This document shows, piece after piece, positions 1 to 32,000 of a stretch of 32,000 nucleotides of DNA. The notes beneath the pieces are model-generated. The model saw nothing but the letters and a program-made list of their open reading frames with translations, ran no database searches and was not told the origin of the DNA. Origin of the DNA: Chlamydiota bacterium (GTDB lineage Bacteria > Auribacterota > JACPWU01). The translations under genes and the position numbers were made by a program. The stretch is from assembly GCA_016196885.1 (NCBI GenBank), contig JACPWU010000002.1, positions 1-32,000 of the forward strand, written 5' to 3'. The stretch's first letter is position 1; the number at the start of each line of letters is the position of its first letter.

Positions 1-2
1 CC

Positions 3-122
3 TGGGGTACCAACATCTCAGGGTTCACAGACAGCTCAGCCCATTGGATTTGGTCTGGCAATAATGAGACAGGCTCATCCAATATTGATTCTACGGTTTA
101 TTTTAGGAAGGTGGTGGAGTAA
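3..122 (+). CDS. 3-prime end (39 codons) of a gene that starts upstream of the window, product unknown
   Basis: Frame 3 is open from the window edge to TAA at 120-122 (WGTNISGFTDSSAHWIWSGNNETGSSNIDSTVYFRKVVE*). Composition is protein-like and it ends 8 nt before hairpin A1, the same geometry as other gene ends here. Too short to assign a family. Confidence 0.3.
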   Translation, partial: WGTNISGFTDSSAHWIWSGNNETGSSNIDSTVYFRKVVE

Positions 123-129
123 AACAGGG

Positions 130-188
130 GTGAGGGGTGAGTTTTGAAGGTTTTATTTTTACTCACCACTCATCCCTTACCCCTCACA
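130..188. repeat. Family A heptamer hairpin, copy A1
   Basis: Left array GTGAGGG GTGAGTT (130-143), loop TTGAAGGTTTTATTTTT, right array ACTCACC ACTCATC CCTTACC CCTCACA (161-188). Loop and arms resemble copy A2 at 29090-29161. Lies between two convergent stop codons (122 and 197). Confidence 0.75.
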
Positions 189-196
189 ACAGGTTT

Positions 197-1048
197 TTAC
201 TCACTCGTCAACACTTCCGCTTTTTCTATTCTCGCAATAAAAATGACAGAGATGACGAGCAAGAGCCCTCCCAAAATTGCAGATAAGGCAGGTGTTTCCT
301 TCCAAAAAATCATTCCCAGAATTAAAGAGAAAAGAACAATACTGGATGAGTAGGCGCTGGTTGCGGCGGTGCTTCCCCATTGATAAGCCTGGGTCATGAG
401 AATCTGGGCAATGGTGGCAAGGATACCGGTTCCTCCGAGATATAAAATTTCTTTTCCATGAGGCATTTTGAAGATGGGCCATGTCAGTGGCGTGGCAATC
501 AGAGTCGAAACCCAAGAAAAGTAAAACACAATGGTGAGAGGGGAATCTTTGTTTTTCAAGGCCCCAATGGAAAGATAGGCGCCCGCGGCAAAGACTCCGG
601 AGATCAGGCCCACCATCATTCCCCAAAAATTAACGTAGGTCTGGGGTTGAACAATGAGGATCACTCCCAAGAACCCGAAGACAATGAAGAAAAATACAGG
701 CGCATGAAATTTTTCTTTCAAAATGAAGGGGGCTAGCATTGCTACAAAAAGCGGAGAGGTATAATTAAGCATTACGGCCATGGCCAAGGGAATTTTGCTG
801 ACGGCCCAAAAATAAAGGCTGAGGGCTAGAAAGCCACTGACCCCTCTCACGATTAAAATGGAAGGTTTGTTGCCCAAGAAAGAAGTTCTCTGAATCAGAA
901 TGACAGGGATGATTGAGATAAACCCGATCACGCTTCTAAAAAATACAATTTCTGAAACAGGAATGGTTTGGCTTGCAAAGCGGACACAGACTCCCATCAG
1001 AGCGAAGAGAAAAGAAGAAGAGGTCATCAGAAGAGCATTTTTTTTCAT
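197..1048 (-). CDS. EamA/DMT-family membrane transporter
   Basis: Hydrophobic throughout with about 10 predicted TM segments in two similar halves. DMT-like N-terminus MKKNALLMTSSSFLFALMGVCVRFAS. ATG at 1048 preferred; the ORF track extends to 1096. Confidence 0.85.
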   Translation of the reverse strand: MKKNALLMTSSSFLFALMGVCVRFASQTIPVSEIVFFRSVIGFISIIPVILIQRTSFLGNKPSILIVRGVSGFLALSLYFWAVSKIPLAMAVMLNYTSPLFVAMLAPFILKEKFHAPVFFFIVFGFLGVILIVQPQTYVNFWGMMVGLISGVFAAGAYLSIGALKNKDSPLTIVFYFSWVSTLIATPLTWPIFKMPHGKEILYLGGTGILATIAQILMTQAYQWGSTAATSAYSSSIVLFSLILGMIFWKETPALSAILGGLLLVISVIFIARIEKAEVLTSE

Positions 1049-1154
1049 AGCTAACCTGGATTTCTCACCCACATTCGTCATTCCCGCAAGTTTCAACGAA
1101 ATAGCCTGTACGTGTTTTTAGCTTGTGATGAAAAATAAGGGCTGAATCATTCTC

Positions 1155-1811
1155 TCAACGATGGGTCTGGACTCCTCTTTTCTTGCAATATATTTCAATC
1201 TCACAAAGGCTACAAAAGGGTGATATCGGTCGACACAAATTCTGGCCATAGGAAACAAAAAGATCATTCAAAATTTTCCAGTGTTTTTGAGGAATCGCTT
1301 TCATGAGGGCAAACTCCGTTTGTTCCGGGGTTTTCGTTTCCACCCAGCCCAGACGATTTGAAATCCGGTGGACATGCGTATCTACGCAAATGCCGTCTTT
1401 ATCATACCCGAGGGTGAGAACCAGATTAGCGGTTTTTCGTCCAACCCCTTTTAAACTGAGCAATCCTTCTAATGTATTGGGAACTTGACCTTGAAATTGA
1501 CCCATGAGTGTTTTAGAAATTTCAAGAATGGTTTTGGCTTTTGTCTTGTAAAATCCAGCGGGATAAATTAGTTTTTCAATTTCATTAGAAGCAAGTTTGA
1601 GCATTTCTGAAGGAGTAGAGGCTTTCTGAAAAAGTCTTTGAGATGCAATATCGGTGACTTCGTCTTTGGTTCGAAGACTGATCAGGCATGAAATCAAAAT
1701 TTGATACGGGCTGCGGGAAGTTTCGGCCACGATCCCAACGGCTGGTGTTTTCCACCGGCGAGTGGTTTTCTTCAAAATTGCAATCATAGTCTCGATGTCT
1801 TTTATGTGCAT
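1155..1811 (-). CDS. nth: endonuclease III (DNA glycosylase/AP lyase)
   Basis: HhH-GPD motif LLSLKGVGRKTANLVL, VDTHVHRI segment, and C-terminal 4Fe-4S ligands CX6CX2CX5C (CRPISPFCSLCEIEIYC). Confidence 0.9.
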   Translation of the reverse strand: MHIKDIETMIAILKKTTRRWKTPAVGIVAETSRSPYQILISCLISLRTKDEVTDIASQRLFQKASTPSEMLKLASNEIEKLIYPAGFYKTKAKTILEISKTLMGQFQGQVPNTLEGLLSLKGVGRKTANLVLTLGYDKDGICVDTHVHRISNRLGWVETKTPEQTEFALMKAIPQKHWKILNDLFVSYGQNLCRPISPFCSLCEIEIYCKKRGVQTHR

Positions 1812-1817
1812 AGAAGG

Positions 1818-1826
1818 TGGTATAAT
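1818..1826 (+). promoter_or_regulatory. candidate extended -10 promoter element for queE
   Basis: TGGTATAAT (TGnTATAAT) lies 53 nt upstream of the queE ATG in the divergent nth-queE spacer. No good -35 seen. Confidence 0.35.
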
Positions 1827-1842
1827 ATACCTTAAGAATAAA

Positions 1843-1874
1843 GTTTAAAAGTTCAAACGTTCAAAGGTTTAAAG
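1843..1874 (+). repeat. four tandem 8-mers in the queE 5-prime leader
   Basis: GTTTAAAA GTTCAAAC GTTCAAAG GTTTAAAG, ending 4 nt before the queE ATG and overlapping the only SD-like AAGGA. Confidence 0.6.
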
Positions 1875-1878
1875 GATC

Positions 1879-2517
1879 ATGCTAAAGGTTAACGAAATTT
1901 ATAAAAGCATTCAGGGGGAATCCAGTTTTGTCGGGCTGCCTTGTGTTTTTGTGCGACTCACAGGTTGTCATTTAAGATGCACCTGGTGCGATACCGCCTA
2001 TGCCTTTCATGAAGGAGAGGACATGACGGTGGAGGAGGTTGTGAAAAAAGTGCGGGGTCTTGGCCCTCGACTTTTTGAACTCACGGGTGGAGAGCCCTTG
2101 CTTCAGGAAGACGCTTTTCCATTGGTTGAGCGCCTTTTGAAGTTACATGACACGGTTTTAGTGGAAACCAGTGGAGCCGTGGATGTTGCGTGTTTGGACA
2201 AACAGGCGGTGAAAATCATGGATATCAAATGTCCTGCGAGCGGGATGTCCGATAAAATGATTTGGGAGAACTTGAATTATTTAACGCCTCGTGATGAAAT
2301 TAAGTTTGTGATTCAGAATCGTTCTGATTTTGATTGGGCGTGTCGTGTGATTGAAGAACATGATTTGCTCAAAAAGTCCCCGATTTTATTTTCTCCTGTT
2401 TTTGGGCAATTGAATCCTCAAGAATTGGCCGAGTGGATTTTGAAGGAAAATTTGAATGTTCGCATGCAGCTCCAAATTCATAAATACATTTGGTCTGTGG
2501 AGGTAAGAGGCGTATGA
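1879..2517 (+). CDS. queE: 7-carboxy-7-deazaguanine synthase (radical SAM)
   Basis: N-terminus IYKSIQGESSFVGLPCVFVRLTGCHLRCTWCDT with CX3CX2C cluster motif, ELTGGEPLL SAM-binding motif, about 210 aa as in QueE. Confidence 0.9.
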   Translation: MLKVNEIYKSIQGESSFVGLPCVFVRLTGCHLRCTWCDTAYAFHEGEDMTVEEVVKKVRGLGPRLFELTGGEPLLQEDAFPLVERLLKLHDTVLVETSGAVDVACLDKQAVKIMDIKCPASGMSDKMIWENLNYLTPRDEIKFVIQNRSDFDWACRVIEEHDLLKKSPILFSPVFGQLNPQELAEWILKENLNVRMQLQIHKYIWSVEVRGV

Positions 2518-2705
2518 AAAAAACGAAAATTATTTCACTTTTAGTGATTTGCATTCTCTTTGTTATTTTTGTTTTGCAGAACTCGACTGTGATTCGGACA
2601 AAATTTCTCTTTTTTGAATGGAATATGCCAAAGGCTTTGTTGATCTGTCTTTCAGTGATGGTCGGGGTTGTTTTAGGAATTCTAGCTTCGATGCGGAAAC
2701 CATAA
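2514..2705 (+). CDS. small two-TM membrane protein, LapA/DUF1049-like
   Basis: ATG at 2514 overlaps the queE stop (ATGA). Two hydrophobic helices (IISLLVICILFVIFVL, ALLICLSVMVGVVLGILA) with a short loop, typical of LapA-domain proteins. Confidence 0.6.
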   Translation: MKKTKIISLLVICILFVIFVLQNSTVIRTKFLFFEWNMPKALLICLSVMVGVVLGILASMRKP

Positions 2706-2820
2706 AAAGATTGTTCTTTGGGAGAGTTCTTGATAGAAAAGTTTTGTTCCTTATAACTCTCCTCTTGTTATGAAACATTCATGCCGACTGAGGTCGGCAC
2801 AAAGGGGGATGAAAATCACC

Positions 2821-2898
2821 CTTGTAGTCGCCCCATTTATGGGGCGGTCTATGACATTGGGGCATTGGGCATTGCCCGATAAATCGGGCGACTACAAG
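2821..2898. repeat. Family D GC-rich composite palindrome (copies D1/D2)
   Basis: CTTGTAGTCGCC (2821-2832) pairs perfectly with GGCGACTACAAG (2887-2898). Inside are two local hairpins, CCCCATTTATGGGG and CCCGATAAATCGGG. Confidence 0.8.
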
Positions 2899-2920
2899 CT
2901 AAAATGGCGGGTAGGTGGGG

Positions 2921-2960
2921 GGATGAATCGGGCAGCCCCATAAATGGGGCGACTACAAAA
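2921..2960. repeat. Family D half copy (D3)
   Basis: ATCGGGCAGCCCCATAAATGGGGCGACTACAAAA is identical over 34 nt to D4 at 14891-14924. The left stem is missing or degenerate. Confidence 0.75.
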
Positions 2961-3074
2961 TAAGGAGGCGAGAGGTAGAGGCGGGCGGGGCTTTCAGTGC
3001 ACACGAGGACCCCCAAAAGAGTCATTGAAATTAAAATAAGGTGAGAGCTGTAAAGAAACATTTACTACCGCGCT

Positions 3075-3140
3075 GGGGTAGGGGGAGTTATGAAAATTAA
3101 TTTTATAACCCCTCCTGCCTCCCCTTAAACTAAGGGGAGG
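3075..3140. repeat. G/C-tract hairpins resembling family E (E1)
   Basis: GGGGTAGGGGGAGTTAT (3075-3091) versus ATAACCCCTCCTGCCTCCCC (3105-3124), plus CCTCCCCTTA-AAC-TAAGGGGAGG (3118-3140), about 40 nt upstream of gpmA. Confidence 0.55.
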
Positions 3141-3180
3141 AAAAAATGTTTTTGAGATTTATATCCATTAGGAGAGCATC

Positions 3181-3930
3181 ATGCATAAATTGGTTCTTTT
3201 GAGGCATGGAGAAAGTGTTTGGAACAAAGAAAATCGTTTCACGGGTTGGACAGATGTTGATTTGTCCGAGAAAGGTGTGGGAGAAGCTCGCAGGGCAGGA
3301 CAGCTTCTTAAGAAAGAGGGTTTTGTTTTTGATATAGCTTTTACGTCGCTTTTAAAGAGGGCCATTCGAACCCTTTGGTTGACATTGGATGAAATGGATT
3401 TGATGTGGATTCCGATCCATCATTCTTGGAAATTGAATGAACGGCATTATGGATCTTTACAGGGCTTGAACAAATCTGAAACAGCGGCAAAGTTTGGGGA
3501 AGAGCAAATTTTAGTTTGGCGAAGAAGTTATGATGTTCCGCCTCCGGCTCTAGACAAAAAGGACTCCCGTTATCCAGGAACGGATCCACGCTACAAAGAT
3601 TTAAAACCTCAAGAACTTCCTTTGACAGAATGTTTGAAGGATACGGTTGAACGCTTCTTGCCTTATTGGCACGAAGTGATTGCGCCTGTCGTCAAATCAG
3701 GCAAACGAGTGGTCATTGCGGCCCATGGAAATTCATTGAGGGCCTTGGTGAAATATTTAGACCATGTTTCGGATGAGGATATTATTTCCCTCAACATTCC
3801 CACGGGCATGCCGCTGGTTTATGAATTGGATGCCCATTTAAAGCCCTTACGTCATGAGTATCTCGGAGATCCCGAAGAAGTGAAAAAAGCGATGGCGGCG
3901 GTCGCCAGTCAGGGAAAGGCGAAGGGCTGA
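3181..3930 (+). CDS. gpmA: 2,3-bisphosphoglycerate-dependent phosphoglycerate mutase
   Basis: [29 protein letters not shown] with catalytic RHGES histidine, second His motif [10 protein letters not shown], about 250 aa. Confidence 0.95.
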
Positions 3931-3934
3931 TTTC

Positions 3935-4732
3935 TTGAAATTTTTTCATTTCCTTCAGATTTTTTTCATCTCTCTTACCTTCAACTTTTTCCCCTATTTT
4001 GCGAGAGGGGAAAACACTTCTTTCCAGGAACTGCTTCATCAAGCGGACCAGGCCTATGAGGCCAAATCTTATGAGGAGGCCTTTGGGCTTTATGAAAAAG
4101 CTTCTCAGACGAATTCTCAAAACTATGAATTGATTTGGAAATGGGCTCGGGTTTGTGTACACCTTTCTGAGCAAACTCAGGACGAGAAATCTCAAGAGGG
4201 TTACGAGAAAAAAGCGTATGAGTTGGGTCAAAAGGCGATAGGGCTTAATCCAGACGGGACCGAGGGTCATCTTTATTTTTGTTTGGGCTTGGGGAAATGG
4301 GCCTTAGGAAAGGGACCCCGAGAGCAAATTCGTGTTTCCAAAGAAATCAAAGAACACATTGAGAAATCTATTGCGTTAGATCCCAGTCATCATTCGGCTT
4401 GGCATGTGCTCGGATGCTGGCATCAGAGATTGGCGACGCTCAACTGGTTTGAGAAAAGTTGTGCCAATCTTTTTCTGGGCGGGGTGCCCAAAGATGCCTC
4501 GTTGGAGAAGGCCGTGGAATGCTTTCAGAAAGCCATTGCCTTGGAACCGAACGCCATTTTTCATCATTTAGAATTGGCCAAAACTTATGAGGCCATGAAA
4601 AAGAAGGAGGATGCGATTCAAGAATATCAAAAGGTCTTAGCTCTTCCGATTTATGATTCTGAAGATAATCAGAGGAAAAAAGAAGCAGAGAAGAGAATGA
4701 CCCATTTCCAATTTCAAATGTCAAATGAATGA
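3935..4732 (+). CDS. secreted TPR-like protein resembling the RMD1/FAM82 (regulator of microtubule dynamics) fold family
   Basis: Hydrophobic N-terminal signal-like segment. The C-terminal half (WHVLGCWHQRLATLNWFEKSCANLFLGGVPKDASLEKAVECFQKAIALEPN) resembles the RMDN-type TPR region as I recall it. TTG start in the track. Confidence 0.7.
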   Translation: MKFFHFLQIFFISLTFNFFPYFARGENTSFQELLHQADQAYEAKSYEEAFGLYEKASQTNSQNYELIWKWARVCVHLSEQTQDEKSQEGYEKKAYELGQKAIGLNPDGTEGHLYFCLGLGKWALGKGPREQIRVSKEIKEHIEKSIALDPSHHSAWHVLGCWHQRLATLNWFEKSCANLFLGGVPKDASLEKAVECFQKAIALEPNAIFHHLELAKTYEAMKKKEDAIQEYQKVLALPIYDSEDNQRKKEAEKRMTHFQFQMSNE

Positions 4733-4735
4733 CCG

Positions 4736-4797
4736 ATGACAAATGTCCAATGGATCATTGGAAATTAATTTGTCATAGGTTATTGGACATTTGTCAT
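4736..4797. repeat. Family C heptamer hairpin, copy C1
   Basis: ATGACAAATGTCCAAT (4736-4751) pairs perfectly with ATTGGACATTTGTCAT (4782-4797). The inner ATTGGAAATTAATTTGTCAT is shared with C4. Sits between convergent stops and contains the prmA stop codon. Confidence 0.8.
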
Positions 4798-5661
4798 TTT
4801 CAATAAATATCCCTTCCAATCTCCCTCTTCCTTCTGATCTTGAATGACCCATTTTTTCTGTTTTTTGAGCCAGGGTTCAAAAAAAGAGATTTGACTTTTT
4901 TCAATTCCTGCAAGGATGAGGCAGCCTTTTGGAGAGTGAACGAGACGCGTGATATTCTTCCAGTTTTTTTGAATATCTAATGCCGTCAGATTGGCAAAGG
5001 CGGCGTCATATTTTTGAGGTTTCTTGAAGAAGGCGATCGCCTTTGTAGAAAATAGGATTTTTTTATGCACACGATTCCTCTGAGCATTTTTTTGGGCAAT
5101 TTCAATAGCCTCAGGATCAATATCTAATGCGAGCGCTTTTTGGACACCTAATTTAATGGCAGCAATGGCTAAAATCCCGGACCCGCATCCGATGTCGCAG
5201 ACTTTTTCCCAAGATAAAGCCCTTTTGGAAATCCATTCCAGGCACATGCGTGTGGTGGGATGATGTCCTGTGCCAAAGGCCATATCAGGATCGAGTCGAA
5301 TCACTTTTTCTTGATTTTTTCCTTTGTAAGAAATCCAACTGGGGCAGACGATCCATTCTTGAATTCTTAATAAACCCAGGCCTTTTTTCCATCGGGTGGT
5401 CCAATTCGAGGGAAGGGAAGAGAGTCTAAAATTCGAAAAATGAAAAAGGGAATGCTTAAGTTTTTTCTTAAGAAGGCCTCCTTCTTTTTTATTTTGAAGA
5501 TAAATTTTAACGATGGGTTTTTGGTGAGGTTTTTCTTCAATGGTTGCTTGAAGACTCATTTCTGAGGTCAACCATTCGAGAATGGGATCCGTTTCAGGAT
5601 CACAGGTAAAGCTTAGGACGAAGAGATTTTTAGAGTACATGTTTTTGAAAAACAGGGGCAT
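4780..5661 (-). CDS. prmA: ribosomal protein L11 methyltransferase
   Basis: DPDMAFGTGHHPTTRMCLEWI and SAM motif VCDIGCGSGILAIAA, about 290 aa. The last six codons (KMTNVQ*) are encoded by repeat C1. Confidence 0.9.
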   Translation of the reverse strand: MPLFFKNMYSKNLFVLSFTCDPETDPILEWLTSEMSLQATIEEKPHQKPIVKIYLQNKKEGGLLKKKLKHSLFHFSNFRLSSLPSNWTTRWKKGLGLLRIQEWIVCPSWISYKGKNQEKVIRLDPDMAFGTGHHPTTRMCLEWISKRALSWEKVCDIGCGSGILAIAAIKLGVQKALALDIDPEAIEIAQKNAQRNRVHKKILFSTKAIAFFKKPQKYDAAFANLTALDIQKNWKNITRLVHSPKGCLILAGIEKSQISFFEPWLKKQKKWVIQDQKEEGDWKGYLLKMTNVQ

Positions 5662-5735
5662 GGGTCAAGGGTCAGGGGTCAAGAAAAAATAAACTCCTTT
5701 AAATCTTGACCCTTGACCCTTGCCGCTTGACCCTT
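5662..5735. repeat. Family B heptamer hairpin, copy B1
   Basis: GGGTCAA GGGTCAG GGGTCAA (5662-5682), 22-nt A/T loop, TTGACCC TTGACCC TTGCCGC TTGACCC (5706-5733). Starts 1 nt from the prmA ATG. The right arm matches B2 at 28 of 30 positions. Confidence 0.85.
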
Positions 5736-5852
5736 CTTTGGATTCGAGTTCTATTGTATACTACGATGAAAATATAGGAAGCGAATCATGGACAATCCAG
5801 AACCTTTAAGTTTTGAAATTGTTGAGAGACTAAAAGAAATTCCTCCGGAGAA

Positions 5853-6329
5853 TCAAGATGCGGTGTATCCCAAGTGAGGGAGTTTCTTCTGAAAACGGTG
5901 AAAGGCCAGAGTTGCTCGAAGGGCCTTCGCTTGAGCCATGACCACAATGTAAGCCAGTACGTGATGGGGTAGCGCTGGAATAATGCGAATAAATACGCAG
6001 GCCCCCACAATGGTATGGAGAAGGATCAAGGTCATTGCCATTCCACAAGACGAAAAAAGCGCCTTCTTGATCATTTTTGCCTCACTCAGGACTTGAGAAT
6101 CCATTTTGCTGAGCTTGTCTTCTTCCGTCAATTGGTCGCGAATGCCTAGAAAATAGGAGGTAGACAGCATGGTTCCTGAAACGCCCAGAAAAGTAGATGC
6201 CAAACCCACGACCAAATGAAAAATGACGAAGTTTCCGTGACTTAGGCTGACGTAACCCAATATCAGGTTGATGATAAATCCAAGAAGAGATAGACTTAAG
6301 CAAAGCTGAATAACGATTTGCATTTTCAC
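5853..6329 (-). CDS. hypothetical integral membrane protein (about 4 TM)
   Basis: Long ORF with four hydrophobic helices and no competing ORF of better quality. No recognisable motif. Confidence 0.55.
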   Translation of the reverse strand: MKMQIVIQLCLSLSLLGFIINLILGYVSLSHGNFVIFHLVVGLASTFLGVSGTMLSTSYFLGIRDQLTEEDKLSKMDSQVLSEAKMIKKALFSSCGMAMTLILLHTIVGACVFIRIIPALPHHVLAYIVVMAQAKALRATLAFHRFQKKLPHLGYTAS

Positions 6330-6364
6330 ACTTTACCACGAAACCTTTTGAGAGTGAACGCAAT

Positions 6365-7483
6365 ATGGAAGCTTCGTTGATCATTGCCGATTCTGAAAAA
6401 GATTCGAACATGTATTATGCCACGCATTTCTTGGCGCCGGACGCCTTTGTCTATGTTGGCCTCAGTGGAAAAAGTGTGATGATTATGAGCGATTTGGAAG
6501 TGGATCGGGCGAGGGCGCAAGGAAAAGTGGACGAAGTTCTCTCCAGTACTCGACTGTCCAATGATCTTCGTTCGAAAGGCATTCTCCATCCGAGTCTCAC
6601 GGATATTCTAGAGGCTTATCTAAAAAATCAGGATGTGAAAAAGATAGAAGTTCCAGGCAATTTCCCTTTGGAGTACGCGGATTCCTTGAGGTCTAGAGGT
6701 TTTGTTCTCTCCTGCCGGAAAGATCCTTTTTTTGAGGCTCGGCTGGTCAAACGTTCTGAAGAAGTTAAAGCCATTTGCGAAACTCAACAAGCGACGGAAG
6801 ACGCGGTCGGTGAAGCCATCGATGTGATCAAGAAAAGTGGGATTCGTGGAGAGTTACTTTATTTTAAAAATGAAATTTTAACTTCGGAAAAAATAAAAGA
6901 GATTTTGCATTTGAGCATGATGAAGAAAAATTGCATTGGCGAACACACCATTGTGGCGTGTGGTGTGGATGGGGTAGATCCGCACAATGAAGGATCAGGC
7001 CCTTTGAAGGCGCATCAGTCTATTATTTTGGATGTGTTCCCTCGGTCTTCTAAAACTCGTTATTTTGCAGACATGACACGTACGGTGGTTCGAGGTCGGG
7101 CTTCAGAGAAATTGAAAAAGATGTACGCGGCTGTTTTGGAAGGTCAAAATATAGGCCTTCGCAGGGTTCGAAGTGGCGTGGATGGCAAAATGATTCACCA
7201 GGCTATTTTGGATTATTTCCATTCTTTGGGATTTGAATCGGGGGAGAGGGCAGGACGCCTTCAGGGTTTTTTCCACGGAACGGGTCATGGAGTGGGTTTA
7301 GACATTCATGAGCCGCCTCGCATCAGTCAGGGTTCAAATATTTTGAAAACAGGAGAAGTGGTGACCGTAGAACCCGGGCTTTATTATTTGGACGCGGGGG
7401 GCATTCGATTAGAGGATATGGTGCTTGTGCAACCGAATGGCTGTGAAAACTTAACAAAATTTCCAAAAGTTTTTGAACTTTAA
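6365..7483 (+). CDS. M24-family Xaa-Pro aminopeptidase/dipeptidase
   Basis: Pita-bread fold signatures HGTGHGVGLDIHEPP, VTVEPGLY and IRLEDMV. N-terminal creatinase-like domain of matching length. Confidence 0.9.
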   Translation: MEASLIIADSEKDSNMYYATHFLAPDAFVYVGLSGKSVMIMSDLEVDRARAQGKVDEVLSSTRLSNDLRSKGILHPSLTDILEAYLKNQDVKKIEVPGNFPLEYADSLRSRGFVLSCRKDPFFEARLVKRSEEVKAICETQQATEDAVGEAIDVIKKSGIRGELLYFKNEILTSEKIKEILHLSMMKKNCIGEHTIVACGVDGVDPHNEGSGPLKAHQSIILDVFPRSSKTRYFADMTRTVVRGRASEKLKKMYAAVLEGQNIGLRRVRSGVDGKMIHQAILDYFHSLGFESGERAGRLQGFFHGTGHGVGLDIHEPPRISQGSNILKTGEVVTVEPGLYYLDAGGIRLEDMVLVQPNGCENLTKFPKVFEL

Positions 7484-7585
7484 TGACAAATTTCCAATAA
7501 TTGGAAATTAACTAACAGAGAGCATTCATTGGACATTTGATATTTGTCATTCATTTGTTATTGGATATTGGGCATTTGTCATTTT
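7483..7585. repeat. Family C heptamer array, copy C2
   Basis: Palindrome AATTTCCAAT-A-ATTGGAAATT (7489-7509), then ATTGGAC ATTTGAT ATTTGTC (ATTC) ATTTGTT ATTGGAT ATTGGGC ATTTGTC. Starts at the stop codon of the M24 peptidase gene. Confidence 0.75.
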
Positions 7586-7598
7586 AGGTATATCTTTT

Positions 7599-9194
7599 AT
7601 GATCGTAGAAAAAAGTTTATTCCCAAATCAGACTGCTCTTTCCCCAGAGCCTGTGGTTCGCTTGGAGAATAGTTTTCAAAATCCTTATGACAATTTTGTG
7701 GCCACGGCCCGCACCTGTTATTCTTCCAAGGTGATCACGTCGCAGGATGTGGCCAAAGATGAAAAGGCTCAAGAGCGGCGAGATGCGATTGCCGAAAGTA
7801 TTTACAAGGCGGGTCATCACACCACGCTACAACATGCAACTTTTCAATTTGTTCTGGAAAAAGTCTCGCGCCAATTTATTTGGTCTTTTCTGCACAGCCA
7901 TCCTTATTATAATTCAGAGCAGGTGAGTCAGCGCTATGTCGAAGTAAAGCCGGATCGTTTCTTGATTCCTCCCCTGGACGAGGACGCCAAGGAAATTTAT
8001 TTGGCGACGATTCAGCTCCAAATGCAGGCCTATCATGAATTGATGAAGCTTGTAGCGCCGACCCTTCAAAATGAATTTAAAAGAATTTTTCCCGTTCGAA
8101 AATTGGAAGAGAAACGCTGGCAATCTTCCCTCAAGAAAAAAGAGCAAGAGGTTGCGAGGTATGTTCTCCCCGTGGCGACGCATGCGCATCTCTATCATAC
8201 CGTGAGTGCGATTACGCTTCTCAGATACCATCGGCTTTGCGAACAGTGGGATACGCCTTTGGAAACAAAAATCGTCGTTCAAAAAATGATGGAAGAGGTG
8301 TTGAAAGTAGACCCCCAGTTTTCGAAAGTGATGGAAGACCCGCTTCCTTTGGAAGGTACACCTGAATATGAAGTGTTTACCCAATTTCATCAGAATCAGA
8401 ATCGATTGGGAGATTCTGACTTTATCCGAGAATTTGATGAGCGTCTGGAAGGGCGTCGGTCAAAATTAATAGATTACAAACGCTTTGGCGAAGAGGCTCT
8501 GGCCCAGTCTGTTCGAACGGTACTGGGTGTGACGCGTGGAAAATTATCTGACACGGATGCAATTGCTTGTGTCATGGATCCCGCTAAAAATCAGCTTTTT
8601 GGGGAGGCCTTGAATTTAGGGAGCTTGAATAAATTGACTCGGACGCTGGTTCATCCTCATTTCACATTTCAGAAAAAATTGAGTCATACTGCAGACTCTC
8701 AGGATCAACGTCATCGCATGACTCCTGGATCTCGACCCATTCTGGCTGGACATTTTCTACCTGGGAAACCCGACTATGTACTCCCGATTGTGATTGAAAA
8801 AACACCGCAAGCCCTCGAATATTTCCAAAAAATCATGGAAAAAGTTTGGGTGGCTATTGAAAAATTAATGGATAAAGGGGTTTCAGAAGAATTTGCATTG
8901 TACCTTTTGCCGAATGCCTTTCCCATTCGATTTGAAGAATCGGGAGATCTCTTGAGCTTTCACCACAAATGGACAAGCCGTCTTTGCTACAATGCCCAAG
9001 AAGAAATTTGGGCGAGTTGCAAAGATGAACTTTTGCAGGCCAGAGAGATTTGTCCTAGAATTGGTGAGTGGATGGGCCCACCCTGTTTCCTTCGAAATCG
9101 AGCTTCGACTAAACCGATTTGCCCAGAGGGAGATCGCTTCTGTGGTATTGCTGTGTGGCGATTACCTTTGGAAAAATATAAGAGAATTATTTAG
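7599..9194 (+). CDS. thyX: ThyX-family (flavin-dependent thymidylate synthase-like) protein, long two-domain form
   Basis: The N-terminal half has a ThyX-like HHTTLQHATFQF...SEQVSQRYV segment with the RHR triad replaced by HSH. The C-terminal half has SQDQRHRM. At 531 aa it is about twice a canonical ThyX. Confidence 0.6.
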   Translation: MIVEKSLFPNQTALSPEPVVRLENSFQNPYDNFVATARTCYSSKVITSQDVAKDEKAQERRDAIAESIYKAGHHTTLQHATFQFVLEKVSRQFIWSFLHSHPYYNSEQVSQRYVEVKPDRFLIPPLDEDAKEIYLATIQLQMQAYHELMKLVAPTLQNEFKRIFPVRKLEEKRWQSSLKKKEQEVARYVLPVATHAHLYHTVSAITLLRYHRLCEQWDTPLETKIVVQKMMEEVLKVDPQFSKVMEDPLPLEGTPEYEVFTQFHQNQNRLGDSDFIREFDERLEGRRSKLIDYKRFGEEALAQSVRTVLGVTRGKLSDTDAIACVMDPAKNQLFGEALNLGSLNKLTRTLVHPHFTFQKKLSHTADSQDQRHRMTPGSRPILAGHFLPGKPDYVLPIVIEKTPQALEYFQKIMEKVWVAIEKLMDKGVSEEFALYLLPNAFPIRFEESGDLLSFHHKWTSRLCYNAQEEIWASCKDELLQAREICPRIGEWMGPPCFLRNRASTKPICPEGDRFCGIAVWRLPLEKYKRII

Positions 9195-9204
9195 GCGCCT
9201 TTTT

Positions 9205-9667
9205 CCCCTCCCCTTGTGGGAGGGGTTAGGGGAGGGGTGATTGAATAACGAGTTAATAGAGATCGCTAAAGCATTAAGGCGCCATCTTACTAATGCGGAG
9301 AAACACCTTTGGTATGTATTGCGTGTTTGTCATTTGGGTGTAAAATTTCGAAGGCAGGCTGTGATTGGGAGATACATTGTAGATTTTGCATGTTTTGAGA
9401 GGAAACTGATTATTGAAGTAGATGGTGGACAACACTCAGAAAGTCAAGATGACAATGTGCGTGATAAGTGGCTTAGGGGAGAAGGGTTTGAAATATTGAG
9501 GTTTTGGAATCATGAAGTGTTGGAAAACCGGAATGGGGTTTTAGAAAAAATTATTGAGAAGTTGACAACCCCCTCCCTAGCCCTCCCCATGGTTTTCGCC
9601 TCTCGGCTCCAACCACTTCCTCGTCCACCCGCAAGCGGGTACCCGGACTCAGTCGCAAGGGGGAGGG
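9205..9667 (+). mobile_element. DUF559-endonuclease element bounded by about 33-bp G/C-tract terminal inverted repeats (family E, ends E2 and E3)
   Basis: Left end CCCCTCCCCTTGTGGGAGGGGTTAGGGGAGGGG (9205-9237) versus the reverse complement of the right end (9569-9589 plus 9656-9667) matches at 26 of 33 positions, and the mismatches preserve each end's own hairpin. An ORF-less copy of both ends lies at 24404-24480. Confidence 0.6.
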
Positions 9668-9672
9668 AATAA
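9241..9672 (+). CDS. DUF559 domain endonuclease (Vsr/restriction-endonuclease-like fold)
   Basis: LRRHLTNAEKHLWYVLR...FRRQAVIGRYIVDFACFERKLIIEVDGGQH...RDKWLRGEGFEILRFWNHEV is the classical DUF559 pattern. TTG start 5 nt after GGAGGGG in the left repeat. The C-terminal 35 aa are encoded by the right repeat. Confidence 0.85.
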   Translation: MNNELIEIAKALRRHLTNAEKHLWYVLRVCHLGVKFRRQAVIGRYIVDFACFERKLIIEVDGGQHSESQDDNVRDKWLRGEGFEILRFWNHEVLENRNGVLEKIIEKLTTPSLALPMVFASRLQPLPRPPASGYPDSVARGRE

Positions 9673-9768
9673 AGATTGTATCTTCTACCAGAGTGAGGGA
9701 TTGAGTTTATGCTTTCCAATGGAAGAAGAGGATTGATCGTTATTAAATCAGTAGATTTTCGAAAGCTT

Positions 9769-11367
9769 TTAGAGACTTAAGAATCCTGCTTGATCTTTTC
9801 TAATATTCTCTCGATAATTTTCTTTTTGCTCCTGGACTTCTTCCGACGATAAAATTGAAAGTTCCGTCAGGACGCGTGAGGCTTGTTCCAGACCCTCTAA
9901 TCCATGACAGGGGCTATGTTTAACCCAAGTTCTTCGAGAGAAAAAATCGTCTAGTGTCTGGGCCATTTCGTGGGTGAATGCATAAACGATTTCCGCTTTT
10001 AAATGAGGATGATGAGGACAAAGGGGCTGTGAAAGTCCTCCTTCTTGGGCGAGCTGAGCCACATTTCTGGCCTTCCCTCCATAGGTCTGAATCAGATGAA
10101 CGCATGTACTTTCAGATAGATGAAATTCTTTTGAGAGTTCTTCAGCTGTACCTGTTTTTTCTCCTCCGGGAAGAGGAATAGAAGCGGTCTGACATTTTTC
10201 ATCTTCGTGGAGCTTTAGCTTTTTACTCAGGCGATTGATCACTGCTTCAGACAGGCTGCGATAAGTGGTGAATTTCCCTCCCAAAATGCTCCAGAGGCCA
10301 GGCGCGGTCTCTTCAATTTTGTATTCTCTTGAAATTTGAGCGGTGCTCACTCCTTCTTCTCGTACAAGGGATCGTACACCTGCAAAAGAAGAAACGACGT
10401 TGTGATGGGTCAACGACATTTTTGGAAAAAGGCGGTGGATTTCATCTAAGAGATATTGAATGTCCTCCAGGGATGCATGAACCTCATCTGGATTTCCTGA
10501 AAAATCGGTGTCTGTGGTCCCAATGAGGGAGTAAGGTCCCCAAGGAACGCAGAAAAAAACGCGTCCATCTTTTTGGGCGGTTAAAAGCAGGGCATGGTTT
10601 TCTGCGAGACGTGGAACAATTAAATGAATTCCTTTGGTAAGTCTTAAGCGCGGTTTTGATTTTTTCAATCGCCTTGCCAAAAGCTGATCACACCAAGGGC
10701 CTGTGGCATTCACCGTCCATCGGGCCTCGATAGGACCTTCATCGCTGGATAAAAGGTCCCGGGCCCTCACGCCGACGATGCGGCCTTCTTTTTCAAGAAG
10801 CTCGGTTGCTTGGACATAGTTGAAAGGGAGTGCTCCTTTCTCTTGAGCTGAGAGAATGTTTTCAAGTGTGAGACGTGCATCGTTCATTTGGGCATCATAA
10901 TAATGATAAATTTTTTTAAGTCCTTTTTCTTGAAGAGAGGGAATTTGAAGAGCGAAATCTTTCTCGGCGATTGCTTCATGCCGATGAATGTTGCGTTTCC
11001 CTGCCAGGGTGTCATAAAGCGTGAGGCCCGTTTTAATCCAGAAAGGTCCTCGCCGATCCCCCTGATAAATAGGAAGCATGAAAGAAAGCGGATGAACCAA
11101 ATGAGGAGCGATGTTGAGAAGATGATGCCTTTCCTGGAGGGCCTCGCGCACCAGTTTGAAATCGCCATGCTCTAAATATCGAAGGCCGCCGTGAATCAAT
11201 TTCGAACTCTTGCTGCTCGTCCCGCTTGCGAAATCACCCTTTTCGATGAGACAGACCTTGAAACCTCTCATCGCGGCATCGCGGGCAATGCCGGCCCCGT
11301 GAATGCCTCCTCCAATGATGAGAAGGTCAAAAAGTTGATTTTTAGGGAGACGGCGTTCTCGCTCCAT
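9769..11367 (-). CDS. glpD: FAD-dependent glycerol-3-phosphate dehydrogenase
   Basis: DLLIIGGGIHGAGIARDAAMRG dinucleotide fold, SSKSSKLIHGGLRYLE, about 530 aa with a C-terminal GlpD-type helical domain. Confidence 0.9.
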   Translation of the reverse strand: MERERRLPKNQLFDLLIIGGGIHGAGIARDAAMRGFKVCLIEKGDFASGTSSKSSKLIHGGLRYLEHGDFKLVREALQERHHLLNIAPHLVHPLSFMLPIYQGDRRGPFWIKTGLTLYDTLAGKRNIHRHEAIAEKDFALQIPSLQEKGLKKIYHYYDAQMNDARLTLENILSAQEKGALPFNYVQATELLEKEGRIVGVRARDLLSSDEGPIEARWTVNATGPWCDQLLARRLKKSKPRLRLTKGIHLIVPRLAENHALLLTAQKDGRVFFCVPWGPYSLIGTTDTDFSGNPDEVHASLEDIQYLLDEIHRLFPKMSLTHHNVVSSFAGVRSLVREEGVSTAQISREYKIEETAPGLWSILGGKFTTYRSLSEAVINRLSKKLKLHEDEKCQTASIPLPGGEKTGTAEELSKEFHLSESTCVHLIQTYGGKARNVAQLAQEGGLSQPLCPHHPHLKAEIVYAFTHEMAQTLDDFFSRRTWVKHSPCHGLEGLEQASRVLTELSILSSEEVQEQKENYRENIRKDQAGFLSL

Positions 11368-11382
11368 AAGAGATACTATGAT

Positions 11383-11686
11383 AAAATGAAAAGTGAAAAA
11401 TGAAGAGTGAAAAATAAAAAATGATACTCGTAATCGGTATAACTCTACGCAAGGGTAATAGCTTAGCTACGGGAACCGAGGCAATTTTTGATGGGGACGC
11501 TCGCCCCGACCAGCGATCGGGACGAGCTCTGGCTGAGTCGTTCGCTCACCTCGACTATTCGTCGAGGTACCATGCTCGCGAACGACTTCAACGCCCCATC
11601 AAAAACCGCCTTGGTTCCCTTGAGGGAGAATGGGTGCTAAACTGTTACACGCAAGGGCCATTTTACATTTTTCACTCTTCATTTTT
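11383..11686. repeat. Family F heptamer inverted arrays flanking a 230-bp interior
   Basis: Left AAAATGA AAAGTGA AAAATGA AGAGTGA AAAATAA AAAATGA (11383-11424). Right CATTTTA CATTTTT CACTCTT CATTTTT (11659-11686). 19 nt (AAAATGAAGAGTGAAAAAT) are perfectly inverted between the arms. Confidence 0.75.
11455..11648. mobile_element. candidate 194-bp MITE-like or structured-RNA insert inside the family F hairpin
   Basis: Direct repeat ACGCAAGG(G) at 11447-11455 and 11649-11657. Ends GTAATAGCTTAGC and the reverse complement GTAACAGTTTAGC match at 11 of 13. 26-bp stem 11471-11496/11594-11619 enclosing two independent hairpins. Confidence 0.45.
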
Positions 11687-11703
11687 AATTATAAAATGCA
11701 AAT

Positions 11704-13044
11704 ATGGAAAATAATTGTCTGTCTCATTGCGAAACAGTAGATCACAACTATCTCCAGGGCTATTTCCACCGGTTTGTGAAGAAGGTGCCCACTCCTCTTT
11801 TGATGGGCGTGGAGTCTGAACTTTTGGGAGTGAACGAGCAAACGGGCCTGGCCATTCCTTATGAGGGACCCCAAGGGATTGAGGGGGTATTGGAAGGACT
11901 GATTCAACGGTTTGGATGGGTCCCTCTCTTTGAAGGAAAGAAGATGATTGCCCTTGAGAGTGATCGTGGGGAAATTCATTTAGAACCAGGCGCCCAGTTG
12001 GAACTGAGCGGCCTTCCCGTATCTTCTATATGGGAAATTTCAAATCAACTGCGAAGACACGATGAAGAATTAAAAAATGTGTCTCGCGACAAAAATATTG
12101 CTTGGTTGCCATTGGGCATGCAACCCTTCAGCCCTTTGAAAGACATTGCCTGGGTTCCCAAAGGGCGTTATGGGGTGATGAGAAAATATTTGGGAGAAAA
12201 AGGGACTCAGGCACATTGCATGATGAAGCAAACTGCAACCCTGCAGGCCAATCTGGATTATTGCAGTGAAGAGGATGCCATGAAAAAATTTAGAACATCC
12301 CTGGCCTTGGCTCCTGTTGTGACAGGGCTTTTTGCAAACTCTCCTTTTCTGGAGGGAGAAACGCCCGGCCCCCTTTCTTTACGGGCTCAAGCATGGATGA
12401 ACACAGATCCAGATCGCTGCGGCCTGATTCAAGAGGTGTTAGAAGGGGATTTAAATTTTGAAAGTTATATTCGTTATCTTTTGAAAATCCCCATGATTTT
12501 TATCATTCGCGATGGGAAATGGCTGGACATGGGCGGAAGAACATTTGAGGATTTTATGAATCACGGGGCGTATGGTTTTTTTCCCGCACCGGAAGATTGG
12601 GAACTTTTTCTCACCTCTCTTTTTCCAGAAGTCCGTCTCAATCCTTTTCTCGAATTGAGAAGTGTAGACCGCAACAATTTAGATTTCAGTCTAGGCCTTT
12701 TGGCCTTTTGGAAAGGACTTCTGATGGACTCACGTGCTTACGAAGCGGCATGGGAATTGATGAAAAATGTCAGTTTTGAGGAAAGGGTTCAATTTTTGAA
12801 TGACGCTTCTTTTTTTGCTTTAAAGGCGACCTTGAACAATCATTCGCTTCAAGATTTGGCCAAAGAATTGATTTCCTACGCTGAGAAAGGGTTGAAACGT
12901 CTTTCAGAAGATGAAACTTTTTATCTGGAACCTGTGAAGGAATTGATTCAAGAAGGAATTTCTCCTGCTGAAAGATTGTTAAAAAGATGGAAGGGGACTT
13001 GGGGGCATGATCCAAAAAAATTGATTGCAGGATGTAGGATTTAA
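11704..13044 (+). CDS. gshA: glutamate-cysteine ligase, plant/proteobacterial GCS2 type
   Basis: IHLEPGAQLELSG, QPFSPLKDIAWVPKGRYGVMRKY and LFPEVRLNPFLELRSVD segments, and about 445 aa, as in GSH1-type ligases. Confidence 0.85.
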   Translation: MENNCLSHCETVDHNYLQGYFHRFVKKVPTPLLMGVESELLGVNEQTGLAIPYEGPQGIEGVLEGLIQRFGWVPLFEGKKMIALESDRGEIHLEPGAQLELSGLPVSSIWEISNQLRRHDEELKNVSRDKNIAWLPLGMQPFSPLKDIAWVPKGRYGVMRKYLGEKGTQAHCMMKQTATLQANLDYCSEEDAMKKFRTSLALAPVVTGLFANSPFLEGETPGPLSLRAQAWMNTDPDRCGLIQEVLEGDLNFESYIRYLLKIPMIFIIRDGKWLDMGGRTFEDFMNHGAYGFFPAPEDWELFLTSLFPEVRLNPFLELRSVDRNNLDFSLGLLAFWKGLLMDSRAYEAAWELMKNVSFEERVQFLNDASFFALKATLNNHSLQDLAKELISYAEKGLKRLSEDETFYLEPVKELIQEGISPAERLLKRWKGTWGHDPKKLIAGCRI

Positions 13045-13114
13045 ACATATGAATTTCTATGGGATCTTTTTTCTCACCTTAACTTAAGAGGGGAGCCATA
13101 AAAGAATTTTTGTA

Positions 13115-14785
13115 TTAAACCGCCGTAAAGAATCTCCCGCTCATCAAAGAGACCCCGTGTCCCTTTAGAACTTCCATTTGAATTTGCGTATTGATGCCAG
13201 AGGCGATGAGTGAGCTTTCGAGCGAGTAGCTAATGTCCAGGAGCATCTTGAGAAGGGTCTGCTGCGTCAAATCTGATTCGATTTTATCGGTGAAGGAACC
13301 TTCTAAATAAATAAATTCAGGCTTAAATTCAGAGAATAAATTTAACGGAAGAGGCGTTCCCCAGGCCATGGCAATGGAGATTTGAGATCCGAGGGCCTTG
13401 ATTTTAGAGACGGTTTCCTTCAGGAGGCGATCATAGCGCAAAATATCATTTGCCCTGATTTGATAAATGAGAAGACGAGGGTCAATGCTGGTTTTCTGAA
13501 GGGGGGAGGAGACGTCTTCCAGGAGGCCCAGTAAAATCTTCGGGTGAATCCAACTCAAGATGCGTTTTCCTTTTTCCAGGCCGTAGGTAAATACCCGCAA
13601 TTTCTCGAAAAATAATTTTCCAAATTCCAATTCCATTTTAAGTTCAACCACCTGATTAAAAATTTCTTCCTGAGAGAGAATTTTGTGGGTGTTGATCGCC
13701 CTGATTAAGGTTTCATAAAAAGAGACATTGCGATTTTCAACTTGTACAACGGGTTGAAAGAAAAGGTTGAGCTTTTTCTCCTGAATCATGTGGGCTACTT
13801 CTTGGATGCCCCTAGCGGAGGAAGTCGTGTGAGAAGCTACCAAGGGCTCTTGGGTTCTGCGGTCCCTCACATAATTGGACCCTGGTAAGGTCTTCGCATA
13901 TTTTTTTAATTCTGTCGCAATCGTATGGATTTGTCCAGCGTGGGTAATGGGCTTTTTTTCATTGGTGACTACGGCAATGGAAAGGGTCATCAGAGGGAAT
14001 TCTTGAAGATTTCCCTGGCGGTCTTTTAAGACGAGGTAGCCCCTTTCCCGGTCTTTGCTGTCATACAAGGTAGGGGCGAACTGGTCAAAACGCCGGATGA
14101 TTTCGGTGCACAAAGAATCAATGTGTGGCGGATCCGTGATGAGGACAAAGTCATCCCCTCCAATATGTCCTATGAAATCGGTGACGCCTCCTTTTTCCTT
14201 AACCACTTGGGTCAAAAGGGTGGCCACACCTTGAATGGCCTGGTCCCCTCGCTCAAAACCATATTCGTCGTTGAACGATTTAAAGCGGTCAATGTCCAAA
14301 TGGGCGATGGCAAAGGGCTCATTTTTCTCCAGGCGATAGTTGATTTGCTTTTGAATCATGCTGTTGCCGGGGAGTTTGGAAAGGGGATTGGCATCTAAAA
14401 CGGCATGGGTTCGGTTCAGAATCATCCAGACCCGGGCCAAAAGTTCTTCGGGCTCAAAAGGCTTTGTGATGTAGTCATCACCTCCGCTTCTAAGGCCCAT
14501 GATTTTTTCTGAAAATTCTCCCTTTGCGGTGAAATAAATAATAGGAAGATGCCACAGGGTTGAATCCTCCTTGATGCGACGGCAAACCTCGAAACCATCA
14601 ATCCCAGGAAGCATGAGGTCGAGCAAAATGAGGTCGGGTTTTTCTTTGCGAATCATCTCGATACCGCTCTCGCCATCCAACGCCTTTGCGACATCGAAGC
14701 CCCGCCTTTTCAGGAAGGAAAGCGTGACTTCAACAATGTCCTCGTCATCATCAATGATTGCAATCTTAGGCTTTTCGCTGGACAT
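13115..14785 (-). CDS. response regulator with REC, GGDEF-like (GGDDF) and degenerate EAL-like domains
   Basis: REC: IAIIDDDEDI...DLILLDLMLPGIDGFEV...KP. GGDEF-like: FAIAHLDIDRFKSFNDEYGFERGDQAI...IGHIGGDDFVLI. The EAL-like C-terminus starts FFQPVV...YETLIR, with the other catalytic motifs substituted. Confidence 0.85.
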   Translation of the reverse strand: MSSEKPKIAIIDDDEDIVEVTLSFLKRRGFDVAKALDGESGIEMIRKEKPDLILLDLMLPGIDGFEVCRRIKEDSTLWHLPIIYFTAKGEFSEKIMGLRSGGDDYITKPFEPEELLARVWMILNRTHAVLDANPLSKLPGNSMIQKQINYRLEKNEPFAIAHLDIDRFKSFNDEYGFERGDQAIQGVATLLTQVVKEKGGVTDFIGHIGGDDFVLITDPPHIDSLCTEIIRRFDQFAPTLYDSKDRERGYLVLKDRQGNLQEFPLMTLSIAVVTNEKKPITHAGQIHTIATELKKYAKTLPGSNYVRDRRTQEPLVASHTTSSARGIQEVAHMIQEKKLNLFFQPVVQVENRNVSFYETLIRAINTHKILSQEEIFNQVVELKMELEFGKLFFEKLRVFTYGLEKGKRILSWIHPKILLGLLEDVSSPLQKTSIDPRLLIYQIRANDILRYDRLLKETVSKIKALGSQISIAMAWGTPLPLNLFSEFKPEFIYLEGSFTDKIESDLTQQTLLKMLLDISYSLESSLIASGINTQIQMEVLKGHGVSLMSGRFFTAV

Positions 14786-14870
14786 GGTGGATCTCCAGAA
14801 AAATCAAATATCAATTCCAATGATCCTTCGAGATCATCGTGTGTGACGAAAGTTCTCCCCATCATGCTTT

Positions 14871-14924
14871 TTTTGTAGTCGCCCGATTCATCGGGCAGCC
14901 CCATAAATGGGGCGACTACAAAAT
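14871..14924. repeat. Family D complete palindrome (D4)
   Basis: TTTTGTAGTCGCC (14871-14883) pairs with GGCGACTACAAAA (14911-14923), enclosing CCCGATTCATCGGG and CCCCATAAATGGGG hairpins. Upstream of the response-regulator gene. Confidence 0.85.
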
Positions 14925-14943
14925 GTAGCCTCACTTTCATAGC

Positions 14944-14978
14944 AAAATGCAAAAATCAAAATGACAATGTAAAAATAG
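14944..14978. repeat. solitary family F-like heptamer array
   Basis: AAAATGC AAAAATC AAAATGA CAATGTA AAAATAG. No inverted partner seen nearby. Confidence 0.4.
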
Positions 14979-15011
14979 CGTCGTTCATTATAACACGGGT
15001 CGATATGCTTT

Positions 15012-16187
15012 TTACAAAGAATGCACTTCATAAAAAAAACATTTCAAATAACGTGTTTCAGGAATGGCAGGCAAAATCGGATGATCCAATCCTTGAGTTC
15101 CGCGATAAATTTGAGAAATCATTTTTTTTGCATCGCAAGAGGCCTCTAAAAGCATCTCTTCAAAGAGCGTCTCATGAATATGATGAGAGCAAGTGGCCGT
15201 CACCAAAAGTCCACCTTCCTGAAGCATTTTCATCGCCCTCAAATTGATTTCTTTATAGCCTCCTAGGGCCCTCTGGACCGCATCTCTTTTTTTGGTAAAA
15301 GAAGGGGGGTCTAGAATAATCACATCAAATTTTTTTCCTTCCATGGAAAGCCTTTTCAGAAGGTCAAAACCATTGGCCTCCTGATCTTGCCAACGATTCA
15401 TCACGCCATTAAGTTGGGCATTTTTTCTCCCCCATTGAAGCGCTTCGTTTGAAATATCTACAGCCAATGCATTCTTGGCGCCATGTTTTAAAGCGGCCAG
15501 GGCAAATCCCCCTGTATAAGAGAAACAGTCCAAAACTTCTTTGTCCTGGACAAGAGAACTTAAGCGTTTTCGATTGTCTCTTTGATCCAGATAAAAACCT
15601 GTTTTATGACCCTGAGTGACATCCATTGCAAAGCGGGTTTGATCTTCTTCAATTTCAATAGACGGGGGGGTATTCCCAAACACGTTTCCTTTTAGAAGAG
15701 GGAGTCCCTCAAAGTTGCGTGTTTGAAAATCATTTTTTTCATAAATGGAAGAGGGGTGAAAATAATTTTGAATGATTTCGATTAAGGTATCTTTGTATTT
15801 TTCGATGCCTGCCGTCGAGATTTGAAAAACAAAATGCCCTGCATACTCATCGAGAATGAGGCCTGGCAAACCATCCGATTCACTGTTCACCCAACGCAAG
15901 GCTTGAACACCTGGAACATGTTTCTTTCGCCACATCATGGCCTGGGTTAATTTTTTTTCGAAGAAGGCCCGATCTATGGGTTCATCTTGGCGTGAAAGAA
16001 GGCGAATGGAAATCTCAGAATGAGGATTGATAAATCCCACGCCAATGAATTTTTTCCGTTCAGAATCAACATGGACGATTTCTCCAGGTTCTACGGGCGG
16101 TGTTTGCTTGATTTGAGAGCGATAAATCCAGGGATGCCCCCTTAAGACGCGTTCCAGCCCTCGGGCGTAAAGAATCACTTTTTTCAT
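15012..16187 (-). CDS. rlmI: 23S rRNA (cytosine-C5) methyltransferase RlmI family (PUA plus class I MTase)
   Basis: N-terminal LRGHPWIYRSQI PUA-type start, SAM core VLDCFSYTGGFALAA, DPPSF motif, about 390 aa. Confidence 0.85.
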   Translation of the reverse strand: MKKVILYARGLERVLRGHPWIYRSQIKQTPPVEPGEIVHVDSERKKFIGVGFINPHSEISIRLLSRQDEPIDRAFFEKKLTQAMMWRKKHVPGVQALRWVNSESDGLPGLILDEYAGHFVFQISTAGIEKYKDTLIEIIQNYFHPSSIYEKNDFQTRNFEGLPLLKGNVFGNTPPSIEIEEDQTRFAMDVTQGHKTGFYLDQRDNRKRLSSLVQDKEVLDCFSYTGGFALAALKHGAKNALAVDISNEALQWGRKNAQLNGVMNRWQDQEANGFDLLKRLSMEGKKFDVIILDPPSFTKKRDAVQRALGGYKEINLRAMKMLQEGGLLVTATCSHHIHETLFEEMLLEASCDAKKMISQIYRGTQGLDHPILPAIPETRYLKCFFYEVHSL

Positions 16188-16253
16188 AATGCATGTTCCC
16201 TTTGAGATAGGCTATTATGGACTGAAAATCTTATTTTGAACAGAGGGGGTTTT

Positions 16254-16712
16254 ATGTCGGAAGTACAAGGTTTGTCAGAAAAATTGAGGCAGGATCTTTA
16301 TGCCGCGATGAAGGTGGGAGACAAGCGCAAGGTAGAAACCTTGCGCATGGTGATTTCCGATATTAAGAAAGAAGAAATTGATCGCAAGCGTCCTTTAAAA
16401 GAAGATGAAATTTTAGCTTGGGTGAGAAGGGGAATGAAAACGCGCAGTGAATCTGTTTCCCAGTTTGAAAAAGGAGGCAGGACAGATTTGGCGGACAAGG
16501 AAAAGCTAGAAATAGAAATTCTAAAAATTTATCTTCCCCAACCATTAACGGGAGAGGCCTTGAAAAAAGCAGTTGAAGCCGTAGTCTTGAATTTAAAAGT
16601 GACTTCCAAAAAAGACATGGGTCTTGTGATGAAAACCGTAATGGCCCAATACGGATCTCAGGCGGATGGGAATGAAGTGAAAACGTTGGTGGGGCAGATT
16701 TTGGTAGAGTAA
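16254..16712 (+). CDS. yqeY: GatB/YqeY domain protein
   Basis: LSEKLRQDLYAAMKVGDKRKVETLRMVISDIKKEEID matches the YqeY N-terminus. ATG at 16254 follows GAGGGGG by 4 nt. Confidence 0.85.
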   Translation: MSEVQGLSEKLRQDLYAAMKVGDKRKVETLRMVISDIKKEEIDRKRPLKEDEILAWVRRGMKTRSESVSQFEKGGRTDLADKEKLEIEILKIYLPQPLTGEALKKAVEAVVLNLKVTSKKDMGLVMKTVMAQYGSQADGNEVKTLVGQILVE

Positions 16713-16724
16713 AGTGGGAATGCT

Positions 16725-16833
16725 CAATTCCCAATAACAAATGACAAATAAATTTCCAATTCTTCAATGTCCCATTAGATATTTGTCATTGGTTATTCAT
16801 TTGTAATTTGGATTTGGACATTGGAAATTTGAT
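16725..16833. repeat. Family C heptamer array, copy C3
   Basis: Inverted-orientation words (CAATTCC CAATAAC AAATGAC ...) followed by ATTAGAT ATTTGTC ATTGGTT (ATTC) ATTTGTA ATTTGGA TTTGGAC ATTGGAA ATTTGAT. Shares the ATTCATTTGT phase break with C2. Confidence 0.7.
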
Positions 16834-16855
16834 TCTGTGTCTTATATGATAATGG

Positions 16856-17854
16856 ATGATGGATACAAAGATGATTGGGCCTCAAACATTGCTCCTCACT
16901 TCTCAAGTTCTTCAATCCCTGGTTCATGAGCGAGACGCCCTTGAAGCGATGAAAGATGCGTTTGGGGCGCGAGTGACTCGGATGCCCTCCAAATTATATT
17001 TGGATCTTCCTTCTTTTCATGGTGACTTTAGAGCCATGCCGGGTTATATCCAAGATTTGGAAGTGTGTGGACTTAAGTGGGTCAATTCACATCCAGACAA
17101 TCTCCAGAAGAAAGAATTTCCAGCCGTGATGGGCATTCTCATTTTAAACGACCCTAGTACGGGATTCCCTTTGGCTATTCTAGATGGCACTTTTATTACC
17201 CGCATGAGAACGGGAGCTGCGGGGGCATTGGCTTCTCAATATTTGGCGAGAAGTGATTCCAAAATTCTTGCTTTGGTCGGATGTGGTGTTCAGGCCGAGG
17301 CTCAAATGAAGGCCCATTTGCCTCTGTTTCAATTTTCTGAAATTCGAGTCTGGGGATTGGAAAAGAAAATGGCTCAAACCTTTCTTGAAAAAATGAAGCC
17401 TGTTTTTTCTTCCATTCTTGTTTGTGATTCTGCTCAATCTTGTGTAGAGGGAGCCGACATTATCTGTACCACCACGCCTTCTCGTAAGCCTTTAATCGAA
17501 TTTTCTTGGCTGAAAAAAGGATGTCATATCAATGCCATGGGCGCAGATGCTCCGGGGAAACAAGAACTCCATCCTATGATCTTGAAAAAAAGTGTTTTGG
17601 TGATTGATGAAGAAGATCAATGTCTGCATGGAGGGGAGATGAATGTCGGATATGCCCAGGGTGTTCTTGAAAAATCAGATATAGATGCAACCTTAGGTGA
17701 AATTGTTTTAGGCTCAAAAAAAGGGCGGACGACTTCAGAAGAAATCACTGTATTTGATTCCACGGGCCTCGCCGTTCAAGATTTGGTCTTAGGAAAAAGG
17801 GCTTATGAAAAGGCATTGAAAGAAGGTTTAGGACAATGGGTCTCATTTTTTTGA
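16856..17854 (+). CDS. ornithine cyclodeaminase/mu-crystallin family enzyme
   Basis: ITRMRTGAAGALASQYLAR followed by Rossmann LALVGCGVQAEAQ, and INAMGADAPGKQEL. About 330 aa. Confidence 0.85.
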   Translation: MMDTKMIGPQTLLLTSQVLQSLVHERDALEAMKDAFGARVTRMPSKLYLDLPSFHGDFRAMPGYIQDLEVCGLKWVNSHPDNLQKKEFPAVMGILILNDPSTGFPLAILDGTFITRMRTGAAGALASQYLARSDSKILALVGCGVQAEAQMKAHLPLFQFSEIRVWGLEKKMAQTFLEKMKPVFSSILVCDSAQSCVEGADIICTTTPSRKPLIEFSWLKKGCHINAMGADAPGKQELHPMILKKSVLVIDEEDQCLHGGEMNVGYAQGVLEKSDIDATLGEIVLGSKKGRTTSEEITVFDSTGLAVQDLVLGKRAYEKALKEGLGQWVSFF

Positions 17855-17873
17855 GGGTGTGATATAATGAAGT

Positions 17874-18758
17874 ATGATTTTCCTCACAGGTTCTACAGGT
17901 TTTTTAGGTCGGCATCTCGTGCCTCTCTTAAAAGAAAGAGGCCTTCAAACCCGCTGTTTAATTCGTGAAAATTCTAAAACGGATTGCCTGGGTGATTCCT
18001 GCGAAGACAAGGTGATCGGGGATATTTTAAACGAAGCCTCTTTGAAATATTGCATGAGGGGTGTGGACACTGTGATTCATCTGGCTGGCGTGCGCATGGA
18101 AACGGGCCCGGCAAGCTTTGAAGGTATTTTTTATTTGGGCACGCGTCACGTGGTGGATGTGGCCAAGGCCAGTGGCGTGAAGCGATTTATTTTCTTGAGC
18201 ACGTATGGGGCTCGACCCAAGGCCAAGAGCCGTTTCCATCATTTTAAATGGCTGGCGGAAGAATATCTCAAACACAGCGGCTTAAAATACACCATTCTTC
18301 GCCCCACCGTGATTTATGGTTCCTCGGACCATTTTGTCACTCGCTGGGCAAGAAAATTAAAGGTCTTGCCCATCGTTCCCATTTTAGGCAAGGGTGGAAA
18401 TTTGTTACAGCCCATTTATGTTGAAGATGTGGCTCGATGTGTGATCCAGTCCTTAGAAGATCCAGCCAAAAGTGAAAAAATTTATGAGTTGGGAGGGCCG
18501 GACCGCCTCGCCTTTAGAAAAATTGTTCGCTTGATCGGTGAGATTTCAGGACATCGGCGGAGGCTTTTTTATTGGCCTTTGTCCTGGGTCAAGGCCTTCG
18601 CCTATTTTATGGAACTTCTGTTTCCGCATCCCCCTTTTACCTCTGATGAAATGCTCCGTTGGATGGAAGACCGCGTTTGTGACCATCACGTGATTGAAAA
18701 AGAGTTTGGGTTAAAGTTGACGCCGTTTCAGGAAGGATTGAAAAAGTTCCTGAAATAA
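17874..18758 (+). CDS. NAD(P)-binding atypical SDR (NDUFA9/NmrA-like)
   Basis: N-terminal Rossmann MIFLTGSTGFLGRHLV, ILRPTVIYG segment, about 295 aa. Confidence 0.8.
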   Translation: MIFLTGSTGFLGRHLVPLLKERGLQTRCLIRENSKTDCLGDSCEDKVIGDILNEASLKYCMRGVDTVIHLAGVRMETGPASFEGIFYLGTRHVVDVAKASGVKRFIFLSTYGARPKAKSRFHHFKWLAEEYLKHSGLKYTILRPTVIYGSSDHFVTRWARKLKVLPIVPILGKGGNLLQPIYVEDVARCVIQSLEDPAKSEKIYELGGPDRLAFRKIVRLIGEISGHRRRLFYWPLSWVKAFAYFMELLFPHPPFTSDEMLRWMEDRVCDHHVIEKEFGLKLTPFQEGLKKFLK

Positions 18759-18923
18759 CATGAATTTCTAACCACATAACTCATTCTCTAGCAGTTTATT
18801 GTATAGTGTCCTGACCCCCCCATTTCACATTAAACTTTCTGCTTCCCTGTTTGTCTAACTCTTCTGATCGCGCTTACTAAAAGATCAGATGATGAAGATG
18901 TAGTTTTTGATAAAATTATTTAG

Positions 18924-18956
18924 AAAAAAAGAAATCTCCCATTTGGATTTATTTCT
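18924..18956 (-). terminator. weak AT-rich intrinsic terminator candidate
   Basis: On the minus strand AGAAAT-N15-ATTTCT is followed by a T-run of about six and overlaps the stop of the 46-codon ORF. The stem is short and AT-rich. Confidence 0.3.
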
Positions 18957-19089
18957 TGCACTTGAGCTCCAAAACTGTTTTTCGAACTTTCTCGACCCAA
19001 TGTATCTTTTCAGCCCAGGAAAGTAATCGACGATTCTTCTGCCACTGTGCTTGCCGCTTAAAGAGTTCTTCAATACTTTGATTATTCAT
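18949..19089 (-). CDS. 46-aa ORF translationally coupled to the upstream nucleotidyltransferase-fold gene
   Basis: Not in the ORF track (under 60 aa). Its ATG at 19089 lies inside ATGAATAA, which also holds the upstream gene's TAA stop. Product MNNQSIEELFKRQAQWQKNRRLLSWAEKIHWVEKVRKTVLELKCKK is basic and helical-looking. Confidence 0.45.
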   Translation of the reverse strand: MNNQSIEELFKRQAQWQKNRRLLSWAEKIHWVEKVRKTVLELKCKK

Positions 19090-19594
19090 TTAAGAATCTC
19101 CTCTGAAATTTATCCCAGGCGTCGGACAAATTGTGTCTCTGAGCAAGCTCATTAATTTGCTTAGGTTGAACGCTTCCGGATTCCAATAGAGCAAGGATCC
19201 TTGCAAAATCCTTGGCTCTGCCGACGCTCAATGCAATCACAGCCAGGTAATCAGCTTGTACAACCCGGAAAGGGACGCCCTCGAAATCAGCGGTTTCTGC
19301 TTTTTCCATAGCTTCCCGTGTGAGTGGACTGAAGACCGGAATAAACTGAACCGGCCATTCACCCACTCTAATGGCTTCGCCCTCTGGAAGATATCCCTTT
19401 TCATGACAAAAATGATAGACAGGACTTAATAAATCTAGGCGATTCTCCTCAGTCTCTATGGAAACAAGTAGGTCTGCATCCAGAGTTGTTACCGGTTCTG
19501 TATAACGTATTTGGGCGGTTGCACCAAACAGGGCGTAGTTCGTAATCACGCCGGCTCGACACATTTCATTGAGCAATTCCGCAATTTGTTTCAC
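19082..19594 (-). CDS. nucleotidyltransferase-fold protein (minimal NTase family, function unknown)
   Basis: FGATAQIRYTEPVTTLDADLLV fits the G-x-(9-13)-DxD NTase signature. The C-terminal VVQADYLAVIALSVGRAKDFARILALLE resembles the GR-KD helix of small NTase or abortive-infection-type proteins. GTG start. Confidence 0.65.
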   Translation of the reverse strand: MKQIAELLNEMCRAGVITNYALFGATAQIRYTEPVTTLDADLLVSIETEENRLDLLSPVYHFCHEKGYLPEGEAIRVGEWPVQFIPVFSPLTREAMEKAETADFEGVPFRVVQADYLAVIALSVGRAKDFARILALLESGSVQPKQINELAQRHNLSDAWDKFQRRFLNE

Positions 19595-19699
19595 TCAAAC
19601 ACCACATTCATATATTTATACATTATACCCGAAGGGCAGGGTGATGAATATACATATGACGACAATTCTGGAGACCGAGGAATGAGTGAATCATTGAAT

Positions 19700-21271
19700 C
19701 TAAGCCGTATATTCCCCAAAAACTTCTTTCAGGGTTCTCACGATTTCTCCAAGGGTTGCTCGAGCCTTCACAGCTTCTAGAAAAAGGGGAATCAAATTTT
19801 CCTTGCTTGAGGCTGCTTTTTGGATGCGTTTCAGATTTTGCTCGACAGCAGCATTGTGACGCGATTTTTTCAATTTGCGCAGTTTCTCTTTTTGAATTTT
19901 CTCTACTTTAGGATCGACAGTTAAAATTTTCATGCGAGGGATCTTCGTTTCTTGATACTGGTTGACCCCCACAATGATTCTCCTTTTTTCTTCAATGTCT
20001 TTTTGATATTGAAAAGCGCTTTCTGCAATTTCTTTTTGAAACCATCCCTGACGAATGCCTTCTTCAACGCCTCCAATAGATTGAATGCGGTCAAAATAGT
20101 CGAGAACGCCTCTTTCTATTTTATCGGTCAGCCATTCTACATAATAAGAACCGCCCAGAGGGTCTGTGACAGACGTAACGTTGCTTTCATGGGCAATGAT
20201 TTGCTGCGTTCGAAGTGCCAAGGTTACCGCTTTTTGAGTGGGAAGGGCCAGGGCCTCGTCCATGGAATTGGTGTGCAGAGATTGTGTGCCGCCCAGAACG
20301 CCTGCGAGGGCCTGCAAGGCAGTCCTTGTTAAATTGTTTTCAGGCTGTACAGAAGTCAGGCTGCAGCCTGCGGTTTGAACATGCAGTCTCAAGAGCAAGG
20401 TCTTTTCCTCTTGGGCGCCGTATTCTGTTTTAAGGATTTTGGCCCAGAGGCGCCGCGCGGCCCGGTATTTTGCAATCTCTTCAAAAAAATCATTGTGTGC
20501 GTTCAGAAAAAAACTCAGACGATTTGCAAAGTCATCCACTTTAAGACCCCGCTCTAGCCCTAGATTTAAATAGCGTTTGGCGTCTGATAGTGTAAAGGCA
20601 AGTTCTTGAATCGCAGTCGCTCCCGCTTCTCGAATGTGATAACCACTGATCGAAATGGGATACCAGCGGGGGACTTCTTTGGCGGCAAATTCGATCATGT
20701 CTCCAATCAAGCGTAGCCCTGGCTCGACAGGAAAAATGTAAGTATTCTGGGCGATGTATTCTTTCAAAATATCATTTTGAATGGTTCCCCGAATTCTTTT
20801 GAAAGAAGCACCTTGCTTCTCAGCGACTGCCAGAAACATGGCCCAGATAATGGAGGCTGGGGCATTGACCGTCATGGAAGTAGAAATTTGTTCCAGACGA
20901 ATGCCTTTAAAAAGCTCTAGCATATCTTCAATGGAATCAATGGCCACACCATCTTTTCCCACTTCTCCATGAGATTGCGGATGATCAGAATCCAGGCCCA
21001 GCAAGGTAGGCAAATCAAAGGCGATGGAAAGACCGGTCTGACCCCTTTTCAAGAGATATTTGAGCCTTCGATTGGAGTCTTTGGCCGAACCAAAGCCTGC
21101 AAATTGACGAAAGGTCCACATTTGGGAGCGGTATCCCAGACTTGAAAGTCCTCGGGTAAAAGGATATTCACCGGGCTTTTCCTTTTTGGAGTCAAAATCC
21201 TTTTCATCGTAAAAAGACTTTAAAGGAATGTTGGAATATGTGTGATAATCAGGAGCTTTTTTTTCTTCCAT
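19700..21271 (-). CDS. methylmalonyl-CoA mutase family, catalytic (large) subunit
   Basis: EYPFTRGLSSLGYRSQMWTFRQFAGFGSAKDSNRRLKYLLKRGQTGLSIAFDLPT is the mutase N-terminal signature. About 520 aa with no B12 domain (split type). Confidence 0.92.
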   Translation of the reverse strand: MEEKKAPDYHTYSNIPLKSFYDEKDFDSKKEKPGEYPFTRGLSSLGYRSQMWTFRQFAGFGSAKDSNRRLKYLLKRGQTGLSIAFDLPTLLGLDSDHPQSHGEVGKDGVAIDSIEDMLELFKGIRLEQISTSMTVNAPASIIWAMFLAVAEKQGASFKRIRGTIQNDILKEYIAQNTYIFPVEPGLRLIGDMIEFAAKEVPRWYPISISGYHIREAGATAIQELAFTLSDAKRYLNLGLERGLKVDDFANRLSFFLNAHNDFFEEIAKYRAARRLWAKILKTEYGAQEEKTLLLRLHVQTAGCSLTSVQPENNLTRTALQALAGVLGGTQSLHTNSMDEALALPTQKAVTLALRTQQIIAHESNVTSVTDPLGGSYYVEWLTDKIERGVLDYFDRIQSIGGVEEGIRQGWFQKEIAESAFQYQKDIEEKRRIIVGVNQYQETKIPRMKILTVDPKVEKIQKEKLRKLKKSRHNAAVEQNLKRIQKAASSKENLIPLFLEAVKARATLGEIVRTLKEVFGEYTA

Positions 21272-22181
21272 GAAACGCCTCCGCTAGAATTTTTTTTGCC
21301 CCTTCGTAAGGATTCTTTAAAAATTGTTTTGGGGCATGTTCAAGTTTCCGGTGGACGCGTTGCCAAGTCATGGACAAAGTCCAAAGGAGACATTCGAGTT
21401 CTTGATGAGATTTCCTTCTTTGATCGATTAATCCATGTGTTCTTAAAAAGTGGTGATGTTTCTCAATGGCTTCAAACAGCTCGTCCATTCCCTGACCATT
21501 CTGTGCAGAAGTGAGCATAATAGGGGGTTTCCAGCCTGTGTGTCCTCGGTCTTTCAGTTCATGCATGAGTGCATATTCCAATGGCTTGGCTCCTGGACGG
21601 TCCGCTTTATTAATGACAAAAATATCAGCCCATTCAATGAGACCCCGCTTCATCATCTGAATTTCATCTCCTCCTTCAGGTGAAAGGACGAGAACTGTTG
21701 TATCGGCCAAATGCTGAAGAGACCAGTCCGATTGACCCGCTCCTTGCGTCTCAATCAGGACGCAACCAAAGCCAAAAGCCCCCAAGGCTCGGGCCATGGT
21801 TTTAGCGGTAATATAGCCAGAAAAGGGAGTTCCTCTGGGTGCAAAACTTCTAAAAAAAAGGCGAGGGTGCTGGGCCTTTTCTTTTAAACGAATCCGATCT
21901 CCTAAAAATGCGCCCCCTGAAATAGAACTGCGAGGATCCATGGCAATGATTCCTACATATTGTCCTCGGGCCAAAAAATCTGTGAGCTGGGCTACCAAAG
22001 AGCTTTTACCTACGCCTGTTGAGCCAGTCAGGGCAATGGTGTAAATTTGGGAATCGCTCTCATAAATTTTCTTCAAGAGGTCATCGTCTAGAGGGCCTCT
22101 CTCTAAAAGGGTTAGAATGCGGGCCACGGCTTGTTCTTCTCCGCGAAGCGCTTCTTTGAAAAAACTTTGCCAGCCTTTCAT
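21249..22181 (-). CDS. meaB: methylmalonyl-CoA mutase-associated G3E GTPase
   Basis: P-loop GSTGVGKSS, ETQGAGQS switch region, INKADR specificity motif. Its 3-prime end overlaps the mutase gene by 23 nt. ATG at 22181 preferred over the track's upstream GTG at 22229. Confidence 0.9.
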   Translation of the reverse strand: MKGWQSFFKEALRGEEQAVARILTLLERGPLDDDLLKKIYESDSQIYTIALTGSTGVGKSSLVAQLTDFLARGQYVGIIAMDPRSSISGGAFLGDRIRLKEKAQHPRLFFRSFAPRGTPFSGYITAKTMARALGAFGFGCVLIETQGAGQSDWSLQHLADTTVLVLSPEGGDEIQMMKRGLIEWADIFVINKADRPGAKPLEYALMHELKDRGHTGWKPPIMLTSAQNGQGMDELFEAIEKHHHFLRTHGLIDQRRKSHQELECLLWTLSMTWQRVHRKLEHAPKQFLKNPYEGAKKILAEAFHGRKKSS

Positions 22182-22234
22182 GAATGTTGTCCGTTCCCTT
22201 GGGGCCACTCTAGTGGATGAAAAAGACACAACGT

Positions 22235-22333
22235 GTCATCCCGAGAACCCAGCCCTTTGTTAACAAAGGGCTGGGGACGAGGGATCTTGTTTTTGAAGTC
22301 AAGGACAGGATTTCTCGCTTCGCTCGAAATGAC
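22235..22333. repeat. composite palindromic element G
   Basis: GTCATCCCGAG (22235-22245) versus CTCGAAATGAC (22323-22333) are inverted. Perfect 28-bp palindrome CCCAGCCCTTTGTTAACAAAGGGCTGGG (22248-22275). Lies inside the mutase operon between the B12 subunit and meaB. Confidence 0.65.
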
Positions 22334-22373
22334 ATTGTGATGGAGTTGTTCAAGTCTGCTTTTATCCTCATAG

Positions 22374-22787
22374 TTATTCCGATTGAAGGAGTTTTTCTTT
22401 AAGGAAATGAATAATGTCTTCTGTCGAGGTGTCCGGGCCCCAAAGTTTATTCACCCCTTTTTTCTCCAATTTTTCAATGTCTTCAGGTGGGATAATGCCG
22501 CCACCAATGAGGAGCATGTCTGTTAACTTTTTTCTCTTACGCAATTTTAAGAGTTCTGAAAAAAGAGTCATGTGAGCCCCTGAAAGAATGCTAATCCCGA
22601 TCGCATCCACGCCTTCTTGCAGAGCCGCATCCATAATGGCCTCTGGGGTTTGCTTAATGCCTGAATAAATCACGTCCATCCCTGCATCTCTGAGGGCACG
22701 GGCAATCACTTTAATCCCGCGATCGTGGCCGTCCAGACCCACCTTGGCGAGAAGAATCTTGATTGAACTCAAACCTTTTTGTGCCAT
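22374..22787 (-). CDS. methylmalonyl-CoA mutase B12-binding (small) subunit
   Basis: KILLAKVGLDGHDRGIKVIARALRDAGMDVIYSG carries the DxHxxG cobalamin-binding motif. About 137 aa. Confidence 0.9.
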   Translation of the reverse strand: MAQKGLSSIKILLAKVGLDGHDRGIKVIARALRDAGMDVIYSGIKQTPEAIMDAALQEGVDAIGISILSGAHMTLFSELLKLRKRKKLTDMLLIGGGIIPPEDIEKLEKKGVNKLWGPDTSTEDIIHFLKEKLLQSE

Positions 22788-22818
22788 TTAGACTCCTTGT
22801 GAAAGTGTCCGTTTGACC

Positions 22819-23745
22819 TTATCCACGAACTGATATGCCCACAGTTTTAAACGCCTTTAAGTTTTTTCTTAAAGTTGCCGATTGAGAATTTTCCTTGATG
22901 AAGGAAAGGGCCTCTTCACAAGTTCGAATGGCATTCCCAAAATCCTTTCTCTCAAAAAAAGAATTTGCAAAAATGAGGTAAAGGTCTGTTAAAAGTGCAG
23001 CCAGGTCCGGAAGATCGGGATCCAAGATATAGGCCTTGAGATAAAAGGGGAGGGCCTGGAGGTATCTTTCCTCATGAATCCAATAAATTCCTTGATTGTA
23101 ATAAATCACGGCAATCAGGGCGACCCCTTTCACAGTTCTTTTTCCTTTCCAGGTTTGAAGATGACTGTTATAAATGAACTCGTTGCGCTGGACAACCCGT
23201 GTGCTCCCGGAAATCAAGCATCCATGGGGTGATGTGGTTTCTACTTCAATATTCTTTCGCGAAATAGGATCCAAAAAAATCGAGAAGACATGGGTAGGAA
23301 CTTCCCTTGCGGCGGTTGAAATGCCAAACCGCTCGCAAAGAATGTTAAAAAGCAAAGTCGCAGACACGCAATTGTAAAGTCCCTCCCTTAAGGTCTTTTG
23401 GATCTCTGTCGCTGTGGGATGATATTTTTTAAAAACACGCGCGTGCAAAAATAAAAGAATCACTTGGGCTTTTTGATTGGAGGAAAGTCTTTTCATGGGA
23501 TACGCGAGAACCAATTGATTGTAAAATGAATCTATTTTCTGGATGTAGCGGGGAAGATCTTTTTGGGAGACACCCGAGGCGATCAGCGCGGCCTGCTCTA
23601 GGCTCAGGCGGTCCAGACGCTTATCTTGAGCGTCTTCGAACAAAGCCTCTTCCAAGGAACCTCTGGGGAGTTTGAGAGGAGAGGCTGAGAGCAAAGGGGT
23701 ACTCGTGAGGAAGACCAGTATGAGAAGAGTCGCCCAAATTTTCAT
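22819..23745 (-). CDS. secreted transglutaminase-like plus TPR protein (SirB1-like)
   Basis: Signal-like MKIWATLLILVFLTSTPLLSA. Cys/His core GLYNCVSATLLFNILCERFGI...VPTHVFS. TPR-like C-terminus. ATG at 23745 preferred over the track's TTG at 23790. Confidence 0.65.
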   Translation of the reverse strand: MKIWATLLILVFLTSTPLLSASPLKLPRGSLEEALFEDAQDKRLDRLSLEQAALIASGVSQKDLPRYIQKIDSFYNQLVLAYPMKRLSSNQKAQVILLFLHARVFKKYHPTATEIQKTLREGLYNCVSATLLFNILCERFGISTAAREVPTHVFSIFLDPISRKNIEVETTSPHGCLISGSTRVVQRNEFIYNSHLQTWKGKRTVKGVALIAVIYYNQGIYWIHEERYLQALPFYLKAYILDPDLPDLAALLTDLYLIFANSFFERKDFGNAIRTCEEALSFIKENSQSATLRKNLKAFKTVGISVRG

Positions 23746-23789
23746 GTATGTACTTTCATTAGAATAAAACGAGCGGAAGTTGTCAAGCA

Positions 23790-24371
23790 ATGGTAGAGAT
23801 CCTTTTAGATTATAAAGCGCTGGAAAGTTTTCAAGGATGGGAGGGCGTGTTTGGAAAAAAGGCCCCTCTCAAAGTGGACATGGGTTGCGGCAAGGATCCT
23901 TTCTTGATTCAATGTGCAATGAAGGATCCCAAATCTCATTTCATTGGGGTCGAGCAAGATTCTAAGATCGCCTACCGCTTCGAGAACAAGGTGAGAAAAA
24001 GCGGCCTTGAAAACATTCGCGTTCTTCATTTCGAAGGGCATTTCGCTTTGCAAAGATTTTTTCTCCCTGAGAGCATTGACCATTTCTTTCTGCAGTTTCC
24101 GGATCCTTGGCCTAAAAAAAGGCATGTCAAAAGGAGAATTTTGAGTGTGGCATTTGTCAAAGAATTATGGCAGAAATTGAAACCTACCGGAGAATTTTTT
24201 ATCGCAACGGATGTTCAAGAAATTGCGCAACTGGGACAAGAGGTGGTTGGACAGGCCGGAGGCTTCGAAAGAATGAGCGACGAAAAGCCTTATCCCTTTT
24301 TGACGCTTTACGAGGAAAAATTTTTAAAGCAGAAACTGCCGATTTATTATCAGAGGTACAAGAAGGTTTAA
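23790..24371 (+). CDS. trmB: tRNA (guanine-N7)-methyltransferase
   Basis: VDMGCGKDPFL SAM motif, HFIGVE, and FPDPWPKKRHVKRR signature. Confidence 0.9.
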   Translation: MVEILLDYKALESFQGWEGVFGKKAPLKVDMGCGKDPFLIQCAMKDPKSHFIGVEQDSKIAYRFENKVRKSGLENIRVLHFEGHFALQRFFLPESIDHFFLQFPDPWPKKRHVKRRILSVAFVKELWQKLKPTGEFFIATDVQEIAQLGQEVVGQAGGFERMSDEKPYPFLTLYEEKFLKQKLPIYYQRYKKV

Positions 24372-24403
24372 TCTCTAGTAGTTTGTCCGAAAACTCTGTT
24401 TTT

Positions 24404-24480
24404 CCCCTCCCTTGATGGGAGGGGTGAGGGGAGGGTGATCTTACATTCCCCCTCCCTGACCCTCCCCACAAGGGGGAGGG
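24404..24480. mobile_element. ORF-less (MITE-like or empty-site) copy of the DUF559 element ends (E4)
   Basis: Left half CCCCTCCCTTGATGGGAGGGGTGAGGGGAGGGTGA aligns with 9205-9240. Right half CCCCCTCCCTGACCCTCCCCACAAGGGGGAGGG aligns with 9569-9589 plus 9656-9667. Only 8 nt (TCTTACAT) separate the halves. Confidence 0.6.
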
Positions 24481-24535
24481 AAATGAGAGATAGAAGACTT
24501 TTCGGGTAGCCTGGAAGGATGACAGGTTGATCTCT

Positions 24536-26593
24536 ATGAAAATTGAAATTCGAAATCGCACAGTTTATGTAAATAATCAGGCCATCCCTCTTATCGGAGG
24601 CGAGGTTCATTATTGGCGCCTTCATCCTTCGGAGTGGGAGAAAATTCTCGATTCTGTGAAGGAATTAGGCCTCGAAATTATTTCCACCTATGTTCCTTGG
24701 GATTTTCACGAAACGGGACCCCGTCAATATGACTTTTTAGGTGAGACAGATGAAAGAAGAAATTTAAAAGCTTACTTAGAACTACTCGAGAAAAAAGGAT
24801 TTTGGATTTTACTTCGACCGGGGCCCTATATTTACAGTGAATGGAAAAATTTAGGCGTGCCGGACCGCGTGATTCAGCATCACCGAACCCATCCAGAATT
24901 TGTTCAAGAATCTAGGCATTATCTCAAGAGCCTTTTCGAAACGGTCAAACCTCATCTGGCCAGTCGTGGTGGGCGCATTATTCTTGTTCAGCCGGACAAT
25001 GAACTGGATCCCTTTCTTTACACTTATGAGGATCAGTTAGGTTTATGGCCCCAAAAAGGATCTGATAAAAATCTTGCCCCCTTTCAAGATTTTCTTAAGA
25101 AAAAATATCAGAATCTTTCTTCTTTGAATCGCTCTTGGGGGACCCATTTTAAGAATTTCAACGAAGCTCGTCCGACCTGTGATTTTCTTCATCTGGATTC
25201 TTTTCTTTGGAAAAGATTTTTGGATTTTAAAGAATTTATATATTACTGGGTCGAGAAAATGGGACAGCTTTGGCATGATGAATATCGTCAAATTGGTTTT
25301 GACGTTCCCCTCTATTTAAATCTCTATGGATTCCATGAAATTCAACCCTGGAAGGCTTTGGCTCAATGTGCCGATTTTTCAGCTCTGGATTTATATCCCT
25401 CTCAAGAATTCAAAAGCTCTGGCGACGAGCATCGCGATTTTTTGGAAAAGACAAGAGCCCTCAGAGTTGCAAGCAAAGTTCCTTTCATTGCTGAATTTCA
25501 ATCGGGAACCTGGCATGGCTATCATGAAACCAGTGGTCTCTTGAGTCCCAACCATTATCGCCTGAGTGCTGTGAGTGCTTGGTTGGGCGGAATCACAGGC
25601 TGGAGCTGGTACATGCTGGTCAACCGCGACAATTGGTATTTGTGTCCCATCGATGAAAGGGGGCAAATGAGGGAGGAGATTTGCTCTGTGTTTCGGGATC
25701 TGATTCGCGTTTTTAACGTTATCAAGCCGCATGCCTTAGAGAAAAAAACAAAAATAGGGGTCAGCTTTTTCCCTCTTCATTTTACCACTCGCTCTATTGC
25801 TCACAATGACCCGCTTCTCAAATCGCTTTATGAGGCCGACATCGATTATGATTTTGTAGATTTTGAAAATCAACCTTCTTCGAAATTCGTTTTTTATGCA
25901 GGCGCCTCCTGGCTCCCTCGATCTCTCCAGCAGAAAATGCTCCAATATGTGGAAGAGGGTGGCACGTTCATTTCTTTTCTTCAGCATCCTTGTCAGGACG
26001 AAAATTTAAAACCTCTGAATCTCCTAAAATTTCAAGAACCTTCCGCTATTCTCGGAGAAAGAGAAGGGCTCGGTTGTATCAAAAATTTAGAGCTTCTACT
26101 GGGAAAAGAAAAATTCCCTGTTCAAAGTCCCTTTTATGTTTATGAAAAAGTCCAAGGAGAGCCCATTTATGCTGCGGCTCCAGAATCTAAAAGCTTTGTC
26201 GGACAATGGAATTTGCTGCAAGGTCGACAATATAGTGTTGGCTATCGCCAAAGAAAAGGAAAAGGTGCGTTGATTCATCTCGGAGTTTCTCCAACTCCCG
26301 CTCTTCTGAAAGGCCTTCTCAAAAATTTAAAAATGATACCCTTTTGTCAATCCGACACGCCCCTCATTCAAACAGCCGCCTATGAAAGTCCCCAAGAGGA
26401 CTTTGTCTTTGTGACGCATTCAGGAAAAGAAAATAAATCAGTTCATCTCATCTTTCATTCCAAGAAAATGTCCTGCGCTGATGCCCAAGACCTTTTCTCC
26501 GGAGAAAAATTCCCCCTCTATTCAGAAGGCCCACAAATGTCCCTTCATTTCCCAATTGCGAGGAAGAGTGGGACGGTGTTGAGGTTGGTGTAG
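24536..26593 (+). CDS. glycoside hydrolase family 35 beta-galactosidase
   Basis: YVPWDFHETGPRQYDFLGETD...LLRPGPYIYSEWKNLGVP and VQPDNELD (acid/base Glu region) match GH35. No signal peptide seen. ATG at 24536 preferred over the track's TTG at 24527. Confidence 0.85.
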   Translation: MKIEIRNRTVYVNNQAIPLIGGEVHYWRLHPSEWEKILDSVKELGLEIISTYVPWDFHETGPRQYDFLGETDERRNLKAYLELLEKKGFWILLRPGPYIYSEWKNLGVPDRVIQHHRTHPEFVQESRHYLKSLFETVKPHLASRGGRIILVQPDNELDPFLYTYEDQLGLWPQKGSDKNLAPFQDFLKKKYQNLSSLNRSWGTHFKNFNEARPTCDFLHLDSFLWKRFLDFKEFIYYWVEKMGQLWHDEYRQIGFDVPLYLNLYGFHEIQPWKALAQCADFSALDLYPSQEFKSSGDEHRDFLEKTRALRVASKVPFIAEFQSGTWHGYHETSGLLSPNHYRLSAVSAWLGGITGWSWYMLVNRDNWYLCPIDERGQMREEICSVFRDLIRVFNVIKPHALEKKTKIGVSFFPLHFTTRSIAHNDPLLKSLYEADIDYDFVDFENQPSSKFVFYAGASWLPRSLQQKMLQYVEEGGTFISFLQHPCQDENLKPLNLLKFQEPSAILGEREGLGCIKNLELLLGKEKFPVQSPFYVYEKVQGEPIYAAAPESKSFVGQWNLLQGRQYSVGYRQRKGKGALIHLGVSPTPALLKGLLKNLKMIPFCQSDTPLIQTAAYESPQEDFVFVTHSGKENKSVHLIFHSKKMSCADAQDLFSGEKFPLYSEGPQMSLHFPIARKSGTVLRLV

Positions 26594-26632
26594 CTTTCAC
26601 GTAATTTAAAGCGGAAGTTAAGGGGACATCTA

Positions 26633-26893
26633 CTACCGCGGTCGGCCCTTGATCTGCCATTTAGGCAGCGGGCCTCCCTTGCTGAATTGGGGGGCAATGC
26701 AACGGGAGGGAGGCCCACTTACCTTTTGATATCTGGCTAATTTTTCTCTTTTTCGCTGACGCTCCATTCGCGGATTCGTTTGCCATCCACGATATTCAGA
26801 GCAGCGAATAAAAGTCCTGAGAACACAATCAAGTCTACCGGAATCATAAGTGCTCCTTTGTTCTGATTTCTTAATGAGCATGTACTGTGCCAA
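26633..26893 (-). pseudogene. possible relic of an IS4/IS5-type transposase C-terminus
   Basis: RLDCVLRTFIRCSEYRGWQTN loosely resembles the R-x-x-VE-R-x-F-x-x-L-K-x-F-R-x-I-x-T-RY motif of DDE_Tnp_1 transposases. No SD, TTG start, and the last 30 codons run through hairpins. Weak. Confidence 0.2.
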
Positions 26894-27020
26894 AAATTAG
26901 TAGAACGGATTTTATTTTCTTAACTTATTCATTCGCAATTGGATATGAATAATCATTTAAAGGGTTTTCCCCCTCTTGAAAAAAAGAGATGGTATTTGAG
27001 TGATCCAAAATGAATCATGT

Positions 27021-27049
27021 TTGACATAAAATAAGTCGCTTGATATAGT
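27021..27049 (+). promoter_or_regulatory. sigma-70-type promoter
   Basis: TTGACA (27021-27026), 17-nt spacer, TATAGT (27044-27049). It would give a very short leader before GAGGG and the ATG at 27069. Confidence 0.6.
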
Positions 27050-27068
27050 GACTGACGAGGGCATTCGC

Positions 27069-27308
27069 ATGAAGAGAAAGTCGCTTCTTTTAGGATTAGG
27101 TTTTGATCATCGTGATCGGCATTTGAGAGTCACACGGGGTGAGAATTTTCATTTGGTTGGAGGTTCCGAGAAGACGCATTCCAAAATGCAGGAGAAAGCC
27201 ATTTCTCTCAACGAAGAACTTTCCAAGCGCAAGAAGACCCTCGAAGACGTGAGCCGAGAGGAATTCATGGACATCGCTCGCGACATTGGGCTTGAAGAAA
27301 TGCATTAA
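27069..27308 (+). CDS. small conserved-looking hypothetical protein (79 aa)
   Basis: ATG at 27069 lies downstream of the near-consensus promoter and a GAGGG SD. MKRKSLLLGLGFDHRDRHLRVTRGENFHLVGGSEKTH... has protein-like composition. The track's upstream start falls inside the promoter. Confidence 0.6.
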   Translation: MKRKSLLLGLGFDHRDRHLRVTRGENFHLVGGSEKTHSKMQEKAISLNEELSKRKKTLEDVSREEFMDIARDIGLEEMH

Positions 27309-27399
27309 ACCCTAAATCCGCCGCTCTCTATTTCGCATTCTCCAGTTTTGCAAATGGCTTGAGTTTCTCTTGTTGAATGCCCCCCAGAAATTTTTCTAT

Positions 27400-28063
27400 T
27401 CACTTCATCAATTCCAAAATAACATGATAGGGGTCTTGGATACTTTTACATCTCTCGATGAATATTTGAGCATGTTTTCCCCAGCTCATGCAAAGGGCAG
27501 GGTTTTGAGTGTGAGTCTTGACGGATAAATCTTCCAGGTTCCCGTGATCGCTGACAATCAGAAATGTGGTAGATGAAAGATCAAGAGAAGATAAGGCGCT
27601 TTCTAAAAAGTCTTCTAAATGTTGAATGATTTTTTTGGATTGTTCCATGTTTTGTGCGTGCCCGGCGAAATCCGTTAAAAAATGTTCGAACATGAGAAAA
27701 TTGGATCCCGAGGAGGCTTGAGCCATGATTTTTCCTGCTTCAGAAGGTGTGAAGAGGGGGGCTTCAAAACCTTGGGCCCTAAAAACTTCGTTTGTGAGGT
27801 CATGGCAAATGGATTTACGTTCCTGAAGATCTTTTTGACGATGCAGGGGAATTTCGGCGGCCAAGGCGGTGACCGTAGAGCAAGAAATCTTTTTCAGTTT
27901 GTTTTGTTGTTGGGCCTCGAAAAAAGAAGGACGATAGGTATTGAGAAAATCTACTTTTTTCCCTCTTTCTTTAAGCTTCTTGAGAATGGGCGAAGGGATT
28001 AAACTGAACGTCCTTCTTCCCAATTCCAACGCCGTCAATGAAGAAGAGAATGATTTTGTTCAC
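27400..28063 (-). pseudogene. alkaline-phosphatase-superfamily metalloenzyme (iPGM/phosphopentomutase-like), frameshifted
   Basis: Frame A (28063-27971) encodes VNKIILFFIDGVGIGKKDVQFNPFAHSQEA*. Frame B (28038-27400) continues PILKKLKERG... to LIVSDHGN. The two join if one nucleotide is removed near the GCCC run around 27985. The span is 664 nt, which is 3n+1. Confidence 0.7.
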
Positions 28064-28069
28064 AAAGGT

Positions 28070-28097
28070 AGCGTACAGCACATAGCGTGGAGCGTAC
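28070..28097. repeat. Family H heptamer array (half copy H1)
   Basis: AGCGTAC AGCACAT AGCGTGG AGCGTAC followed by AAAAACAGAAG, similar to the left arm and loop start of H2 at 31196-31220. No clear inverted partner. Confidence 0.5.
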
Positions 28098-28125
28098 AGG
28101 AAAAACAGAAGAGATTACAAAATGT

Positions 28126-28154
28126 TTGCTTTTTAAAAGGACGCATGCTATATT
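28126..28154 (+). promoter_or_regulatory. candidate sigma-70 promoter of an orphan transcript
   Basis: TTGCTT (28126-28131), 17-nt spacer, TATATT (28149-28154). No annotated gene starts behind it before the terminator at 28331. Confidence 0.45.
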
Positions 28155-28160
28155 GAGCCC

Positions 28161-28366
28161 AGTTTTAATAAAGGATGTCATCATAAATGAAAGCAGTTCG
28201 GTTTTCCATTCAAGACATGACGAAAAAGCCTCGCGTGGGCGTACGCTCTGCCGTATGCCTTCATGCGTGTGGGCTTTTGCCGTCATGGCTTTTGAAGGGA
28301 GAATAAGACGCTGCTTGTAAAATAGATTCAAACTTTAAAGCCCATGATTGCAAAAGCGATCATGGG
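28161..28366 (+). ncRNA. candidate sRNA or cis-regulatory leader of about 205 nt, class unknown
   Basis: Bounded by the candidate promoter and a strong intrinsic terminator. Long-range stem CATGACGAAAAAGCC (28208-28222) with GGCTTTTGCCGTCATG (28262-28277). The only internal ORF is 39 codons with a poorly spaced SD. Confidence 0.35.
28331..28366 (+). terminator. rho-independent terminator
   Basis: GCCCATGAT-TGCAAAAGCG-ATCATGGGC followed by eight T. It ends 32 nt before the ATG of the next gene. Confidence 0.8.
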
Positions 28367-28398
28367 CTTTTTTTTCAATTTTCTAAAGGAGGTGGACC

Positions 28399-28614
28399 AT
28401 GAAAGGGGAAATTCAGCGTCAGGGTGAGAAGAAGAAGGTGAACGCTTGGGTGATTCATCCTGTGAAGCTCACAGCCCTCATGTATTTGAAAGAGGCGCTC
28501 TTGAAAGAGCGTTATGAAGAGTGCCACACCTTGATTCAAACAGCTGTGGAATTTGGTGCTTCGCCTTGGGAGATCAGGAATCTCTTGGAGGAACCGAGAA
28601 GGCCGGTGGGGTAA
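28399..28614 (+). CDS. small hypothetical protein (71 aa)
   Basis: Strong SD AAAGGAGG 6 nt before the ATG. Helical-looking product with LKEALLKERYEECHTLIQTAVEFGASPWEIRNLLEE. No family recognised. Confidence 0.65.
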   Translation: MKGEIQRQGEKKKVNAWVIHPVKLTALMYLKEALLKERYEECHTLIQTAVEFGASPWEIRNLLEEPRRPVG

Positions 28615-28700
28615 CATTGAATGTCCAATTCCCAATTTCCAATTGGACATTGAAGAATTGGAAATTAATTTGTCATTGGTTATGGATCATTGGGAATTTT
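28615..28700. repeat. Family C heptamer hairpin, copy C4
   Basis: AATGTCCAATT (28620-28630) pairs with AATTGGACATT (28641-28651). It is followed by ATTGGAAATTAATTTGTCATTGGTTATGGATCATTGGGAAT, near-identical to the C1 interior. Sits between convergent stops and contains the stop of the 121-aa gene. Confidence 0.75.
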
Positions 28701-29052
28701 TTCTGTCTTCATCGTAGATAATATTTTTTTCATCTGCGAAAGATAAAACCAGGTAAGGCCGCTGTTCTTGCTGAGGACTTTCAGGGTTCCAGTCCTCGGT
28801 AAGATTCGTAGGTTTGAGTAAAATTCCAGCATCCCCGCCATGAATGAGAATGGCTTGAGCGTCTCCTGAGTCTGTGATGCGTTGGGCGAAGGCAGATGCC
28901 GGTGAAGAAGGATTGCTCCATCCGGTGACATGGTAAAAAACTTCCTCACCTCTTTTCTCCAGAGGAATTTGCTTCACTTTCCGAGGAGGTGAGAGGTCTT
29001 GAAAAACAGCAGAGATTTCCTCTTCACCTATTTTGATGTAGAGCGTGATCAT
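28687..29052 (-). CDS. hypothetical protein (121 aa)
   Basis: ATG start and clean ORF in the same orientation as the upstream Rieske gene. No motif recognised. The last codons (NSQ*) lie inside repeat C4. Confidence 0.55.
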   Translation of the reverse strand: MITLYIKIGEEEISAVFQDLSPPRKVKQIPLEKRGEEVFYHVTGWSNPSSPASAFAQRITDSGDAQAILIHGGDAGILLKPTNLTEDWNPESPQQEQRPYLVLSFADEKNIIYDEDRKNSQ

Positions 29053-29089
29053 TCAGTTTTTTCTCTTTAATTTCTTAATGAAAATAACT

Positions 29090-29161
29090 GTGAGTTGTGA
29101 GGGGTGAGTTGTGAGTTTTGAAGGTATTTTTTTACTCACGACTCACCCCTCACTACCCACG
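29090..29161. repeat. Family A heptamer hairpin, copy A2
   Basis: GTGAGTT GTGAGGG GTGAGTT GTGAGTT, loop TTGAAGGTATTTTTTT, ACTCACG ACTCACC CCTCACT ACCCACG. 20-bp stem with one T-G pair. Confidence 0.85.
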
Positions 29162-29176
29162 ACGGGTTTATACGAA

Positions 29177-29485
29177 CTACGGTAACTCCACCCAGACTTC
29201 TTCTCCCTCAACTTTGACATTGTATTTCGCTTGAGAGATCGAAGGGCTGGTGGTGCATTCGCCTGTTGTGACATTGTATTGCCACCCATGCCAGGGGCAA
29301 ATGACTTCTTTTCCCTCTAAGCTTCCTTCGCCCAAGGGGCCGCCTCGGTGCTTGCACGTATTTTCAATGGCATAAAAACTCCCCTCAACGTTAAATAGAG
29401 CAATGGATTTTCCCTCTACCTCAAGAGCTGTTCCCGTTCCCTCTGGGATGTCTTTTTTTTGAGCAACTTTAATAAAGTTTCCCAT
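29177..29485 (-). CDS. Rieske [2Fe-2S] ferredoxin (NirD-like small Rieske protein)
   Basis: CKHRGGPL and CPWHGWQY cluster-binding boxes. The ATG at 29485 (MGNFIKV) lies 7 nt after AAGGAG. The track's longer N-terminus runs into repeat B2. Confidence 0.85.
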   Translation of the reverse strand: MGNFIKVAQKKDIPEGTGTALEVEGKSIALFNVEGSFYAIENTCKHRGGPLGEGSLEGKEVICPWHGWQYNVTTGECTTSPSISQAKYNVKVEGEEVWVELP

Positions 29486-29509
29486 GTTCATTCTCCTTTT
29501 ATCAAAAAT

Positions 29510-29605
29510 GGGGTCAAGGGTCATGGGTCAAGGGGCAAGTAAAAGAAAAAGTGCTTTTATCCCTGTGTTGGTTTTTTGACCCTTGACTCTTGCAGCTTGA
29601 CCCTT
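29510..29605. repeat. Family B heptamer hairpin, copy B2
   Basis: GGGTCAA GGGTCAT GGGTCAA GGGGCAA (29511-29538), 36-nt loop, TTGACCC TTGACTC TTGCAGC TTGACCC (29576-29603). Degenerate similar words continue to about 29650. Confidence 0.85.
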
Positions 29606-29827
29606 ACATTTCGACCCTGAAAGAATAACCCTTCAGCTTGGTCAAAGTCAATGTTCTCAAAATGAGGCCGATTTGATACAAAGTGGAGCGGAAAAGGGGG
29701 GCGCTCTGGAGCTTCAAAAAAGAGATTTTTTTCACAACTCCTTTTCTATTAAGAAGTTAATGATTTTTTATGAATTTGGCATGAAGCTTGCTCCTCTTAA
29801 GGCTAAAGAAGGGAGGAGGGGATTTTT

Positions 29828-30025
29828 ATGAAAAAGATTTTCTTGGTTATGGTGCTCATGGTCGGTTGTCTTTTGGGGAGTCAGGTTCCGGCATCGGCTC
29901 ATTCTTATTATTATCGCTCCCATGGATATCGGCCCTATTACACCTATCGTCCGGCTTATTACTATGGTTATTACCGTCCTTATTGTTACGACGACGGGGC
30001 GGTTGTTTATTACAGTGGGTGTTAA
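29828..30025 (+). CDS. secreted Tyr/Arg/Pro-rich mini-protein (65-aa precursor)
   Basis: SD GGGAGGAGGGG 7 nt before the ATG. Signal peptide MKKIFLVMVLMVGCLLGSQVPASA. The predicted mature 41 aa contain 16 Tyr with repeated YRP, and two Cys in the last 13 residues (one is the C-terminal residue). It has its own terminator. Confidence 0.65.
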   Translation: MKKIFLVMVLMVGCLLGSQVPASAHSYYYRSHGYRPYYTYRPAYYYGYYRPYCYDDGAVVYYSGC

Positions 30026-30052
30026 GCAAGAAAAGCTTTCAGCACTCAAGAG

Positions 30053-30090
30053 GCGCCTGGGATTTCGTTCAGAATCCCGGGCGCTTTTTT
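30053..30090 (+). terminator. rho-independent terminator
   Basis: GCGCCTGGGATT-TCGTTCAG-AATCCCGGGCGC (one T-G pair) followed by TTTTTT. Confidence 0.8.
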
Positions 30091-30163
30091 ATTCTTCCAT
30101 TGACCGGGGGATATTCATTTGATTAAATGACCCTGATCTATATCATAAATCATAAAGAGGCGT

Positions 30164-31189
30164 ATGTCTGTACCGATTCGTCAAGTTTTGAAGGTAGGTT
30201 CTTATGTTTTTCGCCAGCGCTTGAAAAAAAATAAGCGCTATCCTCTGGTCTTGATGTTGGAACCTCTTTTTCGTTGTAATCTCGCCTGCCCGGGCTGCGG
30301 TAAAATTCAATACCCGACAGACATTTTAAGAAGGCATCTTTCCCCTGAGCAATGTTTTAAGGCAGTGGAAGAATGTGGGGCGCCCGTGATTTCTGTTGCT
30401 GGAGGAGAGCCTTTACTGCATCCGCAAATTGAGGAAATTGTGAGTGGCCTGATTGGGCGCAAGAAATTTATTTATCTTTGTACCAATGCCATTTTGCTTG
30501 AAAGGAATTTACATAAATTTAAGCCGTCGGTTTATTTGACCTTGAGTATTCACATGGATGGCCTAGAAGAATTGCATGACAAGGCTGTGGATCGCCGAGG
30601 GGTTTTTAGAGAGGCCGTAGGTGCGATTCAAAAGGCGAAGGAGTTGGGGTTTCGCGTGACTACCAACACCACCGTTTTTGATGGGGTGAATCCTCAAGAG
30701 ATGATAGATCTTTTTGATGGTCTGACAGATTTAGGAGTAGACGGGATGATGGTGTCTCCCGGGTATGCGTATGAGAAAGCACCCGATCAAGAGCATTTTC
30801 TGAAGCGAAACAAGACGAAGACCCTTTTCTCCAAAATTTTAGGTGAGGATGGAAAGGGCAAAAAGAGGTGGAGATTTAATCATTCTCCTTTGTATCTGGA
30901 ATTTTTGACAGGGCAGCATGATTATGATTGTACCCCTTGGGGCAATCCCAATTACAGCGTCTTAGGGTGGCAGCGTCCTTGTTATCTGATGGCGGAAGGG
31001 GGGCATGTTGAAAGTTTTAAAGAGTTAATAGAGGGGACCGATTGGTCCGGCTATGGATGTAAAAGTGGCAACCCCAAATGCCAAGATTGTATGGTTCACT
31101 CCGGTTATGAGCCCACTGCGGTCAATGATTCCATGACCAGTGTTTCTAAAGCGCTGAAGTCTTTGGCGGGTGCTTTGGGGATTCGGTAA
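30164..31189 (+). CDS. hpnH: adenosylhopane synthase (hopanoid-associated radical SAM protein)
   Basis: [20 protein letters not shown] radical SAM motif, [49 protein letters not shown] and GWQRPCYLM all match HpnH as I recall it. About 340 aa. Confidence 0.9.
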
Positions 31190-31195
31190 AAGATG

Positions 31196-31260
31196 GCGTA
31201 CAGCGTGCAGAAAACAAACCTTCCTTTTTTACTGTCCGCTCCGCGCTGAACGCTATACGC
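31196..31260. repeat. Family H heptamer hairpin (H2)
   Basis: GCGTACA GCGTGCA G (31196-31210) pairs at 13 of 15 positions with CTGAACG CTATACGC (31246-31260). 35-nt loop. Begins 7 nt after the hpnH stop. Confidence 0.55.
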
Positions 31261-31433
31261 TTCTTTTCAACTTTTTCTCAAGAAAAACGCACAGTTTTGT
31301 ACGAAATTTGCATGAGAACCCTTCAAGCAAAATAAATTGTATTAAATTCAAAAATATTTTTTTACCTCTTCTATCTCAATCGTGTCTATCTCAATGGGTA
31401 GATGGTGTAACGAGCAAGCCTCAGGAGGCAGTG

Positions 31434-31640
31434 ATGAAACCATTAAAAGTTTCACAACATGCTGAAGGTGAGGTTATTGCGTATTCTAAAGCCTGTCCGG
31501 ATTCTTCCTCTCTTCAGGATCAACTTCATCTCGAAAATCTTCGGTTTTTGAAATCTGAGGGTATTCTTTCTAAACATGATCTTTTGGATCTTTCTGTCGT
31601 CATTCTGCGGACAAATTCAGAAGAATTTAAAAAAGTTTAG
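31434..31640 (+). CDS. small hypothetical protein (68 aa) upstream of the ECF sigma gene
   Basis: AGGAGG 6 nt before the ATG at 31434. The track's longer version (from 31170) would run through hairpin H2 and AT-rich spacer. Confidence 0.5.
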   Translation: MKPLKVSQHAEGEVIAYSKACPDSSSLQDQLHLENLRFLKSEGILSKHDLLDLSVVILRTNSEEFKKV

Positions 31641-31681
31641 TTAAAATTTGCCGGGGCGCGTTTTTTAGAAGGGGGCGAGAC

Positions 31682-32000
31682 ATGGAAGACTCACCGCGAG
31701 ATCGGGAATTACTAAGGATTTTTCTCAAAGGAGGCGAAACGGGTTTCGATGAGTTGGTCTTGAAATATCGAAATCGTGTTTATAACACACTCTTCAGTCT
31801 TTTACGGAGTCGGGACTTGGCATGGGAAGGGGCGCAAGATGTTTTTTTAAAGGTGTATCGCGAGCTAAAAGATCGAGAGGACGAATCCATTTTGGTGAAG
31901 GCATGGGTTTTTAGGATCACGTTAGATGAGGGCTTTGATCTTTTGAAAAGGGTTAGCAAACAGGTGAAAGTGGCTTTTGGCACAGGTGAAATGTTGGAGG
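31682..32000 (+). CDS. ECF-type RNA polymerase sigma-70 family factor, 5-prime partial (runs off the window)
   Basis: Open from the ATG at 31682 (AGGGGG SD) to the window end, so it is absent from the ORF track. Region 2-like FDELVLKYRNRVYNTLFSLLRSRDLAWEGAQDVFLKVY...KAWVFRITLDEGFDLL. Confidence 0.7.
   Translation, partial: MEDSPRDRELLRIFLKGGETGFDELVLKYRNRVYNTLFSLLRSRDLAWEGAQDVFLKVYRELKDREDESILVKAWVFRITLDEGFDLLKRVSKQVKVAFGTGEMLE

Follow-up and report, generated by a model that had tools for sequence, protein, structure and literature searches.

Along one stretch of the genome of an uncultured member of the Chlamydiae, the gaps between genes repeatedly hold hairpins whose arms are made of tandem 7-base words. 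The stretch (GCA_016196885.1, JACPWU010000002.1:1-32000; 32,000 nt, called the window below) raises three questions: whether the 7-base period is real, whether the elements are of a kind already described, and what they do beside genes. A sequence-only reading had proposed five families with unrelated words (A, B, C, F and H), placed at most gene boundaries and not recognised as a described class.

Hairpins with arms of seven-base words

The hairpins are real. Every locus listed in that reading proved to be heptamer-periodic, and TRF returned 13 period-7 rows in the window, with arrays starting at 126, 5654, 5705, 11378, 14942, 16733, 28625, 29089, 29134, 29511, 29576 and 30142. The 7-nt autocorrelation check that had been suggested gave the expected excess: identity in the intergenic DNA of the window was 0.311, 0.296 and 0.277 at lags of 7, 14 and 21 against a background of about 0.26 (z = 4.9 at lag 7), while coding DNA in the window, with a lag-7 identity of 0.250, stayed at its own background and had no period-7 peak. 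When periods 4 to 12 were scanned in the window, six arrays were found at period 7 and 0–1 at each other period, making 7 the sole enriched period. An assembly artefact was rejected, because independent assemblies are 100% identical across A2, B2, C4 and H2.

The elements are as follows; no strand is assigned unless one is given.

126–190: A1 hairpin; left arm GGGGTGA x2.3, T-rich loop of 19 nt, right-arm units ACTCACC ACTCATC CCTTACC CCTCACA; fold z −4.6; between convergent genes, 5 and 7 nt from their two stop codons
4704–4800: C1 element, words ATTKGNN and TTTGTCA; fold z −3.5; a TPR gene takes its final 9 codons and stop from the left array, and prmA its final codons and stop from the right arm
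5654–5735: B1 hairpin; GGGTCAN x4, A-rich loop of 21 nt, NTGACCC x4; fold z −6.5; 14 nt upstream of the prmA start (minus strand)
7483–7585: C2 element; fold z −2.5; begins at the stop codon of an M24 peptidase gene and finishes 14 nt short of the thyX start
11378–11424: F left arm, AAAATGA/AAAGTGA x6.6; 11 nt upstream of the start of a glpD-like gene (minus strand)
11456–11648: insert in the F loop, 193 nt, GC-richer and highly structured; not a heptamer element
11659–11690: F right arm, complementary to the left arm (93% over 28 nt); 14–18 nt upstream of the start of a GCS2 gene
14942–14978, plus strand: F-like half array, GCAAAAT GCAAAAA TCAAAAT GACAATG TAAAAAT, without a right arm
16719–16833: C3 element; fold z −1.3; 7 nt past the stop of a yqeY-like gene, 23 nt ahead of the next start
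28070–28097, plus strand: H1, a GCGTNCA-type array in direct orientation that forms no hairpin; fold z −0.6
28615–28700: C4 element, between convergent genes; fold z −0.8; a 121-aa gene takes its final 4 codons and stop from the right arm
29089–29163: A2 hairpin; 20-bp stem, left arm of four GTGAGNN units (A1 plus two); fold z −7.4; 14 nt past the stop of a Rieske gene, 37 nt ahead of the next start (minus strand)
29509–29605: B2 hairpin; GGGTCAN x4, loop of 37 nt, inverted arrays; fold z −3.3; in a divergent region, 24 nt upstream of the Rieske gene start
31196–31260: H2 hairpin; GCGTACA GCGTGCA, loop, inverted units; fold z −3.0; 7 nt past the hpnH stop and followed by T-rich sequence

An inverted tandem-heptamer architecture common to several word families was borne out by paired arrays in A, B, C1, C2, F and H2. 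Inverted pairing extends over 27 nt at 89% in A2, 36 nt at 81% in B1, 28 nt at 79% in B2, 34 nt at 76% in C1 and 42 nt at 71% in C3, and the arms open with GTGAG, GGGTCA or ATGACAA. The division into five hairpin families stood only in part, in that H1 and the array at 14942–14978 have no partner arm and shuffles fold as well as C3 and C4 do; the membership of H1 in family H is weak. The words had been called completely different, but a GTCA/TGAC core is common to the B, C and F-like words. The elements measure 65–115 nt with loops of 17–37 nt, F aside. Loops had been put at 10 to 36 nt, a range that F breaks: its arms lie 235 nt apart because the 193-nt insert occupies the loop. A perfect 9-nt direct repeat, ACGCAAGGG, and imperfect terminal inverted repeats bound that insert, which looks like a MITE.

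Copies within the genome and in its relatives

A1 and A2 align at 84% identity over arms, loop and flanks, with a single indel of 14 nt, equal to two units; their loops are nearly identical, as had been noted by eye. B1 and B2 align at 81%, their right arms matching at the 28 of 30 positions first counted and having one derived variant unit in common, and the C copies have in common a 28-nt segment outside the heptamer words. Short-read contigs are broken within A1 and just ahead of B2, as expected of multi-copy sequence. No target-site duplications flank A1/A2 or B1/B2 in the alignments, and in this respect the elements do not fit the MITE pattern, the arms being inverted but without a flanking direct repeat at these two pairs. 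No transposase or RAYT was found in 50 kb, and no PF01797-type gene among the genes called in about 41 kb of this genome.

Two related Chlamydiae MAGs have the same architecture with different words. In one relative, L125 (82% identity in HpnH), three hairpins carry the F-like 16-mer AAATGACAATGTAAAA of the half array at 14942–14978 and match it at about 24/26 nt, and its copies c1 and c3 are about 90% identical over 115 nt, with loop and flanks conserved. A C element with 88% identity lies in the metagenome contig L203. The same elements occupy non-orthologous sites in different species. The proposed presence/absence comparison with related genomes showed that hairpins differ at syntenic gaps and are not conserved at orthologous ones. 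The gap between the aminotransferase and isocitrate dehydrogenase genes, for example, is 76 nt with a hairpin here, versus 24 and 35 nt without one in two relatives (L126 and L251), while L126 has a GGGNATT hairpin past a LysM gene, where this genome has none.

These alignments bear on an origin in place, in which each locus underwent microsatellite expansion and local fold-back with no dispersal and the families are a coincidence of word choice. Some genomes tend in general to expand heptamer SSRs, and heptamer excess has been ascribed to slippage (Mrazek 2007, as cited in PMC4692102), and arrays of different words adjoin in other phyla. Such an origin is largely refuted by A1/A2, B1/B2 and the L125 copies. 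The conserved loops and flanks, the derived unit common to B1 and B2, and the recurrence of the same elements at non-orthologous sites of different species all argue against it, and we regard it as very improbable.

Taken whole, we give about an even chance to the proposal that these are dispersed palindromic repeat families with a REP-like lifestyle and an STRR- or heptanucleotide-SSR-like structure. Copies of the elements exist, and each family would move as a whole, with arms, loop and short flanks. Slipped-strand mispairing would then add or remove units in 7-nt steps, and the arms would remain roughly complementary because the element is a hairpin or cruciform. The predominance of period 7 in diverse phyla and the published link between heptamer excess and slippage speak for this reading. 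No length polymorphism of A2, B2, C4 or H2 was seen between three assemblies of the same population from two samples, indicating that slippage is slow or constrained. Nor does slippage by itself account for 7 as the exclusive period, for the strict arm polarity or for the recurring TGAC/GTCA core.

Kinship with described repeats

The elements had been presented as an undescribed class, a claim that did not survive comparison with the literature: paired inverted heptamer arrays have been published for Xanthomonas and Geobacter metallireducens (PMC4692102, PMC2700814). That reading had itself named a match to a described repeat family as grounds for giving up the claim, and such a match was found at the level of kind. 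The Xanthomonas GGGAATC repeats form paired inverted heptamer arrays near ORF ends, with 70–75 convergent pairs per genome (Rehm et al. 2015, PMC4692102); about 90% are intergenic, and the modal length is four units (PMC4692102). As here, 2 to >4 heptamers stand in tandem, some positions of the word being variable, and convergent arrays on opposite strands have stem-loop potential with the G-rich arm first. They lie nearer the upstream ORF end, and array length varies among related species. G. metallireducens has several classes of paired tandem-repeat sites, namely ‘global regulator binding sites’ of classes 1–3 and GGACCGG x4 elements, one class consisting of five tandem heptanucleotides (Aklujkar et al. 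2009, PMC2700814). The presence of several unrelated families in one genome, with five tandem MTYCTGA units in class 3, resembles the present case; the sites are intergenic, variably spaced within pairs and missing from a sister species. They differ in that class 2 has units of 8–9 nt and the host belongs to another phylum, and no fold or periodicity analysis of them has been published. In the window, convergent arrays of the same word lie on opposite strands with stem-loop potential, as in both these systems.

Heptamer arrays of several words are also known from cyanobacteria and Beggiatoaceae (PMC4679880; bioRxiv 10.1101/2022.06.06.494920), including the cyanobacterial STRR (Mazel et al. 1990, as cited in PMC4692102), TTTTGAA/TTCAAAA in Nostoc (bioRxiv 10.1101/2022.06.06.494920) and TAACTGA in Beggiatoaceae (PMC4679880). 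Like those described here they are heptanucleotide, intergenic and of several words per genome; they often abut start codons, are patchy across the phylogeny and, for TAACTGA, were noted to carry stops in all frames. The Beggiatoaceae arrays are mostly direct (1/170 inverted) and few in Nostoc are paired, whereas most arrays here are hairpin halves. The arrays of the window have in common with heptanucleotide SSRs and STRRs at least two tandem head-to-tail 7-nt units, a non-coding bias and enrichment of period 7. The hairpins are an example of a little-studied repeat type known from Xanthomonas, Geobacter and cyanobacteria, and not a new kind of element.

Other repeat classes fit less well. 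REP/BIME elements are likewise dispersed, imperfect intergenic palindromes at 3′ ends and between cistrons, and are transcribed as stem-loops that modulate mRNA stability. REPs, which RAYT transposases mobilise, carry a GTAG or CGTC head and span 20–40 nt, whereas the heptamer hairpins are 65–115 nt with periodic arms and no such head, so that identity with REP/BIME was rejected. GTAG-headed true REPs are present in the window as a separate family (2821–2958 and 14871–14923). Integron attC sites are imperfect palindromes with RYYYAAC/GTTRRRY core sites, found between promoterless cassettes; they were rejected, since these cores are absent from the element ends and the neighbours are housekeeping genes. 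As originally judged, the layout is not that of CRISPR, the units being 7 nt, contiguous and in inverted pairs of arrays rather than repeats of 23–50 nt with unique spacers. The suggested Rfam search gave 0 matches at gathering thresholds and only sub-threshold generic miRNA-hairpin models, with E up to 1.

The Xanthomonas repeats comprise one word family, studied as a G-quadruplex former, whereas here at least 5–6 word families have one architecture. Action through G4 or i-motif, as proposed for Xanthomonas GGGAATC and Nostoc GGGGAYT, would suit the B left arms, which have exactly four G3–4 tracts with 3–4-nt spacers, four being also the modal Xanthomonas array length (PMC4692102), and the GGGNATT family of L126. 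At least four G3 tracts with short spacers occur in the left arms of B1 and B2 only, and A (partly), C, F and H lack them. Most families here, unlike the Xanthomonas one, are AT-rich and cannot form G4, and their copies have loops and flanks in common; the L001 NTCGANN family and most of those in L125 are likewise without G-tracts, duplex pairing with the complementary arm would be in competition with G4 folding, and the architecture common to all families would be left unexplained. We attach a negligible chance to this explanation.

The period and the arm polarity could be the footprint of a protein that recognises DNA or single-stranded nucleic acid in steps of 7 nt, such as a nucleoid-associated protein, a cold-shock-domain-type protein or the recombinase responsible for moving the elements. 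Unrelated words and different phyla all have 7 as their exclusive period: in 0.82 Mb of sequence from diverse phyla, 340 arrays had period 7, versus 34 with period 8 and 23 with period 9. In a scan of 185,579 species genomes, GGGTCAN arrays were found in many phyla, about 20% of them as hairpins. Polarity of the arms is strict, with counts for a G- or purine-rich arm at the 5′ side of 20:0 (the cross-phylum GGGTCAN hairpins, G-rich arm 5′) and about 21:7. The TGAC/GTCA core turns up in B, C and F-like arrays and again in several of the relatives' families, and family sequences are conserved between species. The paired sites of Geobacter were read by their authors as IHF/HU binding sites (PMC2700814), and one cold-shock protein per heptamer and a heptamer-binding partner in Nostoc have also been proposed. 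Against such a reader, GTGAGNN, GGGTCAN, ATTGGAN, AAAATGA, GCGTNCA and NTCGANN are too different for one sequence-specific protein, no candidate gene was found beside the elements, and TTGACA-like hexamers point outward from the loop in B and inward in C and F. We consider this explanation quite unlikely.

Gene ends, stop codons and transcription

Of about 29 intergenic gaps, about 13 contain an element, which is nearly half and not most gene boundaries as had been claimed. Nine of 13 start 0–34 nt past a stop codon, and all three tight convergent gene pairs are filled by an element (A1, C1 and C4); B1, B2, F and H1 precede genes or lie between divergent ones. Housekeeping genes (prmA, thyX, gpmA, hpnH, mcm) flank the elements, and four genes terminate within C arms.

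The idea that 7-nt words rich in TGA place stops in three frames holds for the A, B and F arms. In an arm-by-arm check, three-frame stops were only partial in the C arms and absent from C4-left and H. Stops in all six frames occur in A1, A2, B1 and B2, a state reached by only 9–28% of shuffles. The best reading of the three-frame stops is a survivorship filter: because four genes end inside C arms, stop-rich words are those that would survive insertion at gene ends, and a selected translation-barrier function is not needed.

Placement and stops together could instead reflect selected bidirectional terminators or insulators, with frame-independent translation barriers, kept at gene boundaries. 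The positions past stop codons, the filled convergent pairs and the six-frame stops would all fit, as would the Xanthomonas arrays, which lie at mean distances of 28 nt from the ORF before them and 160 nt from the one after (PMC4692102). T-rich flanks lie 2–6 nt from the stem in A, B (minus strand) and H2, and an A-run on the 5′ flank is also kept; these flanks resemble terminator modules and hint at selection. Intrinsic terminators were defined by a GC-rich stem, a 3–8-nt loop and a U-tract directly after the stem, and the scan flagged no heptamer hairpin, with their 17–37-nt loops and no immediate U-tract, whereas canonical terminators were flagged at 28337–28370 and 30048–30089. Only 14–23 nt remain before the next start codon at C2, C3, B1 and the L001 20016–20080 hairpin, too little to fit a promoter, so that transcription has to continue through the hairpin; a strong terminator there would silence the downstream gene. 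The sense strand has no fold advantage, the antisense folding equally well or better in 9 of 11 tandem cases. The elements on the 5′ side of genes, the lack of conservation at the relatives' orthologous gaps, and H and C4-left with no three-frame stops also speak against this explanation, which we hold to be unlikely.

For dispersed repeat families, the same facts would follow from where insertion is tolerated. The elements build up in intergenic DNA and in the last few codons of genes, where they are tolerated, and words with TGA or TAA may persist because the 7-nt period puts a stop in every frame and insertion at a gene end would cost few residues. When transcribed, the elements would be long stem-loops at 3′ ends or between cistrons, and REP-like intercistronic or 3′ stem-loops are their most likely function. 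As in REP elements, the effect may be partial termination or protection of the 3′ end, and they would not be dedicated, efficient terminators. On the sequence matches to other genomes, F-like being common to L125 and C to L203, the families appear to outlive species.

Heptamer hairpins and other repeats of the window

TRF returned 13 period-7 rows in the window, all at places named by the sequence-only reading, and a uniform scan of the window for periods 4 to 12 found six arrays of period 7 and none or one of every other period. The intergenic autocorrelation check proposed by that reading was run on the window. Over 4.7 kb of intergenic DNA, self-identity at lags of 7, 14 and 21 was 0.311, 0.296 and 0.277, where the background was 0.261 ± 0.010 (lag-7 z = 4.9), while the lag-7 identity of coding DNA (0.250) equalled its own background. 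The elements are as follows:

126..190: A1, hairpin with heptamer-array arms
29089..29163: A2, hairpin with heptamer-array arms
5654..5735: B1, hairpin with heptamer-array arms
29509..29605: B2, hairpin with heptamer-array arms
4704..4800: C1, family C element
7483..7585: C2, family C element
16719..16833: C3, family C element
28615..28700: C4, family C element
11378..11424 and 11659..11690: the two arms of F
14942..14978: F-like half array
28070..28097: H1, direct array only
31196..31260: H2, hairpin

In the window the arrays occur as inverted pairs. Fold z-scores, computed against dinucleotide shuffles, were −7.4 for A2, −6.5 for B1, −4.6 for A1, −3.5 for C1, −3.3 for B2, −3.0 for H2 and −2.5 for C2; C3 and C4 folded no better than the shuffles. 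The F arms are complementary at 93% over 28 nt. TRF rows, lag-7 excess, inverted pairing and shuffle-tested folds together establish the heptamer-word hairpins as real, and the design attributed to every family holds for A1, A2, B1, B2, C1, C2, H2 and F, H1 being a direct array only. Alignment agreed with the reading that the B right arms match at 28 of 30 positions and that the A loops are nearly identical. A general loop length of 10–36 nt does not describe F, whose arms lie 235 nt apart because a 193-nt insert sits in the loop, and the elements, placed by the earlier reading at most gene boundaries, occupy about 13 of the roughly 29 intergenic gaps of the window, i.e. nearly half. A sixth word family, NTCGANN, forms a hairpin just outside the window (20016-20080 of L001, the locus reaching beyond it).

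The F-loop insert (11456-11648) is GC-richer and strongly structured, with a predicted fold of −93.9 kcal/mol; without it, the loop would measure about 33 nt. It is bordered on both sides by an exact 9-nt direct repeat, ACGCAAGGG, and has imperfect terminal inverted repeats of 12–13 nt. Because of these repeats it looks like a separate MITE-like element; it may instead be a structured RNA of an unknown type. It had no Rfam match and no second copy among the loci fetched.

For the heptamer hairpins, the view that the layout is not that of a CRISPR was upheld. Integron attC sites and classical REP elements were considered and rejected, as were classical MITEs, there being no target-site duplication. 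The suggested Rfam search, at gathering thresholds and at E up to 1, gave nothing beyond miRNA-hairpin noise.

Other repeats are present in the window. GTAG-headed palindromes (TTGTAGTCGCCCCATTTATGGGGCGACTACAA, variant GCCCGATAAATCGGGC) form a separate family, with three copies in one 180-nt cluster at 2778-2960 and a tandem pair at 14871-14923. They resemble classical REP/BIME elements, and the NCBI contig and Logan contigs stop at the first cluster. G-rich/C-rich palindromes, CCCCTCCC-N5-GGGAGGGG-TGAGGGGAGGG, occur at 9195-9240, 9560-9672, 24396-24487 and 3075-3145. Two of them bracket and run into a DUF559 endonuclease-like gene (9241-9672), encoding its C-terminus, and the palindrome may be mobile together with DUF559; one part of it, GGGGTGAGGGG, is similar to the word of family A. 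At 1840-1873, in the divergent nth/queE gap, four octamers, AAAGTTCA, form a direct array with period 8, not 7, that ends 5 nt before the queE start.

Dispersal of the families here and in relatives

Alignment of A1 with A2 gives 84% identity, which extends over the arms, the loop and the flanks on either side; their one indel, of 14 nt, equals exactly two units. B1 and B2 are 81% identical, both right arms having a derived variant unit, GCKGCAA, and C1 and C4 have a 28-nt stretch in common. Short-read contigs end inside A1 and just ahead of B2, a break that multi-copy sequence would produce. Three hairpins of L125, a relative's locus whose HpnH is 82% identical, have a 16-mer in common with the half array at 14942-14978 and match it at about 24 of 26 nt; two of the L125 copies, compared over 115 nt with the loop included, are about 90% identical. 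A metagenome scan with the C 17-mer GGAAATTAATTTGTCAT, a poorly chosen query, returned at least 120 stretches. Among the matches listed, only L203, an unrelated contig, held a true C element (88% identical), the others being chance matches in AT-rich DNA.

Judged by alignment, homology within a family spans the whole element and not the word alone. Independent local microsatellites were rejected on this homology of loops and flanks and on the copies in other genomes. We conclude from these sequence comparisons that the elements are dispersed, palindromic repeats, with arms that probably change in 7-nt steps, and that the families outlive species. Length polymorphism was sought between assemblies and samples, and none was found. 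An assembly artefact was also rejected, since two short-read assemblies, made independently, are 100% identical to the window wherever they cover it. The window belongs to a groundwater MAG (GCA_016178005.1; NCBI label 'MAG: Chlamydiae bacterium'); the NCBI contig, JACOUD010000070.1, starts near window position 2665, and a longer assembly must have supplied the first 2.6 kb.

The window carries ordinary chromosomal genes: EamA, nth, queE, gpmA, a TPR protein, prmA, an M24 peptidase, thyX, a DUF559 protein, a glpD-like gene, GCS2, a response regulator with GGDEF/EAL domains, an rlmI-like gene, yqeY, ornithine cyclodeaminase, an epimerase, methylmalonyl-CoA mutase with MeaB, trmB, a GH35/42 galactosidase, a Rieske protein and hpnH. 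A scan of the window for tRNA and tmRNA found none. The Chlamydiae-labelled genome encodes the hopanoid synthesis gene hpnH, whose closest homologues outside the clade are cyanobacterial and from Bdellovibrionota (65–68%), as well as methylmalonyl-CoA mutase with MeaB and the galactosidase (30164-31189 and 19700-22787). This set is unusual compared with cultured members of the Chlamydiae.

Relatives' loci were fetched through HpnH homologues. Intergenic lag-7 excess was present in L125 (z = 3.6), in L126 (z = 3.7) and in 9 kb of sequence downstream of the window (z = 4.1); no excess was seen in L128 (z = −2.2), and L250 and L251 had no or few period-7 arrays. The hairpins of L125 and L126 have the same design with other words (AAATCAA/AAATGAC, TAATTGA(C) and AGTCAAC/ACTGTCG in L125; CGTNATG/CATNACG and GGGNATT/AATNCCC in L126). 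The suggested comparison of presence and absence revealed differences at syntenic gaps. Between the aminotransferase and isocitrate dehydrogenase genes lie 76 nt here, hairpin included, whereas the same gap holds no hairpin in L126 (24 nt) and L251 (35 nt). After the LysM gene, L126 carries a hairpin that this genome lacks, and neither L126 nor L251 has a counterpart of H2, which follows hpnH here. Syntenic gaps gain and lose hairpins: the rule extends across the lineage, and single insertions are not conserved. L125 (19073-19420) and L126 (18265-18560 and 19150-19500) also contain intergenic tandem duplications of about 100 nt that hold tRNA-like 3′ fragments, with repeated ...GGTTCGAGCCCCGTCACTCCCG... 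and ...GGTTCAATTCCGTCTCCCGGCA...

The words of otherwise different families (B, C, the F-like array and those of L125, L126, L203 and L251) repeatedly contain a TGAC/GTCA core, in many cases TTGACA-like, far more commonly than the roughly 5% expected and with inconsistent orientation relative to the loop. A unified model of outward promoters was rejected because the orientation of the TTGACA-like hexamer differs between families.

Gene ends, stop codons and transcripts

The elements sit in gaps and over gene ends, with arms differing by whole units, and four genes terminate within C arms.

Gene ends supplied by C elements
TPR protein, last nine codons: C1 left array
prmA, last codons: C1 right arm
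121-aa protein, last four codons: C4 right arm
M24 peptidase: its TAA, then an in-frame TGA of the first C2 word

With a period of 7 nt, one stop triplet in the word is enough to close all three frames. The arms of A, B and F bore out the three-frame stops read from the sequence, each on a single strand; complete A and B elements have stops in all six frames, which is true of only 9–28% of shuffles. In a rough count, TGA occurs in 8–9 of 13 word families, about 3 being expected. The stop property would be a filter on words surviving beside genes and not a purpose.

A selected role is favoured by the A-runs 5′ and T-rich sequence 3′ that are kept in A, B and H2, and by the hairpins that fill all three tight convergent gene pairs. 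Several tandem-gene hairpins lie 14–23 nt from the next start codon, so transcription must pass through them. Tested for RNA-level selection in a small sample, the sense-strand fold was no better than the antisense. None of the heptamer hairpins was called a terminator in a scan for promoter and terminator consensus, whose totals were no higher than in shuffles. The organism does use ordinary terminators, since canonical intrinsic ones (15–18-bp GC-containing stems, 4–6-nt loops, T-runs) coexist with the heptamer hairpins at window 28337-28375 and 30048-30095 and L001 17520-17556. The need for read-through, the canonical terminators elsewhere and the lack of a sense-strand advantage favour a REP-like role over efficient termination: the hairpins would serve as intercistronic or 3′ stem-loops giving partial termination and protection of mRNA 3′ ends.

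The only suggestive result of the consensus scan was two −35/−10-like pairs at the right ends of C2 (7576-7603) and C3 (16821-16850), where TTGTCA and TTGGAA stand 16–18 nt before TATGAT, itself at or just before the next gene's annotated start codon. These signals may be element-borne promoters or mark mis-called starts.

Arm polarity across phyla and known heptamer repeats

We scanned one genome per species (185,579 species) for GGGTCANGGGTCANGGGTCA, obtaining at least 120 stretches; the matches listed leave out the B copies of this MAG. Among them were Deltaproteobacteria, Chloroflexota, Cyanobacteria, Bacteroidota, Planctomycetota, Gemmatimonadota, Acidobacteriota, Verrucomicrobiota, Rickettsiales, Omnitrophota, Nitrospirae, Actinomycetota and others. 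An inverted partner (at least 12 of 14 within 120 nt) lay downstream of 20 of the 101 listed arrays with enough flank; for the same arrays, none was found upstream or in distant control windows. About a fifth of the GGGTCAN arrays listed are thus hairpins. In all 20, the G-rich array was the 5′ arm, whichever strand it lay on. Across 0.82 Mb of these loci, a biased sample in that each was picked for holding a GGGTCAN array, 340 arrays of period 7 covered 14 kb (44 with inverted partners), against 34 of period 8 and 23 of period 9. Words other than GGGTCAN had a G-skewed or purine-rich 5′ arm in about 21 cases versus 7, and A, B and F of the window follow the same polarity. Different words often abut in the scan loci (e.g. 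L006, L018, L024, L114).

That these hairpins were an undescribed class is not supported. In Xanthomonas, GGGAATC arrays number about 185 per genome, about 90% intergenic and at a mean of 28 nt from the upstream ORF, with lengths varying between species and 70–75 cases of two convergent opposite-strand arrays with stem-loop potential; their function was stated as unknown (Rehm et al. 2015, PMC4692102). For heptamer over-representation and the hypothesis of polymerase slippage, that paper refers to Mrazek et al. 2007, and for the heptanucleotides of cyanobacteria to Mazel et al. 1990. Geobacter metallireducens has several classes of paired opposite-strand tandem-repeat sites, one of five tandem MTYCTGA units, and a GGACCGG x4 family (Aklujkar et al. 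2009, PMC2700814). Stops in all frames were noted for TAACTGA arrays (MacGregor 2015, PMC4679880), and a Nostoc preprint describes TTTTGAA/TTCAAAA arrays whose regulatory effects it leaves unresolved. Repeats of this kind have thus been described before, without a name or an explanation: the hairpins are known, poorly understood heptanucleotide-array/inverted-pair repeats in a new phylum, with unusually many word families. We found no statement of strict arm polarity as a general rule in the accessible heptamer-repeat literature.

Period 7, strict polarity, the TGAC/GTCA core and the means of dispersal are accounted for by no model tested, and polarity constrains any model, be it slippage, fold-back, protein footprint or terminator ancestry. 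We think it improbable that one cross-phylum, sequence-independent process, as distinct from generic slippage on ordinary palindromes, builds polarised hairpins of 7-nt units, the G- or purine-rich array always forming the 5′ arm. Candidates for such a process would be a reaction of a polymerase or of repair, or a protein reading or laying down units of 7 nt; if it existed, one dedicated mechanism would have produced the word families of this genome and those of Xanthomonas, Geobacter, cyanobacteria, Planctomycetes, Gemmatimonadota, Rickettsiales and others.

Of the long simple-sequence repeats, heptamer arrays are the only class present in excess in many bacteria, and this genome shows them in compact and clean form, with nearly half of its gaps occupied by at least five word families of one architecture. 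Short-read assemblies break at these elements, which also provide several genes with their last codons and stops and so matter for gene calling in MAGs. The relatives have swapped words and kept the rule, and it is this conservation of the rule while words are exchanged, together with the cross-phylum polarity, that is worth following.

Follow-up and report, generated by a model that had tools for sequence, protein, structure and literature searches.

A DUF559 nuclease gene set between inverted triplex-motif repeats: a candidate selfish or semi-domesticated nuclease-repeat unit

Why does the gene for a small nuclease lie precisely between two inverted copies of a G/C-rich repeat, and why does the same pair of repeats occur again on the same contig with nothing but a short spacer inside? 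The question comes from a 32,000-nt stretch of a Chlamydiota assembly (contig JACPWU010000002.1; here, the window), in which a first-pass annotation had described a DUF559 endonuclease gene as the sole cargo of a compact, possibly selfish element with hairpin-forming terminal inverted repeats. The exact flanking was borne out: the DUF559 ORF (9241-9672) lies between a left module at 9205-9237 and a right module at 9569-9667, and by manual count 26 of 33 positions are identical when the right module is reverse-complemented and a 66-nt insert is removed from its loop. All features given here are on the plus strand. A T-run (9200..9204) lies directly 5' of the left module, and equivalent TT...AA edges are found in other copies. 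The module itself consists of a C-rich arm 1, CCCCTCCCC (9205..9213), a TTGT loop (9214-9217), the G-rich arm 2, GGGAGGGG (9218..9225), which is the Watson-Crick partner of arm 1, and, after TTA, a second G-rich arm 3, GGGGAGGGG (9229-9237), which mirrors arm 2 and occupies the third-strand position of a triplex motif. Arm 3 with the adjoining TGA (9229..9240) has a further role, as had been annotated: its GGAGG ribosome-binding site ends 5 nt upstream of the TTG start that comes next, an arrangement that is also present in four homologous copies (L001-L003 and L043).

The right module begins 4 nt past the end of the DUF559 domain with the C-rich arm 4, CCCCCTCCC (9569..9577), a mirror of the C-rich arm 5, CCCTCCCC (9581..9588), which follows TAG and pairs with the G-rich arm 6, GGGGGAGGG (9659..9667); arm 6 forms the outer right edge of the unit and is succeeded by AA and TAA. 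In other copies the loop of this hairpin reads ACAA. Here it holds the 66-nt insert (9590..9655), which forms two small hairpins when folded and has no match in 1.2 Mb of compared loci. Each module therefore pairs with itself, as the annotation had claimed, except that the right loop is 70 nt long rather than short, and the description as hairpins is incomplete in that each module has three arms, a hairpin plus a mirror-image third arm. The differences between the two ends are indeed compensatory, the T/A interruption lying at different positions on the left and on the right and being matched inside each hairpin. The ORF itself lacks a stop: it reads through the right module and terminates only past it, so that the 35-aa C-terminal tail of the protein is the translated right module plus its insert. 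The right end thus encodes the tail, as proposed, but the stop, TAA 9670-9672, lies 3 nt beyond the end of the element as originally drawn.

Several controls set these structures apart from their sequence background. The window has three occurrences of the pattern CCCTCCC-N2-10-GGGAGGG, which was absent from all of 100 shuffles, GGGAGGGG is present seven times against a mean of 1.5, and the predicted folds of both modules, as DNA and as RNA, are well below shuffled controls. The gene is intergenic, in the interval between thyX and glpD, with no intron or intein found around it. As no internal promoter-like site was detected in the unit at 9200-9672, DUF559 is probably expressed by read-through from thyX. 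A role as intrinsic terminator was considered for the modules and rejected, since no terminator-like site is present at either of them on the plus strand and the T-run precedes the hairpin; likewise, an Rfam search of the window for RNA families or riboswitches returned only sub-threshold hairpin-like matches.

The nuclease is a protein of 143 amino acids, initiated at TTG, in which the DUF559 domain (a Vsr-like PD-(D/E)xK fold) spans residues 6-108 (nt 9256-9564). The match to Pfam PF04480 scores 131 bits against a gathering cut-off of 20.6 (E 2e-38, profile positions 4-108 of 109); a second Pfam match, MTES_1575, falls below its cut-off (35.2 against 38.2 bits). By Pfam, this is the only ORF of the unit, and no transposase of the DDE, HUH, serine or tyrosine type was found in it. 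An alignment of 20 sequences, E. coli YcjD and the Neisseria protein 3HRL among them, shows no variation at residues D48, E59, D61, H65, D71 and R87; 3HRL is a solved DUF559 structure, which the window protein matches with an E-value of 2e-24 as a single sequence and 9e-39 as a profile. The domain profile also matches the homing endonuclease I-Bth0305I (3R3P), weakly (E 0.027, residues 33-105), and Vsr, DUF559 and 3r3p have been placed in one group in a published survey (PMC3424549). The remark in the first-pass annotation that no mobility is known for DUF559 genes therefore needs a qualification: homing is established for a related branch, the EDxHD enzyme I-Bth0305I (PMC3239194, PMC3384342), grouped with Vsr and DUF559. 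The window protein is 100% identical to a protein from a Chlamydiae metagenome-assembled genome, while Omnitrophota, Doudnabacteria and unassigned metagenomes supply relatives that are 55-75% identical to it.

What are the modules? They had been called terminal inverted repeats, and inverted copies they are, but rather than generic ends they match a known class of bacterial repeats. Among the informative modules of the unbiased metagenomic sample described below, 18 of 19 on the left and 22 of 23 on the right have a third arm that mirrors its neighbour instead of repeating it directly, and in the third arm an A or T faces an A:T pair, which together are the rule of a purine-motif intrastrand triplex. 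Arms also co-vary within a module: one copy (L167) has CCCGCCCC / CCCCGCCC / GGGCGGGG where its relatives have T, T and A. Judged by this layout, the modules are members or close variants of the BoxC/PIT/TMECO class of intrastrand triplex motifs, with which they share the order C-arm, 3-6-nt loop, G-arm, 3-nt loop (often TTA) and G-arm as well as the mirror third arm. The three-arm layout is found at 9205-9237 and 24404-24435, and its inverted form at 9569-9667 and 24448-24480. The repeats of this class are likewise intergenic, multi-copy and strain-variable and occur in inverted pairs, as does the ORF-less element of the window. For TMECOs, triplex formation in vitro has been demonstrated by CD and NMR (Holder et al. 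2015, PMC4666352), following earlier triplex-motif work (Hoyne and Maher 2000/2002, as cited there); 3610 copies were counted in 262 proteobacterial genomes, with others in cyanobacteria, and inverted pairs at five E. coli K-12 sites. The same paper states that mobility activity has never been found near TMECOs and mentions no endonuclease, and it summarises earlier E. coli work in which PIT elements had no promoter, terminator or in vivo effect.

The class assignment has two limits. The window arms have a single interruption (C4TC4/G3AG4; the modules read G3AG4 and then G4AG4 or G4AG3) and so depart from the TMECO consensus, CCCTCNCCC-N3-6-GGGNGAGGG-N3-GGGNGAGGG, and the window copy is best described as a sister variant rather than a TMECO in the strict sense. 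Consensus arms of the E. coli type are present in fourteen related elements and in E. coli ycjD, and among elements the arm variants comprise GnAGn, GGGNGAGGG and G5+. In addition, the G3-4 tracts of the window modules could alternatively form a quadruplex. A further difference from the published repeats is of another kind: those have been described without an associated mobility or nuclease gene, whereas here a DUF559 gene lies between the motifs.

That this association is recurrent is apparent from the homologs. Around four of them the modules are preserved nearly base for base despite a protein identity of 65-75%, in different settings: a Chlamydiae relative at a different locus, upstream of a comM-like gene (L001), an Omnitrophota glycosyltransferase cluster (L002), the nusA-clpP locus (L003-L006, with L003 itself between nusA and clpP) and Doudnabacteria (L043). 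Of the 120 best homologs, at least 85 have a C-terminal tail translated from the right module (...PSLTLPTRGRE or ...PLPNPPHKGEG), and several homologs begin with ...SPPLVGGARGG, the termini being the same DNA modules read in different frames. As tails of this kind could bias the choice of homologs, metagenomes were scanned with a domain-only alignment (A1), the source also of the profile used above, which yielded 80 loci at 48-68% identity; modules were then called by a simple three-arm test. The first-pass annotation had proposed to test whether DUF559 genes elsewhere are flanked by the same modules; at least one module is present at 65 of the 80 loci. An upstream C-G-G module was found at 52 of 79 loci and a downstream C-C-G module at 55 of 79, against 7 and 5 of 1298 background windows from the same loci (~0.5%), an enrichment of roughly 130-fold. 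The order C-G-G / ORF / C-C-G prevails, and at most of these loci the right module sets in 0-13 nt past the projected end of the domain.

The geometry is kept across phyla and arm types. In a homolog at 43% identity (L094), different arms make up the same architecture, the left and right modules of one element can differ in arm type, and copies in Deinococcus and Synechocystis have the reversed order, C-C-G / ORF / C-G-G. Genes flanking the elements are co-oriented in 34 cases against 13, as in ordinary gene order.

The second locus with both ends and no ORF was found as annotated, at 24404-24480. Its left module (24404..24435), CCCCTCCC-TTGAT-GGGAGGGG-TGA-GGGGAGGG, is separated by a 12-nt spacer, TGATCTTACATT (24436..24447), which takes the position of the ORF at the other locus, from a right module (24448..24480), CCCCCTCCC-TGA-CCCTCCCC-ACAA-GGGGGAGGG, with a loop of 4 nt. 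The predicted RNA fold of this copy has an energy of -60 kcal/mol (z = -4.7), and by its layout the locus corresponds to what has been called a palindromic TMECO pair. Such pairs are widespread: a pattern scan with one genome per species recovered at least 114 loci, and the matches listed, all with the six-arm layout and a spacer of 12-35 nt, come from Omnitrophota, Planctomycetota, Alphaproteobacteria, Patescibacteria, Spirochaetes, Thermodesulfobacteria, Zixibacteria, Nitrospinaceae, Archaeoglobaceae and others. Several genomes hold at least seven copies each, with lineage-specific spacers and outer extensions in common, which means that ORF-less pairs multiply as units. Among the matches listed, the variable spacers contain no clear ORF remnants, and the pairs are thus compatible both with targets of the ORF-bearing unit and with deletion derivatives of it. 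In the 0.88 Mb around the listed ORF-less loci there are only two further DUF559 genes, one of them that of L094.

Evidence on mobility is of two kinds, boundaries and presence or absence. Two homologous loci (L140 and L142) share a stretch of 456 nt at 86% identity, which starts with the left module's first base and stops with the right module's last, and their flanks are unrelated. Such a coincidence of homology with the module pair, in contexts that are themselves unrelated, indicates a unit that moves. The proposal of a compact selfish element is thereby supported in part, in that the gene and its two modules behave as a discrete unit of ~460 bp with a nuclease as its sole cargo and with recurrence in different contexts and phyla. 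The different arm types that the two ends of one element can have, and the existence of the reversed order, argue against the ends of a classical transposon. Neither the edges in the window nor those in multi-copy genomes or in the L140/L142 pair show a visible target-site duplication.

The comparison of occupied with empty orthologous sites, which the first-pass annotation had looked to, did reveal absence of the element from syntenic relatives, at protein identities of 55-77% that are too distant for the reading of junctions. The nearest relatives are 76-77% identical in ThyX, and one of the two has no synteny at thyX-glpD; in the closest syntenic one (ThyX 77% identical) the interval is occupied by a FitA/PIN toxin-antitoxin pair with no modules. 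A DUF559 copy from the sample of the closest relative lies at a different locus, not between thyX and glpD. For the ORF-less element, the one syntenic locus (TPR / trmB / GH35), among TrmB orthologs that are at most 56% identical, has a trmB-GH35 intergenic region of 27 nt with no element, where the window has 155 nt with the ORF-less element. No movement event was observed among the compared loci, and the only additional trace of an ORF-bearing copy in them is a duplicated DUF559 3'-end fragment beside ycjD in E. coli K-12. Phage and plasmid vectors were also considered, and no transfer vector emerged: DUF559 units of this kind are found in 2 of 50,697 phage records and at 10 loci in 2.9 million viral contigs, and the plasmid-borne copies are mainly on chromids.

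The E. coli gene offers a view of the same association in a well-studied genome. K-12 ycjD is a DUF559 gene, its product being 43% identical to the window protein, and its 3' end is followed by a degenerate module, the duplicated DUF559 3'-end fragment and TMECO no. 9. In a divergent ycjD allele (L127) an intact module, CCCTCACCC-CAA-CCCTCTCCC-TGAAA-GGGCGAGGG, is fused to the end of the ORF, as in the window. Of 5426 complete E. coli genomes, 3378 have the gene, essentially at one locus, sapF-fabI, and this single fixed locus, together with the rarity in phages and plasmids, argues against current mobility. The locus offers no strain-level comparison of occupied with empty sites, as genomes that lack ycjD have the eefRABCD operon there and not an empty site. 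The distribution of ycjD has been reported to comprise phylogroups A, B1 and C and two sequence types (PMC12817139). In a table of 56 strains, published TMECO counts are 18-30 in most A, B1 and C strains (13 in UMNK88), 1-2 in B2, 6-7 in F, 10-11 in E and 13 in a D strain. With the tabulated strains placed in the phylogroups to which we take them to belong, the ycjD-bearing phylogroups have the highest counts and the others 1-13. The direction of the trend agrees with maintenance or spread of the repeats by a nuclease, the independent contrasts being very few and phylogenetically confounded.

On the basis of these data, we consider the chances about even that the locus at 9200-9672 is a copy of a widespread selfish or semi-domesticated nuclease-repeat unit that acts on motif DNA; on this reading the unit would be selfish or semi-domesticated rather than a housekeeping gene. 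The DUF559 nuclease would recognise motif DNA, either as a folded single strand or as a palindromic pair and probably as a dimer, and would nick or cut there. Repair of the break would then copy from another motif-bearing locus, which may bring the ORF into ORF-less pairs in a homing-like manner, may propagate and homogenise the ORF-less pairs, whose role would then be that of non-autonomous partners, like REPINs beside a RAYT, or may do both. A small dimeric nuclease, a palindromic pair as its site and a central ORF insertion that splits this site would follow the classical logic of homing. The REPIN-RAYT logic is that of an enzyme whose gene is flanked by its own repeats, with many enzyme-less doublets elsewhere, and either of the two may apply.

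Comparison with known systems makes clear what such a unit would share with them. REPIN-RAYT systems reportedly consist of REP doublets and a REP-associated tyrosine transposase. As in those systems, the enzyme gene here is flanked by inverted, presumably cognate repeats, enzyme-less doublets are dispersed, the repeats fold as single strands and no target duplication is visible. The differences lie in the enzyme, by Pfam a Vsr-like PD-(D/E)xK nuclease and not an HUH Y1 (IS200-like) transposase, and in the repeats, which are three-arm triplex motifs with a core conserved across phyla and not simple REP hairpins. With the EDxHD homing endonucleases the window protein probably shares a related Vsr-like catalytic core, as judged from the weak 3R3P profile match and the grouping in PMC3424549; in both cases a selfish gene would be copied into a cleaved, uninterrupted site, and central insertion would inactivate a palindromic target. 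I-Bth0305I, however, has an extra DNA-binding region and resides in a group I intron inside a conserved gene, whereas the window nuclease is a free-standing single domain of 108 aa with a repeat-encoded tail, and its putative targets are non-coding repeats that are dispersed and differ in their spacers. The IS200/IS605 elements and their palindrome derivatives are similar in having subterminal single-stranded DNA folds and small non-autonomous derivatives and in leaving no target duplication, none being visible here, and dissimilar in that the window unit has no TnpA or TnpB and has ends that are inverted copies of each other with three arms. Finally, the Vsr very-short-patch repair endonuclease belongs to the same fold group and has the conserved Asp/His catalytic set, but the window gene is a DUF559 rather than a PF03852 member, lies in a repeat context and has no linked cytosine methyltransferase, none being found in the window.

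The strongest competitor, which we nevertheless regard as unlikely, is that DUF559 is a host enzyme, a housekeeping or repair nuclease for triplex- or quadruplex-prone repeats whose own gene is flanked by cis-regulatory copies of them. These would serve autoregulation by protein binding, occlusion of the arm 3 ribosome-binding site or stabilisation of the mRNA, and the ORF-less pairs would have spread independently. In the predicted folds the RBS-bearing arm 3 can indeed pair with arm 1, the gene is single-copy at a fixed locus in E. coli, the characterised relative Vsr is a repair enzyme, and triplex motifs stall polymerases in vitro (PMC4666352). Against it, the DUF559 gene is not syntenic between related Chlamydiae and the homology boundaries at module edges in unrelated contexts indicate a moving unit. 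Absence from 38% of E. coli genomes is unlike a housekeeping gene, and the packing of inverted modules against the ORF at both ends would be left unexplained.

More doubtful still is a classical cut-and-paste or copy-out transposon with its MITEs, in which the modules would be terminal inverted repeats, DUF559 the transposase and the ORF-less pairs deletion derivatives mobilised in trans. The inverted agreement of the modules at 26 of 33 positions, the sharp boundaries of L140/L142 and the multiple ORF-less copies with spacers and outer extensions in common within a lineage are what such an element would produce, and the spacer of one ORF-less copy (L016) opens with TGATTGAA, as does the ORF-bearing copy. 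But no target-site duplication is visible at the edges, end types can differ and the reversed order exists, and solitary single modules are common in E. coli. Nor does the enzyme have a known transposase fold, being a stand-alone PD-(D/E)xK nuclease of 108 aa, a kind of enzyme not known to have strand-transfer chemistry; TnsA, for comparison, needs TnsB. A merely passive association, in which recombination-prone repeats accumulate around or capture small genes and DUF559 is an ordinary accessory gene of the restriction or defence type that frequently ends up at such hot spots, would accord with TMECO loci being rearrangement hot spots in E. coli, with the variable thyX-glpD interval and with the alternation of ycjD with an efflux operon, but is very improbable in view of the ~130-fold enrichment, the fixed geometry with modules ~0-13 nt from the start and the domain end, its conservation over phyla and arm types, and DUF559 being the only cargo gene seen between paired modules.

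If the locus is instead a nuclease-repeat unit as proposed, its significance would extend well beyond the window. Neither the nuclease family nor the repeat class is new; we found no publication that links DUF559 to these repeats. Few uncharacterised nuclease families are as large as DUF559. The BoxC/PIT/triplex-motif repeats, of which hundreds of genomes contain thousands of copies, have been catalogued since the 1990s and are tied to local genome instability; we know of no function, origin or associated enzyme for them, and of no report of a DUF559 gene nested in triplex-motif repeats. It is possible, with a likelihood that we place somewhat short of even, that the DUF559 nucleases, E. coli YcjD and the window gene among them, are the missing enzyme behind BoxC/PIT/TMECO-type repeats, in a relationship that is REPIN-RAYT-like or homing-like, would be based on a Vsr-fold nuclease and triplex-forming DNA and would extend over bacterial phyla and into archaea. 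The link gives both the family and the repeats a concrete hypothesis, testable in E. coli K-12 with its ycjD and 23 TMECOs. If true, it would bring into the propagation of small selfish repeats an enzyme class and a DNA structure, the mirror-repeat triplex motif, that are both new to it, would explain how a motif of ~35 bp occurs nearly unchanged in Chlamydiae, Planctomycetes, Patescibacteria and an archaeon, and would account for the origin of the repeats and for the genomic instability reported near them. Similar G-rich repeats beside a C tract have also been described in Methanomicrobiaceae (PMC8044849).

The interval between thyX and glpD is a variable hot spot, since in the closest syntenic relative (L123, 5685-6331) a FitA-like/PIN toxin-antitoxin pair stands in place of the DUF559 unit. 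The thyX gene itself (7599-9194 of the window) encodes a 531-aa product with two Thy1 stretches, a long form of ThyX that is common to Chlamydiae and Omnitrophota relatives at 61–77% identity.

At the other end of the unit, the loop of the right-module hairpin contains an insert of 66 nt (9590-9655), where other copies have ACAA. On folding, the insert forms two small hairpins, and through it the tail of the DUF559 protein is longer by 22 codons; no counterpart of the insert was found among the 1.2 Mb of loci compared. GC-rich small hairpins lie within module loops in other genomes (L013, L015, L022, L088, L112, L118 and L119) and are likewise nested in the module loops of the tails of two homologous proteins, P0027 and P0039. 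Some of these nested hairpins are bordered by short duplications (TTGA...TTGA, CAAG...CAAG), as if the module loops were the target of a second tiny element.

In the DUF559 copies located between paaD and paaZ of Deinococcus psychrotolerans (L209) and on a plasmid of Synechocystis sp. B12 (L210), the module order is reversed, with C-C-G upstream and C-G-G downstream, and the ORF is therefore faced by the hairpins and not by the third arms. In a DUF559 subfamily represented by two IMG/VR contigs (L216 and L220), both modules have an enlarged second loop of approximately 35 nt; this loop is itself conserved between the two ends as an inverted repeat, which results in terminal inverted repeats of approximately 60 nt. 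Directly 3' of the element in another locus (L142, 760-920) lies a tandem array of 4–5 copies of a unit of approximately 33 nt containing CCCatcaaGGGaGGGG, which is half of the right module.

In E. coli K-12 (L125, 4250-4430, minus strand), ycjD, the DUF559 gene, is followed on its 3' side by a degenerate right module, a duplicated DUF559 3'-end fragment (GGAGACGGTGCTGGAGAATATTC...) and the triplex-motif repeat TMECO no. 9, an array that looks like a remnant, left either by a second copy or by a rearrangement. In the ycjD-positive phylogroups, most strains have 18–30 TMECO copies per genome and one has 13, and the remaining phylogroups have 1–13, with 1–2 in B2 (Holder 2015, PMC4666352, Table S7, combined with PMC12817139). 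The ycjD-carrying phylogroups and TMECO copy number go together in E. coli, in a pattern that is phylogenetically confounded.

ORF-less six-arm elements are also present in Archaeoglobaceae MAGs (L029, L100 and L116), where they are bordered by an inverted extension of their own (cctctgaataa... / ...ttttcagaggt).
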